Source: Nitrospirae bacterium RIFCSPLOWO2_02_FULL_62_14 (lineage in GTDB: Bacteria; Nitrospirota; Nitrospiria; Nitrospirales; Nitrospiraceae). Taken from it: a stretch of DNA of 57,109 bases. The stretch covers positions 1 through 57,109 of the forward strand of contig MHEU01000067.1 in assembly GCA_001805245.1 (NCBI GenBank), in the 5' to 3' direction. Each line of letters starts with the position of its first letter. Positions within the stretch are counted from its first letter, which is position 1. The position numbers were made by a program, and so were the translations under genes. The notes under the pieces were generated by a model. The model worked only from the letters and a program-made list of their open reading frames with translations. It ran no database searches and was not told the DNA's origin. Below, piece after piece: positions 1 to 57,109 of this stretch.

Positions 1-42
1 AATCTTTCGTTCAATCTGTTCGGCGGGAATTAGTGTGCTCAT
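1..42 (-). CDS. first 14 codons (MSTLIPAEQIERKI) of a gene that continues past the left edge; product unknown
   Basis: ATG at 42..40 with GAGG a few nt upstream. Too short to classify. Confidence 0.3.
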   Translation of the reverse strand, partial: MSTLIPAEQIERKI

Positions 43-51
43 CGTGCCTCT

Positions 52-76
52 TTGACCTCGCACTGTGCGAGGTCAA
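52..76. promoter_or_regulatory. perfect 12+1+12 palindrome in the 5' flank of the truncated gene (candidate operator or hairpin)
   Basis: ttgacctcgcac t gtgcgaggtcaa, read directly. Confidence 0.35.
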
Positions 77-240
77 TCCTTTCAAGAAACAAGCTGAATA
101 GATATTCGGAGACCTAATCGAAATGGGCACAGTGTAACAAATTTGCCGGCCGGACGCTTATGGGGATGGCTGATGCGTGGAAAGTGGCAGGAACATTTTT
201 CGCCGGCCGAGCCCGCAGGGCGGAGGGTCAGCTCCTGGGA

Positions 241-380
241 TCGGTTTGTCTGGTTTGTTTGGTTTTTCTCGTTTGTTTGGTTTGTCAGGCGAACCCAACG
301 GACCAAACCGGCTAAACAGGCATAACAGACCGAACAGACGAAAAGAGGGTTCTTCTGGTTTATCTGGTTTGCCCGGTTGG
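241..380 (+). repeat. family-A dyad repeat, copy A1
   Basis: G/T arm of 9-nt words (gtctggttt gtttggttt ...). Centre is tttgtcaggcgaac. A/C arm is gaccaaacc ggctaaaca ggcataaca gaccgaaca. Confidence 0.85.
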
Positions 381-400
381 CCCGCGCAAGCGAGGTATGA

Positions 401-700
401 TCAACCGCTCGCGGTCTTTACTTCGAGGTGAAGCTCTTTGGGAGGGGTACGGGGTTCCCGTGGAGGGGGTCCGCCCCAGATGAGCACGTCGGGGCACAGA
501 TCGGCACCGTTCGGCCAGACCACCGACCCTTCCTCCGCCCGTGCTTCGCGAAAGCGGGCGGGGTCCCGACGAATTGGTTCAAAGATGGGACCGATCAGCA
601 GATCGGCGATGTCCCGCTCAACCACAGACCCGTCCGTCAAAGTCAGACGCAGCCGGAACCCTTCGAGCGGAACCACCTGTTTGATACGCAGCAGTGACAT
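401..700 (-). CDS. DUF2442-like small protein
   Basis: MSLLRIKQVVPLEGFRLRLTLTDGSVVERDI... fits the small protein usually paired with DUF4160. The internal ATG at 700 is preferred over the long ORF start. Confidence 0.65.
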   Translation of the reverse strand: MSLLRIKQVVPLEGFRLRLTLTDGSVVERDIADLLIGPIFEPIRRDPARFREARAEEGSVVWPNGADLCPDVLIWGGPPPREPRTPPKELHLEVKTASG

Positions 701-713
701 CGATGGACTCACT

Positions 714-974
714 TTACTCCAATGGGGCGATCGGTTGCAAAGATTCTCCCTTACGTGCCAGGCTCCAGTCCTGTTGTAATTCGCCACGATGTAGTGCGGC
801 CCACTCGAGGACGAGCCCGCGCGCGCGTTGAGGTAGATCGCCCTGATAAATTTTCAGGGTTTCGATGTTGATCAACGCCTCAAACTCCCCATAGGCCGCG
901 TGAAAATGCGGGGGATAGTGATCGTTCACATACATCCGAATCACGATTCCGAAGAACCGACTGATTTCCGGCAT
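714..974 (-). CDS. DUF4160-like small protein
   Basis: MPEISRFFGIVIRMYVNDHYPPHFHAAYGEFEA carries the PPHFH motif typical of DUF4160. ATG verified at 974. 13-nt gap to the DUF2442-like gene. Confidence 0.7.
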   Translation of the reverse strand: MPEISRFFGIVIRMYVNDHYPPHFHAAYGEFEALINIETLKIYQGDLPQRARGLVLEWAALHRGELQQDWSLARKGESLQPIAPLE

Positions 975-1025
975 GGGCCGGAGTCTAGTGGAATGTGATT
1001 CGGAATGCAAAGCAGATGAGTGGCG

Positions 1026-1136
1026 GGCGCGGGACGCGCGGGAGGGTTCATCTGGTTTCTCTGGTTTGTTTGGTTTGTCTGGTTTGTTTTGTTGGACGGA
1101 ACAGACTAGACAGACGGAACGGACAGAACAGTCGGA
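1026..1136 (+). repeat. family-A dyad repeat, copy A2
   Basis: 1051-1086 reads tctggtttc tctggtttg tttggtttg tctggtttg, followed by gaacagact agacagacg gaacggaca gaacagtcg. Prefix gcgggacgcgcgggaggg is shared with A8. Confidence 0.85.
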
Positions 1137-1190
1137 GAAAGAAAAAGGTGTCAGGAACCATTCAGAATCGTGGGAACGGTTCCTGACACC
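1131..1190 (-). terminator. hairpin (13-bp stem ggtgtcaggaacc/ggttcctgacacc) followed by a T-run on the minus strand
   Basis: Stem read directly. The minus strand continues tttttctttc. Lies downstream of the 1337..1741 gene. A related hairpin sits at 4021..4064. Confidence 0.55.
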
Positions 1191-1261
1191 CTCATACACT
1201 GACGTGCTGACATGACGACGTTCGGACGTTCCGACGCCGGGCACGTCGAGGACTATTTCAC

Positions 1262-1345
1262 CCGCCTTTGCTAAAGCTTCCAGCCTTCGTAGCCGAGCTA
1301 CTTCGGCGGAGTAGGCTCCGGCGGGTTTCGGCGAAGCTACCTCAT
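1262..1345 (-). repeat. family-H (GAAGC/GCTTC word) element directly after a stop codon
   Basis: Contains tcggcggagtaggctc, identical to a 16-mer in the element at 20590..20781. Abuts the stop codon at 1337. Confidence 0.6.
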
Positions 1346-1741
1346 GACGTGGCCGACCGCGTACAGGAGGATCCCCGCGAGAAAGAGGACCTGTTGGGGC
1401 CAGCAGACCGCCTTCAGCGGGAGCGAGTGCTCGCGCCCCCCCAGCACAAACGTCCGGAACTGTCCTTTTACATCGTAGATCGATTCTGTCGTGCCGGTCA
1501 GTGTCTCCGCCACCAGGGGGAGGAGCCCCATCGTAAACAGCCCGAAGACCGTCGACAGTCCCATGCACAGCACAACCGCATTTTTCAGGCTTTCGTGCAC
1601 CGCGTCGGGATGTTCCACCACCCACCCGAGCGCGACCACGCTGATCACGATCAGGTAGTTATTTGAGTTATTGAAATATTCCACCGCCTTGAGCAAGTGA
1701 TCGATGTGTTCCTTGTGCGTCTTGTGCTCGTGGTTGCTCAT
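1337..1741 (-). CDS. hypothetical membrane protein
   Basis: 134-aa ORF with several hydrophobic segments (YLIVISVVALGWVV, VVLCMGLSTVFGLFTMGLLPLV, VLFLAGILLYAV). No family recognised. Confidence 0.5.
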   Translation of the reverse strand: MSNHEHKTHKEHIDHLLKAVEYFNNSNNYLIVISVVALGWVVEHPDAVHESLKNAVVLCMGLSTVFGLFTMGLLPLVAETLTGTTESIYDVKGQFRTFVLGGREHSLPLKAVCWPQQVLFLAGILLYAVGHVMR

Positions 1742-1839
1742 GCCGGACCCCCTTTGGTGAAGGTGGTAAAGAGCTGTCCCGAACTTCCGCCGCGCAGTCT
1801 AGCGACTTTCCACAATAAAAGCGAATGCCGGCAGCCAGG

Positions 1840-2028
1840 AATGTCTATCTGGTCTATTCGGTCTATCTGGTCTGTCTGGTTTTTTGGTTTATCTGGTTGG
1901 TCGGGTTTGTTTGGTCTATCTGGTCGGATCAACAGAGCAACGGACCCAACGGACTAAACCGACCAAACAGGCGGAACGGGCTAAACAGGCATAACAGACC
2001 GAACAGACAAGACAGACTAGAAAGACCC
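1840..2028 (+). repeat. family-A dyad repeat, long copy A3
   Basis: Starts aatgtctatctgg and has centre ggtcggatcaacagagcaacgg. Near-identical over long stretches to A5. Confidence 0.9.
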
Positions 2029-2140
2029 GTCGGATCGAGGGACGACAGTCACTGTCCTGCTTACTTTGCCAGAAAAATCACCCCGCCGCCCACTCCGACG
2101 TGCATGGTCTATTGCATATGCACATATTGGCGCGACTGGC

Positions 2141-2247
2141 GGGATGGTTTGTTTGGTTGGTTTGGGACGGACCGAACTGGCCTAACAGGCCCAACTGGCT
2201 TAACGGGCTGAACAGACAAGACAGACTGGATAGACAAGGCAGACCGT
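2141..2247 (+). repeat. family-A dyad repeat, copy A4
   Basis: ggtttgtttggttggtttggg ... cctaacaggcccaactggcttaacgggctgaacagacaagacagac. Confidence 0.8.
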
Positions 2248-2261
2248 TTAATCGTGGGTGG

Positions 2262-2816
2262 TTACCCGTTCTCGTCGGCAGCGAACAGGGCTTTATATTC
2301 CTCCGCCACGCCCAACTCTTCGGCCTTGGCCGCCAGGTCTTTGAGTTCGGACTGGTTGGGCCGGCGCACGGCGACGATGTTCCGGGCATCTTGCAGATCG
2401 ACCGGTCCTCCCGCATAGAGCTTCAAAAGCACCAGCGCGGGCCAATCCACCACCGGAAGCCGGCGTTCCAGCACCGGGATCTTCTTGATCTGTCCGAACA
2501 CCAGATCGGCCCATCGGGATTGCAGGAGAATCAGTTGGACGGGCACCGTGCGCTTGCCGACGGACAGTTTCAGCCGAAACACACCGCACAGCGGATCATC
2601 CGGATCGCCCGGCTGAAAACCGGCCTTGAGATGCGCGGCAAGACGGGCCGGGTCAGCCGTGCCGAGCGCCACCGCCAGATCGATGTCCTGCGTGGCGCGT
2701 GCCACCCCCCAGGCCGAGACGGCAAACCCTCCGACCAGGGCGTAGGACTGCACCAGTTTTTTCTTGCGCGCCTCGTCGAGGCGCCGGACGATGTCGATTA
2801 ACGCTTGCCGGAACAC
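2262..2816 (-). CDS. minimal nucleotidyltransferase-fold protein (toxin-antitoxin-type NTase)
   Basis: GGFAVSAWGVARATQDIDLAV fits the G[GS]-x(9-13)-DxD NTase signature. 184-aa ORF. Confidence 0.6.
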   Translation of the reverse strand: MFRQALIDIVRRLDEARKKKLVQSYALVGGFAVSAWGVARATQDIDLAVALGTADPARLAAHLKAGFQPGDPDDPLCGVFRLKLSVGKRTVPVQLILLQSRWADLVFGQIKKIPVLERRLPVVDWPALVLLKLYAGGPVDLQDARNIVAVRRPNQSELKDLAAKAEELGVAEEYKALFAADENG

Positions 2817-2983
2817 GCGAGCTTGAGTTCGAGGCAGGTGTCGGACAGCTCGAGGGACAGCCGTAGCCGCTGCTCCGGCGTCATCCGCCGAGCCTCCTCA
2901 ATCTTTCGGCTGGTGAGCCGCCCGCTCAACCGGCTGGGCCGCCGACGGAGCGCGCGGGCTTGAGCTGTCGTATGACGATTCAT
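2798..2983 (-). CDS. small Arg-rich partner protein overlapping the NTase gene start
   Basis: ATG verified at 2983. 61 aa (MNRHTTAQARALRRRPSRLSGRL...). 19-nt overlap with the downstream NTase gene. Confidence 0.4.
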   Translation of the reverse strand: MNRHTTAQARALRRRPSRLSGRLTSRKIEEARRMTPEQRLRLSLELSDTCLELKLACSGKR

Positions 2984-3072
2984 GGGCGCATTATACACAG
3001 ATTCAGGCAAAGAAAAAGGTGTCGAGTCTCTTTCCCCTGCTCGAACCCGCAGGGCGGAGGGGCAGCCCGAAA

Positions 3073-3253
3073 AATGTCTATCTGGTTGATCTGGTTCGTC
3101 TGGTTTGTCTAGTTTTTTTGATTTATCTGGTTGGTCGAGTTTGTTTGGTCTATCTGGTCGGATCAACAGAGCAACGGACCCAACGGACGTAACGGACCAA
3201 ACCGGCTAAACAGGCATAATAGACCGAACAGACAAGACAGACTAGAAAGACCC
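3073..3253 (+). repeat. family-A dyad repeat, long copy A5
   Basis: Same start word, centre and end (gacaagacagactagaaagaccc) as A3. Confidence 0.9.
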
Positions 3254-3300
3254 GCAGATCGACGAGCCAGAGACTGGGAGCAGTTATCGAGAGCGACGTG

Positions 3301-3630
3301 TCAACGGACCGCGTGGGCTGTCTCGAGGGCGGCCAGGTACCGGTTCAACCGCTGGATCTCCTCGCTCTGCATGTGCAGGAAGGTGACGCTGAAGTCCCAC
3401 TCCATGGTCCAGCGGACGGCAGCCAACCGGACCTCCACCGGCGCAGGGGAACCCGGGAGATAGAGGCGGAGGGACAGGTAGGTTCCCAGATCCACTCGTG
3501 TGTTGCTGGTCACCTTGCAGCCTTCAATCGAGAGGTTGTACACGACCCCGCGGGCTTCTCCCGAATACCCGTCTCGCGCGAAGGCCACCGGGAGGTGTGC
3601 TCGAAAGCGCTTGGAATCCAGCTGCTCCAT
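3301..3630 (-). CDS. PilZ-domain protein 1
   Basis: KRFRAHLPVAF... GVVYNLSIEGCKV fits the RxxxR ... (D/N)xSxxG pattern of PilZ. Confidence 0.7.
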   Translation of the reverse strand: MEQLDSKRFRAHLPVAFARDGYSGEARGVVYNLSIEGCKVTSNTRVDLGTYLSLRLYLPGSPAPVEVRLAAVRWTMEWDFSVTFLHMQSEEIQRLNRYLAALETAHAVR

Positions 3631-3657
3631 GTGGATCCTGGTGCCCCGCGGGCTACC

Positions 3658-3990
3658 TCAGGCGGCTTCGGTGCCCTGGGTGTTTTGCTGCAGCCCGTCG
3701 ATCAGTTGGCCGAGGCGCACTTCGTCGCGGGTTCCGAGGCTGAGGAACTCCACGCCGAAGTCCTCCCCTGCCGTCCAGGTGACCTCGGCCTGGTCCACCG
3801 CGATCGGCTGGGGGAGATGCGGCAGGTTCAGACGCAGGGTCAGCACCGTCCCTCGCGCTACCGGCGTCCCGCTTTCAATGGCGCCACCGCTCATTGACAG
3901 GTTGAAGAGCCTCCCTTCGCCAACCCCCTGGTTCCCCAGGAACACAACGGGGTACTGTACGAACAGCCGCCGCTCTCTCTGCACTTCCAT
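3658..3990 (-). CDS. PilZ-domain protein 2
   Basis: MEVQRERRLFVQYPV... GRLFNLSMSGGAIES. ATG verified at 3990. Paralog of protein 3. Confidence 0.7.
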   Translation of the reverse strand: MEVQRERRLFVQYPVVFLGNQGVGEGRLFNLSMSGGAIESGTPVARGTVLTLRLNLPHLPQPIAVDQAEVTWTAGEDFGVEFLSLGTRDEVRLGQLIDGLQQNTQGTEAA

Positions 3991-4020
3991 CGGTACATCC
4001 TCCTGGCTGTGAAACTCAGG

Positions 4021-4064
4021 TGCCGGGAACCATTTCAGAACCGTGGGAACGGTTCCCGATACCC
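4021..4064. repeat. GGAACC-word hairpin related to 1147..1190
   Basis: gggaaccatttcagaaccgtgggaacggttccc compared with ggaaccattcagaatcgtgggaacggttcc. Confidence 0.6.
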
Positions 4065-4076
4065 TGGATTGCGAAA

Positions 4077-4424
4077 TTAGCTTGGTCTGGCCTGGTGTGA
4101 TCGACGCTGCTGGATGCTTTGCAGCAGGGTCTCGATCAGCCGGTTCAGGCGTTCCCGTTCCTGTGGACCCAACTGGAGAAATTGCACCCCAAAATCGTCC
4201 CCGCACGTCCAAGTGACCTCGGCCTTGTCCACTTCAATCGGCTGATCCTGGGACGGAATATGTACACGCAGGGTCAGGATCGTTCCACTTTGTACAGGGA
4301 CCTGGCTCTCAACGGCCCCGCCGCAGGTCGAAAGATTGAAGAGCGTTCCCCTGCTAACCCCTTGATTTCCTTCGATAGAAACAGGGCACTGTACGAATAA
4401 CCGTCTTTCGCGTCGTACTTCCAT
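4077..4424 (-). CDS. PilZ-domain protein 3
   Basis: MEVRRERRLFVQCPV... GTLFNLSTCGGAVES. Confidence 0.7.
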   Translation of the reverse strand: MEVRRERRLFVQCPVSIEGNQGVSRGTLFNLSTCGGAVESQVPVQSGTILTLRVHIPSQDQPIEVDKAEVTWTCGDDFGVQFLQLGPQERERLNRLIETLLQSIQQRRSHQARPS

Positions 4425-4578
4425 TCCCCCTCACCTCCAAGCTGATAGACACCCAAAATAAGAGAGCTATTTCAGCTATGAGCAAGGGCAATGCCAAACT
4501 GTGAATAGATTGTGGGCAGGCTGAGGTTTGAACCTACCGACTAGCGCTGAGAGGCTGAGGAGCGCGGAACGATGAAAG

Positions 4579-4641
4579 AAATGTCTATCTAGTCTGTCTG
4601 GTCTATCTGGTTAGATCTTGAGACAGGACAGACTGAATAGA
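4579..4641 (+). repeat. family-A short copy A6 (composite with B1)
   Basis: aatgtctatctagtctgtctggtctatctgg ... acaggacagactgaatagac. Confidence 0.75.
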
Positions 4642-4676
4642 CGTGATGACTTGACGACTTTTCGACTTTACGACGC
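4642..4676. repeat. family-B half element B1
   Basis: gtgatgacttgacgacttttcgactttacgacg, i.e. GACTT words only. Confidence 0.7.
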
Positions 4677-4685
4677 GTGGCGCCG

Positions 4686-5375
4686 TTATTTCACTTTTGA
4701 GAAGTCCGCGTTGAACTCGATCTGCTTGCCGTCCATGAAAAAGACGACGACCTTGGTCTTGGCGTTGGGGTCGAAGCTGTCGTAGGCGAACCGGGCGGTG
4801 AAGCGGGTGCGGTAGGCCGAGGCCTTGTCCGGCAATTCGATCTTGCGGCCGCGCTCGGCGGGGCTGACGTCCACCGGCTTGATGGTCTTGGAACCCTGCT
4901 GGAAGGCCACCTGCACGCCCTCGGCGAAATATTCATCGTCGCCGCAGAGCTGCACTTCGACTTCCAGGTTGGGCATGCCGAGGTACTTCTGGATCTTGTC
5001 GTCCGGCATGCGGACGTCGGTCTTCTGCTTCCTGGACTCCGTGGCCTCCTTGCGGCCGAAGGATTCCAGCCAGTACCGCTTGGTGCGGAGAATGGCGCTG
5101 GTGCCGCAGGGCTCTTTTTCGGGATCGGCGCCGACCCGCGTGATCATGGAGGCGTGCTGCAGGACTTTCTTGATCTCTTCGTCCGGCTTGGCGGCGTCCG
5201 AGGCCTTCATCATCGGATCGCGTCCGGCGGCGAGGGATTTCTTGGCTTCGTCCATCGTGAGCTTCACGTCAATGGCCCCTGCCGGGTCGGCGGCGCAGGC
5301 CACGGCCGCCACGACAGCGAACATTCCCAACCGGACCCGCAGGGCAGGCTGACTCATCACATGCCGCGCGCTCAT
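4686..5375 (-). CDS. secreted hypothetical protein
   Basis: Start MSARHV at 5375 with a GGGGGA RBS. Signal-like LGMFAVVAAVACAADPAGA. No family recognised. Confidence 0.55.
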   Translation of the reverse strand: MSARHVMSQPALRVRLGMFAVVAAVACAADPAGAIDVKLTMDEAKKSLAAGRDPMMKASDAAKPDEEIKKVLQHASMITRVGADPEKEPCGTSAILRTKRYWLESFGRKEATESRKQKTDVRMPDDKIQKYLGMPNLEVEVQLCGDDEYFAEGVQVAFQQGSKTIKPVDVSPAERGRKIELPDKASAYRTRFTARFAYDSFDPNAKTKVVVFFMDGKQIEFNADFSKVK

Positions 5376-5447
5376 AGAATCCCCCTTAGAAAGGCAGACA
5401 ATAATGGGCGGCATTGTAAGGAAACAGCAGGGGCAAAGCAATGATTT

Positions 5448-5584
5448 GGGGAAGGCGATGGGCTAGAGGCACGCGGCGAGAGGTCAGATGAAGCGGGCCA
5501 TTGAGATGAAATGCTTTGACGTGGTTCTAAGACGCTTCGGAGCCTTTGGAGCCCCTCGCCTCTTGCCACTCGCCCCTAGCCTAC
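5448..5584. repeat. family-F heptamer dyad, copy F1
   Basis: Left arm is ggcgatg ggctaga ggcacgc ggcgaga. Right arm is cctcgcc tcttgcc actcgcc cctagcc. The right arm overlaps the maf stop codon. Confidence 0.75.
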
Positions 5585-6216
5585 ACGTGGAAGGCGGACC
5601 AGTTCGGATAGGGTTTCGTGCGGTAGAGGTGCTCCACGTCCACCGGGACGGAGAGGCCGTGCTTCTTGAGCAGCGAGGCGGTCAGGCGCAGCGGGAGGCC
5701 GACGGCGGCGGTATAATCACCCTCGATCCGCTCGATGAAGTCGCCGCCGCGGCCCTGGATAGAATAGGCGCCGGCCTTGCCCTCCCACTCGCCGCTCTCC
5801 AGGTACGCATTGAGGTCGGCGTCGCTGAACGGCTTCATCCAGACCTGCACGGTCTCCACGGCCACGTCCTGGAGCTTGCGCGCGGGGTCGTAGAGCGCCA
5901 CGGCGGTGTAGATGCGATGGTCGCGTCCCCGAAGCCGCCGCAACATGGCGTCGGCCTGCGCGCGATCGGCCGCCTTCCCGAGGATGAGTTCCCCCACGGC
6001 AATCAGCGTATCGCTGCCCAGCACCAGGCCGTCGTCATACGGCTGCGCGCAGGATTGCGCCTTGCCCAGCGCAAAGGTCCACGCCTGCGCCTCCGGCGGC
6101 ACCTCGGCATGGATCCATTCGTGAAACTTCGGATCAACGACCTCGAAGGGAACTTGCAGCAGGGCCAGCAGCTCTTTGCGGCGCGGAGAGGTGGATGCGA
6201 GGACGAGGGACTTCAC
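5581..6216 (-). CDS. maf: Maf-like nucleoside triphosphate pyrophosphatase
   Basis: LVLASTSPRRKELL ... GKAGAYSIQG. GTG start at 6216 overlaps the dus stop (GTGA). Confidence 0.85.
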   Translation of the reverse strand: MKSLVLASTSPRRKELLALLQVPFEVVDPKFHEWIHAEVPPEAQAWTFALGKAQSCAQPYDDGLVLGSDTLIAVGELILGKAADRAQADAMLRRLRGRDHRIYTAVALYDPARKLQDVAVETVQVWMKPFSDADLNAYLESGEWEGKAGAYSIQGRGGDFIERIEGDYTAAVGLPLRLTASLLKKHGLSVPVDVEHLYRTKPYPNWSAFHV

Positions 6217-7454
6217 GCAGTTTCGAGCGCGGGCGTGGTGCGGTGCGCGGAATCTGTCTGATGCCGGGCCTGCTGCCCGGCCTGATATTCGGAGACCAGG
6301 CGCGCGACGTCCTCGCTGCTGGAAGCCCGCACCATGGCGGCACGCATGGCGGCGGCGCTGGGGAAGCCCTTGCAGTACCAGCCCAGGTGCTTGCGCATGC
6401 GGGGGAAGCACTGCCGGTCCAACAGCGCCTCGTACTGCCGGGCATGGTCCAGCATCACGCGGAACCGTTCCTCGCGCGACGGCGATTCACGCTCGACCGC
6501 GCGCGCGGGATCGCCGACGGCGGCCCGGGCCGCTTCCTTGTGACGGAACAGCCACGGCTCGCCCAACGCCCCGCGGCCCACCAGCACGCCGTGCACGCCG
6601 TGCTCACGGACCCGGCGAACGACATCTTCAAGGCTTTGCACGTCGCCGTTGCCGAGCAGGAGCGTGCCGGTTTTTCGGGCGAGCTGCGCGGCGCGTTCGA
6701 TGGCCGACCAGTCGGCCGCGCCCCGGTACATCTGCTCCAGCGTCCGGCCATGCACGGAAATGACGACCGGCTGCTCGGCCAGGAGATGCTCGATCCAGCG
6801 TTCGACGATGATCGTGTCGTAGCCGATACGCGTTTTGACCGAGAGCGGGATCGCCCGGCGCGCAACCGGCGGGTCTGTCTGAACGGGGCGCCGCCGGTTC
6901 ATGGCCTGGATCAATTCAACGCGCGATTCCTTCAAGCCCGCGCCCGTGAGCGACTGGCCCGCCGCCCAATCGGCGATGCCCTCCCGCGTCGCCCGCATGA
7001 TCTCGTGCGCCAGGTCGGGCGTGCGAATGAGCCCGGCGCCGGAGCCGGACGAGGCCACGTTGCGCGAGGGGCAGCCCATGTTGATGTCCAACCCGTCGAA
7101 GCCCAGTTCGCAGACGACGTGCGCCGCCTGGTAGAAGATGTCCGGGTCCCTGCCGTAGAGCTGGGCCACGACCGGCCGTTCCACTTCGCTATAGATCAGC
7201 GACGAGAGGAGATGGGCGGGGCCGCGGCAGACGTCCATCACGCTGGTGAATTCGGTGAAGATGACGTCCGGCCGTCCCTGCACGGCCACCGTGAGGCGGA
7301 ACGGCGCATCGGTGACGCCGTCCATGGGCGCCAGGCCGATGATCGGGCGAGGAAGTGTATGCCAGAAAAACGCGTGATCAGTAATGAGTGATGCGTGCTC
7401 CGGTACCGGATTCTCGCCCTCCCCACAACTCATCACTCGTAACTCATCACTCAT
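6213..7454 (-). CDS. dus: tRNA-dihydrouridine synthase
   Basis: GLAPMDGVTDAPFR and DGLDINMGCP motifs. Start uncertain (7454 or 7433). The N-terminal codons lie inside repeat E. Confidence 0.85.
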   Translation of the reverse strand: MSDELRVMSCGEGENPVPEHASLITDHAFFWHTLPRPIIGLAPMDGVTDAPFRLTVAVQGRPDVIFTEFTSVMDVCRGPAHLLSSLIYSEVERPVVAQLYGRDPDIFYQAAHVVCELGFDGLDINMGCPSRNVASSGSGAGLIRTPDLAHEIMRATREGIADWAAGQSLTGAGLKESRVELIQAMNRRRPVQTDPPVARRAIPLSVKTRIGYDTIIVERWIEHLLAEQPVVISVHGRTLEQMYRGAADWSAIERAAQLARKTGTLLLGNGDVQSLEDVVRRVREHGVHGVLVGRGALGEPWLFRHKEAARAAVGDPARAVERESPSREERFRVMLDHARQYEALLDRQCFPRMRKHLGWYCKGFPSAAAMRAAMVRASSSEDVARLVSEYQAGQQARHQTDSAHRTTPALETA

Positions 7455-7466
7455 AACGCGTTACGC
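7373..7466. repeat. family-E heptamer dyad (CTCATCA words)
   Basis: Left arm is cagtaat gagtgat g. Right arm is ctcatca ctcgtaa ctcatca ctcataa cgcgtta. Spans the DUF692-gene stop and the dus start. Confidence 0.7.
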
Positions 7467-8927
7467 TCCCACCTGTTCACAGGCTGCCTGGTAGCCTTCC
7501 CGCAAAGCCTGCGCTTCCCGCACGGCCGTGCCGGATGCGGCCGGCAGCACTTCGCGGACGAACTCGACGAAGCGGGTGATCTTGAGCAGGAAAAAATCGT
7601 AGGCCTGATCGTTTGCGCGCGGCTCGCGGAACCAGAACCGGACGAACGCATCCAGTGCGATACCGGCACGATCCAAGTCCCGGCAGGTCTCCGGGAACAT
7701 CTCGTGCACCGCGCCGCCCCATTCCAGAATCTCGTGCGGCAGGTAATGCTCGACATAGAGCGGCAGCGCCGAGGCATCCCCGCCGAGAACCGGCAACCCG
7801 GATGCCGCCCGTCCCGTGACGATCTGCGCGTAGCGGTCGTATTGCTCCACTAGCCTGCCGTCGGCAGGCGTGGAGCACGCGCGACGAGCGGGACGCGCGC
7901 GACTTGCGCGAATCGAGTCTCGCCTTTCGCGCCTTTCCCGCCAGTCTCGCGCGACACGGTTACCAAACCGTTCGCAGGCTTGTGCAAATTCCTCCACGAT
8001 CGTCGGAATCGGCTTGGTGTCCACTTCCAGCGCCACGCCCTTGAGATTGACGAGCCCTCGATGCTCGAGCACCTGCGCCAGCATGTCGGAAAGCACGTCC
8101 GGGATCGGCGCGCCGTGCGCGTCGATCCAGAGCGGCGGCTCTCCGTCCGGGCGCGCGCGGGACGGCACGGCCTGATGCAGCGCCAGCCCGGCCATGTGGA
8201 TCTCGACGACGCGCTCCAATGGAAAGGCTTCCAGGAACCCGGCCAGGAATGCCGCGAGCGGACGCCGGCGCCACTCGCCCGTGTAGCGATAGACGGTCCA
8301 GAGATGGCCGATGTCCAAGACGACGCCGCAGGGCGTGCGGTCGGTCACGAGGCGGAAAAACTCCGCCATCGTCAGGTCGCCGAAGCCCACGTAGGTGAGC
8401 GGCGGCGTTTCGAGCAGGAACAGCGGGCCCATCCCATCATGGCCATTGCGGCCGGCGCGCGCGCGGAAAGCCCGGTCCAACCGCTGCTGCGCCTGCGCGA
8501 TGTTCGCCGCCGTCACGTCGGCGCTCGCAGCGGTGAACAATGCCGGCAGATAGGTGCCGAACGCATGGCCGGCCATCTGCTTGGCGGCGCATTCATGGTT
8601 CAGCCAATGACTGTCGAGGATGCCGAGCTGTTCGGCGGCCTCGTCGAGCCCGGCGTGAAACGGCGAGAGCGTTTCGGGATCCGGCTGCGTCACCCAGAGC
8701 CCTTCGGCGTGATACGAGAGCAGGACGCCGGGCAGTCGCCGGCGCAGTACTTCCAGCGCGGAGGGCGCAGCTTTGAAAATTTCGAGATAGCCGTAGTCCA
8801 ATCCGCGACGGTTTAATGCCCCGACCAGCTCGAACAGGTCGGGCTGGTAGACGTCCACGGACAGGCCGAGCCCGTGGTGCGGGATGCGGGCGACGCGATC
8901 AAGAAACTCTCGTTCAATGGGTGTCAT
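7461..8927 (-). CDS. DUF692-family (multinuclear non-heme iron oxidase, MbnB-like) protein fused to a ~135-aa C-terminal domain
   Basis: N-terminal ~325 aa (HHGLGLSVDV ... EIHMAG ... WIDAHG ... LEVD) resembles the DUF692 TIM-barrel family. The C-terminal part may be DUF2063-like, which is unverified. Confidence 0.7.
   Translation of the reverse strand: MTPIEREFLDRVARIPHHGLGLSVDVYQPDLFELVGALNRRGLDYGYLEIFKAAPSALEVLRRRLPGVLLSYHAEGLWVTQPDPETLSPFHAGLDEAAEQLGILDSHWLNHECAAKQMAGHAFGTYLPALFTAASADVTAANIAQAQQRLDRAFRARAGRNGHDGMGPLFLLETPPLTYVGFGDLTMAEFFRLVTDRTPCGVVLDIGHLWTVYRYTGEWRRRPLAAFLAGFLEAFPLERVVEIHMAGLALHQAVPSRARPDGEPPLWIDAHGAPIPDVLSDMLAQVLEHRGLVNLKGVALEVDTKPIPTIVEEFAQACERFGNRVARDWRERRERRDSIRASRARPARRACSTPADGRLVEQYDRYAQIVTGRAASGLPVLGGDASALPLYVEHYLPHEILEWGGAVHEMFPETCRDLDRAGIALDAFVRFWFREPRANDQAYDFFLLKITRFVEFVREVLPAASGTAVREAQALREGYQAACEQVGA
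7866..7950. repeat. family-D element D1, located inside the DUF692 ORF
   Basis: gacttgcgcgaatcgagtctcgcctttcgcgcctttcccgccagtctcgc closely parallels the intergenic copy D3. Confidence 0.75.
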
Positions 8928-8930
8928 GCT

Positions 8931-9068
8931 TGTTCGGTCCGTTTAGCCTGTTTTGTCTGTCTCGTCTGGTCAGTCTGTTAAGCCTGTTTAGCCGGTTTGG
9001 TCCGTTACGTCCGTTGTTCCGTTGATCCAACCAGACAAACCAGATAAACCAAACAAACCAGACAAACC
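8931..9068 (-). repeat. family-A dyad repeat, copy A7 (inverted orientation)
   Basis: gtccgtttagcctgttttgtctg ... ccagacaaaccagataaaccaaacaaaccagacaaacc. Confidence 0.85.
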
Positions 9069-9070
9069 TT

Positions 9071-9120
9071 CTTCCCCGTCGCGCTTTTCACGCCTTTCTC
9101 GCACGTCTCGCATACGCGAC
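9071..9120. repeat. family-D half element D2
   Basis: cgtcgcgcttttcacgcctttctcgcacgtctcgc resembles the right half of D3. Confidence 0.55.
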
Positions 9121-9202
9121 GTTAGTGTACCGACCAGCCCCATGATTAACAAGCCGGCGCGTTCGTTTTGACCGCCCCCCCTCAATGGGGTAAGCTTCTC
9201 GC

Positions 9203-10264
9203 ATGAGCCCACCGGTTCCGTTTTCGAAAAGCACGCGCGGCCGCCCGGCGCTGACCAACGAACAGATCCTCGAGCAGGTCCAGACGCTCCTCGACATGCC
9301 CGCAGGCGACCTGCAGCAGACCCTGATCCGGGAAATGCTGCTGACCGTGCTGCGTCTGAGGGAGGCGCCCTTCGACACCCTCGATCTGAAAATCCTCAAC
9401 CGCACGCTGCGCGAGCTGCGGTACGCGTTCAAGGTGTTCGGCCAGTACCGCGACCGCCGGAAGGTCAGCATCTTCGGCTCGGCGCGCACGCAGCCCGGCG
9501 AGCCGGACTACCGGCTGGCGGCGCAATTCGGCAGGCGGATCGTCGAGGCCAGCTACATGGTCATCACCGGCGCGGCCGACGGCATCATGGGCGCGGCGCA
9601 GGAAGGCGCGGGGCGCGAGCAGAGCTTCGGCGTCAACATCATGCTGCCGTTCGAGCAGGGCGCCAACGCGACGATTGCGGACGATCCGAAGCTGGTCACC
9701 TTCAAATATTTCTTCACGCGCAAGCTGATGTTCCTGAAAGAGTCCCAGGCCGTGGCGCTGTTCCCCGGCGGGTTCGGCACCCACGACGAGGGCTTCGAAG
9801 TGCTGACGCTCGTGCAGACCGGCAAGGCGCCGCCGCAGCCGATCGTCTGCCTGCATGCGCCGGGCAGCGACTACTGGCACGAGTGGAACCGGTTCGTGAC
9901 CGGCCAGCTGCTGGCGCGCAAGCTGATCAACGAGGACGACACGGGGCTCTACCGCATCGTGGATTCCGCCGAGGCGGCGGTGGACGAGATCACCGCGTTC
10001 TATCGCGTCTACCATTCGCTCCGGTTCGTGGACCGGCGCATGATCCTCCGGCTCAAGCAGCGCCTGTCGGGCGACCACCTGGACACGCTGAACCGGGAGT
10101 TCGCCGACCTGCTCGAGACCGGCGCCTTCGAGCAACGGGCGGCCCTGCCCGAGGAAGCGGACGAGCCCGACCTGCAGGACCTCCCGCGCCTGGCGTTTCA
10201 CTATCACCGCCGCAGTGCCGGCCGCATCCGGCAGCTCATCAACCGGATCAACGGATTCGGCTAG
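9203..10264 (+). CDS. LOG/TIGR00730-family nucleotide 5'-monophosphate nucleosidase (PpnN-like long form)
   Basis: VITGAADGIMGAA and PGGFGTHDE motifs. Confidence 0.8.
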   Translation: MSPPVPFSKSTRGRPALTNEQILEQVQTLLDMPAGDLQQTLIREMLLTVLRLREAPFDTLDLKILNRTLRELRYAFKVFGQYRDRRKVSIFGSARTQPGEPDYRLAAQFGRRIVEASYMVITGAADGIMGAAQEGAGREQSFGVNIMLPFEQGANATIADDPKLVTFKYFFTRKLMFLKESQAVALFPGGFGTHDEGFEVLTLVQTGKAPPQPIVCLHAPGSDYWHEWNRFVTGQLLARKLINEDDTGLYRIVDSAEAAVDEITAFYRVYHSLRFVDRRMILRLKQRLSGDHLDTLNREFADLLETGAFEQRAALPEEADEPDLQDLPRLAFHYHRRSAGRIRQLINRINGFG

Positions 10265-10269
10265 GGCAG

Positions 10270-10372
10270 CGAGACGCGCGGGAGGGTTTGTCTGGTTTTT
10301 CTGGTTGATCTGGTTTGTCTGGTTTGTCAGGCGATGAAACGGATCAAACTGCTCAACCGGCCGAACGCGGGG
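10270..10372 (+). repeat. family-A dyad repeat, copy A8
   Basis: gggtttgtctggtttttctggttgatctggtttgtctggtttgtcaggcgatgaaacggatcaaac. Confidence 0.85.
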
Positions 10373-10445
10373 GAACACAACGGGGACGTTCACAATATGC
10401 GGAGCGTTCACTACTGGAGTGGCCCGTTCAACGTGGCGAAGCGTT

Positions 10446-10487
10446 AAAGGCGACGGGCTTGGAAGCGGCCCGTCGCCTTTCTCTTTT
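10446..10487 (+). terminator. intrinsic terminator after the LOG gene
   Basis: 13-bp stem aaaggcgacgggc/gcccgtcgccttt with a 9-nt loop, then ctctttta. Confidence 0.65.
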
Positions 10488-10510
10488 ATAAGCTTATGAG
10501 AGGCTATTCC

Positions 10511-10618
10511 CTGCGAGTGCGGCATGGTTTCCGACGACTGCGCGCATGGGACGAGCACCCTTCTGAGGCGTGCGCGTTCTGCGAGCAAGGGAGGAAACCA
10601 TGCCGCCAGCTCGCTCTT
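10511..10618. other. long-stem structured element (14+5 bp closing stem, ~60-nt interior)
   Basis: gcgag-t-gcggcatggtttcc ... ggaaaccatgccgc-cag-ctcgc, read directly. Confidence 0.4.
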
Positions 10619-10640
10619 TCCTTCACGCATTGCACGGGAA

Positions 10641-10766
10641 GGTTGTCTCGTTTGCCTCGTTTGTCTGGTTTGTCAGGCGATGAAACAGAACGAACCGGCC
10701 AACGGGCTGAACGCTCCTAACGGACAAAGCAGACCGCACAGACGGGACAGACCAGATAGACATTCC
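10641..10766 (+). repeat. family-A dyad repeat, copy A9
   Basis: ggttgtctcgtttgcctcgtttgtctggtttgtcaggcgatgaaac ... gacagaccagatagacatt. Confidence 0.85.
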
Positions 10767-10821
10767 GCCGGTCTCGCGCACGCCGCGTCCCCATCATTTA
10801 CCCTGTCCGTCGCGGCGTGCT

Positions 10822-11730
10822 ATGCTGCGCCATCCGATGACTCGCCCGCTCACCCAACCACCTGTGACGGTTCCCGACGTCGTGCTCTATCACGCCGAAT
10901 GCCTCGACGGCTTCGGCGCCGCCTGGGCAATCTGGAAAAAATTTCCCTCGGCCACGTTCACACCGGTGAAGCACGGCCTGCCGCCGCCGTCCGGCCTCGC
11001 CGGCAAGAAAATCGTGATTGCGGATTTCAGCTACCCGCGTCCCCTGCTGGAAGCGATGGCGAAAGACGCCGCGAGCCTGCTGGTGCTGGACCATCACGTG
11101 ACCGCGGAGAAGGCGCTTGCCGGTCTGCCCTACACCCATTTCGATCAGAAAAAATCCGGCGCGGTGCTGGCCTGGGAATGGGCGCACCAGCAGCCGGCGC
11201 CGTGGCTGCTGCTCCACGTGCAGGACAAGGACCTCTGGCAGTGGGCGCTGCCGGGCAGCCGCGAGATCAACGCCGCGCTGTCGTCCCATCCCTGCGACTT
11301 CCGCCTGTGGAGCACCTTCACGCAGGAGTCGCTGCTCGCGGAAGGCCGGGCGATTTTGCGCTACGAGCACGAGATGGTCGGGAAGCTGGTGAAGGAGACC
11401 GTGCTGGTGACGTTCCAGGAGCAGACGGTGCCGGCGGTGCAGAGCGCGATCCTGAACAGCCAGATCGGCGAGCGCCTCTCGCCCCACTATCCCTTCGTCA
11501 TCATCTGGCACGACCGCGACGGGCGGCGCTATTTCAGTCTGCGCTCCCGCGAAGACGGACCGGACGTCGAAGCCATCGCCAGGCAATACGGCGGCGGCGG
11601 CCACACCCATGCGGCGGGATTTTCCGTGCCGCTGGGCGCGGACGGGCCCGGACCGCTGGACCCGCTGATCAAGAAGAAGGCACGGGGCGAGGGGCGAGGG
11701 GCGAGAGGGAAGTCACGAAAGCGGCGGTAA
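10822..11730 (+). CDS. DHH/DHHA1-family phosphoesterase
   Basis: LVLDHHVT and GGGGHTHAAGF motifs. The C-terminal tail GEGRGARGKSRKRR is encoded by repeat F2. Confidence 0.75.
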   Translation: MLRHPMTRPLTQPPVTVPDVVLYHAECLDGFGAAWAIWKKFPSATFTPVKHGLPPPSGLAGKKIVIADFSYPRPLLEAMAKDAASLLVLDHHVTAEKALAGLPYTHFDQKKSGAVLAWEWAHQQPAPWLLLHVQDKDLWQWALPGSREINAALSSHPCDFRLWSTFTQESLLAEGRAILRYEHEMVGKLVKETVLVTFQEQTVPAVQSAILNSQIGERLSPHYPFVIIWHDRDGRRYFSLRSREDGPDVEAIARQYGGGGHTHAAGFSVPLGADGPGPLDPLIKKKARGEGRGARGKSRKRR

Positions 11731-11773
11731 GAATTTTTCTTGCCCCTTGCCGTTCGCCTCTAGCCCCTAGCCT
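11679..11773. repeat. family-F heptamer dyad, copy F2
   Basis: gggcgag x3 ... ccttgcc gttcgcc tctagcc cctagcc. Ends 6 nt before the rhomboid ATG. Confidence 0.75.
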
Positions 11774-11779
11774 ATCGAT

Positions 11780-12505
11780 ATGATTCCTCTTCACGACGAT
11801 AACCCGACCGAGATCACGCCGATGGTGACGATCGCGCTGATCGTCCTCTGCTCGCTCGTGTTTCTCTACGAAGTGTCGCTGCCGGAGAAGGTCGGCGAGG
11901 CGTTCGTCTTCCAGTACGGCGCGATCCCCGCCTCGATCTTCGGGCACGAGTCGGACCTCCCCGAGGACGCAGTCGGATTTCCCATCACGCTCACGTTGCT
12001 CACCAGCATGTTCCTGCACGCCGGCTGGATGCACCTGATCGGCAACATGCTCTACCTCTGGATCTTCGGCAACAATATTGAGGACGTGATGGGCCACGTG
12101 AAGTTCGTCATCTTCTACGTCGTCTGCGGCATCTTCGCCGCGATGAGCCACGCGCTGACCGATCCCTCGTCCGCCATACCGATGGTCGGCGCGAGCGGAG
12201 CCATTTCGGGCGTCCTCGGCGCCTACCTGCTGCTCTTCCCGCGCGCGCAGGTGCTCGTGGTGATCCCGCTCGGCATCTTCATGCGCACGATGTACGTGCC
12301 GGCGGGGTTCGTGCTCGGGTTCTGGTTCGTCCTGCAGCTCCTCAGCGGCGGGATCAGCATGGGCCAGGGCGGCGGAGGCGTGGCGTGGTTCGCGCACGTG
12401 GGCGGGTTCGTCGCGGGGATGGCGCTGATCGGGCTGTTCAAGCGGCCGGATGTCCGCTTCTTCGCCCCGGCGCGGCACCGGGGATGGCATAGCTCAGATT
12501 GGTGA
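11780..12505 (+). CDS. rhomboid-family intramembrane serine protease
   Basis: HLIGNMLYLWIFG, GASGAISGVLGAY and AHVGGFVAG motifs. Confidence 0.85.
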   Translation: MIPLHDDNPTEITPMVTIALIVLCSLVFLYEVSLPEKVGEAFVFQYGAIPASIFGHESDLPEDAVGFPITLTLLTSMFLHAGWMHLIGNMLYLWIFGNNIEDVMGHVKFVIFYVVCGIFAAMSHALTDPSSAIPMVGASGAISGVLGAYLLLFPRAQVLVVIPLGIFMRTMYVPAGFVLGFWFVLQLLSGGISMGQGGGGVAWFAHVGGFVAGMALIGLFKRPDVRFFAPARHRGWHSSDW

Positions 12506-12511
12506 GCAAAC

Positions 12512-12690
12512 GGCTGACGAAGGGTGAGAGCGGGGTGATAGAGCTGCTCGCTCCCGCACCTTTCAGAGCGACCCTTCCGGGCTCTGCCGGGCGGAAGCCT
12601 TCGGAAATTCCCTCGCAGACTCGGTCAGTTTCCGCTTTCCTTCCCGGCAGAGCCTCGGTGGGTACCCCGCTCCTCCGGTGAAGTCCGCTC
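12512..12690 (+). repeat. family-H long element, left copy (sense to the rhomboid gene)
   Basis: Aligns with the reverse complement of 12960..13232, e.g. gagcgacccttccgggct and agcctcggtgggtaccccgct. Confidence 0.8.
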
Positions 12691-12707
12691 GCAGCCATAC
12701 CACCCCT

Positions 12708-12756
12708 CTTTAAAAACTGGAACGGGAACCGGTCGCTTGTAGACCGGTTCCCGTTC
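12708..12756 (-). terminator. perfect 15-bp-stem hairpin with T-run on the minus strand
   Basis: Stem gaacgggaaccggtc / gaccggttcccgttc with loop gcttgta. The minus strand continues cagtttttaaag. Confidence 0.6.
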
Positions 12757-12904
12757 AACGCTTCGCCAAGTTCAGCAGGCTACTTCGGTAGTGAGTGTTT
12801 TTCAGATCTTGGATGTCCCCGTTTTCTTTGCCCGAAACTGAGTGGCGGCCGGATGCTGGAGAGCGCGAATCCTTCACCACGCAAGAAATAGGTGCGCGAA
12901 GCGG

Positions 12905-12947
12905 AAAGGTGACGGGTCCATCAGCGGCCTGTCACCTTTCCCCTTTT
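12905..12947 (+). terminator. intrinsic-terminator-like hairpin, sequence relative of 10446..10487
   Basis: Stem aaaggtgacggg ... cctgtcaccttt, then ccccttttat. Confidence 0.55.
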
Positions 12948-12959
12948 ATAAAGGGGATG

Positions 12960-13232
12960 TCGCGCTTGAAGCGACTTTGCCGAAGAAGCGGGGCACCCAC
13001 CGAGGCTTCAGCGAGTAGGAAAGCTGGAACTGACTGAGGCACCGCGATCGCAGATCGCGGCTGAAGGAATTCCAGAAGGTTTCCGCGAGCTGAAGCCCGG
13101 AAGGGTCGCTTCGAGAGGCGCGGAAGCGGAGAGCGCGACTTCCCCGTTTAGCCCTTCGCCAGCCGTCATTCCGAGAGGTGCGGAAGCGAGCGGCAGTACC
13201 ACCCCGCTCCCACCTTTTGTCAGTCCAGAGGA
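12960..13232 (-). repeat. family-H long element, right copy (sense to purE) with an internal duplication
   Basis: The reverse complement aligns with 12512..12690. The segment ...cgcttccgcacctctcg... occurs twice. Confidence 0.8.
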
Positions 13233-13286
13233 AAAACCTGCTTGCGACAGATGCACAGGCCTCGCAGGCTATCCAGTCTTCATCGG

Positions 13287-13805
13287 CTACTTCTTGGATC
13301 CACGCGACGCTTCGAGCACCGCGCGGGTCTGATCAGCCCGGAACTGTATCACCTTGTCACGAATCTCCGGATAGCGAACGGCCAGGATCTGCGCCGCCAG
13401 CAACCCGGCGTTTTCCGCTCCGCCGATCGCCACGGTCGCCACCGGGACGCCTTTCGGCATCTGCACCATCGACAGCAGCGAATCGAGGCCCCTGAGGTTC
13501 TCGGTGGGAATCGGCAGGCCGATGACCGGCAGATGCGTCTTCGCCGCCACGGCGCCCGGCAGGGCCGCCGCGCCGCCCGCGCCCGCCACGATGACCTCGA
13601 TGCCCCGCCCGGCCGCCTGCTCGACATACTGCGCGAGCTGATCCGGCGTCCGGTGGGCCGACAGCACCACCAGCTCGTTCGCGATCCCCAACTGGTCCAG
13701 GATCGCGACCGCCTTTTCAAGCACCGGGACATCGGTTTTGCTTCCGCCCACGATTGCCACCATCGGTGCCGTCTTCCCGCGTTCCCCTTCGCGCCGACCC
13801 GCCAT
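13287..13805 (-). CDS. purE: N5-carboxyaminoimidazole ribonucleotide mutase
   Basis: [20 protein letters not shown] and AGGAAALPG motifs. ATG at 13805 with a GGAGGA RBS. Confidence 0.9.
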
Positions 13806-14051
13806 ACTATTCCTCCATACCAAGCTTTGCTTGAGCCGCTGGCTCTTTTTTGCTTGATCGTACTTGCCGCCAGCAGAGAAACCCCTCCAGTGTTTCCGGG
13901 AATTCTCGCTTCCGCCCCGGATAAGATCCTTAACCGGAGGCCCCACCTTAAACGTTGTCTCCGCCACGGGTCAAGAACCCAATGATTTGACGCACTTCGG
14001 ATTATCCCGTATGATAAAAAAAGAAGCTATTCATACGACTACGAGGGACCC

Positions 14052-15488
14052 GTGCCCTATTCCCCCGAAAGCGTCAAAGCTGCCGTCAAGCGGGTCACCG
14101 ACTACCCCACCAGCCTCGTCGCCATGCAGGTCGACGATCTGGCCACCTCCACACAATTGCGATCGTGGGAACTGGTGCAGGTTCCGGCCTACCTCCGTCG
14201 TTACGGATGGTGGGCGATCCGAATGCTGCTGCTGGGATTTTTTCTGCTCATGTTCGTGCCCTGGACCCAGACCATCAATGTCTCCGGCCAGCTCTCCGCC
14301 TACTCGCCCTACGAGCGGCCGCAGGACATCGAGGCGCAGATCCAGGCGCGGTTCAAGAAGTGGCATGTCCTCGAGGGCGTGCGCGTCAAGCAGGGCGAGC
14401 TGATTCTCGAACTGGAGGACATCGACCCGAATTTCATGGCGCCGGAACTGCTCTCGCTGCTCGATCAGCAGAAAGTCGCGCTGGAGCAAACCCGCAAGGC
14501 GGCGCTGGACCGGGCCGGCCAGCTCGAAAAGCGGATCGGCGAGATGGAAAACCTCGTTAAGGCGGCCGTGCCGTCGGCGGAAGCGCGGGTGAGCGAAGCC
14601 GAGAATCGCGTGCGCGCCGCCGAGCAGCGCATCGTGGCCGCCAAGGTCGCCTACGACACTGCCGAGCTGAACGTGGACCGGCACCGGCAGCTTTCGACGC
14701 AGGGTCTTGTTTCCCAGCGCGAATTGGAACTGACGATCCAGGCCGCGATCGGCAGCAAGGCCGAACTGAAAGGAGCCGAAGCACAGCTCAAGGAAGCCCA
14801 GCAAAACATGAGAGCGCTGAGCTTCGGCCGGGACCAGATCAGCGCCGACGTCGTGCAGCAGCTGCTCAAGGCGGAAGCCATGCGGGCGGAAGCGCTCGCC
14901 GCCGCCGCCATGGCCGCCGACCAGCTGGCCTCGATCAGCCTTCGTCTCTCCAACGCCACGCAGCGCCGCCTCTACAGCCGCATCGTCGCTCCCATTGACG
15001 GCACGGTCGTGAAAATGGCTGAAGTGGGCGTCGGTGAAACGGTCAAGCCGGGGGAAAAGCTGGTTCGCATCTCGCCGACCAGCGCGGACAAGGCCGTGGA
15101 GATGGTGGCCGAAGGCCTCGACGCGCCGCTGCTGAACCCCGGCCGCAAAGTGCGGCTGCTGTTTTACGGCATCCCCGCCATTCCCCTTCCCGCCTGGCCC
15201 GAGTTGATGGCCGGCACCTTCGGCGGCGTCATCAAGGTCGTGGACCAGGTGGACGACGGCAAGGGCAATTTCCGTTTCTGGGTCGTGCCCGACCCCGACG
15301 ACCGCCCGTGGCCGGAACAGTCCCACGTGCGGCAGGGCACCAAGGTGATGGGCTGGGTCATTCTGAACCGTGTCCCCCTGTGGTACGAACTCTGGCGCCG
15401 GTTCAACCTGTTCCCGCCGGATTACCAGGAAGGGCCTCCCTCCCTGCTGGATACGCTGCTCCCCAAGGCAGGGCGGGGCGCAAAGTAG
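14052..15488 (+). CDS. HlyD-family membrane fusion protein
   Basis: N-terminal TM segment, long coiled-coil segment (AEARVSEAENRVRAAEQRIVAAK...) and barrel-sandwich segments. GTG start. Confidence 0.8.
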   Translation: MPYSPESVKAAVKRVTDYPTSLVAMQVDDLATSTQLRSWELVQVPAYLRRYGWWAIRMLLLGFFLLMFVPWTQTINVSGQLSAYSPYERPQDIEAQIQARFKKWHVLEGVRVKQGELILELEDIDPNFMAPELLSLLDQQKVALEQTRKAALDRAGQLEKRIGEMENLVKAAVPSAEARVSEAENRVRAAEQRIVAAKVAYDTAELNVDRHRQLSTQGLVSQRELELTIQAAIGSKAELKGAEAQLKEAQQNMRALSFGRDQISADVVQQLLKAEAMRAEALAAAAMAADQLASISLRLSNATQRRLYSRIVAPIDGTVVKMAEVGVGETVKPGEKLVRISPTSADKAVEMVAEGLDAPLLNPGRKVRLLFYGIPAIPLPAWPELMAGTFGGVIKVVDQVDDGKGNFRFWVVPDPDDRPWPEQSHVRQGTKVMGWVILNRVPLWYELWRRFNLFPPDYQEGPPSLLDTLLPKAGRGAK

Positions 15489-15592
15489 CCACGCGCGCGC
15501 CCGTCACGCAATCGTATTTTCTCTCGAAGGCGCACCGCCTTCAGACCCTCATCACCATCGTCTTGCTCTTCACTCGTAGAAAGGAGTCTTCC

Positions 15593-17083
15593 ATGGCACG
15601 CTTCGTCCTGTTCGCCGTCTTCACCGTCCTGCTGTCGGGCTGGCTGGCCCCGCCGGCTTCCGGCGCCGAGGCCGACGCTCCCAGACAAAAACCCCTGCCG
15701 GCGATTCCGCTCAGCCTCAACGAAGTGCTGGCGTGGATCGACCGGTCCCATCCGTTGCTGCAGGGAGCCGGCACGGAGAAAGTGTCGGCCCGCGGCAAAA
15801 TGCTCCGGGCCCTCGGCGCCTTTGAGCCGACGCTCGTCAACGACATGGAAATGGAGCGGTTTATCTCCAGCACGAGACCGGATAAGGGCACCCAAACCGT
15901 CGGGTTCAACGACACCTTTCTGGACCTCCGGCATCAATCCGGCATCAGGGGCTCCGCCGGCATCCGCCAATCCATCGGTACGGCGACAATTCCGGACTTG
16001 GGATTCGACAATAACAATCAGCAGGTTCTCCTCGGCGGCTTCATCCCGCTGCTGCGGGGGTTGATGGTCAATCCGGAAAACGCCGAGTTGCAGCGCTCGG
16101 GACTGGCCGATCCGCGCGCCGACATCGAGATCGCGCAGACCCGCCAGGATCTGTTTCTGGCCGCGGCCTCGCAATACTGGGAATGGGTGGCCGCCTGGAA
16201 GCTGGCGGACGTGCAGCAACGGGCCCTGAAGGTCGCTGAAGACCGGTTCAACCAGATCGAAGGGCGCGCCAAGAAGGGCCTGTCCGCTCCGCTCGACGCG
16301 GTCGAAGCCAACCAGGAAGTCCAGCGGCGCAAGGAGATCCTGATCGCCGCGACCCGCGCCGTCGAGCAGGAACAGTACAAGCTCTCGCTCTTCCTCTGGG
16401 ACAACGGCACGCCGGTATCGCCGGCGGGCGCACGCGTGCCGGACTTCCCGAAAGTCCTGCCGCTCCCTCTGCCCGAGACCGTCAAGGCCGACAAGCTGGC
16501 GGCGCGCGCCTCGCGCCCGGAAGTTCTGGCCGTCGGCATCGAGGCCAAGCTGAATAACATCGACTTGGAGCTCGCCAAGAATAATCTATTACCCAGCCTG
16601 GACCTTGAGGCGGCTCCTTCTCGAACGCCGGAAAAATTCGTGCTGGGCCTCGGCTACCGGTTCGGGGCCGAGTTCAAGATGCCGTTCCTCCAGCGCAGGG
16701 CCCGCGGCGAAGCGCTGGAAGCGCAGGGCAAGGCGGACCGCCTGGTCCTGACGCAGCGGTTCCGCGAACAGCAAGTGCTCGTGGATGTGGACAACGCGCT
16801 CTCCGCCGTCGAGCGCGCGAAGCAGCGCATCGACGCGGCCTTTCAGTCCCTGCAGCTCGCCAAGACGCTGGAAGACGGCGAGCGGTTCCGATTCAGCCTC
16901 GGCGCCACGAGCGTGTTGTTCGTGAATCTGCGCGAACGTCTCGCGGTGGATTCCGAGAACCAGTGGATCCGGGCCGTCGCCGACTACCAGCGGGCGCTGG
17001 CCCAGTATCAATGGGCGACCGGCACCTGGGCCAAAGCGCCGGCGTCGGTGATTCCCGTGACCTACAAACCGGCGTTGAAGTGA
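15593..17083 (+). CDS. TolC-like outer membrane efflux protein
   Basis: Signal peptide MARFVLFAVFTVLLSGWLAPPASGA. ATG at 15593 with an AAGGAG RBS. Two-repeat OEP-like helical sequence. Confidence 0.8.
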   Translation: MARFVLFAVFTVLLSGWLAPPASGAEADAPRQKPLPAIPLSLNEVLAWIDRSHPLLQGAGTEKVSARGKMLRALGAFEPTLVNDMEMERFISSTRPDKGTQTVGFNDTFLDLRHQSGIRGSAGIRQSIGTATIPDLGFDNNNQQVLLGGFIPLLRGLMVNPENAELQRSGLADPRADIEIAQTRQDLFLAAASQYWEWVAAWKLADVQQRALKVAEDRFNQIEGRAKKGLSAPLDAVEANQEVQRRKEILIAATRAVEQEQYKLSLFLWDNGTPVSPAGARVPDFPKVLPLPLPETVKADKLAARASRPEVLAVGIEAKLNNIDLELAKNNLLPSLDLEAAPSRTPEKFVLGLGYRFGAEFKMPFLQRRARGEALEAQGKADRLVLTQRFREQQVLVDVDNALSAVERAKQRIDAAFQSLQLAKTLEDGERFRFSLGATSVLFVNLRERLAVDSENQWIRAVADYQRALAQYQWATGTWAKAPASVIPVTYKPALK

Positions 17084-17267
17084 GGGTGCAAGTGTGCCTG
17101 ATTCATGGCGGATACGCGCATGAATCAGGACGGCTGAATAGCTTTTTCCGGAGACCTTTGATACGCTGCGGCCCGTCCAAGGCCGTGCGCGACCTCACAG
17201 GGCATCTTCCGCAGCTAAAGGAGCGCTGAGGGCAGCCCCGCATGGCGGGCTGCCTCGCAACGACAGC

Positions 17268-18944
17268 ATGCCCAACGAGAAAACCGAAAGGCGTTTCGCC
17301 TCCCAGGGCCTGTTGCGGGCGACCATGACCCGCTTGAGCCTCTTTCTCCAGTTCGAAAAGAAGATCCTGGCGATCATTTTCGCCTACGCGCTCGCCATCG
17401 GCGTGTTCGCACTCATCGTACCGCTCACCGTCCAGGAACTGGTCAACACGTTCGCCTACGCCCTGCAGCCGATCATGATCATCACACTGGCCGGCGTGAT
17501 GGCGATCACCCTGGTGGTGATGGGATCCTTTCGGGTGTTGCAGTCCCGCGCCGTCGAAATCCTCATCCAGCGCCTCTACGCACGGATCGCGCTGGGCCTG
17601 ACCCGGCAGCTGCCGCGCTTCCGCAACGTGGAGTTCTCCCCCAAATACGCCAACTATTTCATGGAAGCCGAGCTGCTGCCGCGCGCGCTCGTGGCGATGC
17701 TGGCCGACATCGTGAACGTCTGCGTCGGCGGCGCGATCGGCATGATGATTCTCGTCATGTATCACCCCTATTTCATCATCTTCAACACCCTGCTGGTCGG
17801 CGGCTTCGCGGCGATCATCACGATCCTCGGGCGCGGCGGGCTCAAGATCACCATGGATGTCTCGCGCCACAATTACGCCACGATGAACTGGATCCAGGAC
17901 ATCGCCAACAACCTCCTGCATTTCAAGGCCACCGCGAGCACGCCCCTGCTCATGAAGAAAACCGACGAGCTGGTCCACGCCTACGTGGCGGCCAGAAAGA
18001 TCCGGTCCGACATCCTGACCGGCACGCAATACAAAGGGTCGGTCATCTGGCAGGCCCTCGGGCACAGCGGCCTGATCGCCACGGCCGGCTGGCTCCTGGC
18101 CGCCGGGCAGATTACGCTGGGACAGTTCGTGGCCTCCGAGGTCATCGTCGGCACCCTGCTCCTGAACCTGGACGTGCTGGCACGCCGGATGTACGCCGTG
18201 TATTACGTCTTCACCTCCCTGCACGAATTGGATTTCCTTTTTTCGATGCCCAAGGACGAGGAGCAGGGCAAGCTGTCCGTCCCTCTGCCCGATCCGACCG
18301 TGCACGGGGTCCGCCTGACCTGCAAGGACGTGTCGTTCGCCTATCCGAATTCCCCGTCGACGTTCCAGCACTTCAACATCGAAGTGGCGCCGGGCGAAAA
18401 AATCGCCATCTTCTCCGCCACCAGCACCGGCAAAACCACGCTGGCCCGCGTGCTCGCCGGCCTGTACGCGCCGACGAGCGGCTTGATCCGCTATAACGGC
18501 GTGGACCTCCGCGACCTGGACATGGACTCGCTGAACGCCTGCCGCGGATTGATCCTGGATTCGCAGCTCACGCTGTTCGAAAGCACGCTGGAAGAGAACC
18601 TCACGATGGGGCGGACGGTCCACTACGAGGACATCCGCTGGGCCCTGCGCTTCGTGGAACTGGAGGATGAGGTGGATGCCATGCCGCTGGGACTGCGGAC
18701 GCCGGTCACCCTCGACGGCAAGGGGTTCACCACCAGCCAGACGCTCCGCCTGCTGGTCGCGCGGGCGATCGTCGCGCGCCCGCAGATCCTGATCCTCGAC
18801 GGCACCCTGCACGGCATGCTGCCGGCCATGCGGGAGACGATCCTGCGCCGCCTGTGCAGCAAAGAGGAGCCCTGGTCGGTGATCTTCGTCTCCAACGATC
18901 CGTCCCTGACCGCGCACGTGGATCGCCGGGTCATGCTGGAATGA
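17268..18944 (+). CDS. ABC exporter (6-TM domain + NBD) with degenerate NBD motifs
   Basis: Type-I exporter-like TMD. The NBD aligns to HlyB-type NBDs, but the Walker A, signature, Walker B and H-loop are all non-canonical (see findings). Confidence 0.8.
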   Translation: MPNEKTERRFASQGLLRATMTRLSLFLQFEKKILAIIFAYALAIGVFALIVPLTVQELVNTFAYALQPIMIITLAGVMAITLVVMGSFRVLQSRAVEILIQRLYARIALGLTRQLPRFRNVEFSPKYANYFMEAELLPRALVAMLADIVNVCVGGAIGMMILVMYHPYFIIFNTLLVGGFAAIITILGRGGLKITMDVSRHNYATMNWIQDIANNLLHFKATASTPLLMKKTDELVHAYVAARKIRSDILTGTQYKGSVIWQALGHSGLIATAGWLLAAGQITLGQFVASEVIVGTLLLNLDVLARRMYAVYYVFTSLHELDFLFSMPKDEEQGKLSVPLPDPTVHGVRLTCKDVSFAYPNSPSTFQHFNIEVAPGEKIAIFSATSTGKTTLARVLAGLYAPTSGLIRYNGVDLRDLDMDSLNACRGLILDSQLTLFESTLEENLTMGRTVHYEDIRWALRFVELEDEVDAMPLGLRTPVTLDGKGFTTSQTLRLLVARAIVARPQILILDGTLHGMLPAMRETILRRLCSKEEPWSVIFVSNDPSLTAHVDRRVMLE

Positions 18945-19065
18945 GACGCTCCCTCCGCTTGCACCCCCGCGCCGAACAGGCGGGCCGCTTCTCACGTCAG
19001 GGACAATCTGTTAGACTGACAGGGCTCGGCCTTCTTCAAGGGCCGGCCATACCGGAGAACGCATC

Positions 19066-19857
19066 GTGACGCGTCGCATGATCGGCCTACTGCCGAGGCC
19101 GACCTGGAAACAGATCGTCGTCAGCCTCCTGATTGCCGGCCTCGGGCTGCTGGCCTCCCGCGCCCTCAGCCAGGTCAACCAGGACATCACGCTCATGTAT
19201 GCGGAATACACGCTGGGCGCGACGGAGCTCGCCCATATCTCGGCGGACGTGATCCGGTTCCGGACCACGATCATCCGGGCCCTTGAGGCCCAGACGAGAC
19301 AGGATTTCGAGCGTATCACGTCGTCCCTGCCGGATCAGCGCGCCCGCATCCAGCACTCCATCGACCGCTACGCCGCCGCCAGCCTGCGGGTCTCCCGGAG
19401 CGGACGGAGCGAGGAGGACGACCTTCACGCCGTGAAGGAAAGCCTGGACGCCTATTTCCAGGCCTACAGCAAGACCATGTTGCTGATGACGCAGATGTGG
19501 ACTGCGGCCACTCCCACGGAAGCCGCTGCGTTGCGGACGCAGGCGGAACACCACGCCGCAGACAACGCGGGGCCGAAGTTGATCCAGGTCAGCCTGGCGC
19601 TGGACCGCCTCCTGGAAACCGTCGCCGACGTCGCCAAGGACATGCGGGACGAAGGCACCCAGACCCTGCGTGAGACGAGCAGCACGCTGATCGTCGGCAG
19701 CCTTCTGATCGCCGCGTTGAATCTGTTCCTGGGTCGTTCGCCGGAACCGGGGCGACCCGCCGAATCCCCCGTGTCCGGAAGCGGTAATGGAGAAACCGTC
19801 CTCACGCCCCGCCGCGTCAAGCAGGAATACGCAGACCCCGCCCTTCGCCAGAACTAA
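19066..19857 (+). CDS. two-TM protein with a 4-helix-bundle (4HB_MCP-like) periplasmic domain and no output domain
   Basis: TM1 VVSLLIAGLGLLASRAL, a ~170-aa helical region, TM2 LIVGSLLIAALNLFLG, then a short Pro/Ser tail. Confidence 0.5.
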   Translation: MTRRMIGLLPRPTWKQIVVSLLIAGLGLLASRALSQVNQDITLMYAEYTLGATELAHISADVIRFRTTIIRALEAQTRQDFERITSSLPDQRARIQHSIDRYAAASLRVSRSGRSEEDDLHAVKESLDAYFQAYSKTMLLMTQMWTAATPTEAAALRTQAEHHAADNAGPKLIQVSLALDRLLETVADVAKDMRDEGTQTLRETSSTLIVGSLLIAALNLFLGRSPEPGRPAESPVSGSGNGETVLTPRRVKQEYADPALRQN

Positions 19858-19876
19858 GAACCCCCCGCAGCACAAG

Positions 19877-19996
19877 CAGTCGAAAGTCGGAAAGTCTATC
19901 TGGGTTCTTGTCTATCAAGTCGGAAAGTCCGTCAAGTCATAAAGTCCATATGGCCTGAAGACGTTACGACTTTAAGGACTTGATGACTTTTTGACG
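19877..19996. repeat. family-B dyad repeat, copy B2 (contains family-A words)
   Basis: agtcgaaagtcggaaagtc tatctgggttcttgtctatc aagtcggaaagtcc ... gactttaaggacttgatgacttttt. Confidence 0.8.
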
Positions 19997-20029
19997 CTCG
20001 AATCGAAACCGGCGGCCTTTTTCAATATC

Positions 20030-20524
20030 CTATTTGCAGGGATGGGCGGCCGGTGGAAACGCCCGCACGCAACCGTCTGTCGTCAACGGGAACCGGAACG
20101 CGCCGAGCGGCGTGTCGATCAGCAGCGAGACCACAAGGCGATAGGCCACCTCCCCGCGGCGCTCGAGCGCCGTCAGCGTGCGCTGGAGATCGGCCAGCCC
20201 GATGGCGACGGACACCGGCACCCGCGCGGTGCCGTGCGGCGCCAGCGCCACCCCGCCCGGCGACGCGCCGGATGTGAACGGCCGTCCCTCGATTTGCAAC
20301 ACGTAGTCGTATTCCTTGACGTTCATCTCGCCGTCGCCTGGATTGAGCAGTTCCACATCGAACCGCAGGGCGATCGTGCGCAGATCGAACCCGACCACGG
20401 CCACCGACACCGATCGCACCATGGGCTTGGTGGTGAGGCCTTCCACGGTGCGGCATCCGCCGAGCCCGAACACCGCGACCGCCGCCATCGCGCAGGTCCA
20501 TCCGGCGGCGGCGGCCCGCCTCAC
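20030..20524 (-). CDS. LEA_2/WHy-like lipoprotein
   Basis: Lipobox FGLGGC. FDVELLNPGDGEMNVKEYDYVLQIEGRPF is typical of LEA14-like domains. Start is GTG 20524 or ATG 20488. Confidence 0.55.
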   Translation of the reverse strand: MRRAAAAGWTCAMAAVAVFGLGGCRTVEGLTTKPMVRSVSVAVVGFDLRTIALRFDVELLNPGDGEMNVKEYDYVLQIEGRPFTSGASPGGVALAPHGTARVPVSVAIGLADLQRTLTALERRGEVAYRLVVSLLIDTPLGAFRFPLTTDGCVRAFPPAAHPCK

Positions 20525-20589
20525 CCGCCTACGCAGGAAGCCACGGCTGTCAGGCCGTGGAGGAATGCGAGCGGGTGTCCGCCAAAGCC

Positions 20590-20781
20590 TCGCCGTCGCC
20601 AAAGCAGCTATGGCGCGTCGGCGACTTGGCGAAGGCGGACATGCTTCGTCGGGTTCCGCCGAAGTCAACAAGGGGACCACGGCTGCCCGGCTTCCGCCGC
20701 CGAAGCTGTTTCCGTCTTCGCGAGAGGGTCGAAGCCGCTTCGGCGGAGTCCCTCGGCGGAGTAGGCTCAGACCATGAAGCT
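20590..20781 (-). repeat. family-H element directly after the rluF stop codon
   Basis: Repeated cttcggcgg / ccgccgaag words. Shares tcggcggagtaggctc with 1262..1345. Confidence 0.6.
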
Positions 20782-21576
20782 TCACGTCCCCGCTCCCTGC
20801 CGCGCGGAGCGCTGCAACGTGGCGAATAATTCCTCCTGCTCGCGCTCCGCCAGATTCTTCCACTGCCCGACGGCCAGGCCCTCGATCGTGATGTTCATGA
20901 TCCGGATGCGGTGGAGCGCCGTCACGCGATAGCCCAGCGTTTCGCACATGCGCCGGATCTGCCGGTTCCGGCCTTCCGTGAGGATGATGCGGAACTCCCG
21001 CGGGCCGCGCCGGCTGACCGTGCAGGGCTTCGTCTTTTTGTCCAGAATGACCACTCCGCCGGCCATGCGATCCAGAAAGCTCTGGTCGAACGGCCGGTCC
21101 ACCTGCACGAGGTATTCCTTCTCGTGACCGTGCTCGGCGCGCAGAACCTGGTTGACGATTTCGCCGTCGTTCGTTAGCAGGATCAACCCGGAGGAATCCT
21201 TGTCGAGGCGGCCGATGGGGAAAATCCTCTGCGCGTGACCGATGAAGGCGATGATGTTGTCCGGCACATCCAGCTCGCAGGTGGTCGTGACACCGAGCGG
21301 CTTGTGAAACTTGATATAGACCGGCCGGTTGCCCCACGGGATGACTGTGCCGTCGCGGGCCACGGTGTCGCCGGGCACCACCCGGTCGCCCAGCTTGGCG
21401 ACGCGGCCGTTGATCGTGATGCGCCCCGACTCGATCCATTGGTCGGCTTCGCGCCGCGACCCGATGCCCTGCTGGGTAAAAAATTTGTTGATCCGACACG
21501 CGTCAGGCGAAACACGGGCCGCAGGTTTGTCCTGCGACGCCGGACGGGTCTTCTTGATGAGTTTTGGCGACACCAT
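20782..21576 (-). CDS. rluF: RluF/RsuA-family 23S rRNA pseudouridine synthase
   Basis: S4 domain (RINKFFTQQGIGSRREAD), catalytic GRLDKDSSGLILLTNDG, and HEKEY. Confidence 0.8.
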   Translation of the reverse strand: MVSPKLIKKTRPASQDKPAARVSPDACRINKFFTQQGIGSRREADQWIESGRITINGRVAKLGDRVVPGDTVARDGTVIPWGNRPVYIKFHKPLGVTTTCELDVPDNIIAFIGHAQRIFPIGRLDKDSSGLILLTNDGEIVNQVLRAEHGHEKEYLVQVDRPFDQSFLDRMAGGVVILDKKTKPCTVSRRGPREFRIILTEGRNRQIRRMCETLGYRVTALHRIRIMNITIEGLAVGQWKNLAEREQEELFATLQRSARQGAGT

Positions 21577-21589
21577 GATTGGAGGAGCG

Positions 21590-21672
21590 TGAACGCGCGT
21601 CGGCGCGATTCGCGGGACGGGCGTGACTTGCGCGACTCGCTTTTCGCGCCACTCGCGCCAGTCTCGCCGGAC
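21590..21672. repeat. family-D element D3 (intergenic)
   Basis: gacttgcgcgactcgcttttcgcgccactcgcgccagtctcgcc. Confidence 0.7.
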
Positions 21673-21684
21673 ATCAGCCGGCGT

Positions 21685-22638
21685 TCATCGTTTTTTCTTG
21701 CGCCGGCGGTGGCGCTGCCCTGCGCGGATGCGGCCGAGCATCCGGTAAATCAGCCGCGCGACGGTGAATTGCGGCGCCGCAAAGCCCTCGATGGGCGCAA
21801 TCTCGCTGATGTCCATGCCGATGATGCCGGGCCCGTTCGCCAGCGCGGTGACGAGCGCCAGCGTATCGTACCAGCCGAGACCACCCGGCTCCGGCGTCCC
21901 CAATGCCGGCACTAACGACGCATCGAGCCCGTCGCAATCGAACGTCAGATAGACCGGACGCCCCTTGCAGGCTTTCACGACGGCCGGCACCCATTTGGCC
22001 GCCTGCCCCTTGTAGGGCCCGCCGGGATCGCAAATCTGCGCGGCGAAAAAGGTGCTGATGGTCTTGGTATTGCGGATCGTGCTGATTTCCTCCGGCGAAA
22101 TGGACCGGATGCCGACCTGCACGAGCGGCAGGCCGTCCTGCACGACGCGGGCCATCACGCTCGCGTGGCTGTAGGGATTGTCCTGGTACGCCTTGCGCAG
22201 GTCGCCGTGCGCGTCGATCTGCACCACGCACAGATCCGGCCACTGTTTCGCGTGGGCGCGGATCGCGCCGAGGGCGCCGGTGTGCTCGCCGGTGAGCGTG
22301 ACGACGAGACGGCCCGGCTTCACGTGCGGACGGACGAACGCCTCGATGGCATCCACCGCCGCCTTGTCCACTCTGCCCTTGAGATCGAGCGGCTCGGCGG
22401 TCGCCACGCCGCCCCAGTCCCGATAGATTTCCGAGTCGAGCGTTTCGTCATAGAGTTCGACCTGCTGGGAGGCTTCGATGATCGCGGACGGACCCTTGTC
22501 GGATCCGAGAATGTAGCTGGAGGTGTGCTCGTAGGGCGCGGGCATCACGTAGACGCCCGCCTGCGCGGGGTTGCACCAGGGCTCGCCGATGCCGAGAAAA
22601 TTCCGATCCTGGCCGAGCCAGCCGGCCGGCACCGCCAT
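21685..22638 (-). CDS. speB: agmatinase (ureohydrolase family)
   Basis: VQIDAHGDLR, LTFDCDGLD and GMDISEIAP motifs. Lies downstream of pdaD. Confidence 0.8.
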   Translation of the reverse strand: MAVPAGWLGQDRNFLGIGEPWCNPAQAGVYVMPAPYEHTSSYILGSDKGPSAIIEASQQVELYDETLDSEIYRDWGGVATAEPLDLKGRVDKAAVDAIEAFVRPHVKPGRLVVTLTGEHTGALGAIRAHAKQWPDLCVVQIDAHGDLRKAYQDNPYSHASVMARVVQDGLPLVQVGIRSISPEEISTIRNTKTISTFFAAQICDPGGPYKGQAAKWVPAVVKACKGRPVYLTFDCDGLDASLVPALGTPEPGGLGWYDTLALVTALANGPGIIGMDISEIAPIEGFAAPQFTVARLIYRMLGRIRAGQRHRRRKKKR

Positions 22639-22782
22639 CCCGTACCTCTTGTTTACACTGATGAGCAGATTCGTTCCGGAATCCGATCCTGTAAAACGAA
22701 TCCGGTCATGCGCGAATTTGGAAACCAGCGGGCAGTTTGAGTGTCCCCATCGGCCGAGCCGGTTCCATCGGGGCCCTCACCC

Positions 22783-23352
22783 TTACCTCTTGCGCGCGGG
22801 AGGAAGATTCTCCAACGGGATGAACACCGCCAGGGCCACGACCGTCGTCCAGCGGTTGGCCTTGCCGATCGCGGACTGGGTGATGTTGAGCGTGCGGACG
22901 ATCTTGCCGCCCATCTTGAACACCTGCTCGCGCTCTTTCCACGCGATGTTGGAATCGAATTCGATGCCCAGGGTGGTGGCCAGCATCTGCGCGGCCAGGT
23001 CTTCCGTGTATTCGCCCGACTCCTCGTCGGTTTCGCCGTAGGCGTGATGCTCGGAGAGATAGCCGTAGGTCCGCCGGTCCGTCGGAATCGCCAGGCCGAT
23101 GGACGCGGAGATCAGCCGGTTGCGTTCGTTGGTTTCAGACCGGGCCATGACGCAGTGGGTGATTTCACCCGGATTGAGCAATTTCTCGCCGCGGCTTCTC
23201 GGAACGATTTTGCAGTTGGGCGGATAAATGGAGGAGACGCTGACCAGGTTGCAGTAGGCGACGCCGGCACTGCGCAGCGCTTCCTCGAATGATGCCAGTT
23301 TCTCCCGGTGCACTCCCACGCCCCGGCTCAGGAACATGTGCGTTGGAACCAT
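22783..23352 (-). CDS. pdaD: pyruvoyl-dependent arginine decarboxylase
   Basis: MVPTHMFLSRGVGVH ... NLVSVSSIYPP, the self-cleavage region typical of PdaD. Confidence 0.85.
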   Translation of the reverse strand: MVPTHMFLSRGVGVHREKLASFEEALRSAGVAYCNLVSVSSIYPPNCKIVPRSRGEKLLNPGEITHCVMARSETNERNRLISASIGLAIPTDRRTYGYLSEHHAYGETDEESGEYTEDLAAQMLATTLGIEFDSNIAWKEREQVFKMGGKIVRTLNITQSAIGKANRWTTVVALAVFIPLENLPPARKR

Positions 23353-23377
23353 CGTGCCTCCGTGACTGGTTGCGCTA

Positions 23378-23455
23378 GTTCTTCTGGTTTATCTGGTTTT
23401 TGGGGTTCGTCTCGTTCGAAACCAACCAGACAAACCAGATGCACCAAACAAACCG
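23378..23455. repeat. family-A compact copy A10
   Basis: ttctggtttatctggtttttgg ... aaccagacaaaccagatgcaccaaacaaacc. Confidence 0.8.
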
Positions 23456-23745
23456 GGTCTCAGCGAACTCGTTACGGCTCGCAGTTGTATCAAGTTACAG
23501 GCAATTCTGCAATATGTGGGCGGAGATTTTTTCAGAAGAGGGACTCCGGCCGGCCCGGTCAGGAATCGAGCACGCCAGGATCTTTCGTGAATGCCGTCAC
23601 GAGGGGGCTGAGACCGAAGGCCGCCGGGGCTTCTCGCAAGCGAGGCCGACGCAGGCGTACCCGTGCGGTACGTCGAGGAGGCCAAGCGAGAAAAGCCCCG
23701 CCGGCCGAGAGGATCGGACGCCGCAGTAGGTATTCATGAATGGTC

Positions 23746-25215
23746 CTAGCGAAGGTTCAGGATCAACAGTTTCAATTCGGTCATGTCCTCGATCGCGTAG
23801 CGCACGCCTTCGCGGCCGAGCCCGGAATCCTTCACGCCGCCGTAGGGCATGTGCTCGGCGCGGAAGGTTGGAATCTCGTTCGCCAGCACCGCGCCCACTT
23901 CCAGCTCGCGGTACGCGCGGAAGATCCGGTCGATGTCGCGGGTGAAGACGCCCGCCTGCAATCCAAAGTCGGAATCGTTGAGCGACGCCAGCGCGTCGCC
24001 GAACTCCTTGTAGCGCGACACCGTGACCACCGGGCCGAAGACCTCCCGGCACGAGACTTTCATTGCCGGCGTGACGTTGGCCAGCACCGTCGCCTCGACG
24101 ACGGACCCGGATCGTGTTCCTCCAGTCAGCACGCGCGCGCCCTGCGCCGTCGCCTCCTGGATCCACTGCTCCACCCGTCTGGCCGCCGCCTCGTCGATCA
24201 GCGGACCGATGACGGTCGCCTCGTCGGCCGGATCGCCGGTTTTCAGCGCCTTGACGCGCGAGAGGAGCTGGTCGACGAACCGGTCGTAGACCGACTCGTG
24301 CGCGAACACCCGCTGGACCGAAATGCAGGCCTGGCCCGAATAGGCGTAGCCGCCGACGGCGCAGCGGGCCGCCGCCAGTTCCAGATCCGCGTCCGGCTCC
24401 ACGATCATGCCGGCGTTGCCGCCCAGTTCGAGCAGCACGCGCTTCTTGCCGCTTTTGGCTTTCAGCATCCAGCCGACCGCCGCGCTGCCGGTAAAGCTCA
24501 GCACCTTGAACCGCCCGTCCGTCACCATCTGCTCGGCCACGGTGTTGTCGCAGGGCACGACGCTCAGCGCGCCGGCCGGCAGTCCCGCTTCCAGGACGAT
24601 CTCGGCCAGCAACAGCGCCGTGAGCGGCGTCTGCGGCGCCGGCTTGAGCACCATCGGATTGCCGGCGGCGAGACAGGGCGCCACCTTGTGCGCGACCAGA
24701 TTGAGGGGAAAATTGAACGGCGTGATGCCGAGGACCGGCCCGACCGGAACGCGCCGCAGGAGACTGAGATGCCGTTCCATGCCCGGCGTCAGGTCCATCG
24801 GGATCACGTCCCCGCCGATCCGCTTGGCTTCCTCCGCCGCGATCGTGAAGGTCTGCACCGCGCGGCCGACTTCGCGCCGCGCGTCGGTGATCGGCTTGCC
24901 GGACTCCGCCGTCATCGTGCGGGCGATGTCGTCCTGACGGGCGTCCAGCCGGCCGGCGATCTTCAGCAGCGCCCCGGCCCGGGCGTGAGCCGGGAGGCCC
25001 CGCATGGCGGCAGTCGCCTCGACCGCGCGCGCGGCGGCTTCGTCCGCCTCGGCCTTGCCGGCCAGGCAGACGTCCGCGACGGCGCTCCCATTATAAGGAT
25101 TGCGGATGGTGGCGGTCGTGGCAGTGTGACGCCACTGGCTGCCGATCAGGAAGGGTCGTGCAGATCCCACTAGAAACGGCCTCTGAAGAGACTCGTTATT
25201 CGGCGGGCAGTTCAA
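23746..25215 (-). CDS. NAD(P)-dependent aldehyde dehydrogenase
   Basis: ELGGNAG and YSGQACISVQR (catalytic Cys) motifs. Start uncertain; a GTG near 25170 is an alternative. Confidence 0.85.
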   Translation of the reverse strand: MNCPPNNESLQRPFLVGSARPFLIGSQWRHTATTATIRNPYNGSAVADVCLAGKAEADEAAARAVEATAAMRGLPAHARAGALLKIAGRLDARQDDIARTMTAESGKPITDARREVGRAVQTFTIAAEEAKRIGGDVIPMDLTPGMERHLSLLRRVPVGPVLGITPFNFPLNLVAHKVAPCLAAGNPMVLKPAPQTPLTALLLAEIVLEAGLPAGALSVVPCDNTVAEQMVTDGRFKVLSFTGSAAVGWMLKAKSGKKRVLLELGGNAGMIVEPDADLELAAARCAVGGYAYSGQACISVQRVFAHESVYDRFVDQLLSRVKALKTGDPADEATVIGPLIDEAAARRVEQWIQEATAQGARVLTGGTRSGSVVEATVLANVTPAMKVSCREVFGPVVTVSRYKEFGDALASLNDSDFGLQAGVFTRDIDRIFRAYRELEVGAVLANEIPTFRAEHMPYGGVKDSGLGREGVRYAIEDMTELKLLILNLR

Positions 25216-25474
25216 GGCCCGGCGCAGGGGCGGACGGGACCGGCTGCTCGACTTCGGCGTTGGCGCGCACGGCTTTCTCGATCAACTGCTCCGTGCCCCA
25301 ATCGCGGATGGCGTCCAGCGTGAAGGCTTCATAGGTCGAGACGCCGTGACAGGCTGGGCAATCCGGCATCGGGACCTTCCGCTTGAAGACCTCGCCCAGG
25401 CACGCTATGCAGACCATGAGGTCCGGCTCATCCACTTCGCATTCAACCGTCCAAAATGTTTGTCTCTCCGACAT
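25196..25474 (-). CDS. small zinc-ribbon-like protein
   Basis: CIAC ... CPAC pairs in a 92-aa ORF. Confidence 0.45.
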   Translation of the reverse strand: MSERQTFWTVECEVDEPDLMVCIACLGEVFKRKVPMPDCPACHGVSTYEAFTLDAIRDWGTEQLIEKAVRANAEVEQPVPSAPAPGLELPAE

Positions 25475-25535
25475 GGTGTCCTGTCCTTTGTGTGAACGAT
25501 GTCCGCTCCAAGAATAGGCTTCCCGGAGACGGAAT

Positions 25536-26255
25536 TCAACCCTTGTTCTTGGTCTCCGATAATTTCAGCAACCGGTCGATCTCTTTTTCAAACACCTCGG
25601 CCGGAAACGCGCCGGGCAGGCCGATGGGCTTGTCCTTCCCCGCCCGATCGGTTTGCAGCAGGACGAAGCCGGGCGTGCCGACGAATCCGACTCTGAGTCC
25701 GTCCTCCTTGTCCTGCAGAATCGCCTTCCGGTGCGGCGCGTCGCGCAGGCACGCCGCGAACGCCGGCTGGTTCAACCCGATCGCCTTGACGTACGCCTGC
25801 AGCCGGTCGATGTCGATGGCGCCGTCGAACAGGCGGTCGTGCATGTCCCAATAGCGCCCCTGATCGCCCGCGCACCGCGCGGCGATCGCCGCCGTCATGG
25901 CCGGCCCCTCGGGATCGCGCGGGAAATCGCGGTACAGGAGCCGGACCTTGCCGGTGGCCACATATTTTGCCTGGAGGCGCGGCCACGTCTCCCGGAAAAA
26001 TTTCACGCAGTAGCCGCAGGTGAAATCGGAATACTCGATCATCGTGACCGGCGCGCCGGGATTGCCGCGCGTGCGGCCGTCGGGCTGCCAGAGGCGGTCC
26101 GTCGACGGCTCGGGCCGGCCGACCGCCGCCGCGGTCTCCATCACCGGCGTCTCGCGTTTGAGCAACGCAAAGCCCGCAACCGCCACGAGGCCGAGCACCA
26201 GGACGGTCCCGGCCACAAGCGGCGCGAGACGAAACGATGAGGGGGAGGTTTCCAT
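25536..26255 (-). CDS. DsbA-family thiol:disulfide oxidoreductase, membrane anchored
   Basis: N-terminal TM segment and FTCGYC active site. Confidence 0.7.
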   Translation of the reverse strand: METSPSSFRLAPLVAGTVLVLGLVAVAGFALLKRETPVMETAAAVGRPEPSTDRLWQPDGRTRGNPGAPVTMIEYSDFTCGYCVKFFRETWPRLQAKYVATGKVRLLYRDFPRDPEGPAMTAAIAARCAGDQGRYWDMHDRLFDGAIDIDRLQAYVKAIGLNQPAFAACLRDAPHRKAILQDKEDGLRVGFVGTPGFVLLQTDRAGKDKPIGLPGAFPAEVFEKEIDRLLKLSETKNKG

Positions 26256-26297
26256 GCCGGATGTCCTGGAGGTGACGCGCGGGCGACGGGAGAGCGT

Positions 26298-27401
26298 TCA
26301 GGAAGACTGGCGTTTCTTGCCGGCTCGCTCCAGCAGGCCCATCATCAGGAGCGGCCAGACCACGGTGGCATCGCTGAGCACTTCGGCAAACCGGCCGCCT
26401 TCCTCCGCCGGTATGAATTTGCCCCAGGAGATGCCTTCCTTGTAGGTGCAGCCGCTGAGCCCGCCCCAATAGTCCGGCTCCGGGCAGATGCGCACGCAGT
26501 ATTGAAACCGCGGCGGCTTCACGTCGAGCCCCAGCCGGAGATTCCCGATCTCCACGTACGGCGCCACCTGCTGCGCCCAGTTGCGCGGCACGCCGCCGCC
26601 GATCGTGAAGATGCCCAGCTTTTTCGCGGAGAGCAATTTTTCCGTGTAGCTGTTCAGGTCCAGGTACGGATTAAAGGTCGGGCGATAATTATACAGCGCG
26701 CGCAGCACGCCACGGTCGCCGCCCTTGCCTTCGCTGCGGGCCTGGTCGAGGTTCTGCCGCATGGCCCACGTCGCTACGTCGAGGCCCATCTCGGAGTCGG
26801 TGAAGGCCGGGATATAGACCGGAACGTTTTTCTGATACGCGCTTTTGAGAATGCCGACGCCTTCGTGTTCGTCCACGAGCGTTTTGCCGACCTCGCGCGT
26901 CAGCAGCTCCGACGACATCGGCTGATCGACATTGATCCGCTTCAGCGTCTGCGCGACGACGTGCTCGACGTAATTCAGGTTCGCTTCCATCTCGAGCGTG
27001 TCGTAGACGCGGTTGTACCCCTTCTGGAACAGCTCCTCGTCGCTGACGCCCGGATCGTGGCGGTAATGCGTCTTGCCGACCGATTCGCTGAGCCCGTGCG
27101 CGATCAACGCGCCGGTGGACACGATGACGTTCACCATGCCGCGGTCGATCATCGTCGAAATGATCCGCCCCATCTTGGCGATCGTCATGGCGCCGGACAG
27201 CGTCATGACGACGGTGCAGTCCGGATCCTCGATCATCGCGCTGAGGACCTCGTAGGCTTCGCCCAGACGGCGACCGCCGAACGCGGTCTTCCTCATCGCG
27301 CCGAGGAGATCGGAAAAGGTTTTGATGTTGTCGGGATTGAGCGGCTCGAGGGCTTCCAGCCCATCCTCGGCGCCGTCATGAAACTCGCGTGGTTGCATCA
27401 C
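26298..27401 (-). CDS. deoxyhypusine-synthase-like protein (bacterial homologs include homospermidine synthases)
   Basis: Length 367 aa and overall resemblance to the DHS family (MTLSGAMTIAKMG, GGGVPRNW). Confidence 0.75.
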   Translation of the reverse strand: MMQPREFHDGAEDGLEALEPLNPDNIKTFSDLLGAMRKTAFGGRRLGEAYEVLSAMIEDPDCTVVMTLSGAMTIAKMGRIISTMIDRGMVNVIVSTGALIAHGLSESVGKTHYRHDPGVSDEELFQKGYNRVYDTLEMEANLNYVEHVVAQTLKRINVDQPMSSELLTREVGKTLVDEHEGVGILKSAYQKNVPVYIPAFTDSEMGLDVATWAMRQNLDQARSEGKGGDRGVLRALYNYRPTFNPYLDLNSYTEKLLSAKKLGIFTIGGGVPRNWAQQVAPYVEIGNLRLGLDVKPPRFQYCVRICPEPDYWGGLSGCTYKEGISWGKFIPAEEGGRFAEVLSDATVVWPLLMMGLLERAGKKRQSS

Positions 27402-27511
27402 CCACCGATGTTGAACTTGTTTGACGAACCGGTGTCACATTTATACACAACCGGTGAAGACGCGTCAATCGGAGGAAGGGCGCACTGGCGCGCGGGGACA
27501 TCGGGGGAAGA

Positions 27512-28564
27512 TCAGTTGAGGGTGAGCAGGCGCTCGCCCTCACGGTCGAGCAGCTTGAAGAACGCCTCCAGGACTTGCGGGTCGAAATGCTGGCCGGACT
27601 TGGACGCCATCTCTTCGCGCGTCCGGTCGATGGGCCAGGCTTCCTTGTAGGGACGCTTGTGCGTCAGGGCATCGAACACGTCCGCCACCGACACGATGCG
27701 CCCGGCCAGCGGGATCTCCTCCTTCTTGAGCTTCAGGTACCCGGACCCGTCCCAGCGCTCGTGATGCGTCAGCGCGATGGTCTCGGCCAGCTGGAGCAGC
27801 GGCGACCGGCTGCCCATCAGCGTTTTGGATCCGATGGTGACATGTTCCTTCATCGCCTCGAACTCCTCGGCCGTGAGCTTGGCCGGCTTGAGGAGGATTC
27901 TGTCCGCGATGCCGATCTTGCCGATGTCGTGCAGGGGCGCCGCGCGCCGCATCAATTCAAGCTGGGCCATCGTCCAGCCCATGATCTCGGCGACCAGCGC
28001 GGCGGAACGGCCGATCCGACGGGTGTGCTGGCCGGTCTCGTCATCGCGGTACTCAGCGGCCCGCCCGAGCCGTTCCAGGATTTCCTCCTGCGCGAGGTCC
28101 AGCTCCTGGGTGCGCTGGCGCACCATGACCTCCAGCCGCTCGTTCTGGTGCTCGAGCTGGTTGTACAGGACTCGCGTGGTCAGGAGGTTGCGGACGCGCA
28201 ACAGGACTTCCGTCTTGTCGATCGGCTTGGACAGGAAGTCCTTGGCGCCCGCCGAGAGGACATTGTGCTTGATCTCCGGAGCCATTTCGGAGGTGATGAC
28301 CAGGATCGGAAAGTAGGATTCGGCCGGGACCCTGGGAACGACCTGCCGGATCACCTCCAGGCCGTTCATGTTGGGCATGTTGAAATCCAGCACGAGAATG
28401 TCGGGCTTGTATTCGATGAAGAGGGGCAGAACCCGCCGGGGGTCCGTCGTGCTGCTGATCTGGCTGAAGCCGCCTTTGTTCAGGACCGCTTCCAGCAACT
28501 CGATGTTGTATTGCTCGTCGTCGACGAGCAGGAACTTGGCGTTCTTCAGCAGGCTGTCATCCAT
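27512..28564 (-). CDS. response regulator with HD-GYP phosphodiesterase domain (RpfG-like)
   Basis: REC domain (LLVDDEQ ... DILVLDFNMPNMNG). PLHDIGKIG and HHERWDGSGYL motifs. Confidence 0.85.
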   Translation of the reverse strand: MDDSLLKNAKFLLVDDEQYNIELLEAVLNKGGFSQISSTTDPRRVLPLFIEYKPDILVLDFNMPNMNGLEVIRQVVPRVPAESYFPILVITSEMAPEIKHNVLSAGAKDFLSKPIDKTEVLLRVRNLLTTRVLYNQLEHQNERLEVMVRQRTQELDLAQEEILERLGRAAEYRDDETGQHTRRIGRSAALVAEIMGWTMAQLELMRRAAPLHDIGKIGIADRILLKPAKLTAEEFEAMKEHVTIGSKTLMGSRSPLLQLAETIALTHHERWDGSGYLKLKKEEIPLAGRIVSVADVFDALTHKRPYKEAWPIDRTREEMASKSGQHFDPQVLEAFFKLLDREGERLLTLN

Positions 28565-28667
28565 GCTCACGATTCCTGTGCCGGACCATCGAGCGGGACA
28601 GCGGGAAAAGAACACTGCCCTCATTCGTTCCCGAAGGCGAGGTGGATGGGAGGGGCTCGACGATCCG

Positions 28668-31403
28668 CTACTTGATCACCTTGGCAATGGCCTCTCGGAG
28701 ACTGCTTTTCGTGACCGGCTTGCCGATGATCAGATCAACCTCCACGTTGGCCTGCTCCTCCTCGCTCGATACCATCTGCCAGTTTCCGGTCAGCATGATC
28801 ATCGGCGTGGCCGGAGAGACCTGCTTGATCGCCGCGGCCAGCTGGTTGCCGTTCATTTCAGGCATCCCCTGGTCGGTGACGATCAGATCAAACCGGCCCT
28901 TGCGGAATTTCTCGAACGCCTCGCGGCCGTTCTTCGCGGTTTCCACATCATGCTGCTCGGAGCGCAGACACTCTTCCGTGACCATGAGCGTCATCGGATC
29001 GTCGTCCACGGCGAGGACGCGCAGTTTGCGTGATGGTTTTGACGTGTCCACGGCGAGTACTGTTTCCTGCTTCTGCTCTCCCTCGAGGGGGAATCCGATC
29101 GCGAACGTGGTTCCCTTGCCGGGCTCGCTCTGAATGTCGATCGTGCCCTTATGGCGGCGGATTATACCATAGACCATCGCCAATCCCAGTCCGGTTCCGC
29201 GATCCCCCTTGGTGGAAAAAAACGGCTCCAGGCAGCGTTGACGGACTTCCTCGGTCATGCCCGTCCCCGTGTCGGTGACCTCGAGCAGGATCTGGCTGCT
29301 CTTCACCGAGGTTCCCAGGGTGATGGTTCCCCCCTGGGGCATGGCATCGACGGCGTTGAAGATGAGGTTCGTCAACACCTCGCGCACTTCGGATTCATTG
29401 CCGGACACGGGCGGCACCTTTCCCAGATTGCACGTGACGAAGATGGTGGCGCCGTTTGCCAGGGCCTGATTCTTCCATTTGGGCTGGGTCAGGTTGACGG
29501 ATTGTTCCACCAGCTTGCCGAGATCGAACGGGAGGAAGGTTTCCTGCTTGTCCCGGGAGCGATAGAACTCCCGCAGACGGCTCACCACGTGGGCGGCATC
29601 CTTGCCGGCCGTGTGGATAATCTGGAGATACTTGAGGACTTTTTCCCGGTCGTCCAGTTGCGCGTGATCCTCGAGCAGGATCGAGCTGAACCCGAGGACG
29701 GGCGAGAGCGCGTTGTTGAAGTCGTGTGCGACCCCGCTGGCCATCTGCCCGAGGGCGCGCAGACGCTCCTGCTGGACGATTTGTTTCTGCATGGACGCGA
29801 GTTCATCCAGCGCTTCCTTGAGCTGCCGGTTGCTGTCCTGCAGGGAGGCCTCCGCCTTCTTGCGCTCGGCGGTCTCGTAGGCGTTCGAGAGGGCCACGGC
29901 CACCTGGTTGGCGAGCTGGCGGGCCTGGGACACGTCGTCGGGCCCCAGGGCGGGCTGCTTGCGGTAGCCCAGCGCGATGAGGCCGGGCACCCCCTGCGTC
30001 AGGCTGATCGGCAGGACCAGGCAGAACTTGATCCCCAGAAACGCCAGCGGCTTGAGGGAAGGGGCGACGCCTTCATCAAGCGCCACGATCTGATCCGCCT
30101 TTATCCCGAGCGCTTTGATCTCCTGATCCGTCAGCGCCACCTGTTTCGGTTCCACGCTGCTGTTGGACGTGCCGTCCCACAGGTACACGGTCGCCCGGTT
30201 GTCCGTCTTGGACTCGCGCAGGGTCACGTTGACGCTGTCGCAGGGCAACACTTCGCGCATGCGGGTGAGCACCGTGTTCACGATTTTCCCCACGTCCAGC
30301 ACCGACAGGATGTTCCGGTCGATTTCGGACATGGCGGCCAGAGCCTGGAACTGCCGGCCCAGCTGGCTGGCCATGGCGTTGAAGGATCCCGCCACTTCCT
30401 CGAATTCGTCCTTGCTGGAGACCTCGACGCGGCTTTTGAAATCCTTCATGGCGATGCGGCGGGTGCCTTCCCGGATCTTCTCCAGCGGCCCCAGGCTCTT
30501 CCGGATCTGATTGATGCTCAACAGGACGACCACCGACAGGGAGATCAACATGATGAGCGTAAAATCGGTTTTGAAACCGGCCTGCAGAGCCAGCGCATCC
30601 GCTCTGGATTCGCTCAGCACGATAGTTATATGCGGCATCGAGAACGTGAATTTGAGCGGTATGGCCCAGAAGTTCGCAATGTAGCCTGTTCCGCCCTGGG
30701 TCCATTCGAAATGCCCGATGGCGGATCCGGCCTGGAGGAGGGCCGGCTTGAGCGGAGCAGGGGGAGGACCGGGAACCGTGCATCTGATCGGCGTGAACAC
30801 ATGATCAAAGATGCAGACTTCCCACCCGACAGACATGAATTCCTTGGTGATGATCCTCCAGAGGTAATCGCCGTTGAGTTCTCCTATGAGGATCCCCCCC
30901 GTCGGCTGTTCGGGATCCAGGAGCCGGGACATCAACAGTCGCACGTGTGCCTCGTGATCAGCCTGGGTACTGAGCACAGTTTTACCGGCAAATATGTGCT
31001 GCTTCTCTTCATGAGTGAAGGTCGGGGGTTGGGTCAACTGTCCGTGCACGGTCGTCATCTGCCCGTCATCGGCGAGGATCGCCAGGCCAAGGAATCGTTG
31101 CTGGGGAACGGGGTCGCCTAATTCCTGGGCGATGTTTTTGGACGGCACAAAGGGGCCGATTTTCAGATCCCCTGCAATCCCGTACAGCCTGGAATCGTAG
31201 AACGTCAGACGTTCGAACACGGCCATGCCGAGGGATTTGACCGACTGTTGAAGGCGTAACTGGGTCTGCCCCAAGAGATGCGAGGTCACCTGGTCGAACG
31301 AGAGAATGGCCTGGATAGTGAGGGGAAGGAGCGTGCAGACGCCGAACAGGGCGAAAATCCGCAGCGCCACACGACTCCGGAAGATTGACGAATCGAGCTT
31401 CAT
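28668..31403 (-). CDS. hybrid sensor histidine kinase (periplasmic sensor-HAMP-GAF-HisKA-HATPase-REC)
   Basis: HDFNNALSPV H-box, NLIFNAVDAM, GTGLGLAMV, and C-terminal REC (VLAVDDD ... DLIVTDQGMPEMNG). Confidence 0.85.
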   Translation of the reverse strand: MKLDSSIFRSRVALRIFALFGVCTLLPLTIQAILSFDQVTSHLLGQTQLRLQQSVKSLGMAVFERLTFYDSRLYGIAGDLKIGPFVPSKNIAQELGDPVPQQRFLGLAILADDGQMTTVHGQLTQPPTFTHEEKQHIFAGKTVLSTQADHEAHVRLLMSRLLDPEQPTGGILIGELNGDYLWRIITKEFMSVGWEVCIFDHVFTPIRCTVPGPPPAPLKPALLQAGSAIGHFEWTQGGTGYIANFWAIPLKFTFSMPHITIVLSESRADALALQAGFKTDFTLIMLISLSVVVLLSINQIRKSLGPLEKIREGTRRIAMKDFKSRVEVSSKDEFEEVAGSFNAMASQLGRQFQALAAMSEIDRNILSVLDVGKIVNTVLTRMREVLPCDSVNVTLRESKTDNRATVYLWDGTSNSSVEPKQVALTDQEIKALGIKADQIVALDEGVAPSLKPLAFLGIKFCLVLPISLTQGVPGLIALGYRKQPALGPDDVSQARQLANQVAVALSNAYETAERKKAEASLQDSNRQLKEALDELASMQKQIVQQERLRALGQMASGVAHDFNNALSPVLGFSSILLEDHAQLDDREKVLKYLQIIHTAGKDAAHVVSRLREFYRSRDKQETFLPFDLGKLVEQSVNLTQPKWKNQALANGATIFVTCNLGKVPPVSGNESEVREVLTNLIFNAVDAMPQGGTITLGTSVKSSQILLEVTDTGTGMTEEVRQRCLEPFFSTKGDRGTGLGLAMVYGIIRRHKGTIDIQSEPGKGTTFAIGFPLEGEQKQETVLAVDTSKPSRKLRVLAVDDDPMTLMVTEECLRSEQHDVETAKNGREAFEKFRKGRFDLIVTDQGMPEMNGNQLAAAIKQVSPATPMIMLTGNWQMVSSEEEQANVEVDLIIGKPVTKSSLREAIAKVIK

Positions 31404-31416
31404 CGTACCGGCTGAA

Positions 31417-32121
31417 TTAAAAATTCTGGGCCAGGCCTACGAAAGCGCCGTCACTGGCGCGGATGACGTCATCCCAACTCTTCTTGGCGGTCAGAGGCTC
31501 CACGCTTTCTCCGTCCGCTCCCATGCTGTAGAGATCGTAGTCCGAGTTGATCGGATGTAAAAAGCGATCTTTCCGCGGCTTCGCGCCGCCGCCGCCACCG
31601 CCGCCGCCGCCGCCACCGCCGCCATTAGCCGGAGGAGGAGTAGGAGGCGTAGGAGGAGTGGGAGGCGGAGAAGGCGGGACAGCCCAGGCTTCACTCGCAA
31701 ACCAACTACCGCTCCAAAACCCCTGCTCACGACCGGCTGCGGCTGCGACCAGGCCTGAAGACCCGCCGCGGCGTGCGTAGTACGCGCCGCCGCCCCCATC
31801 GTTGCTCGCGAAAGTTGATCCCGCGATCAATAAATATTGGTACTGGTTCCCCCAGGGATCCAGGAGGTTGTTAAAGGAGCGCCCCAGAACGAGCAAGCTG
31901 TCGGGGTATTTTTCATGCTCAACAACATAGACTTGAATCTCTCTCTCAAAGTATCGGATTTCAGCGATGCACCTCGCGATCCTCGCCTTTTCGATATAGC
32001 CTTCATACCTCGGAATAGCAAAGCTCGCCAGCAACCCGATGATGGCCACGATCATCATGAGTTCGATGAGCGTGTACCCTTTGGATGACCTGAGAACGGA
32101 CATCGTCTGTACCCTCTTCAT
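31417..32121 (-). CDS. GspG-like type II secretion pseudopilin with a ~95-aa low-complexity insert
   Basis: Class III signal SSKG|YTLIELMMIVAIIG. DPWGNQYQYL and DLYSMGADGES motifs as in GspG/XcpT. ATG at 32121. Confidence 0.75.
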   Translation of the reverse strand: MKRVQTMSVLRSSKGYTLIELMMIVAIIGLLASFAIPRYEGYIEKARIARCIAEIRYFEREIQVYVVEHEKYPDSLLVLGRSFNNLLDPWGNQYQYLLIAGSTFASNDGGGGAYYARRGGSSGLVAAAAGREQGFWSGSWFASEAWAVPPSPPPTPPTPPTPPPANGGGGGGGGGGGGGAKPRKDRFLHPINSDYDLYSMGADGESVEPLTAKKSWDDVIRASDGAFVGLAQNF

Positions 32122-32159
32122 GGCTTCTGTTTCCTGTGTTGCAGCCGGCTCTCCATGCG

Positions 32160-32750
32160 CTAGGATTTTGGGGCGAAGTAGGCCAACTGTCCGTTCAGCC
32201 CCTCGACCCGGAACTCCACGCGCTCCAAAGCCTTTTTGACTTCCGCCGAGGCGCCGGAGCTCACGGCCTGCTTCAATTGAGCGGTATTCTCCTTCAGTTG
32301 CTGTGCCTGGTCTTCCAGACCCCGAATCCTGGTTTCCAGGGCCACGATCATCTCGTTGAGGGCTCCCGCGTCCGTCTGGAGATAATCGTGCTTGCGGATG
32401 TTGGCCCGGATGGAAAAGTTTCCGCCGGCCAGCGCTTTGAACACCATCCGAAACCGGTAGAGCGGCCCGGCGATTCTGTGCGAGACAAACAGGGAGTGGA
32501 CCGTGAGAAGCAGAAAGACCGCCCCCAACGGCAGCCACAACTGTTCGTTGAAAAACAGGAGCACATCCGCCGCTTCCCGTTTTTCGATATACGACGCCGC
32601 CGGGTTATCGAGTTGAAGCATGAGGGGCAGCAGCATGGCGACCATAAACACGAGCAGCACTAATCCGAAATGAACCGCACTGATCGCGATGAGGCGGTAT
32701 TGAAAGCGGTCTACGATAAGACGTCGCCTCTGGAAAAAAGTGGAAGTCAT
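32160..32750 (-). CDS. two-TM HAMP plus coiled-coil protein
   Basis: HRIAGPLYRFRMVFKALAGGNFSIRANI ... DAGALNEMIVAL is HAMP-like. C-terminal coiled coil. Confidence 0.55.
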   Translation of the reverse strand: MTSTFFQRRRLIVDRFQYRLIAISAVHFGLVLLVFMVAMLLPLMLQLDNPAASYIEKREAADVLLFFNEQLWLPLGAVFLLLTVHSLFVSHRIAGPLYRFRMVFKALAGGNFSIRANIRKHDYLQTDAGALNEMIVALETRIRGLEDQAQQLKENTAQLKQAVSSGASAEVKKALERVEFRVEGLNGQLAYFAPKS

Positions 32751-33334
32751 GAGTCACGACCTTTCTTCGTCCATCTGAGATGTTCCTGGTTCTTGAAGGT
32801 GATCGTCTCCACTGGTTCCGGCTCGTAGTAAAAGGACAGTTCGTATTCCAGCTTGTCCGCTTTCATATACCGGATCGTAAACAGCGTCTTCGTGCTCGCG
32901 CCGTCCTTTGCACCGTCTTCGACGGGGGAGGATTGGACTTCGGCAACGATATAGGCTTCACCATCATAGCCGCCCGTTCCAAAGGCGACGTTGCGCTCGA
33001 CGAACAGTATATACCGGTCCTCATATCCCGGCGTATTGGTTCTCCACATTCCGATCAGGTTTGAAGGCACCTGGTTGGATCGCGGGGGGTTGTGCAGGAG
33101 CGGAGTGAGAACCGCAAGGAAAATCACGACGTACGGCAAATACAGCCTGACCTTCGGCGGTAACGTCCATTTTTTTTTCGCCGGAGCGGCCTTCCCCCGC
33201 TTGCGCGATCGCCTGGCGACGGGAGGCTGGCTCTTCGAAGGATCGCGCAGGTCTTCCGGTAGTTCCCTGCCGCCACCGGCTGCCTTCATACGCTCCAGGA
33301 GAAGCTTGAGCTGATCTTCAACAGTGGCCATCAA
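32747..33334 (-). CDS. single-pass membrane hypothetical protein
   Basis: Lys/Arg-rich N-terminus, TM LYLPYVVIFLAVLTPLL, and a ~120-aa extracytoplasmic domain. ATGA overlap with the next gene. Confidence 0.5.
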   Translation of the reverse strand: MMATVEDQLKLLLERMKAAGGGRELPEDLRDPSKSQPPVARRSRKRGKAAPAKKKWTLPPKVRLYLPYVVIFLAVLTPLLHNPPRSNQVPSNLIGMWRTNTPGYEDRYILFVERNVAFGTGGYDGEAYIVAEVQSSPVEDGAKDGASTKTLFTIRYMKADKLEYELSFYYEPEPVETITFKNQEHLRWTKKGRDS

Positions 33335-33563
33335 ATCTCCGGAGCCGCAACGCGATATCCTGTATAGGTTTCGGAACCTCGTAGAAACAAGGGCACAATA
33401 GTACCATAAGTCTGGGTTTCGACAAGCGCCAATAACTAAGGGATTTCAATGAGATAAACCGTCCGTCTTCCTTAGGAATACAATCTGTTGGGGAATGTCT
33501 ATTTCGGAGTCCGACAGGATGCGGCAGGTCCGGCGGCTGTGAATCGGCTTGTACGGGGGAATG

Positions 33564-34061
33564 TCAGCGGAGAGCGGCGAACCGGTCGATGCGAAAACGA
33601 CGCGCACAGTCTGACAGCAGCGCCGCTTGAGGCTCGCGCGCAAGCGTGCGCTGCCATTCGGCCTGCAATCCGTCGGCGTCCGGCACGACGCCGGCCATGT
33701 TCAGCAGGCGCACGGCGCCGCCCATGTAATCCTGGCCGGTGGCGGCAAGCACGGCTCCCATCACTTGGTCGGGAATACGCTTCAGCTTGCGGTCCTCGAC
33801 ATAGTTTTGCCATTCCTTCCGGCAGGCCTCCGCGCTCTGCGGCAGCTGCTGCCTGCGCCAGGCGAGGTTGCGTTCGGCATCCTTGAGATCAACCAGAATG
33901 CCTTCGCTGATCCCGGCCGTCGGGATTGCCACCAGCATGCGGACGACCACCTTGCCGGCAACGAGCGCCGTGGAATCGCCGTCGCGGACGATCAGGCCTG
34001 AACAGCCGGCGGCCGTGCCGCAGAGGCTTAGAACAATCAGGACTCGCATGGTGGATTGCAT
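33564..34061 (-). CDS. hypothetical lipoprotein
   Basis: Lipobox LSLCGTAAGC. Confidence 0.5.
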   Translation of the reverse strand: MQSTMRVLIVLSLCGTAAGCSGLIVRDGDSTALVAGKVVVRMLVAIPTAGISEGILVDLKDAERNLAWRRQQLPQSAEACRKEWQNYVEDRKLKRIPDQVMGAVLAATGQDYMGGAVRLLNMAGVVPDADGLQAEWQRTLAREPQAALLSDCARRFRIDRFAALR

Positions 34062-34274
34062 ATGCTCACTCTATAAGCGGTACAGGCATCAGCGGTAGGG
34101 CCGATTGGCTGGAAGATCCCGCTTTGTTGGCCCTACTGCTTTCATCCTGCTCGTAAACCGGAACTGCCAGGGGTCTTGGAATCTCTTAATTTTCTCGCAG
34201 TTGACTGATTCCTCGCTTTCTCCTGCGACTTCCACATCAAGTGGAGTGGACGGTGCTAAGCTTGAAGGTCAGCT

Positions 34275-35507
34275 ATGGTGCGACTCTGGACATGGTTCGC
34301 CTCGTTTGTCATGCCTGATGGCGTGCTGGTGCTCGCGGCGGTGGGATTTCTTCGCCCGGGAGGATTGCCGAACTGGGCGCTGCCGCTTGAACAGGCTTTT
34401 GCCTACCTGGTTCTGGTGACCGGCGTCCTGCTCGGCCTGTATATTCGCCACACCCGCATCCTGCTTGCCCTGTTGCTCCTGGCCCTGGCCGACAGGGCCC
34501 TGCTCAACCTGTCCGGCGTGGAGGCCGCATCGGCAGGCATCGACCGGATCGTGTTCAACGCGGTCGCGCTGTTGCTGCCGCTCAATCTGCTGGCACTCGC
34601 ATTGATCACCGAGCGCCAAATCCTGATCAGCCGCGAAATGATCCGGCTCATCCTGATCGTCGTGCAGGCATTTCTCGTAGGCTGGATCTGTCTTCCCGAC
34701 AACGCGGCGGTGGCGGCGGCCCTGGAATCTCCCTTCGTCGACCTCCGGTTTACCAATTGGACCCCGATCGCGCAGGCGCCGCTGCTGGCGTTCGGCGTGG
34801 CCCTCGCGCTTCAAGCCGTGCGCTTCACGGCCTACCGGAACCCTGTCGACAGGGGATTTTTCTGGGCGCTGGTGGCGGTCTTCCTTGCGCTGCACGGCAC
34901 CCGCACGGGATGGTCCCCCACGAATTATCTGGCCACGGCCGGACTGCTCCTGATCATCGACGCCTATGCGGAGATTTACCGGTCCACCTACTTCGACGAG
35001 TTGACGGGCATACCCGGAAAGGTCGCGCTGGACCAGGCCCTGTTCAACCTTGGTCAACGCTATGCCATCGCCTTGATCGACATCGATCACATGAAACAGA
35101 TCAACGCGACGCACGGGTACGCGGCGGGCGACCAGATCCTGCGCATGGTCGCGACAAAGATTTCCGCCATGCCCCATGATGGAGCGGCCTTCCGCGACGA
35201 AGGCAATAAATTCGTCGTGGTCTTTCCGGGTAAACAGGCGGTCGATGTTCTGCCCCATCTGGAGGAACTCAGGAAAACCGTCGAAACGTCGTCCGTGACT
35301 CTGCGCGCCCCCAGGCGGCTCTTCAGGAAGGCAGCCGCGCCGGTACAAGTATCCGCGACGATCAGCATCGGGGCCGCCGAACGGGATGAGCGCAGGAGCA
35401 CGTCGGAGCAGGTGATCAAGGCCGCGGAAGTGGCGCTGGCCCGCGCCAAGAGCGGTGGAGGCAACCATGTGAAGGCGCGGGTGGAAGGGAAGGTACAGGC
35501 GACGTGA
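34275..35507 (+). CDS. polytopic membrane protein with a degenerate GGDEF domain
   Basis: DELTGIPG ... LIDIDHMKQINATHGYAAGD ... FRDEGNKFVVVF. EGNKF replaces GGDEF. Confidence 0.7.
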   Translation: MVRLWTWFASFVMPDGVLVLAAVGFLRPGGLPNWALPLEQAFAYLVLVTGVLLGLYIRHTRILLALLLLALADRALLNLSGVEAASAGIDRIVFNAVALLLPLNLLALALITERQILISREMIRLILIVVQAFLVGWICLPDNAAVAAALESPFVDLRFTNWTPIAQAPLLAFGVALALQAVRFTAYRNPVDRGFFWALVAVFLALHGTRTGWSPTNYLATAGLLLIIDAYAEIYRSTYFDELTGIPGKVALDQALFNLGQRYAIALIDIDHMKQINATHGYAAGDQILRMVATKISAMPHDGAAFRDEGNKFVVVFPGKQAVDVLPHLEELRKTVETSSVTLRAPRRLFRKAAAPVQVSATISIGAAERDERRSTSEQVIKAAEVALARAKSGGGNHVKARVEGKVQAT

Positions 35508-35607
35508 GGGAGGAAGGCAAGAAACATGTGAGTGGCTTATCCGCGAGCCTCAAAATTATTGGCTCGCGGTACACGCCAAGAGAGGAAACAAGAATCTAAG
35601 CCTACTG

Positions 35608-35650
35608 GAGGAAAAGTAACTATCCGCCGCGATTTGATTGAACGCGGCGG
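35608..35650 (-). terminator. hairpin plus T-run downstream of tRNA-Glu
   Basis: Stem ccgccgcg/cgcggcgg. The minus strand continues atagttactttt. Confidence 0.45.
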
Positions 35651-35668
35651 CTCACACGAAGTGCGGTA

Positions 35669-35746
35669 TGGTGGTCCCAACGGGATTTGAACCCGTGTCT
35701 GAGCCTTGAGAGGGCTCCGTCCTAGGCCAGGCTAGACGATGGGACC
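35669..35746 (-). tRNA. tRNA-Glu (anticodon CTC), CCA encoded
   Basis: Cloverleaf folded by hand. Acceptor GGTCCCA/TGGGACC, anticodon arm GAGCC-CTCTCAA-GGCTC, T arm ACGGG-TTCAAAT-CCCGT. Confidence 0.9.
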
Positions 35747-35786
35747 ATCAATCACCAGCCGCGCGATCCTCGATGAAAGGAGGCAA

Positions 35787-35815
35787 ACTGTAACATAGGG
35801 TCATCATGTTTTCAA
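35787..35815 (-). promoter_or_regulatory. candidate sigma70-type promoter for tRNA-Glu
   Basis: The minus strand reads TTGAAA-N17-TACAGT about 40 nt upstream of the tRNA 5' end. Confidence 0.4.
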
Positions 35816-35929
35816 AGCGGAGATCTGCGGGGTTATCATGTTTTCAAAGCGGAAATCCGAGGGTGATCATGTTTTTAAAGCGAAGTTCTGTGGGGTCATC
35901 ACGTTTTCAATCGGCCTAGGCGGGCTCCA
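35803..35929. repeat. four head-to-tail copies of a 31-32-bp unit
   Basis: atcatgttttcaaagcggagatctgcggggtt, with unit starts at 35803, 35835, 35866 and 35898. The fourth copy overlaps the stop of the transglutaminase-like gene. Confidence 0.85.
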
Positions 35930-37424
35930 CCGAGAGAATCTGCAAGCGAATCTTTCCCACGATATCCGTCAACGGCAGGAGATCGGAGGGTTTTTCCCCT
36001 TCGATCAATTTGATGTGCGTGGCATCCACACCGACCTGACCGAAGGTCGGGTCCACCGGCAGCCAGCCGGCTCCGACGTAGCTCTCCGCCCACGCGTGGT
36101 ACAGAAATCCGTCCAGTTCCTTCGAATACACCAGCCCGTTCACGACGCGCGTCGGAATGCCGAGGCTCCGCGCGAAGGCCGCATAGAGCCACGTCAGGCC
36201 CTGGCACTCCCCTTTGCGCCCCTGCAGCACGTCGGAGGACGAAAAGACGTCCACCGGCGCCTGGTCGACGTTCTCTTGAATCCATTGGACGAGCAGCCGG
36301 ATGCGCGCGAGCGGTTCGAGCGCATCCTTGACGATCACGCGCGCCGTCGCCTGGGCCCCGGGATCTGTGCTGTCCACCGCCACCGTCGGTTGCAGGTAGG
36401 ACTCAAGGACGGCCCCTGGCTCGGTCGTTTCCCTGCCCGCCCCGGACGAATCAGCCTTCCGGATGGAACAGCGTGTGCCGTCCTGTTCGCGGGAACAACG
36501 CTGCCACGGATCGGACGGGACGGCGAAGGAGTCCGGAATCTCCTGCAGCACCACCTGCATCGTGGTCACCGCGCGCGGGTCGGGCAGGGACATGTTCGCA
36601 CGGACCCGGCTGAACTCCACCAGCAGGTCCCGCTTGTTCACGCTGGCCCGCGCCAGATAGCCCTTGGCCTGACGCTCGGTCTCGAGCGTCGAAAACAGGA
36701 GCCCGCGCCACGCCCGTTCCAGCACCGGCTCGGCCCGGTCGTTGATCCACAGCGTGGAATGCTGGCCGCCGAGCTCGGTTTCGATCCGGTAGGCCCGCCC
36801 GTCGTAGAGATCGCTTTCCTGGTACGTCTCGATCGTTTGCGAAACCGTGGCCAGTTCCTGGAGCTGACCGTCGTAGACGAGGTATCGGTGCTGCCGCCCG
36901 ACGCCGAGGCCGTGCAACGACGGGAACAAGGCGATCGCGCTGGTGGGATACAAGACTCCGGGCAACGGGATCGCATCGCGGGTGAGTTTCCCGGCCGTCT
37001 CGCGTTCCACCACGAGTTGCCCCTGTTGCACGATGCCCGTGAGCATCAGTTTGTTGCCGTCGAGATCGTAATCGTAGGCAAACCGTTCCAGGCGGAGATC
37101 GTCCGCCACCCAATCCTGCGCCTTGAGCGTGACCTGTTTGTTCAATCCAAGAAAATGAAACGCCAGCAGCGCCTCGGAACGGAGTTCGTACTCGCCCGGC
37201 CTGCCTGCCACGGGGAGCAGGGCCAAATGCGTCAGACCGATCTTCTCGCCGTTGAACACCACGCCGGTCCAGTACTCGCGGTAGGGCCATGCGTCCAGGG
37301 AGTAGGATGGCGGCGCCGGGGGAACGGCTGCCTCGCGAAAATACATCCGCTCGCAGCCCGTGGCTGTGGCCAGGATCGCCAGCATCAACCACGGCAACGC
37401 CCGGAGAAATCGCCGGTATCTCAT
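35916..37424 (-). CDS. transglutaminase-like lipoprotein
   Basis: Lipobox ILATATGC. C-terminal core GECQGLTWLYAAFARSLGIPTRVVNG ... YHAWAE ... VDPT (Cys-His-Asp). Confidence 0.75.
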   Translation of the reverse strand: MRYRRFLRALPWLMLAILATATGCERMYFREAAVPPAPPSYSLDAWPYREYWTGVVFNGEKIGLTHLALLPVAGRPGEYELRSEALLAFHFLGLNKQVTLKAQDWVADDLRLERFAYDYDLDGNKLMLTGIVQQGQLVVERETAGKLTRDAIPLPGVLYPTSAIALFPSLHGLGVGRQHRYLVYDGQLQELATVSQTIETYQESDLYDGRAYRIETELGGQHSTLWINDRAEPVLERAWRGLLFSTLETERQAKGYLARASVNKRDLLVEFSRVRANMSLPDPRAVTTMQVVLQEIPDSFAVPSDPWQRCSREQDGTRCSIRKADSSGAGRETTEPGAVLESYLQPTVAVDSTDPGAQATARVIVKDALEPLARIRLLVQWIQENVDQAPVDVFSSSDVLQGRKGECQGLTWLYAAFARSLGIPTRVVNGLVYSKELDGFLYHAWAESYVGAGWLPVDPTFGQVGVDATHIKLIEGEKPSDLLPLTDIVGKIRLQILSVEPA

Positions 37425-37533
37425 GCCCGGATATTACACCCCTCCGGCACTTTTTACTTTTGCCCTTTCACATCGGCCCTGCGGCAGCCGCCTGTTTCTC
37501 CCTGCTCCCCGTCTGTGATAGATTCCCCGCAAC

Positions 37534-39225
<1,692 letters not shown>

Positions 39226-39229
39226 CCGC

Positions 39230-39703
39230 TCACAGTCTGTAAACAGGCAATCTCGCGAGCAGGGCGGGCGTGGCCTCCCAGATATGGTCCACGACCGACT
39301 GGACGTAGGCGCGGGCTTCGTCCATGTTCGACTGCCAGTCCGGCATCGCCTCGTGGACATCCAGCACCGGCTCCTCTTTTTCAAAACACACCTGGTTGAA
39401 GAGCGGCACGTCGCGGCCGAACTGCTCGCGGATGAAGTCGCGGTGATCGAAACCCATCGCCACGGCAAGCTCCACACTCTCCAGTAATTCACGCGTGAGC
39501 TTGCGCTGGACATGCGCCGACGGATCGGCGCCCTTGGCGCGCAAATACTCGATGATCAACGGATGCAGCGATTGCGGCTTGGCTTCGATGCCGGCGGAGC
39601 CGACGAGTAGGCGCATTTCCGGACCCATCCTCGTCCTCAGCGCATACTCCGCCGTCACGCTGCGAAAGACGTTGCCCGTGCAGATGAACAGGACCGATTT
39701 CAT
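39230..39703 (-). CDS. low-molecular-weight protein tyrosine phosphatase / ArsC-like
   Basis: CTGNVFRS (CX5R-S) at residues 8-15. Confidence 0.8.
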   Translation of the reverse strand: MKSVLFICTGNVFRSVTAEYALRTRMGPEMRLLVGSAGIEAKPQSLHPLIIEYLRAKGADPSAHVQRKLTRELLESVELAVAMGFDHRDFIREQFGRDVPLFNQVCFEKEEPVLDVHEAMPDWQSNMDEARAYVQSVVDHIWEATPALLARLPVYRL

Positions 39704-39776
39704 CGCGTACCCATCTAACTAACGGCTAACGGCATCTTACCAGAGCCTCTCCCTTTTTGACGCGGCCCCAGGTAGA

Positions 39777-40664
39777 ATGGCGGGCATGAAGACTCCGCAC
39801 CGGCCGCCACCCGGCAAACTCCCTGTCGAAGTTGAAAAAATGCAGACGCGCCTCTGCCGGCTGGCCGGCCAGGCCATCGCCGACTATCAGATGATCGAAA
39901 ACGGCGACAAGATCATGGTCTGCCTCTCGGGCGGCAAGGACAGTTACGGCCTGCTGGATGTCTTATTGGCATTGCAACAACGAGCGCCGATTCGCTTCGA
40001 ACTCGTCGCGGTCAACCTGGACCAGAAGCAGCCGGGCTTTCCCGCCCATGTGCTGCCCGACTACCTGACGCGCCTCGGTGTGCCGTTCCACATCGAAACG
40101 CGCGACACCTATTCCGTCGTCAAGCGGCTGGTCCCGGAAGGCCAGACCACCTGTTCGCTCTGCTCGCGGCTCCGGCGGGGGCATCTGTATCGCGTCGCGG
40201 CCGAACTGGGCGCCACGAAGATTGCGCTCGGCCATCACCGGGACGACATCCTCGAAACGCTGTTCCTGAACCTGTTTTACACCGGCAAGCTCAAGGCCAT
40301 GCCGCCCAAGCTTCGCTCGAAAGACGGACGGCATCTGGTCATCAGGCCGCTGGCCTCTATCAAGGAAGAGGATTTGGTTCGCTACGCGGAGCTGCGGGAG
40401 TTTCCCATCATCCCCTGCGACCTCTGCGGCTCACAGGAGAACTTGAAGCGGAAAGAGGTCAAGGCGATGCTGCGGGACTGGGAACGGCGGATGCCAGGCT
40501 GCACCGACAGCATCTTTGGGGCGCTCTCGAACGTCGCGCCGTCGCTGCTGCTGGACTGGAAGCTGTTCGATTTCTCATCGCTGAAAACCAACAACCAGGC
40601 CGGCACGGCCAGCCACGTCCCCGGCCATCCCGCCTTCGCCGAAGAACTGGAAGAAGTTCCCTAG
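39777..40664 (+). CDS. ttcA: tRNA 2-thiocytidine biosynthesis protein
   Basis: PP-loop [18 protein letters not shown] and CDLCG motifs. Confidence 0.85.
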
Positions 40665-40677
40665 ACGTTCCCGGACT

Positions 40678-41280
40678 TCAGGATTTTCCCCACAGCTGTT
40701 CCAGCCGATTAACACGGCCGCAACTGGTCTTGTAGAACTTGTAGCGGATGGGATTCTTTTTATAAAAGTCCTGGTGATAGTCTTCGGCCGGATAGAACTT
40801 GGACGCCATCGTAATCTGGGTCACGATCGGCTCCGTGAACCGCTTGGATTGTTCGACTGCCTGCCTGGACGCCTCGGCCTGCCGCTTCTCTTCCTCGTTG
40901 CTATAGAAAATCACGGCGCGGTACTGGCTGCCGTGGTCGCAGAACTGCGCGTTCGGCGTGAGCGGGTCCACGTTCTTCCAGAAATGATCCAGCAGTTTCT
41001 GATAACTGACCTGGGCCGGATCGTAAACGACTTCCACCGATTCGGCGTGGCCCGTGCCGCCGGCCGACACGTCCTCATAGGTCGGGTTCGCTTTCTGGCC
41101 GCCCATGTAGCCGGACGTGACCGAGACGACACCCTCGACTTTTTCGAACGCTTCTTCCATGCACCAGAAGCAGCCTCCGGCAAAGACCGCCTTCGCCTGT
41201 TCTGCTGCATGACCGGCGCTTCCCGTGGTCGCTACCAACACTACCAGCAGTGCCATGTTCAGGAATCGTGCGGCGTTCAT
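40678..41280 (-). CDS. msrA: peptide methionine (S)-sulfoxide reductase with signal peptide
   Basis: GGCFWCMEEAF motif and an N-terminal hydrophobic leader. Confidence 0.9.
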   Translation of the reverse strand: MNAARFLNMALLVVLVATTGSAGHAAEQAKAVFAGGCFWCMEEAFEKVEGVVSVTSGYMGGQKANPTYEDVSAGGTGHAESVEVVYDPAQVSYQKLLDHFWKNVDPLTPNAQFCDHGSQYRAVIFYSNEEEKRQAEASRQAVEQSKRFTEPIVTQITMASKFYPAEDYHQDFYKKNPIRYKFYKTSCGRVNRLEQLWGKS

Positions 41281-41435
41281 GTGATCCTCCCCTTCAACTG
41301 TCGCCGAGACCGGACATCCGTCGGACGTACCCCTTCATACCGATGAGTCGCGCCGGACAGTTGGATCTTACAACCTGAGAACAACTGAGAAGAAACACGA
41401 AAGGGTTTTATCCGGCGCCGTTATGGCAATAATCC

Positions 41436-41549
41436 GTCGCGCCGCGCGACACCGCTTCCGGTGAAACATCGCCACGACCAGTTGGTATGGCTGGCGCGGC
41501 ACTGCCTGTTAGCATGCCGCCGGGATGTTTCTCGCGTGCCAAGGCTGGT
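41436..41549 (-). repeat. tRNA-Gln trailer module, copy U1
   Basis: gcgacaccgcttccggtg ... ggtatggctggcgcggcactgcc ... cgcgtgccaag is shared with U2 and U3. Confidence 0.75.
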
Positions 41550-41623
41550 TGGCTGGGGGACTAGGATTCGAACCTAGGTAGCCGGCTCCAAAGACCGGCG
41601 TCCTACCACTAGACGATCCCCCA
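41550..41623 (-). tRNA. tRNA-Gln (anticodon TTG), CCA encoded
   Basis: TGGGGGA acceptor, anticodon arm CCGGT-CTTTGGA-GCCGG, T arm CTAGG-TTCGAAT-CCTAG. Confidence 0.9.
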
Positions 41624-41716
41624 GCAAGTTCTCAGTTCGATGAGAAGGGGCGGCTTCTTGTTGGTGCCACGCTCACTGACCCATCCCAAGGGGAATGCCA
41701 CTCGGTACTGGAAAAT

Positions 41717-41862
41717 GTGTCGCGTTGCGCGACACCGCCAAAATACATCGTCGCGGCAGTGGCACTGCTTCCGGTGCGTCATGGCCACGGCCAAGGGATG
41801 GCTGACGGCGCCACTGCCCACTTGCGTGCTGTCGGGAGGTACCTGTCGCGTCAAGAACCAGG
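41717..41862 (-). repeat. tRNA-Gln trailer module, copy U2 (no tRNA attached)
   Basis: gtcgcgttgcgcgacaccgcc ... cactgcttccggtg ... ggcgccactgccc ... cgcgtcaag. Confidence 0.65.
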
Positions 41863-41863
41863 A

Positions 41864-41975
41864 TCTCTGTTGCGAAGCAACACCGCTCCCGGTGCCTCAT
41901 CGCCATGAGTCGTCGGTATAGCTGGCGCGCCACTGCCCGTTTGCTGCTGGACCGATGCCTATCGCGCCAAGATGT
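41864..41975 (-). repeat. tRNA-Gln trailer module, copy U3
   Basis: gcaacaccgctcccggtg ... ggtatagctggcgcgccactgccc ... cgcgccaag. Confidence 0.75.
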
Positions 41976-42049
41976 TGGCTGGGGGACTAGGAATCGAACC
42001 TAGGTAGTCAGCTCCAGAGGCTGACGTCCTACCGCTAGACGATCCCCCA
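41976..42049 (-). tRNA. tRNA-Gln (anticodon CTG), CCA encoded
   Basis: Same acceptor and T arms as the other tRNA-Gln. Anticodon arm TCAGC-CTCTGGA-GCTGA. Confidence 0.9.
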
Positions 42050-42085
42050 ACCGATTTGCAGCTTAATATTAAGGGACGTGCACCG

Positions 42086-43561
42086 TCAAGCCGACGCCTT
42101 CGCCCGCTCGATCCCCTTTTTCAGACGAATCAGCGTGCGCTCGCGGCCCAGCAGTTCCATCACTTCGAACAGGCCCGGGCTGGCAGTCCGTCCTGTCAGC
42201 GCGACGCGGACCGGCTGGGCAAGCTGGCCCATCTTCATGCCCTGTTCTTCCACGACTTGTTTAAAGATCGTTTCCCATTGCTCCTTGTGAAACGCCGGCT
42301 CCGCCTCAAATCGCGCGACTACCTTGGCCAGCGCCGGCGCCATGGCAGGCGTGAGGAATTTTTTCGCCGACGCCTCGTCCATGGCCACATCCTGCCCGAA
42401 GTACGGCGTCACCCAGGTGACCATCTCCACGAGCGTTTTGGTCCGCTCCCGCACCATGACGACCAGTTTGGCCAGCCAATCCGGCGAAACGGCGCTCACC
42501 TCTTGCTTCAACCCGGCCTGTTCCAGAAAGGGAATGAGCAGCCGGGCCACGTGACCGGGCTCACCCTGCTTGATGTACTGCTCGTTGACCCAGAGCATTT
42601 TTTCCTGGTTGAAGACCGCCGAAGACGATTGCACATGCTTGAAGTCGAACTTTTCGATCAGTTCCTGTCGCGTGAACAGTTCCTGGTCGCCGTGCGACCA
42701 GCCGAGCCGCACCAGATAATTGACCACGGCCTCCGGCAGATAGCCCATGTCGCGATAGGCCAGCACGGAGGTGGCCCCGTGCCGCTTGGACAATCGTGCC
42801 TTGTCGGAGCCGAGAATCATCGGGAGGTGCCCGAACTTCGGCACGGTAAAGCCTAGGGCCTGAAACATGGGAACCTGCCGCGGCGTGTTGGTCAGATGGT
42901 CGTCGCCCCGGATGACGTGCGTGATGCCCATGAGCGCGTCGTCCACGACGACGGAAAAATTGTAGGTCGGATAGCCGTTGGAGCGGAGAATGATCAGGTC
43001 GTCCAGCACTGCATTGTCGAAGACGACCCGGCCCTTGACCAGATCGTCAATGACGGTCTCGCCTTCCTGCGGCGCCTTGAATCGTAGCGCCGCCTCGCCG
43101 GTGGGTTTGGTAATACCCTTGGCGCGGCAGCGGCCGTCGTACTTCTGCGTGAGTCCTTTGGCAAGCGCCTCTTTCCGGCGGGTTTCCAGCTCGTCCGGCG
43201 TGCATACGCACCAATAGGCCTTGCCCTGCTCGAACAGTTTCATCGCATGTTCACGGTACAGATCCATGCGCCCGGTCTGGCGGAAGGGCCCTTCGTCCCA
43301 GTCCAGCCCGACCCATTTCATGCCGTCGAGAATGGCCTGGATGGCTTCGTCGGTGAACCGCTCCTGGTCCGTGTCCTCGATGCGGAGAATGAAGGTGCCC
43401 TGGTGGCGCCGCGCGAAGAGCCAGTTGAAGAGAGCCGTGCGCACGCCGCCGATGTGAAGATAGCCGGTCGGGCTCGGAGCGAAGCGCACGCGGACCTTGC
43501 CCGATGGCTCGCCTTTGCCCGCGCCACGCCCTGATTCTACGGCATCAGAATCACGAAACAT
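42086..43561 (-). CDS. gltX: glutamyl-tRNA synthetase
   Basis: RFAPSPTGYLHIGGVRTALFNW and RLSKRHG motifs. Confidence 0.92.
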   Translation of the reverse strand: MFRDSDAVESGRGAGKGEPSGKVRVRFAPSPTGYLHIGGVRTALFNWLFARRHQGTFILRIEDTDQERFTDEAIQAILDGMKWVGLDWDEGPFRQTGRMDLYREHAMKLFEQGKAYWCVCTPDELETRRKEALAKGLTQKYDGRCRAKGITKPTGEAALRFKAPQEGETVIDDLVKGRVVFDNAVLDDLIILRSNGYPTYNFSVVVDDALMGITHVIRGDDHLTNTPRQVPMFQALGFTVPKFGHLPMILGSDKARLSKRHGATSVLAYRDMGYLPEAVVNYLVRLGWSHGDQELFTRQELIEKFDFKHVQSSSAVFNQEKMLWVNEQYIKQGEPGHVARLLIPFLEQAGLKQEVSAVSPDWLAKLVVMVRERTKTLVEMVTWVTPYFGQDVAMDEASAKKFLTPAMAPALAKVVARFEAEPAFHKEQWETIFKQVVEEQGMKMGQLAQPVRVALTGRTASPGLFEVMELLGRERTLIRLKKGIERAKASA

Positions 43562-43631
43562 GGGCGGTATCTATAGCACGGTGATTTGAGGTTGTATAGG
43601 GAAGCGCGGCGCGGAAATCCTGAGCGGTTGG

Positions 43632-44051
43632 TCAGTGGCTTTCCTTAACCAGATTGATGTTCACGGCGGGAATCTCGACGACGATATCCTTGGTCCCGTT
43701 CGGCACGCATTGGCAGCCGAGCCGGGATTGCAGCGTGACGGCCGGCGCTTCTTCGAGCTGATCGAACTCGTCGTCCGTGCCTTCGTTGCAGGTCTCTAAT
43801 CCTTGCTTTACCATCACGTGGCAGGTCGAGCAGGCGCAGACGCCTCCGCAGACATGCTCCAGCTCGATGCCGTTCCCCATCGCTATATCAAGGAGGCTGC
43901 CCGGCAGGCCGGTTTCACCGTAGGGGATTTTGTCCGGGTCAACCTGGACTTTCTTTTCCGTCTTGTCCGGAAAGATGAACGTCACCGTATAGGGCTTGGT
44001 CGGCCGCTCGTAATCCGCTTTCTCAATGTAGGGGTTGGTCCCGCCCATCAT
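43632..44051 (-). CDS. fdx: ISC-type [2Fe-2S] ferredoxin with ~30-aa N-terminal extension
   Basis: CGGVCACSTCH ... LGCQC cysteine pattern. Confidence 0.85.
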   Translation of the reverse strand: MMGGTNPYIEKADYERPTKPYTVTFIFPDKTEKKVQVDPDKIPYGETGLPGSLLDIAMGNGIELEHVCGGVCACSTCHVMVKQGLETCNEGTDDEFDQLEEAPAVTLQSRLGCQCVPNGTKDIVVEIPAVNINLVKESH

Positions 44052-44167
44052 CCGCTCTCAAGTCTTTCTTTTCTACCTCAACGCGATTCAACATAACACA
44101 GCATCTGTCCGTTTTTCATCCCTTATTTAATTCATTAACACATTGTTTTTAAACGTTTAATTACTTG

Positions 44168-44195
44168 TTGACAGTCTCCAGGCCGTGATTATATC
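44168..44195 (+). promoter_or_regulatory. candidate sigma70 promoter of the isc operon
   Basis: TTGACA-N16-TATATC in an AT-rich gap. Confidence 0.4.
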
Positions 44196-44214
44196 ATGTG
44201 TGCGACTTAAACGG

Positions 44215-44237
44215 TCGGAGATTAAAAGAGTCTCCGA
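44215..44237. promoter_or_regulatory. 7-9-7 palindrome, candidate IscR (Rrf2) operator
   Basis: tcggaga ttaaaagag tctccga lies between the putative -10 and the iscR start. ggtcggag recurs at 44245. Confidence 0.35.
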
Positions 44238-44259
44238 TAAATATGGTCGGAGGGATCTT

Positions 44260-44745
44260 ATGTTGAAGTTCTCAAAGAAAGCGGATTACGGCCTGATGGC
44301 GGTGCAGTACATCGCCTCGGTGCAGTTCGGCGATCTGCAGAAGGCCCGCGTGGTCAATACGAAGGAGATCGCGGAGGAGTACCACATCCCGGTCGAACTT
44401 CTGGCGAAGGTGCTCCAGACGCTGGCCAGGCAGGGTATCGTCGAAAGCCAGAACGGCCCCAAGGGCGGATACCTGCTGGCGCGCAACGCCCGCGAGATCA
44501 CGATTGCGCAGGTGCTGGAAGCCATCGAGGGCCCGCTCGGCATCACCGATTGCCAGCAGGAGCAGGAAGATAAAGCGGCCCAGTGCTCCTGCTTCACTCA
44601 TTGCAACATCAGAACGCCTCTCTTGAAGGTGCAAGACAGCATTTATCAATTATTGAACAGCATGACCGTGGCCGACATGATGGGCGGCACGCCGCTGATC
44701 ACCGTGCAATCGCTCTCGACGGCCGGAGAAGGAGTGTCTCGATGA
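44260..44745 (+). CDS. iscR: Rrf2-family Fe-S cluster regulator
   Basis: [15 protein letters not shown] ... [10 protein letters not shown]. Cys cluster C-x12-C-x-C-x3-C. GGAGGGA RBS. Confidence 0.85.
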
Positions 44746-45959
44746 AACTGCCGATTTTCCTGGATAATCATTCGACCACCCCCATGGACCCGCGGGTCCT
44801 GGAGGCGATGCTGCCCTACTTCGTCGAAAAGTTCGGCAACGCGGCCAGCCGCAACCACGCCTTCGGCTGGGAAGCCGAGGAGGCCGTGGAGAACGCCCGC
44901 AAGCAGATCGCGAAGCTGATCCACGCCGACTCGAAGGAAATCGTCTTTACCAGCGGCGCCACGGAGTCCGACAACCTGGCGCTCAAGGGCGTGATCGAGA
45001 TGTACCACGAGAAGGGCAACCACATCATCACGTCCACGACGGAGCACCGCGCCGTGCTGGACACCGCCAAATCACTGGAAACCAAGGGCAAGGCCACGGT
45101 CACCTATCTGTCCGTGGATAAATACGGCATGGTGAACCCGGAGGACGTGCGGAAGGCGATCACGGACAAGACCGTGCTGATTTCGATCATGCTGGCCAAC
45201 AACGAGATCGGGACGATCAACCCGGTCAAGGAGATCGGCAAGATCGCCAAGGAGAAGGGTATTCTCTTCCACTGCGATGCCACACAAGGCGTCGGCAAGA
45301 TTCCGGTGAATGTCCAGGAGATGGGCATCGACCTCATGTCGTTCAGCGCCCATAAGATTTACGGGCCCAAGGGCATCGGCGTGCTGTACGTGCGCAAGAA
45401 AGCCCCACGCGTCCGGATCGCCGCGCAGATGGATGGCGGCGGCCACGAGCGCGGGATGCGCTCCGGCACCCTGGCGGTGCCGCTGATCGTGGGCTTCGGC
45501 AGGGCCTGCGAGATTTGCGAGCAGGAAATGGACGCCGAAGGGCGGAAGCTGGCGGCCATGCGGGACCGGCTGCAGGCCGGTATCATGAAGGCACTGGAGG
45601 AAACCTACCTCAACGGACACCCGACCCAGCGGCTGCCGCACAATCTGAATATCTCCTTCGCCTATGTCGAGGGCGAGTCGCTGCTGATGGGGCTGAAGGA
45701 AATCGCCCTGTCCTCCGGCTCGGCCTGCACCTCGGCCACGCTGGAGCCGTCCTACGTGCTGCGGGCGCTGGGCGTCGGATCGGACCTGGCCCACTCGTCC
45801 ATCCGGTTCGGCCTGGGGCGGTTCAATACGGACGAGCAGGTGGACTATACGATCAAGCGCATGATCGAAATCGTGACCAGGCTGCGGGAAATGTCTCCCC
45901 TGTACGAGATGGCAAAGGAAGGCGTTGATCTGAAATCAGTACAATGGGCGGCACACTAA
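44742..45959 (+). CDS. iscS: cysteine desulfurase
   Basis: [10 protein letters not shown] (PLP Lys) and SSGSACTS (catalytic Cys). ATGA overlap with iscR. Confidence 0.95.
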
Positions 45960-46046
45960 AGACGTGCCCGCCTTTGGGCGAGGTCTCGCCGCCTGCGGCG
46001 GCGGAAAGCGTGACGCGTGACAAGGAATTGAAAGGGAGGAAGCACC

Positions 46047-46436
46047 ATGGCCTACAGTGAAAAAGTCGTTGATCATTACAACAACCCCCGGAACGTGGGG
46101 AGTTTCAAGAAGGATGAGAAGGGCGTCGGCACCGGCATGGTCGGGGCGCCGGAGTGCGGCGACGTGATGAAGCTGCAGATCAAGGTCGAGGGCGAACGGA
46201 TCGTGGATGCCAAGTTCAAGACCTTCGGTTGCGGCTCCGCGATCGCCAGCTCGAGCCTGGCGACCGAATGGCTCAAGGGCAAGACGATCGACGAAGCCCA
46301 GACCATCAAAAACACCGACATCGTGCAGGAACTGAACCTGCCGCCGGTCAAGATCCACTGCTCGGTGCTGGCCGAGGATGCGATCAAGGCGGCCCTGGCC
46401 GACTACAAGAAGAAGGCCGAAACGGAAACCAAGTAA
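46047..46436 (+). CDS. iscU: Fe-S cluster scaffold
   Basis: GAPECGDVM, FGCGSAIASSS and KIHCSVLAED motifs. Confidence 0.95.
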   Translation: MAYSEKVVDHYNNPRNVGSFKKDEKGVGTGMVGAPECGDVMKLQIKVEGERIVDAKFKTFGCGSAIASSSLATEWLKGKTIDEAQTIKNTDIVQELNLPPVKIHCSVLAEDAIKAALADYKKKAETETK

Positions 46437-46447
46437 GGAGTCCCGCA

Positions 46448-46804
46448 ATGGAGACACCCAACACGACAACCCCGACACCGGCCATCACGCTGACCGACGC
46501 CGCGCTGAAAGAAGTCAAACGCCTGATCAACGTGCAGGGCCTCACTGAGGGCGGCCTGCGCGTGGGCGTCAAGGGCGGCGGCTGCTCGGGGCTGAGCTAT
46601 ACGATCAACTTCGACGAAAAGATCGGCCCCTACGACACCGTGCACGAATTCGACGGGGTGAAGGTGATCGTGGACGCCAAGAGCGCCATCTATCTGCAGG
46701 GCACTCAACTGGACTTCCAGAAGGATCTGATGAGCGGCTCGTTCAAGTTCGTCAACCCGAACGCAGAAAAGACCTGCGGCTGCGGGGAGTCATTTTCCGC
46801 ATAA
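46448..46804 (+). CDS. iscA: A-type Fe-S carrier
   Basis: GGGCSG ... CGCGESF. Confidence 0.9.
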   Translation: METPNTTTPTPAITLTDAALKEVKRLINVQGLTEGGLRVGVKGGGCSGLSYTINFDEKIGPYDTVHEFDGVKVIVDAKSAIYLQGTQLDFQKDLMSGSFKFVNPNAEKTCGCGESFSA

Positions 46805-46879
46805 ACCTGACAGTCGATTGCTGATGGCGGGCATGGCGGCTGACGAGACAGTTGCCATGCCCGTTGCACGAGCAACACT

Positions 46880-47620
46880 ATGGACCAGACGCAAAACACA
46901 TCGAATAAGCGCACCGAACTCCAGATGGCCCGGAGCATGTGCTGGCACTGCCAGTCCGAGGTCACGGGCGAGTACTACTGCGGCCAGTGCGTCAAGGTGC
47001 AGCCCCTCTCGAAGGAGATGGACTATTTCACCTGCCTGGGGCTGCCACGGCTGCTCGCCATCGATACCGCTGCGTTGGAAGCCAAGTACTACGAACTGAG
47101 CCGGACGTTCCACCCGGATTTCTTCCAGAGCAAGACGGAACCGGAACAGCAGATCAGCCTCGGGAACTCCGCCCTCCTCAACACGGCCTATCACATGCTG
47201 AAAGATCCGGTCCAGCGGGCGGAATATCTCCTGAAGCTGGAGGCGGGCTCGGCCAAGGACATCCGCAACTCCCCTCCGGCAGATCTGTTCGAGGAAATTC
47301 TCGAGTTGCAGGAGGATCTGGAGGCCTTCCGGTCCGCGTCCGGCGATGCGAAGGAGACCGATCAGTACCGGTCCAAACTGCTCGTGGACCGTGCACAACT
47401 GGAACAGCGCCGGCAGGACATGGATACGAAGCTCGCCGGCCTGTTTACCAAGTGGGATACGATCCAGAACCGCGCCCCGCAACCGGACGCCCTGCGCCCG
47501 CAGAAAGACGACGTCCTGAAAGAGATGCGGGAGCTGCTCTCCAACCGGACCTACCTCCGCAACATCCTGAACGACGTCGTTGCAGCCATGGAAGGCGGCC
47601 ATGCGGATCGTCGGCATTGA
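46880..47620 (+). CDS. hscB: J-type co-chaperone HscB with N-terminal CxxC...CxxC module
   Basis: CWHC ... CGQC, then a J domain with the HPD motif (TFHPDFF). Start is 46880 or 46925. Confidence 0.8.
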   Translation: MDQTQNTSNKRTELQMARSMCWHCQSEVTGEYYCGQCVKVQPLSKEMDYFTCLGLPRLLAIDTAALEAKYYELSRTFHPDFFQSKTEPEQQISLGNSALLNTAYHMLKDPVQRAEYLLKLEAGSAKDIRNSPPADLFEEILELQEDLEAFRSASGDAKETDQYRSKLLVDRAQLEQRRQDMDTKLAGLFTKWDTIQNRAPQPDALRPQKDDVLKEMRELLSNRTYLRNILNDVVAAMEGGHADRRH

Positions 47621-49418
47621 TCTCGGGACGACCAATTCGCTGATCGCCTACATGGACGGCCAGACCCCCCGCGTCATCGCGGGACGGGGCGACCGGGCCA
47701 TGGTGCCGTCCGTCGTGGCCATGACCGACAACGGCCTGATCGTCGGCGATCCCGCCAAGGAACACCTCGTCCGCAACCCGGCGCGCACGGTCTATTCGGT
47801 GAAACGCTTCATGGGGAAGGGGCTGGCCGACGTCGCCGACGAATTGAAATATTTCCCCTACACCCTGTCCGAGCAGGGCGGCGTGATCCGCCTCAAGATC
47901 GGCGAGAAAAGCTTCTCGCCCCCGCAGATTTCGGCCATGATCCTCAAGGAACTCAAGCAGCGCGCCGAGGCGTTTCTCCACGAAGAGATCACCAAGGCGG
48001 TGATCACGGTCCCGGCCTATTTCAACGACAGCCAGCGGCAGGCGACCAAGGACGCCGGCATGATCGCCGGGCTGGACGTGGTCCGCATCATCAACGAGCC
48101 GACCGCCGCGTCGCTGGCCTACGGACTCCAGCAGCGCACGCAGGGGACCATCGCTGTCTACGACCTGGGCGGCGGGACCTTCGATATCTCGATTCTCAAG
48201 TTGAAGGACGGCATCTTCGAGGTCCTCTCCACCAACGGCAACACGCATCTGGGAGGGGACGACTTCGATCATGTCGTGGCCGAAGTGATCCTGAAGGACA
48301 TCCGCGCGACACACAGTCTCACCCTGGAGAAGTACGACGACGCGATGCAGACGGTGCGGCTGGAAGCCGAACGGACGAAGATACGCCTGTCGGACGAACA
48401 GACCGCCACGGCGGTGATCGAGTTGCCGGATGGGAAGGGCACCTACCGGAAGGTCTTCACGCGCGATCAGCTCGAGGCCATCACGGGAGACCTGATCGAA
48501 CGGACGCTGGCCCCCTGCCGCCGGGCGCTGAAAGACGCCGGCTTGCAGACATCGGACATCGACGAAATCGTGCTGGTGGGCGGCTCCACGCGCATGCCGC
48601 TCGTGCGGCAACGCGTCCAGGAACTCTTCGACAGGGCGCCGCACAGCGAGCTGAATCCGGACGAAGTGGTCGCCTTGGGCGCCGCGGTGCAGGCCGGCAT
48701 TCTCAGCGGCGACACGCAGGGCATGCTGCTGCTGGACGTCACCCCGCTCTCGCTGGGCATCGAAACGATGGGCGGCGTGATGAGCACGCTCATCCGGCGC
48801 AATACGACGATCCCCTCCAGCGCGAAGGAAATGTTCACCACCTACGTGGACGGCCAGACCGGCGTGGACATCCACATTCTCCAGGGTGAACGCGAATTGG
48901 CGAAGGACAGCCGGAGCCTCGCCCGCTTTCGTCTCAAGATGCCGCCGCTGCCCGCCGGCGTGCCGCGCATCGAAGTGACGTTCCTGATCGACGCCAACGG
49001 TATTTTGAACGTCACGGCCAGGGACATGCGGAGCGGGCAGAGCCAGTCCATCGAAGTGAAGCCGTCCTACGGACTGTCGGATGAGGAAGTCGAACAGATG
49101 ATCGGCGACTCGTTCAAATTCGCCGCGGAGGACATCACCGCCCGCAAGTTGATCGAAGCGCGGCTGGACGCCGGCGCGCTGATCGCCGCGACGGAAAAAT
49201 CCCTTGGCCAGGGAGGCCATTTGATTGCGACAGACGAAATCGCCGCTATTCGGGCTGCGCTGGCCGCGCTCGCGGCCGCCAGGGACGGTGCCGATCCCCG
49301 CGCCATCCGCGCCCGCATGGCCGACATCGAACAGGCGGCGCACCACCTGACGGCGACACTGATGGACGATTCGCTCAAACAGGCGCTGCAGAATAAGAAA
49401 CTGTCCGAGCTGCCGTAG
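47601..49418 (+). CDS. hscA: Hsp70-type chaperone HscA
   Basis: [16 protein letters not shown] at 47601 with a GGAAGG RBS. 20-nt overlap with hscB. Confidence 0.92.
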
Positions 49419-49427
49419 CAGCTCGGA
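49404..49427 (+). other. perfect 10-bp-stem hairpin enclosing the hscA stop codon
   Basis: tccgagctgc cgta gcagctcgga. Confidence 0.5.
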
Positions 49428-49560
49428 GCATATAGCTTATGGCTAATGGCGGAAAACCAAGAGCTAATGGCATATGGCCAATGGCCAGAGAATCCCGACC
49501 ATCAGCTATAAGCCATACGCTCTTCGCACTGAGCTATACGCCATATGCCATAAGCTCTTA
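49428..49560. repeat. family-C heptamer dyad (ATGGC-type words)
   Basis: cttatggc taatggc ... taatggc atatggc caatggc | tataagc catacgc ... tatacgc catatgc cataagc. Confidence 0.8.
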
Positions 49561-49571
49561 AGGAGTTAAGA

Positions 49572-49784
49572 ATGGATCTGTACTGGAAGGACACTGAAGA
49601 GATCGCCATTCGCCTCGTCGAAGCCCACCCCGACACCGATCCGTTGACCGTGCGGTTCACCGACATGCACGGATGGATCACGGCCCTGCCGGAATTCCGG
49701 GACGATCCCAAGAAATCCAACGAGAAAATCCTCGAATCCATCCAGATGGCCTGGCACGAGGAGTATCAGAACGCGAAAGGCTAG
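49572..49784 (+). CDS. iscX: Fe-S assembly protein IscX
   Basis: TVRFTDMHGWI ... DDPKKSNEKILESI closely parallels E. coli IscX/YfhJ. Confidence 0.85.
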   Translation: MDLYWKDTEEIAIRLVEAHPDTDPLTVRFTDMHGWITALPEFRDDPKKSNEKILESIQMAWHEEYQNAKG

Positions 49785-52318
49785 CGCGATGGCGGCGGGG
49801 CGAATGGCGGAGCAGTCGGAGGACGTGCCGGTCCGGGCGCTGACGCCGTAGATCCCGGTGCCGATGCAGCCGGTCCCGGCACGGGGCTCCCCGGAACGGA
49901 TGCAGGCGCCGGTCCCGCAGTGACGGGAACAGGCGGCGGCGCGGCCAAGGCCTCGGGAATCTGATCCAGCCGGTAGAACTCCCCCGGGTCCACGACCTCC
50001 GGGGCCGTCTCGGTCGGCTCCGTCCCCTTGCTGAATACTTCCACGATCCCCTGATCGCCCTGCTCGGGCGCCAGCAGACCGCTGCGCGGATCCACCCGGG
50101 CATAACGGATGTCCTCGGGAATTTCAAATGGCGTGGCCGGCACCAGCGGCAGCGCGGCCTGCATGAATTCCAGCCACACCGGCAGCGCCGCGTGCGCACC
50201 CGACTCCGTCTCGCCCAGCGTCCGGATATCGTCGAAGCCGATCCACACGGCCGTGGCCAGGGTGGGGGTGTAGCCGATGAACCAGGCGTCCGTGAAATCG
50301 TTCGTGGTCCCGGTCTTCCCCGCCACGGACCGCTCAATCGTCCTCGCCAGTTGGCCGGTCCCCTTCTGAATCACGTCCTCCAGCACGTTGGTGATCAGGT
50401 ACGCCGTTTCCTTCGTGATCACCTGCTGCGGCTCGAAAAGAATCTGTTCCAGCGGCTGCCCGGCCGCATCCTGCACCGTGGACACCGCATAGGGCTGGAG
50501 GCGATAGCCCTGGTTGGCAAACACCGCATAGGCGGAGGCCATCTCGAGCGGCGTGATGCCGGAGGACCCCAGGGCCAGCGAGAGGTCCTGGTTGATCGGG
50601 CTGGTGATGCCCAGTGTTTTGGCGAACTCGACCACCGGCTTGATGCCGATCCTTTCCAGCAGCTTGACCGTGGCCACATTATGGGAATGGATCAGGGCTT
50701 CCCGCAGGCTGACCGGTCCGTGAAACCGCCTGCCGTAATTCTCCGGCTTCCAGGTCTTTTCCGGATCCTCCTCGTTTTCGTAGATGACGGGCGCATCCAT
50801 CACCACGGTCGCGGGGCTCAAGCCCTCGTTGAACGCCGTGGCGTAAATGATCGGCTTGAACGCCGAGCCGGGCTGCCGGCGCGCGGTCATCACGCGGTTG
50901 TATTCGCTGCGCGCGAAGTCGTAGCCCCCGACCATCGCCCTGATCGATCCGTTGCGGGGATCGATCGCCACCAGCCCGCCCTCGACGATCGGCGTCTGCT
51001 CGAGCTGGAAGTAGGTCGTGTTCTTTTCAACCTTCTTCAGGCTGACCTCGATGATATCGCCCGGCTTGAGGAGATTCTTGACGGTGGGCAGCGTCACGGC
51101 ATCCTTCACCGGATCCTTGCCCTTGAGCCGGCGCTTGGCCCAGGCCATGTCGTCGAACGTCATCTTTCCCAGGACGGAGCCGGCCTGCACCTGGACGACA
51201 TCTCGACCGATTTTCACGACCACGCCCTGCACAATCTCGTCGGGTAGCAGCGGCTTATCCTGCGGCGCCGGCGTGCCGGGCACGGGCAGCGCCGTGATAT
51301 CCTGCGTGCCGATCGGTCCGCGCCAGCCCTGCCGCTTGTCCAGTTCGCGCAGGCCCCGGTTGAGCGCCTGCTCCGCCGCCTTCTGCATCTCGGCATTCAG
51401 CGTCGTGAAGATTTCCAACCCGCCCTTATAGACCATTGTTTCGCCGTATTTGCCGACCAGGTGCTGCCGGACATGCTCGATGAAGTAGGGTGCGACCTGT
51501 TCGGCCCCCGGACGGCGCAATACGAGCGGTTTCGTCAGCGCATCCAGGCGCTGCTCCACCGTGATGAAGGTCGCTTCTTCCATGCGGAGCAGAACGTGCT
51601 CCTGGCGCTTTTTCGACCGCTCCAGATTTTTATACGGTGAATAATTATTGGGCGATTTAGGCAGGCCGGCCAACATGGCCGCTTCGCCCAGCGTCAGTTC
51701 CGACAGGCTTTTCCCGAAATAGGTCTGGGCCGCCGAGACCACGCCATACGCTCCCTGGCCGAAATAAATCTGGTTGAGATACAACTCCAGAATCTCTTCC
51801 TTGCTCAGGATCAGCTCCATCTTGTAGGCCAGAATCAGCTCGCGGATTTTCCGGCCGTAGGTCCGCTCGGCCGATAAAAACAGCGAACGGGCGAGCTGCT
51901 GGGTGATCGTGCTGGCGCCTTCGACCTTGCCGCCCCGGCGCAGATTGGTCCAGACCGCACGCGCGATGCCGATGAGGTCAAGACCCGGATGCTCGAAAAA
52001 GCGCGCATCCTCGACGGCGATCACCGCCTGGATGAGCACTTGCGGCACATCCGCCAACTGAGCCTTGAGCCGCCGCTCGACATAGAACTGCCCGACGACC
52101 TGGCGGTCGTCCGAGTACACGCGGCTGACCTGGCTGGGCTGGTACTGGGAAAGCGATTCGAGAGACGGCAGGTCCTGCGACGCCCACCAGAAGACGAGCA
52201 CGACGGCGGCGGCGCCGAGCACGGCCAGCAACCCGGCGAGCGCAAACAGCGTGCGCCACCTGGACCAGTGATTCGGGCCCGGTGGATTCGGTTCCGGCAA
52301 ATGATCATTCAACGGCAT
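49781..52318 (-). CDS. mrcA: class A penicillin-binding protein (PBP1A-type) with Pro/Ala-rich C-terminal tail
   Basis: EDARFFEHPG (glycosyltransferase), GSAFKP, SHN and KTGTT (transpeptidase). Start 52318 preferred over 52399. Confidence 0.9.
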   Translation of the reverse strand: MPLNDHLPEPNPPGPNHWSRWRTLFALAGLLAVLGAAAVVLVFWWASQDLPSLESLSQYQPSQVSRVYSDDRQVVGQFYVERRLKAQLADVPQVLIQAVIAVEDARFFEHPGLDLIGIARAVWTNLRRGGKVEGASTITQQLARSLFLSAERTYGRKIRELILAYKMELILSKEEILELYLNQIYFGQGAYGVVSAAQTYFGKSLSELTLGEAAMLAGLPKSPNNYSPYKNLERSKKRQEHVLLRMEEATFITVEQRLDALTKPLVLRRPGAEQVAPYFIEHVRQHLVGKYGETMVYKGGLEIFTTLNAEMQKAAEQALNRGLRELDKRQGWRGPIGTQDITALPVPGTPAPQDKPLLPDEIVQGVVVKIGRDVVQVQAGSVLGKMTFDDMAWAKRRLKGKDPVKDAVTLPTVKNLLKPGDIIEVSLKKVEKNTTYFQLEQTPIVEGGLVAIDPRNGSIRAMVGGYDFARSEYNRVMTARRQPGSAFKPIIYATAFNEGLSPATVVMDAPVIYENEEDPEKTWKPENYGRRFHGPVSLREALIHSHNVATVKLLERIGIKPVVEFAKTLGITSPINQDLSLALGSSGITPLEMASAYAVFANQGYRLQPYAVSTVQDAAGQPLEQILFEPQQVITKETAYLITNVLEDVIQKGTGQLARTIERSVAGKTGTTNDFTDAWFIGYTPTLATAVWIGFDDIRTLGETESGAHAALPVWLEFMQAALPLVPATPFEIPEDIRYARVDPRSGLLAPEQGDQGIVEVFSKGTEPTETAPEVVDPGEFYRLDQIPEALAAPPPVPVTAGPAPASVPGSPVPGPAASAPGSTASAPGPARPPTAPPFAPPPSR

Positions 52319-52476
52319 GGACGATCTGGTTCCTCGCAAAACTAAACGAGGTGAATTATAGCAGGTAAGGGCGCCTTTCGCGCGTCCCTTCACGCTCAAG
52401 CCGGACCCGGATTTGGCGCGGTGACAGACTCCATGTGGCTTGTCTTTTCGACATCCCCTCCGCTATACTGCATTAC

Positions 52477-52506
52477 GACGCCGGATTTTCGCGGCGTCTT
52501 TTTTTT
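52477..52506 (+). terminator. intrinsic terminator-type hairpin + T8 inside the typA leader
   Basis: Stem gacgccg/cggcgtc with an 8-nt loop, followed by eight T. A TATACT box lies 8 nt upstream of the hairpin. Confidence 0.6.
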
Positions 52507-52539
52507 GGCCAGATCGACGACGCCGTCACGGAAGGTTGT

Positions 52540-54423
52540 ATGGATCAGCAGAGTTCGACAGTCTCCCCCCAGACGCACCTGTCGCCGGCCGACCGGCGGG
52601 AGAATATCCGCAATATCGCCATCATCGCCCACGTGGACCACGGCAAGACCACGCTGGTGGACGCCCTGCTCCGCCAGACGCACGTCCACCGGAAGATCAA
52701 CGACATGGGCGAGCGCATGATGGATTCCATGGACCAGGAGCGCGAGCGCGGCATTACCATCCGCGCGAAAAACGCGAGCATCATGTATCAGGACGTCAAG
52801 ATCAACATCGTGGACACGCCGGGCCACGCCGACTTCGGCGGCGAGGTGGAACGGACGCTCCGCATGGTGGACGGGGTGCTGATCCTGGTGGACGCGAAGG
52901 AAGGCCCCATGCCGCAGACGACCTTCGTGCTGCGCAAGGCCCTCGCGCTCGGCCACAGGGCCATCGTCGTCATCAACAAGATCGACCGCCAGGACGCCGT
53001 GGTGGACGACGTGGTGAACCGGACCTTCGATCTGTTCGGCGCGCTGGGCGCGACCAACGAACAGCTGGATTTCCCCATCGTCTACACCTCCGCCATCAAC
53101 GGCATCGCGACGCTGGACATCAACAAGCCCGGCACGGACATCACGCCGCTCTTGGACACGATCCTGGCGCATGTGCCGGCCCCGGCCATCAATGCCGAGG
53201 CCCCGCTCCAGATTCTCGTGCTCGCGCTGTCCCACGATTCGTACAAGGGCAAGATGGGCATCGGCAAGATCCTGTCAGGCTCGATCGCGCGGCGCCAGAA
53301 CGTCGTCCGCATCACCCGCGAGGGAGTGCACGTGCCCGGCAAAGTGAGCGAGCTGGCGGTCTTCTCCGGATTGGAACGGCTGGACGTGGACAAAGCCGAG
53401 GCCGGCGAGATCGTGGCCGTGGCCGGATTGCCGGAGATCAGCATCGGCGAGACGATCGCGGATGCGGAGCATCCCATCGCGCTCCCGCCGGTCAAGATCG
53501 ACGAACCGACCGTCCAGATGACCTTTGCCGTGAACACGAGCCCCTTCGCCGGGCGCGAGGGCAAATACCTGACCTCCCGCCATCTGCGCGAGCGGCTGTT
53601 CAAGGAATTGGAAACCAACGTCTCCCTGCGCGTGGAGGAAACCGACAGCCCCGACCGTTTCCTGGTGGCGGGCCGCGGCGAGTTGCACCTGGCCGTGCTG
53701 ATCGAGCAGATGCGGCGCGAAGGCTACGAGCTGCAAGTCTCGCAGCCGGAGGTGATTCTGCACCGGGACGGCGGGATCACCACGGAGCCCTACGAAGAGC
53801 TGACCATCTCCGTGCCCGCCGACTACCAGGGCACGGTCATCGAGGAGATCGGCACGCGCCGGGGCGAGCTGCGGCACATGAAACTGGTACACTCTGAGGG
53901 CAGCTCCGGCGAGATGCACCTGGAGTACCACATTCCTACGCGCGGCGTGATCGGCCTCAAGGGCGTGCTCCTGACCAAGACCCGCGGGACCGTCATCATG
54001 CACCACGTGTTCAAGGAGTACGGCCCCTACGACGAGCGCTCGCTCGTGACGGCGCCGCACGGCTCGCTGGTCGCGCACGAGGACGGCACGAGCAACGCCT
54101 ACGGCCTGTTCATGATGCAGGAGCGCGGCGCGCTGTTCCTCAGCCCCGGCGTCGAGGTCTATCGCGGCATGGTCGTCGGTCAGAACAGCCGCGACGAGGA
54201 TCTGGACGTCAACGTGTGCAAAGCCAAGCAGTTGACCAATATGCGGGCGTCGGGATCCGACGAAGCACTGACCCTGACCCCGCCCCGTCCCATGACGCTG
54301 GAGTTCGCCCTGGAATACATCGGCTCCGACGAACTGGTCGAAGTGACGCCGTCCAGCATCCGCATCCGCAAGCGGATGCTTAATCCGGAAGACCGCCGCA
54401 AGGCCCGCAAGAACAAAGCCTGA
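52540..54423 (+). CDS. typA: translational GTPase TypA/BipA
   Basis: [31 protein letters not shown] and NKIDR motifs. Confidence 0.95.
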
Positions 54424-54430
54424 CGGCGAG

Positions 54431-54506
54431 CAGTCGAAAGTCCGAAAGTCTAAAGTCTGAAAGTCCCAACCGACTTTAAGACTTTCTGACTTGATGACTT
54501 TCAGAC
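54431..54506. repeat. family-B dyad repeat, copy B3
   Basis: agtcgaa agtccgaa agtctaa agtctgaa agtccc aacc gacttta agactttc tgacttga tgactttc agac. Confidence 0.85.
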
Positions 54507-54546
54507 GATCAAACAAAGCCACCTGTTTTTTCAACATCCTGCTGCC

Positions 54547-55284
54547 ATGAAAATACGCAAGAAATCGCCGAAACCATCCGGTTCGGAGCGGCCGTGCTAT
54601 GTCATCGGCTACTCCTCGCCTGCCCCTTCGGCTGCCGAGCTCCAGATGTGGTTCGATCTGGAATACGGCGGGCCGCTGAAACTGAAAGAATCGGGAGAGA
54701 CACTGGTCGCAACGCACGGGCCATGGAACGGGCAGGTGCAACTGGCGTCTTCTCAAGCGGACGCCTGGTCGAAGCGGCTGGACTGGCGCCACACCAATGC
54801 CGGCATGGTCCTGCGACCATCGGTCACGCCGCAGCAGGCTTGCGATCTCGTGCTCTTTGCAGCCCGCCTGGCCAGGGGATTGACCCTGCTGACCCAGGGC
54901 ACGGCCTACGACATAGTCACGCACACCTATCTCAATCCATCCGACTGGACGGACCGGCCGCTGGACCGGTTTCGCACGGCGGATCACGTGACCGTCTCAC
55001 AGACCGATTCGCCCGATCCGCAGACGGATTGGTTCCACACGCTGGGACTGAGCAAGTTCGGATTGGACGAGTTGGAAGTGTTTCGCCCTGCCGGATTGCC
55101 TGACCGGCCGACGCTGGAAACCTTGACCGCCATTGCGGACGAGATGCTCCGCATCGGCCGCTCGCCGAACATCGGCACGACGGTTCCGCTCCCCGTCCTG
55201 GGTCTCTCGATCATGGTCAAGCGGCACAGGACCGCGGCTCCGACCGGCCTCTCGCTCCCCTTTCGTGAAATCAGCTGGCAATAG
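54547..55284 (+). CDS. hypothetical protein
   Basis: 245-aa ORF flanked by repeats. No family recognised. Confidence 0.5.
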   Translation: MKIRKKSPKPSGSERPCYVIGYSSPAPSAAELQMWFDLEYGGPLKLKESGETLVATHGPWNGQVQLASSQADAWSKRLDWRHTNAGMVLRPSVTPQQACDLVLFAARLARGLTLLTQGTAYDIVTHTYLNPSDWTDRPLDRFRTADHVTVSQTDSPDPQTDWFHTLGLSKFGLDELEVFRPAGLPDRPTLETLTAIADEMLRIGRSPNIGTTVPLPVLGLSIMVKRHRTAAPTGLSLPFREISWQ

Positions 55285-55439
55285 CCTCAACAACTGAAAA
55301 CGCAATATAAAACAACATGATATCAGCTTGGTACTGAGATTGGCCTAGGCCTTCTGGCCAATTGACAAGCTTTCTCGGGCCGTGTTACCACACAGGCCGC
55401 AGGAGTTAAGTGTTTTCAACCAACGCAAGGAGGCCGGCC

Positions 55440-55910
55440 ATGTCAGATGTGAAACCGGAAATCAAGGTGGGAGATACGGCTCCCGATTTTACGCTGAAAG
55501 ATCAGGATCAGAAGGACGTCAAGCTGAGCGACTTCAAGGGCAAGAAGAACGTCGTGCTCTGCTTCTACCCGCTGGACTGGAGCCCGGTCTGCCAGGGCGA
55601 GAACAAGTGCCTCACCGACGACTTCCCCAAATTCGAGGGCGCGCATGCCGAAGTGTTCGGCATCAGCTGCGACAGCTTCTTCTCCCACAAGGCCTGGGCG
55701 GATTCGCTGGACCTGAAGCATCGCCTGCTGGCCGACATGCACCGGACCACGTGCAAGGCCTACGGCCTCTATTTCGAGCCGCTGAACTGCGCGAAGCGCG
55801 CGACCGTCATCGTGGATAAGAACGGCAAGGTCGCCTATGTGAAGGTGCAGGAGATCAAGGTGGCGCGCGAGGACAAGGACATCTTCGCCGCCCTCGCGAA
55901 GCTCAGCTAA
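55440..55910 (+). CDS. AhpE-like 1-Cys peroxiredoxin
   Basis: FYPLDWSPVCQGE resembles the FPLAFTGICQGE type. AAGGAGG RBS. Confidence 0.85.
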   Translation: MSDVKPEIKVGDTAPDFTLKDQDQKDVKLSDFKGKKNVVLCFYPLDWSPVCQGENKCLTDDFPKFEGAHAEVFGISCDSFFSHKAWADSLDLKHRLLADMHRTTCKAYGLYFEPLNCAKRATVIVDKNGKVAYVKVQEIKVAREDKDIFAALAKLS

Positions 55911-55916
55911 AGCTCC

Positions 55917-56002
55917 GTCAGAAAGTCCGAAAGTCTGAAAGTCTTCAAGTCTGGGCTTTCGACTTTCGGACTTATGACTTTACGACCTTATGACTTTATG
56001 AC
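55917..56002. repeat. family-B dyad repeat, copy B4
   Basis: cagaaagtccgaaagtctgaaagtcttcaagtc ... ctttcgactttcggacttatgactttacgaccttatgactttatgac. Confidence 0.85.
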
Positions 56003-56339
56003 TGGCACCGTCGAAGACGTCAGCGACGCGAATTACAAGGAATTCACCGATGCTCCGGCATCGGTCATCGCCTATGGGCTGGCGACCTGCGAGCCCTGCA
56101 AGACCTACGATCCGATATTGGAAGCCACCGCGGCGAAATTTTCCAACGTCAAGGTCGGCAAGGCCAGGATGCATGTGCCCGGCCGCTGCCGCGAGATCAA
56201 GCGGACGCACACGTTCGAGAGCTACCCGACGACACACTTTTTTTCAAAGGGGAAACTGCTGCTGACCCGTGAAGGAGTCGTCGAGCCGGCCGAACTGGCC
56301 TCGCTGATCAACGACCATCTGTTGAAGGGCGAGGATTAG
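55998..56339 (+). CDS. thioredoxin-fold protein with CEPC motif
   Basis: VIAYGLATCEPCKTYDPILE. ATG 55998 preferred because the earlier codons lie in repeat B4. Confidence 0.6.
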   Translation: MTGTVEDVSDANYKEFTDAPASVIAYGLATCEPCKTYDPILEATAAKFSNVKVGKARMHVPGRCREIKRTHTFESYPTTHFFSKGKLLLTREGVVEPAELASLINDHLLKGED

Positions 56340-56424
56340 TCGGAAAGTCTGTAAAGTCCGAAAGTCATCAAGTTGTCGCGCGGCCCGACTTTGGACTTTT
56401 TGACTTTACGACTTTATAGACTCG
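56338..56424. repeat. family-B dyad repeat, copy B5
   Basis: agtcggaaagtctgtaaagtccgaaagtcatcaagt ... gactttggactttttgactttacgactttatagac. Confidence 0.85.
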
Positions 56425-56429
56425 CCCCG

Positions 56430-57109
56430 TCATGATTCGGCGTATTCGTAACTCAGATCGTCCGATTCCACCAGCCTGATTTTCTGCAGCCGGCCGCTCG
56501 GTAGGGCCTTGGCCAGCAACGACCAGATGAACCGCGCAAGCGTTTCGCCCGTCAGCGGGCGGGACGCAAAGGCCGGATCCTGCCCCAGGTTCCTGCCGGT
56601 ACACCGGCTGACGACCAGTTCCTGCACCATGCGATCCACGGCTCCGATATCCGTGACCATCCCGGTTTCCGGATGGATGTCGCCCTCGACGGTCACTTCC
56701 AGCGCATAATTATGCCCCGCCTGGCCCTGCTGGGCATTGGCCGCAGGCAGCGAGGCCGGGAAATGATACCGGCGCGTCAGGCTCGCGCGGTTGCCTGCCT
56801 GGTCTTTTACGGTGACGTCGGCCCAGAGATCGTCCTCCTCGTAGAGCCGGATCCGTTCCAGCCGGCCGATTTCAGAGCGCGCGGCCAGCTTGCCCCAGAG
56901 GACCGTGGCGATATTCTCCGTCGTGGGAACGGTCTTGGCGAAATACGGCACATCGAGGTTGAGGTGCTTGTGATCGAACTCCTCCAGAACCTCCTGGAGG
57001 ACGACTTTGAGATCGAACAGATTGACGACCATGCCGGTATGACGGTCCACCGGCCCTGCGACCGTCACCTCCAGCAGATAGTTGTGGCCGTGGCCGGGGG
57101 CATTGTTGC
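56430..57109 (-). CDS. tandem-domain 6-pyruvoyl-tetrahydropterin / 6-carboxytetrahydropterin synthase-like protein, 5' end outside the window
   Basis: The reading frame stays open to the window edge (…NNAPGHGHNYLLEVTV). The second repeat starts AGHNYALEVTVEG. Confidence 0.7.
   Translation of the reverse strand, partial: NNAPGHGHNYLLEVTVAGPVDRHTGMVVNLFDLKVVLQEVLEEFDHKHLNLDVPYFAKTVPTTENIATVLWGKLAARSEIGRLERIRLYEEDDLWADVTVKDQAGNRASLTRRYHFPASLPAANAQQGQAGHNYALEVTVEGDIHPETGMVTDIGAVDRMVQELVVSRCTGRNLGQDPAFASRPLTGETLARFIWSLLAKALPSGRLQKIRLVESDDLSYEYAES

Follow-up and report, generated by a model that had tools for sequence, protein, structure and literature searches.

The REP, BIME and REPIN repeats of Enterobacteria and Pseudomonas are mobilised by RAYT, a Y1 HUH transposase, and REP hairpins in transcripts are able to attenuate transcription or to protect 3' ends from decay. 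The DNA uptake sequence of Neisseria is an over-represented, strand-independent word with inverted copies downstream of genes and conservation of both arms; we know of no competence in Nitrospira. In heterocyst-forming cyanobacteria, STRRs were reported within the gene for RNase P RNA (Vioque 1997), where they reportedly lengthen a helix. Translational or regulatory roles have been proposed for the cyanobacterial STRRs and the TAACTGA repeats of Beggiatoaceae (PMC4679880; bioRxiv 10.1101/2022.06.06.494920), and a Beggiatoaceae genome contains 169 direct sets and one inverted set (PMC4679880). In BOX elements an internal module (boxB) is repeated in tandem, and they form stable folds; PMC3049150 gives background on such elements.

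In the window, which is the whole analysed stretch, a Nitrospiraceae metagenome contig of 57,109 nt, an initial annotation had described ten intergenic dyads (family A) assembled from degenerate 9-nt words. All ten were recovered where it had placed them, with a period-9 array at each in Tandem Repeats Finder (TRF), and all lie between likely genes. The bounds were broadly right, except that A3 and A5 run ~10 nt further right (to 2038 and 3262), and A2 and A8, while correctly located, start at ~1025 and ~10264 with the common head GACGCGCGGGAGGGTT. Two centre subtypes (tttgtcaggcga in A1, A8 and A9; ggtcggatcaacagagcaacgg in A3, A5 and A7) and the head aatgtctatctgg of A3, A5 and A6, whose reverse complement closes A9, are likewise read in the sequence. 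The ten elements are:

A1, 241..384, plus strand: GT arm 243-286, centre tttgtcaggcga, AC arm 297-341, and an additional partial GT arm 349-384 whose first 22 nt (349-370) equal the start of A10 (23378-23399); 20 nt beyond the stop of a DUF2442 gene (401-700, minus strand); TRF array 243-286.
A2, 1025..1136, plus strand: head GACGCGCGGGAGGGTT (also in A8), GT arm 1050-1093, short loop, AC arm 1095-1136; between the start of a DUF4160 gene (~975) and the stop of the gene 1337-1741; TRF array 1051-1136.
A3, 1840..2038, plus strand: long form of ~200 nt with head AATGTCTATCTGG, ten GT-type words, centre ggtcggatcaacagagcaacgg and ten AC-type words; TRF array 1843-2026.
A4, 2141..2247, plus strand: short GT arm 2142-2165 and long AC arm of AACNGGCY / ACAGACAAG words, ending 15 nt from the stop of the gene 2262-2816 (minus strand); TRF array 2145-2244.
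A5, 3073..3262, plus strand: long form, paralogue of A3, between the start of a small gene (2798-2986) and the stop of a PilZ gene (3301-3630); TRF array 3081-3251.
A6, 4579..4641, plus strand: short form with the outer GTCTATCTG / CAGACTGAATAGAC words only, beginning AATGTCTATCTAG and adjoining a half-array of 8-nt family B words (4648-4674); TRF array 4583-4611.
A7, 8931..9068, minus strand: inverted orientation in a divergent spacer, beginning 4 nt from the start codon of an MbnB/TglH-family gene (7461-8927, minus strand); TRF array 8937-9068.
A8, 10264..10372, plus strand: head GACGCGCGGGAGGGTT, five GT words, centre tttgtcaggcga and a weak AC arm, beginning at the stop codon of a LOG-family gene (9203-10264); TRF array 10285-10328.
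A9, 10641..10766, plus strand: GT arm, centre tttgtcaggcga and AC arm with the end CCAGATAGACATT, 55 nt upstream of a DHHA1-family gene; TRF array 10643-10753.
A10, 23378..23455, unstranded: canonical symmetric member, TTCTGGTTTATCTGGTTT ... AACCAGACAAACCAGATG, 26 nt upstream of the start of an arginine decarboxylase gene (23352, minus strand); TRF array 23424-23454.

The word GTCTGGTTT, with up to one mismatch, has 31 matches in the whole window against 8.1 expected (shuffle maximum 18), of which 28 fall within the ten elements, and the words are nearly absent from coding DNA. All 25 matches of the 15-mer GTTTGTCTGGTTTGT at up to two mismatches (0.04 expected in the window) lie within elements. 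The non-coding dyad family of 9-nt words is genuine. In its architecture, TCTGGTTT-type words make up a GT-rich arm, which a loop separates from an AC-rich arm of AAACCAGA-type words; the arms within an element are of unmatched length and the ends are ragged, a defined tip AATGTCTATCTGG being common to some long copies only. In A1-A9 the 3' arm word is AAACAGACC, an inexact complement of GTCTGGTTT with one mismatch or bulge per word, whereas A10 is a separate, fully symmetric subtype (TCTGGTTT / AAACCAGA). Self-BLAST shows 86.5% identity between A3 and A5 over 200 nt and 97.7% between the 3' arms of A1 and A5 over 43 nt. The copies are homologous beyond the word level and are dispersed copies of each other, not independent word arrays. 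Other repeat families abut the elements in a mosaic neighbourhood, as with BIMEs, and A8 and A9, with 270 nt of mosaic made up of other repeats between them, form one block of ~500 nt.

The flanking LOG protein has relatives at 80-87% identity that are named Nitrospira or Nitrospiraceae. A 15-mer scan of reference genomes, sampled at one genome per species, found the same architecture at 16 of 120 loci among the matches listed, all in Nitrospirota MAGs and most with full dyads, such as GTTTGTCTGGTTTGTttggttgaac..ctaaccagataaacaaaacaaacc. A 22-base dyad pattern has at least 120 matches in metagenomes, with at least 95 distinct cores at no fewer than 105 distinct sites. A10 and the tail of A1 tie the window copies to this large and widespread family, in which the arms are exact word complements, and the element is not local; A1-A9 are a clade-specific derivative subfamily with the shifted 3' arm word AAACAGACC. 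The elements have no match in Rfam, even at E <= 1, and no description of the family was found in the searchable literature. Given its presence in relatives and many other assemblies, neither of the outcomes that the initial annotation had named as grounds for abandoning the family, absence from relatives or a match to a described repeat or ncRNA family, was encountered. A family of short non-coding palindromes of 9-base words in Nitrospira and related bacteria has apparently been undescribed so far.

Of the 56 sites that could be classified, 39 lie in tandem, 12 in convergent and 5 in divergent spacers, where genes at metagenome loci come from a crude dicodon caller and a few are mis-stranded; the excess of convergent over divergent sites is not significant (p = 0.12). 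In tandem spacers the median distance is 30 nt to the stop upstream and 66 nt to the start downstream, with 27 elements nearer the stop and 11 nearer the start (p = 0.014), and 30 of the 39 are no more than 45 nt from a stop. The elements favour the stretch right behind a stop codon, in spacers between co-directional or convergent genes. No U-tract is present at the elements, and their position suggests a gene-end role.

Close relatives differ in whether an orthologous intergenic spacer holds an element. In the MbnB-LOG spacer, the window has A7, and loci L128 and L249/L250 have related elements at the same spot; the spot is empty in L124, L125 and L126, and in L251 a 7-nt-word dyad takes the place of the family A element. 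At the spacer orthologous to that of A6, L128 has two elements, both larger, and L124 and L125 have none. The LOG-DHHA1 spacer of the window is 557 nt long; six relatives have 36-178 nt there, and the ~500-nt A8-A9 block is missing from this spacer in L124, L125, L126, L128, L249 and L251; one relative without the block has a LOG protein 96% identical. An element occupies the spacer upstream of TatD in five loci, among which the TatD proteins share at least 81% identity. No target-site duplication is readable between empty and filled spacers because these are too diverged, no empty site was found among the metagenome loci, and searches around the copies and through ~1.4 Mb of related DNA found no transposase, RAYT or integrase, the RAYT search being a weak test.

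The best explanation, at a probability of roughly 55%, is that family A is a local, clade-specific branch of a large Nitrospirota family of interspersed non-coding imperfect palindromes, similar to REP, BIME and MITE elements, that spreads between spacers. Besides the homology, breadth, position and turnover above, this reading draws on the one-word difference between L157 and L177, on the hairpin potential of both strands and the register tolerance of canonical copies, and on the fewer changes at stem than at unpaired positions (all given below). Elements would be copied into new spacers in the manner of REP/BIME or MITE-type elements, by a putative mobilisation or recombination pathway acting in trans, and once there would be reshaped in situ as words are gained or lost through strand slippage and as copies exchange sequence. 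They may be tolerated, and at times long retained, because a gene-end hairpin working in both transcription directions would be harmless or mildly useful. Its possible benefit could be 3'-end protection, or insulation or termination between genes.

It is possible, at a rather low probability, that each 9-nt word (core TCTGGTT / AACCAGA) is instead a binding unit, the dyad being two opposed protein-loading arrays and the hairpin secondary. The binder, encoded by the host or by an element, might be a transposase acting on subterminal repeats, a protein of the nucleoid or partition type, a receptor for DNA uptake, or a protein that binds single strands, for example one with a cold-shock domain. 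The word is conserved across lineages of 38-68% GC and also occurs in MAGs labelled as other phyla, the 9-nt phasing is strict through whole elements, and on either strand the GT-rich arm (core TCTGGTT) lies 5' and its AC-rich complement 3' in 16/16 cases. Both arms are equally conserved, and orthologous pairs have changes at 14 of 372 stem positions against 24 of 202 unpaired positions, with no compensatory double changes in stems. The unmatched arm lengths and the lack of sense-strand bias in folding (below) also agree with binding. Recognition of single-stranded DNA words has a published precedent in B. subtilis CspB, which prefers GTCTTTG/T (PMC1904285), but this exact heptamer occurs 0 times in 6.7 kb of arms, and the elements have no candidate protein associated with them. 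In other Nitrospira lineages, dyads of this architecture are built from very different 7- and 8-nt words, which argues against one specific binder, and the near-confinement of the words to elements (28/31) is unlike uptake sequences.

A purely local mutational by-product, in which replication slippage and hairpin-templated copying build dyads in AT-poorer spacers with no movement, is unlikely. Arrays do change by whole 9-nt units, the orthologous pair L157 and L177 being identical except for one 9-nt word; interiors of orthologous elements are remodelled (A7 versus L128 and L249), arms are unequal, and related genomes hold many unrelated word families of the same architecture. However, long specific sequence, including non-word centres and heads, is common to unrelated loci: identical non-word centres and ends recur at non-orthologous window sites (A3/A5; A1, A8, A9), and the centre GAACGAAAC and its flanks are repeated at dozens of distinct metagenome sites. 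The presence or absence of blocks of hundreds of nt between relatives with 96% identical LOG proteins also speaks against it.

Slightly more doubtful still is a strand-specific structured RNA, either cis-regulatory or small, whose G-U pairs would form only in the transcript of one strand. The T-opposite-G asymmetry that had been reported holds for the window copies, in which the strand with the GTCTGGTTT 5' arm folds better in 8/10, as in A2 (RNA MFE -44.8 kcal/mol, z -6.1, on the plus strand and -16.1 kcal/mol, z -2.0, on the minus strand), also with DNA parameters. The shifted 3' word AAACAGACC, with one mismatch per word, leaves only one strand to fold well. This asymmetry is clade-specific, however, and canonical members fold equally on both strands, with DNA-fold z-scores of -3.5 to -5.3; mean RNA MFE hardly differs between sense (-29.3) and antisense (-29.5), and the sense strand folds better at 18 and worse at 21 of 39 tandem-gene sites (p = 0.82). 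Arms from different elements pair almost like arms of the same element (-0.399 versus -0.433 kcal/mol per nt), and either strand of a canonical copy is predicted to form a long, register-tolerant hairpin. The better-folding window strand has no consistent relation to transcription, being antisense to all flanking genes for A1-A6 and sense for A7-A10. The covariation proposed as a check did not appear: RNAalifold over 49 copies gives no consensus structure and the orthologous pairs lack compensatory changes, so the constraint may sit on the words, for example as a protein site, and not on pairing. The empty Rfam search also speaks against a structured RNA. Under the preferred reading of spreading palindromes, a master copy of A1-A9 would have gained AAACAGACC, and their strand asymmetry looks more like an inherited peculiarity than like an adaptation at the RNA level.

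It is highly improbable that A1-A6 are attC sites of an integron-like cassette array (CALIN) between small co-oriented accessory genes, toxin-antitoxin-like pairs included: the 1-4.7 kb region does contain small minus-strand genes (DUF2442/DUF4160, AbiEii-like nucleotidyltransferase), differs in gene content between relatives, and has elements in one orientation that fold on one strand only, but the RYYYAAC ... GTTRRRY box pair is nowhere in the window, no integrase is among the neighbours examined, the same family flanks housekeeping genes (TatD, PdxA, LOG), the elements reach 200 nt with 9-nt periodicity, and the PilZ genes and a 229-aa gene between them are conserved syntenic genes, not cassettes.

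The separation from REP, BIME and MITE elements made at the outset stands for sequence and size but not for behaviour, which is extragenic, stop-codon-proximal, mosaic and presence/absence-polymorphic. Like REP/BIME/REPIN, the Nitrospira elements are high-copy, non-coding imperfect palindromes found mainly after stop codons, between convergent or co-directional genes, in mosaics with other short motifs and with presence/absence differences between relatives. The effect of transcript hairpins, established for REP, may extend to them. REP units are ~20-40 nt with a conserved tetranucleotide head, whereas the Nitrospira elements are 60-200 nt of phased 9-nt words without such a head, share no sequence similarity with REP, and have no RAYT detected in what was a weak test. 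They share small size, a non-coding, inverted-repeat basis and polymorphic insertion in spacers with the MITEs and modular repeats of bacteria (Correia/NEMIS in Neisseria, RUP and BOX in pneumococci), and a tandemly iterated module and stable folding with BOX in particular. In contrast to this group, neither a target-site duplication nor a cognate IS whose ends match could be shown for them, the inverted repeat runs throughout rather than at the tips alone, and the iterated unit is 9 nt and mirrored on both arms.

STRRs, which had been proposed as the nearest analogy, and TAACTGA arrays are similar in having short (7-nt) words in tandem, intergenic and near gene ends, common to distant lineages and variable in copy number. 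They differ in that these are essentially direct arrays (169 against one inverted in Beggiatoaceae), mostly upstream of start codons, whereas the Nitrospira elements are obligate 9-nt-word dyads, GT arm first, mostly after stop codons. As with Neisseria uptake sequences in terminators, words are inverted 3' of genes with both arms conserved; those, however, are single words or pairs and common inside genes, while the Nitrospira arrays have 4-10 words virtually restricted to the elements. On the preferred reading, the elements are a further variety among the known "selfish/hairpin" repeats between genes and not a new kind of system.

The Family A elements are dyads of 9-nt words, each composed of a GT-rich 5' arm, a centre and an AC-rich 3' arm. 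The ten copies in the window are located as follows.

241-384: copy A1
1025-1136: copy A2
1840-2038: copy A3
2141-2247: copy A4
3073-3262: copy A5
4579-4641: copy A6
8931-9068, inverted: copy A7
10264-10372: copy A8
10641-10766: copy A9
23378-23455: copy A10

Tandem Repeats Finder reports period-9 arrays at all ten places, with a unit length of 9 nt. The word GTCTGGTTT, with at most one mismatch, has 31 matches in the window against 8.1 expected and 18 in the richest shuffle; 28 of the 31 fall inside the ten elements, and the other three are single one-mismatch matches at chance level. The 15-mer GTTTGTCTGGTTTGT, with at most two mismatches, has 25 matches against 0.04 expected, all inside the elements. 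When each copy is laid out in blocks of nine, the phase runs across both arms and often across the centre too. Self-BLAST identities of 86.5% over 200 nt between A3 and A5, and of 97.7% between the 3' arms of A1 and A5, show that the copies are true paralogues that share more than common words. The initial annotation described all ten copies as intergenic and as something other than a coding module; every copy does lie between likely genes, and the ORFs through the elements run in different frames and translate into low-complexity nonsense. The sequence details that it quoted are likewise accurate, namely two centre subtypes, the head AATGTCTATCTGG on A3, A5 and A6, and the complement of this head closing A9.

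The whole element is an inverted repeat, which measures up to 200 nt in the window and 42-119 nt in metagenomes. The heads vary among elements (AATGTCTATCTGG, GACGCGCGGGAGGGTT and AAGACCGTTRTTTGG); long copies begin with AATGTCTATCTGG, and its complement ends A9 and the elements of the related loci L249 and L128. Three word types are present: an outer GTCTATCTG, an inner 5' GTCTGGTTT and an inner 3' AAACAGACC, the last in A1-A9. The complement of the 3' word of A1-A9, GGTCTGTTT, differs from the 5' word, and therefore each word of these arms pairs over approximately 8 bp and leaves one mismatch or bulge. In contrast, the arms of A10 and of the A1 tail are exact word complements (TCTGGTTT / AAACCAGA). 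The sequence CCCGCAGGGCGGAGGG occurs at 219-233 and 3047-3061, just upstream of A1 and A5, and may be another small module of the mosaic.

Each strand of a single element can fold well (DNA z-scores of -3.5 to -5.3), and the pairing of the arms is generic: a left arm reaches -0.399 kcal/mol per nt with the right arm of another element and -0.433 with its own. Covariation across copies, which the initial annotation had proposed to look for, did not appear; RNAalifold gives zero consensus pairs over 49 copies because arm lengths differ by whole words, and for the same reason a column-wise test is not meaningful. Arm lengths are unmatched, with a negative correlation (r = -0.2) in which the search pattern is a confounder. 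Across four orthologous pairs without gaps, changes occur at 14 of 372 stem positions and at 24 of 202 unpaired positions; one-sided stem changes kept the pair in seven cases and broke it in seven, and no compensatory double change was found in these pairs. There is therefore some constraint on the arms; besides pairing, conservation of the words or homogenisation of the copies seems to account for it to an equal degree. The main rival explanation, that the words are protein-binding units, draws on this conservation of words without compensatory change, whereas the finding that unrelated words are built into the same architecture weakens it.

The strand with the GTCTGGTTT arm folds better in eight of the ten window copies, because the shifted 3' word in A1-A9 allows G-U or G-T pairs on one strand only. 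For A2, the RNA minimum free energy is -44.8 kcal/mol on this strand and -16.1 kcal/mol on the other, and the asymmetry of the window copies is also seen with DNA parameters. For A1-A6 the better-folding strand runs antisense to the genes, and for A7-A10 it is the sense strand. The one-strand G-U folding suspected earlier thus describes the window copies but not the family at large: at the metagenome sites among the matches listed, the transcribed strand folds better in 18 and worse in 21, with mean energies of -29.3 kcal/mol and -29.5 kcal/mol for the transcribed and the other strand, respectively. An explanation by a strand-specific RNA fits the data worse than protein binding.

The LOG-family protein beside A7 and A8 has relatives of 80-87% identity labelled Nitrospira or Nitrospiraceae by their sources. 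Near-identical contigs are present in further ENA assemblies, so the elements cannot have arisen as an artefact of a single assembly. A 15-mer scan of reference genomes (one genome per species) returned 120 loci, mostly chance matches since a 15-mer is too short, and its enrichment in Nitrospirota is still informative; 16 of the 120 are from Nitrospirota MAGs, and most of these have complete A10-type dyads, such as GTTTGTCTGGTTTGTttggttgaac..ctaaccagataaacaaaacaaacc. Dyads also occur in a few MAGs with the labels WOR-3, Thermodesulfobacteriota and Deltaproteobacteria. In metagenomes, a 22-base dyad pattern gave at least 120 matches, with at least 95 different cores at at least 105 different sites; the GC of the contigs is about 0.5-0.68 among the matches listed. 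The initial annotation had considered that the elements might be missing from relatives, and their occurrence in Nitrospirota MAGs and metagenomes shows otherwise. In loci ascertained from a single arm only, the GT arm comes first in 16 of 16 dyads and its array is always paired with an inverted array; two seeming exceptions to this order at other loci are artefacts. No match was obtained in viral contigs, phage records or plasmid records. The family is also not universal, as zero elements are present in the syntenic 21 kb of Ca. Nitrospira bockiana, in that of strain Kam-Ns4a and in that of locus L126.

Synteny around the LOG gene is kept in six relatives (L124, L125, L126, L128, L249 and L251), and the spacers there are filled or empty among relatives with LOG proteins 80-96% identical. 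Between the MbnB and LOG genes, the window has A7, and L128 and L249 have at this position an element that is related to A7 but built differently; the spacer is empty in L124, L125 and L126, and in L251, a dyad of 7-nt words lies exactly where the window has A7. The spacer between the LOG and DHHA1 genes is 557 nt in the window, made up of A8 and A9 with a 270-nt mosaic of other repeats between them, and 36-178 nt in the relatives, including L249, whose LOG protein is 96% identical. Within this mosaic (10373-10640), the segment 10408-10489 recurs in the Rhomboid-PurE/PurK spacers of L124, L125, L128 and L251, and 10537-10589 recurs in four unrelated metagenome loci. In the spacer between the PilZ gene and the 229-aa gene, the window has A6 and L128 has two larger elements, whereas L124 and L125 have no element. 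No target-site duplication is readable, as the divergence between filled and empty orthologous spacers is too great for the junctions to be located, and a search for empty sites among the metagenome loci found none. The metagenome loci L157 and L177 are identical except for a single 9-nt word; the near-identical strains L121-L123 show no differences within elements and are therefore uninformative. Purely in-situ slippage would produce such a word difference, and with spacers that are filled in one relative and empty in another it fits worse as a complete explanation.

The left end of the window (1-5441) is a variable region when compared to L124, L125 and L128, holds six of the ten Family A elements and has a lower GC content of 58.5% vs ~63%. 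Each relative has different toxin-antitoxin-like pairs there (DUF2442/DUF4160, AbiEii-like, PIN/MazE, PemK, ParE and HTH_3), and the places between the conserved PilZ paralogues where they are inserted also differ.

For the metagenome loci, gene calls came from an iterated dicodon model; checked by eye against the supplied calls for L128, most of its calls were correct and a few had the wrong strand. Among the matches listed, 56 classifiable sites comprise 39 co-directional, 12 convergent and 5 divergent spacers, compared with 322, 55 and 62 in the background; convergent sites do not exceed divergent ones significantly (p = 0.12). In the co-directional spacers of the same matches, the median distance is 30 nt from the upstream stop and 66 nt to the downstream start, taken as the start of the longest ORF. 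The element is nearer the stop in 27 cases and nearer the start in 11 (p = 0.014), and 30 of the 39 lie within 45 nt of the stop. Some elements occupy an entire operon spacer, and in five loci with TatD proteins at least 81% identical, the element takes up everything between the upstream stop and the start codon of TatD. Family A elements also flank conserved housekeeping genes, and only housekeeping families recur among 604 predicted neighbour proteins in a guilt-by-association survey. Elements are about twice as frequent near the ends of contigs as would be expected. GC skew is too weak for orienting replication.

High-copy, non-coding, stop-proximal, mosaic and polymorphic, Family A is for these reasons read as a probable clade-specific subfamily of a Nitrospirota family of interspersed palindromes. 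We infer that its elements are copied to new spacers by some mobilisation route, and they may be remodelled in place through word slippage, yielding hairpins at gene ends in either direction of transcription. The one-strand folding of A1-A9 would be an inherited quirk of a master copy with the shifted 3' word. The elements might also bring the host some benefit. As the elements lie at gene ends and in operon spacers, they may shape transcript 3' ends or gene coupling.

The window also contains a second dyad family, family B, of 8-nt words (5' arm GAAAGTCN, 3' arm GACTTTNN), with the architecture of Family A and a different word. Its complete copies start a few to ~20 nt after a stop codon, and the copy at 54425-54515 has a DNA fold z-score of -5.6. 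Related Nitrospira lineages have dyads of 7-nt words (CCGTGAT/ATCACGG, AGACGTG and TGCGTGA/TNACGCA) and an array of nine CCTCTCG units.

19880-19995: complete family B copy, window
54432-54506: complete family B copy, window
55917-56003: complete family B copy, window
56338-56416: complete family B copy, window
4648-4674: family B half-array, window, ~12 nt from the stop of the minus-strand gene 4686-5441
6381-6458, 7975-8023, 16512-16599, 17129-17188, 224-287 and 9293-9358: 7-nt-word dyads or arrays, L251
2010-2100: 7-nt-word dyad or array, L249

Since L251 has a 7-nt dyad at the A7 spot and other words elsewhere, the word-array dyad is taken as a general architecture with a variable word. 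The presence of such 7-8-nt dyads at equivalent spacers in sister lineages and in the window hints at a general way of building hairpins in Nitrospira. It seems rather unlikely that this extends to one 'word-array hairpin' system with a dedicated mechanism, in which unrelated 7-, 8- and 9-nt words (GTCTGGTTT, GAAAGTC, CCGTGAT, TGCGTGA and others) form opposed arrays at gene ends and different lineages carry different word families in the same spacer. Such a system might rely on a candidate family of oligomerising nucleic-acid-binding proteins with one word per protomer, or on templated, symmetric writing of words into both arms. If so, the elements would be programmable loading platforms that set transcript ends or gene coupling, and not ordinary selfish repeats.

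Several other repeats accompany the dyads. A separate element of ~150 nt, with terminal inverted repeats TAGCAGGATGCTGAAAAAGTCCGCCAGC ... GCTGGACGGCCTTTTTGAGCATCCTGC and a long internal hairpin, has 99 motif matches in 60 sources; it is often the immediate neighbour of 9-nt-word dyads, which in some cases are flanked by one of its ends. A nearly perfect hairpin of 45 nt (aggtgtcaggaacc...ggttcctgacacc), preceded by agaaaaagg, occurs twice in the window at 87.5% identity and was not found in the other loci searched. The large inverted repeat of the Rhomboid-PurE spacer, with arms of ~180 nt that are 76-80% identical, is kept in L124, L125, L128 and L251.

Loci L129-L248, for example L177 290-470, L187 50-230 and L200 4880-5060: ~150-nt element
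~20011, minus strand: degenerate copy of the ~150-nt element, window
1147-1190 and 4018-4065: 45-nt hairpin, window
12510-12689 and 12970-13166: arms of the large inverted repeat, window
35798-35910: 32-nt unit GGGTCATCATGTTTTCAAAGCGGAGATCTGG repeated 3.6 times head to tail beside tRNA-Glu (35669-35746), window
41446-41623 and 41877-42049: direct duplication of ~180 nt (80% identity) holding tRNA-Gln genes with anticodons TTG and CTG, window

Nitrospira are the dominant nitrite oxidisers, and include complete ammonia oxidisers, in soils, waters and treatment plants, and to our knowledge their non-coding genome is almost unexplored. Repeats as dense as Family A, with ten copies in 57 kb, affect assembly and spawn spurious ORFs such as 'CLVCLVCLV...NQINKTNQ'. 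Differences of 9-nt copy number between strains could serve as strain markers. A register-tolerant word hairpin that recurs with other words in sister lineages is an unusual palindrome design, and Family A is a tractable case for asking whether extragenic palindromes arise by slippage or by mobilisation.

Family A is apparently undescribed and differs from known repeats by its architecture: no description was found in the literature searched (on its sequence, on REPs or MITEs in Nitrospira and on repeats that are inverted or intergenic), and the RepRanger supplements hold no Nitrospira sequences. The Rfam comparison that had been suggested gave no match to Family A and only three tRNAs at gathering scores in the window; at E <= 1, the sole match is a chance microRNA (22.6 bits against a gathering score of 84). 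Integron attC sites have R''(RYYYAAC) and R'(GTTRRRY) boxes that bracket an imperfect palindrome of 57-141 nt; as a rival they fit worst, since no such box pairs exist on either strand of the window. An integron cassette array is likewise rejected, with no integrase among the annotated neighbours and conserved housekeeping genes at the flanks. Intrinsic (Rho-independent) terminators have a G+C-rich stem followed by a U-tract, and Family A stems are rich in A/U and G-U, with an AC-rich 3' arm. A consensus scan of 1-12000 flagged no Family A dyad as a whole, and classical terminators are rejected; it gave nine matches against 9.9 expected, among them three weak minus-strand matches (5-7 pairs) at the right ends of A3 and A5 and a single strong one at 10446-10480, between A8 and A9. 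DNA uptake sequences are words in excess across a whole genome, genes included; such a sequence is rejected because the word is nearly confined to the elements and virtually absent from genes. The cold-shock protein CspB of B. subtilis prefers GTCTTTG/T on single strands (PMC1904285); such sites are rejected, as this heptamer is never found in 6.7 kb of arms, where the commonest 7-mer is TCTGGTT.

STRR and intergenic heptamer repeats consist of a 7-nt unit in direct tandem arrays. The cyanobacterial STRR and Beggiatoaceae heptamer arrays are essentially direct 7-nt repeats, mostly upstream of start codons (PMC4679880; bioRxiv 10.1101/2022.06.06.494920). Family A differs from both in its 9-nt unit and in the constant pairing of the GT array with an inverted array. 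Like MITEs, Family A has terminal inverted repeats, lacks coding capacity and shows insertions that are polymorphic between related genomes. Classic MITEs also have a flanking target-site duplication and a cognate autonomous IS with the same ends, and neither was seen for Family A in the spacers and related DNA compared. In ~1.4 Mb of related DNA, no transposase, RAYT or IS200-type gene, no composite transposon and no unit of GT arm, cargo and AC arm with a transposase was found, and no transposase recurs among the neighbours of the elements. The region 1650-3120 of the metagenome contig L180 is a near-perfect fold-back in which one half is the reverse complement of the other; it is therefore almost certainly an assembly artefact and is rejected as a composite element.

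REP/REPIN units are ~20-40 nt and carry a conserved tetranucleotide (GTAG-type) as a head beside the stem, and RAYT genes are typically flanked by REPs in the host genome. Searches of the related loci and the window for RAYT/IS200 (tblastn with approximate YafM and IS200 TnpA queries) gave nothing below E = 0.29. The initial annotation saw no resemblance to REP/BIME, and this holds for structure, as Family A is larger, is built of phased 9-nt words and is without a conserved or GTAG-type head. It does not hold for behaviour: Family A is a high-copy extragenic imperfect palindrome, mostly 3' of genes, and in this it matches the known class of extragenic palindromic repeats, such as REP/BIME and MITEs.

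Follow-up and report, generated by a model that had tools for sequence, protein, structure and literature searches.

Nitrospiraceae carry a chromosomal cassette of four genes, five in some genomes, in which an ABC-exporter-fold protein with every catalytic ATPase residue replaced is encoded together with a membrane-fusion protein (MFP), a TolC-type outer-membrane factor (OMF), and a two-transmembrane (TM) protein with a periplasmic four-helix bundle (4HB). We judge it moderately probable that the cassette builds a TolC-type tripartite envelope conduit on an ABC pseudo-ATPase. With all catalytic residues lost and yet strong selection on the gene, the pump, judged from its sequence, probably works without hydrolysing ATP itself. 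This would depart from the dogma of ABC exporters and type I secretion systems (T1SS), in which transport draws its power from one or more consensus ATP sites.

Gene content and surroundings of the cassette

The cassette was analyzed in a 57-kb stretch of Nitrospiraceae DNA (the window), which contains the following elements.

13987–14015, + strand: sigma-70-like promoter candidate (TTGACG-17-TATGAT) from a consensus scan, upstream of the MFP gene
14052–15488, + strand: HlyD-family MFP, 478 aa (Pfam HlyD_3)
15593–17083, + strand: TolC-type OMF, 496 aa (Pfam OEP)
17268–18944, + strand: ABC-exporter-fold protein, 558 aa, with an NBD-like domain predicted to be catalytically dead (Pfam, phmmer, and Foldseek)
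19066–19857, + strand: two-TM protein with a periplasmic chemoreceptor-type four-helix bundle (PF12729, 4HB_MCP_1)

A sequence-only reading of the window had described a type-I-secretion-like unit of MFP, OMF, and ABC genes with no cargo gene nearby. All three ORFs are present at the coordinates listed above, and Pfam matches and synteny bore out the assignment; the set was incomplete, as a fourth conserved gene follows at 19066–19857. The gaps between the cassette genes are 105–184 bp. The promoter candidate was the sole match of the consensus scan in the region, where the number of matches did not exceed the chance expectation. A search of the window in six frames found no RTX or GGxGxD repeat cluster, and neither the intergenic gaps of the cassette nor the DNA adjoining it contains a plausible ORF for a small cargo, in agreement with the earlier claim. 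The single ABC gene noted earlier also holds for the window, where tblastn detected no second one, but not family-wide, as 25 of 82 related loci (about a third) have two tandem ABC paralogs.

The family set comprised 109 ABC gene copies from 82 loci in about 80 Nitrospiraceae genomes, including Ca. N. defluvii and N. lenta, and a second alignment set of 120 homologs was used for residue counts. The gene order MFP–OMF–ABC (one or two copies)–4HB was kept in nearly all Nitrospiraceae loci examined, and the cassette was found in 401 genomic stretches of species-representative genomes. The genes conserved around it are housekeeping genes.

The MFP matched PF13437 HlyD_3 (29.9 bits, cutoff 22.2), TIGR01843 type_I_hlyD over residues 50–369 (73.5 bits, under the cutoff of 208), and, weakly, TIGR00998 EmrA. 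Its N-terminus is cytoplasmic and is followed by a single TM helix at about residues 51–77. In nearly all loci, the ABC gene is preceded by an MFP ortholog of equal length, and the MFP gene has a dN/dS of 0.12–0.14. The OMF matched PF02321 OEP (104.8 bits, cutoff 22) and has an N-terminal signal peptide (hydrophobic residues 1–23) with no lipobox; it is syntenic in all loci of the family set, and its gene has a dN/dS of 0.12–0.16.

The 4HB protein matched PF12729 4HB_MCP_1 with 41.3 bits (cutoff 27), and its TM helices span residues 16–35 and 204–225. In the AF2 model (pLDDT 79), helices cover residues 14–73 and 150–221, and the protein ends about 40 residues past TM2 in a disordered tail (pLDDT below 50). 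Foldseek matched the model to chemoreceptor LBDs (Vc1313, MCP2201, PcaY, and Tar) with a probability of about 1 and a weak E-value of 5e-3. Methyl-accepting chemotaxis proteins share the periplasmic 4HB domain between two TM helices; their cytoplasmic HAMP and MCP signalling domains are absent from the 4HB protein, in which no HAMP, kinase, or MCP signalling domain was matched by Pfam. The gene lies directly downstream of the ABC gene or genes in nearly all Nitrospiraceae loci and is the fourth conserved member of the Nitrospiraceae cassette. Its homologs are 245–302 aa long (mostly 255–270), and their taxon-bearing source names all begin with Nitrospir.

Fold of the ABC protein

The ABC protein is divided into two domains, and two conserved peptides stand out in the first of them.

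17268–18287, + strand: transmembrane domain (TMD), residues 1–340, with an elbow helix and six long TM helices (AF2)
17427–17453, + strand: TVQELVNTF, predicted periplasmic end of TM1 (conservation 0.98 in 105 copies; position from AF2)
18114–18140, + strand: TLGQFVASE, predicted periplasmic start of TM6 (conservation 0.95)
18288–18944, + strand: NBD-like putative pseudo-ATPase domain, residues 341–558 (PF00005, 55 bits)

ABC_tran (PF00005) scored 55.1 bits over residues 367–511, and PF00664 was not detected in the protein at E<0.01. The AF2 model (pLDDT 74.9) comprised the elbow helix, six long TM helices, and NBD, and its top Foldseek match was HlyB (8dck_A; E 2e-21, TM 0.74), with TM287/288, PCAT1, and PrtD as other leading matches. 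The full-length T1SS and bacteriocin ABC models of NCBIfam align from residue 9, and residue 12 is already within the elbow helix. A C39 or CLD domain is absent from the protein; PF03412 gave no match, and there is no room for an N-terminal C39 domain, since the start codon of the ORF is the first to follow an in-frame stop. This confirmed the missing peptidase domain of the earlier reading.

TVQELVNTF is the most conserved 9-mer of the family, and the clade outside Nitrospiraceae carries VAVQSLVNTVAF, which resembles it. TLGQFVASE, one of the two most-conserved peptides chosen for locus finding, has QLTLGQLVAAE as its counterpart in that clade. The strongest constraint in the TMD maps to the predicted periplasmic face.

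State of the ATPase motifs

The motif registry was set by phmmer alignment to the solved canonical NBDs of ABCB19 and ABCB1 and by family-profile alignment.

18414–18437, + strand: Walker A remnant SATSTGKT, aligned with GGSGSGKS (canonical GxxGxGK[ST]; phmmer, profile)
18558–18569, + strand: Q-loop position, DSQL (alignment, 120 homologs)
18726–18740, + strand: signature remnant FTTSQ, aligned with LSGGQ (phmmer, profile)
18786–18812, + strand: Walker B and D-loop remnant ILILD-G-T-L-H (alignment, 120 homologs)
18885–18902, + strand: H-loop region FVSNDP (alignment, 120 homologs and 109 copies)

Walker A still has its GK[ST] core in this protein. ILILDG (18786–18803) pairs with ILLLDE, with the catalytic Glu replaced by Gly; HGML stands at the SALD position of the D-loop, with His at the Ser position; and VSND of the H-loop (about 18891) pairs with IAHR, with His replaced by Asn. 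Both alignments thus reproduced the registry of Walker A, signature, Walker B, and H-loop that had been set by eye, and the degeneracy claimed for every motif stood, as the corrected alignment turned up no canonical Glu, His, or LSGGQ. With GKT and the Walker B Asp kept, the protein may bind ATP and could conceivably hydrolyse it very slowly.

Conservation and selection across the family

The canonical motifs were found in 0 of the 109 copies of the family set, in which the replacement residues D-G-[TSI]-L-H and F-V-S-N-D-P are near-invariant. Among the 120 homologs, G512 at the catalytic Glu position was present in 114, H515 at the D-loop Ser position in 113, N543 in 116, and D544 in 119. F[VI]SNDP occurs in almost all 109 copies and is a hallmark of the family. 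The signature varies across the family (FTTSQ, LAPTH, FAPTH, and LTRSQ) and is canonical in none, and the Q-loop Gln is present in 88/120 homologs, with His, Arg, or Pro in the others and D-S conserved. Wherever two paralogs occur, neither has kept the Walker B Glu, the H-loop, or the signature in canonical form. Because the motif pattern is conserved in the 120 homologs and the 109 copies (82 loci), it is neither due to chance nor specific to one strain.

The Walker A Lys is present in all 120 homologs and, elsewhere in the family, missing from copy 1 of locus L038 and from member P0123. In many members, Ala or Ser takes the place of the preceding Gly, where Asp also occurs, and the Walker B Asp is replaced by Glu or Asn in many paralogs. 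In P0122 and P0123, the P-loop is entirely lost; that of P0123 reads CETETVRH in an intact MFP–OMF–ABC cassette, which is orthologous to that of the window (64% identity for the MFP and 60% for the OMF). As the P-loop Gly or the Walker B Asp is lost in many members, nucleotide binding is not a constant of the family. Nucleotide binding without hydrolysis, proposed in the sequence-only reading, is therefore possible for the window's protein, which keeps GKT, but does not hold as a conserved family property.

Mean column conservation was 0.756 in the NBD-like domain versus 0.693 in the TMD. The dN/dS was 0.13–0.29 for the NBD-like domain and 0.17–0.30 for the ABC gene, and homologs down to 63% identity equal the window's ABC protein in length. 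Purifying selection rather than decay, as suggested earlier, was supported by the dN/dS values, the near-invariant replacements, and the lack of canonical motifs in any of the 109 copies.

Related cassettes outside Nitrospiraceae

The nearest relatives beyond Nitrospiraceae are ABC–MFP–OMF cassettes of Myxococcota, Alphaproteobacteria, and others, which consist of the same three genes with a single ABC gene and whose MFPs share 33–37% identity with that of the window. Against the family profile, this sister clade scored 320–380 bits, and solved T1SS/PCAT ABCs only about 115 bits. Walker A is mostly canonical in the outside clade. Most members lack the catalytic Glu and/or His, and 72 of 141 representatives lack both, independently of the TMD score. 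It is possible, and we propose it only tentatively, that the whole clade of Nitrospiraceae and sister cassettes has abandoned ATP hydrolysis by the ABC protein, Nitrospiraceae also canonical ATP binding, and that it is otherwise gated or energised. The large sister clade is labelled "ABC transporter ATP-binding protein", an annotation that probably overstates its function.

Comparison with known systems

The gene trio of the cassette is the same as that of T1SS (HlyB/HlyD/TolC, PrtDEF, and LssBD) and tripartite ABC efflux systems. The type-IV-fold ABC half-transporter, the HlyD-type MFP (cytoplasmic N-terminus and one TM helix), and the TolC-family OMF are shared with T1SS, and T1SS/bacteriocin ABC models were the top NCBIfam matches of the window's ABC protein; every curated family score was far under its cutoff (e.g., 93.8 versus 725 bits for TIGR01846 HlyB). 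Unlike in T1SS, the ABC protein has no catalytic ATPase motif, and the cassette has an extra 4HB subunit and neither a C39/CLD domain nor linked RTX or GG-leader cargo. PCAT/AMS and CLD-bearing HlyB-type ABCs differ in the N-terminal C39 or C39-like domain, which is absent here. The best-scoring NCBIfam models were those of the NHLP bacteriocin export ABC pair (TIGR03796 and TIGR03797; 147.6 and 145.2 bits), far below their cutoffs of 853.3 and 709.4 bits. The NHLP system has two ABC genes and HlyD, as in the two-paralog Nitrospira genomes, but the cassette has neither its peptidase domain nor an NHLP precursor gene.

In heterodimeric exporters (TM287/288, TmrAB, BmrCD, and MsRv1273c/72c, as well as the eukaryotic ABCC, TAP, and CFTR), the Glu, His, and signature are replaced with the fold kept, as in the window's ABC protein, and the Foldseek matches of its model to them were of similar quality. 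In these exporters, exactly one composite site is degenerate; the other conforms to the consensus and is indispensable (PMC7756269). Here, in contrast, neither site would be catalytic, whether the ABC protein comes from one gene or from two paralogs of equal degeneracy, and the P-loop itself erodes within the Nitrospiraceae family. In reviews on degenerate sites (PMC7756269) and on tripartite and T1SS assemblies (PMC8277102), every degenerate site described is a single one next to an active site. In CFTR and SUR1/2, the ABC exporter fold serves gating or regulation rather than pumping, which sets a precedent for a site that binds ATP but does not hydrolyse it productively; unlike the cassette, CFTR and SUR keep one hydrolytic site, are eukaryotic full-length proteins, and have no tripartite envelope partner.

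Proposed mechanism and alternative readings

In the proposed conduit, the OMF, the HlyD-type MFP, and an inner-membrane dimer of the ABC type-IV exporter fold would assemble into one export complex, with the sensor-like two-TM 4HB subunit as an accessory that may provide input. The NBD-like domain has kept its fold, is strongly constrained, and has exchanged the catalytic Glu, H-loop His, signature, and D-loop for family-specific conserved residues, with the canonical P-loop and Walker B Asp lost as well in much of the family. Owing to this exchange, the ABC component could not power transport by its own ATP hydrolysis, and we infer that the NBD-like domains may serve dimerisation, gating, or docking on the cytoplasmic side. 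An unlinked substrate would be exported passively with gating or via another energy source, for which the proton-motive force is one candidate by analogy with EmrAB-TolC. In that system, a HlyD-family adaptor and the TolC duct operate with a proton-motive-force-driven MFS and no ATP is hydrolysed by the inner-membrane part (reviewed in PMC8277102), which has the MFS fold, whereas that of the cassette has the ABC fold and yielded no candidate residues for proton coupling.

The conserved polar or charged residues H515, D544, and D431 lie at the would-be active site and could make up a rewired one. In that case, the protein would bind and slowly hydrolyse ATP or another nucleotide via H515 or D544/N543, and the cassette would be an exporter of the ordinary ATP-driven type whose motifs are unusual. 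Near-invariant K389 and T390, G388 and D511 in the clade of the window's protein, polar or charged near-invariant replacements at active-site positions, the highly constrained NBD, and the mostly canonical Walker A of the outside clade are consistent with such a cryptic ATPase. It is nevertheless rather unlikely, given that the Gly before the Lys, the Walker B Asp, and the Q-loop Gln all vary across the family, that P0122 and P0123 keep the cassette without a P-loop, and that hydrolysis is essentially abolished when either the Walker B Glu or the H-loop His is lost on its own (reviewed in PMC7756269 and PMC7544095). If the protein paired with a canonical ABC half-transporter from another part of the genome, the heterodimer would have one active site, as in TM287/288, TmrAB, and BmrCD; heterodimeric exporters in which one site is degenerate are frequent (PMC7756269), and the genome was inspected over 57 kb. 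However, in a head-to-tail NBD dimer, the Walker B and H-loop of this protein would spoil one composite site and its signature and D-loop the other, so that both sites would be impaired with all four degenerate. In known heterodimers, the subunit whose Walker B and H-loop are dead keeps a good signature for the active site of its partner. Moreover, the second subunit gene, where present (25 loci), is a tandem degenerate paralog, and there is likewise just one ABC gene in the outside-clade cassettes; a canonical partner encoded elsewhere is unlikely, and this arrangement has only a slim chance.

The cassette might also be no transporter at all, which we regard as unlikely. The ABC dimer, MFP, and OMF would then form the bridge of a static trans-envelope scaffold or signalling device, and the 4HB protein would sense a periplasmic ligand and relay it via membrane contacts to the NBD-like domains, with SUR as the closest analogy. 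The tight co-conservation of a sensor-type 4HB gene without an output domain of its own would fit this role, as would the apparently dead ATPase, the lack of a cargo gene nearby, and the NBD-like domain as the most conserved part. Against it, L087, a divergent member, does not have the 4HB gene beside the ABC gene, and neither do the three cassettes examined outside Nitrospiraceae, which have the MFP/OMF/ABC core in common; there is no evident downstream effector; and OMF and long-hairpin MFP proteins are otherwise known solely as ducts. Decay of the ABC gene to a relic in this strain would account for the degeneracy of every ATPase motif but has practically no probability, being refuted by the intact 558-aa ORF, the same-length homologs, the dN/dS of 0.17–0.30, and the near-invariant replacements, and opposed by the occurrence of the cassette in the 401 genomic stretches.

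Implications

Nitrospiraceae are globally important nitrite oxidisers, and across them a type-IV exporter fold with both ATP sites predicted to be dead is under strong purifying selection in a complete MFP/OMF cassette. If the clade of Nitrospiraceae and sister cassettes has indeed abandoned ATP hydrolysis, its ABC proteins would provide the first case of transporters or channels of the ABC-exporter fold that are independent of ATP hydrolysis at both sites. Gating or energy would come from elsewhere, for example from the proton-motive force, the gradient of the substrate, or a periplasmic ligand that the 4HB protein senses. The series from P-loop-retaining to P-loop-lost members is a natural experiment on the roles of NBDs beyond hydrolysis. 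Each of three outcomes would be informative, namely ATP-independent operation of an ABC fold, a new non-canonical catalytic constellation, or a new regulatory use of the fold.

Gene content of the cassette

The three open reading frames proposed in the sequence-only reading were present as described, and a conserved fourth gene, which that reading had missed, was found directly downstream.

Genes of the cassette in the window
14052-15488, + strand: MFP, HlyD family, 478 aa (Pfam HlyD_3)
15593-17083, + strand: OMF, TolC family, 496 aa (Pfam OEP, 104.8 bits; signal peptide)
17268-18944, + strand: ABC protein, 558 aa (single ABC_tran domain, 55 bits, residues 367-511)
19066-19857, + strand: 4HB protein, 263 aa

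The MFP has a single TM helix (approximately residues 51-77), and its alignment to TIGR01843 spanned residues 50-369 with a score under the cutoff. No named NCBIfam family was retrieved above the cutoff for the ABC protein. The AF2 model of this protein, with a pLDDT of 74.9 and a poor prediction of the helical subdomain (433-500), identifies it as a type-IV ABC exporter half-transporter; the best PDB matches of the model were HlyB in the HlyB/D complex (8dck_A), TM287/288, PCAT1, TmrAB, and PrtD. The ORF already uses the earliest start codon downstream of a stop, and by residue 12 the model is in the elbow helix; the protein therefore has no C39 or CLD domain, and the absence of C39 claimed from the sequence was borne out. 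A second ABC gene, which the window was said to lack, was not found by tblastn across the 57 kb.

In the 4HB protein, two TM helices (residues 16-35 and 204-225) flank a periplasmic four-helix bundle of the chemoreceptor type (PF12729, 41.3 bits; cutoff of 27). Its last 40 residues or so are a disordered tail, and the protein has no output domain. The best Foldseek matches of its AF2 model (pLDDT of 79) were chemoreceptor ligand-binding domains, with weak E-values. The top match was a D-Arg/D-Lys-binding chemoreceptor domain (8bsa, E-value of 5e-3); the link to the neighbouring polyamine genes is possibly a coincidence. Homologs of the 4HB protein were 245-302 aa long (mostly 255-270 aa), and all source names bearing a taxon were Nitrospir*.

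The claim that no cargo gene flanks the operon was upheld by the absence of RTX repeat clusters in any frame and of credible small ORFs in the gaps; no GG-leader cargo was found. PADLOC returned no match to a known defence system, and Rfam returned no structured RNA at 12000-21000. A gene 5 kb upstream (7461-8927, - strand) encodes a 488-aa protein with an MbnB/TglH/ChrH (DUF692) RiPP-precursor-modification domain (PF05114, 54 bits); the protein is approximately twice the usual domain length, and the gene is syntenic beside a Dus gene in the related locus L003. It was rejected as a cargo-maturation link, as unrelated genes intervene and it is not adjacent in the related loci L001 or L002.

Degeneration of the ATPase motifs

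The motif registry was determined using phmmer against solved canonical NBDs and by searching the PDB with the family profile. Both searches agreed on one unambiguous registry, which ruled out misaligned motifs; it was the registry proposed in the sequence-only reading, for which an HMM alignment had been suggested as a check, and the nucleotide positions assigned there to the motifs were exact.

ATPase motifs of the ABC protein and canonical motifs in the alignment
Walker A: SATSTGKT (canonical GGSGSGKS)
Signature: FTTSQ (canonical LSGGQ)
Walker B: ILILDG (canonical ILLLDE)
H-loop: VSND (canonical IAHR)
D-loop: HGML (at the SALD position)

The replacement residues were conserved in 120 homologs with 63-100% identity, which answers the question, left to a comparison of orthologs, of whether the gene is under purifying selection or decaying. 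Almost all of these homologs measured 554-563 aa; a few reached lengths of up to 567 aa or were truncated. K389 was found in all 120 homologs, G512 at the catalytic Glu position in 114, H515 in 113, N543 at the H-loop His position in 116, and D544 in 119. In the 109 ABC copies taken from 82 loci, the canonical Glu of Walker B, the His of the H-loop, and LSGGQ were absent without exception. Two motifs, D-G-[TSI]-L-H and F-V-S-N-D-P, hardly vary and characterise the family.

Erosion in the family exceeds that of the ABC protein in the window. Walker A reads AxTxxAKT or SxTSxSKT in many members, in which the Gly before the Lys is thus gone, and the Ca. N. defluvii copies are of the AKT type; the Walker B Asp is replaced by Glu or Asn in many paralogs, and the Q-loop Gln is variable. 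The P-loop is wholly absent in two divergent clusters at 50% identity (TTDARVKS and CETETVRH), and the cassette of the CETETVRH member is still orthologous (MFP with 64% identity, OMF with 60%, then ABC).

The mean column conservation across 105 copies was higher in the NBD-like domain (0.756) than in the TMD (0.693). In comparisons with relatives at 76-86% identity, the NBD part gave dN/dS values of 0.13-0.29 and the TMD values of 0.18-0.30; those of the MFP and OMF were 0.12-0.16. Conservation within the TMD was highest in the motifs TVQELVNTF, MYHPYF, and TLGQFVASE, which the AF2 model placed at the periplasmic ends predicted for TM1, TM3/4, and TM6. Strain-specific decay was ruled out by the homolog conservation, the locus copies, and dN/dS; the degeneracy is selected, and decay of the ABC gene has a negligible probability as an explanation.

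Distribution and synteny

The source names of the homologs were Nitrospira, Nitrospirae, or Nitrospiraceae. A scan of species-representative genomes gave 401 stretches with a match, and the best 80 of the 401 were almost all from Nitrospiraceae, including the complete chromosome of Ca. Nitrospira defluvii and N. lenta. In essentially every locus of sufficient length to judge, the gene order was purE (-), MFP, OMF, one or two ABC genes and 4HB (all +), followed by rluB (-) and agmatinase (-). The conserved neighbours are housekeeping genes of purine, pseudouridine, and polyamine metabolism.

In 25 of 82 loci, the ABC gene was present as two full-length paralogs in tandem, and one locus had a broken copy. 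The number of ABC copies is shifting, as two related loci show: the first paralog of L002 (8157-9789) is split into two overlapping, pseudogene-like pieces beside an intact second copy, and L018 (5524-9885) has the order ABC-4HB-ABC.

In the window, agmatinase (21685-22638, -) is a convergent neighbour that recurs in nearly all loci, and the gene for pyruvoyl-dependent arginine decarboxylase (22783-23352, -) is another, observed in those loci that had gene calls. Between the 4HB gene and rluB (approximately 20030-20500, -) lies the gene of a small LEA_2 (PF03168) protein that carries a lipobox-like LGGC; it was rejected as a part of the cassette, being present in L003 and absent from L001 and L002. 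Between the rhomboid gene and purE lies a non-coding element of approximately 780 bp (12506-13287) with long imperfect inverted repeats (arms at about 12514-12685 and 12973-13223). L007, the closest relative, shares the element (82% identity over 384 nt), and purK occupies its position in 52 other Nitrospiraceae loci; no purK was found by tblastn anywhere in the 57-kb window.

Sister clade

In an exhaustive profile search, the family proper was narrow, comprising three full-length clusters at 50% identity (687-897 bits), below which came an abrupt drop to a large set of proteins of 550-790 aa that scored 320-380 bits. As the solved T1SS/PCAT ABCs (ComA, PCAT1, and HlyB) scored only approximately 115 bits against the family profile, these proteins form a separate, uncharacterised sister clade. 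Its members matched no NCBIfam model above the cutoff, and their source names were generic (Myxococcota and Alphaproteobacteria MAGs).

Three sister contexts, from Myxococcota and metagenome contigs, were ABC-MFP-OMF cassettes, each with one ABC gene (L083, 10001-15185; L085, 6178-11400; L086, 1692-6669). Their MFPs showed 33-37% identity to that of the window, and their ABC proteins (717-754 aa) have an N-terminal extension of approximately 190 aa, which gave the impression of a C39-like domain and had no Pfam match even at E=10.

Most ABC proteins of the sister clade are without the catalytic Glu and/or His. Among 141 full-length representatives, the Walker B Glu was missing in 87, the H-loop His in 100, both in 72, and the S-G-G of the signature in 138; one was fully canonical, and Walker A was mostly intact. 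TMD-only scores were equal with and without Glu and His, and thus the degeneracy is not an artefact of profile bias. The picture is one of a clade of T1SS-like cassettes in which the hydrolytic residues are widely dispensable, with the Nitrospiraceae family as the most eroded branch, which also lacks the N-terminal extension.

Possible mechanism

In the head-to-tail NBD dimer, each ATP site is composed of Walker A/B and the H-loop of one subunit and the signature and D-loop of the other. Both element sets are degenerate in the ABC protein, and thus a homodimer would have two dead sites. Known degenerate exporters have one composite site spoiled and rely on the other (PMC7756269). The sequence-only reading had allowed for a canonical ABC partner encoded elsewhere, unlinked to the cassette; however, any heterodimer would keep both sites impaired, and the second ABC gene, where found, is a degenerate paralog, which makes such a partner very unlikely. 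On the same two grounds, we lean towards a predicted pseudo-ATPase, with transport not powered by ATP hydrolysis of the ABC component itself.

The ABC-fold dimer would then form the inner-membrane base of a TolC-type duct, and the NBD-like domains would be a module for dimerisation, gating, or docking. Flux through the duct might run passively under gating, draw on the proton-motive force, as EmrAB-TolC does with its HlyD-family adaptor, or be modulated by the 4HB protein. The cassette might instead have a non-transport scaffold or signalling role, which we consider unlikely, or the ABC protein might be a rewired slow ATPase, to which we give slightly less credence still.

In reviews on degenerate sites (PMC7756269) and on tripartite and T1SS systems (PMC8277102), the only cases covered are single degenerate sites and inner-membrane components that are energised, and neither a fully degenerate T1SS-type ABC nor the Nitrospira cassette was described in the literature that we searched. 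The SecA_DEAD/HlyD/peptidase-M50 module of Nitrospirae (PMC4452313) is a different system with no ABC homolog. The degeneracy first noted in one protein is confirmed and holds for an entire bacterial family and for relatives outside it, and the interpretation given in the sequence-only reading is supported in part. Based throughout on sequence inference, we classify the feature as a putative tripartite system of T1SS-like type, in which the ABC component would be a pseudo-ATPase and the fourth subunit resembles a sensor; specialists on ABC proteins and T1SS would find it surprising, and it can be tested directly.
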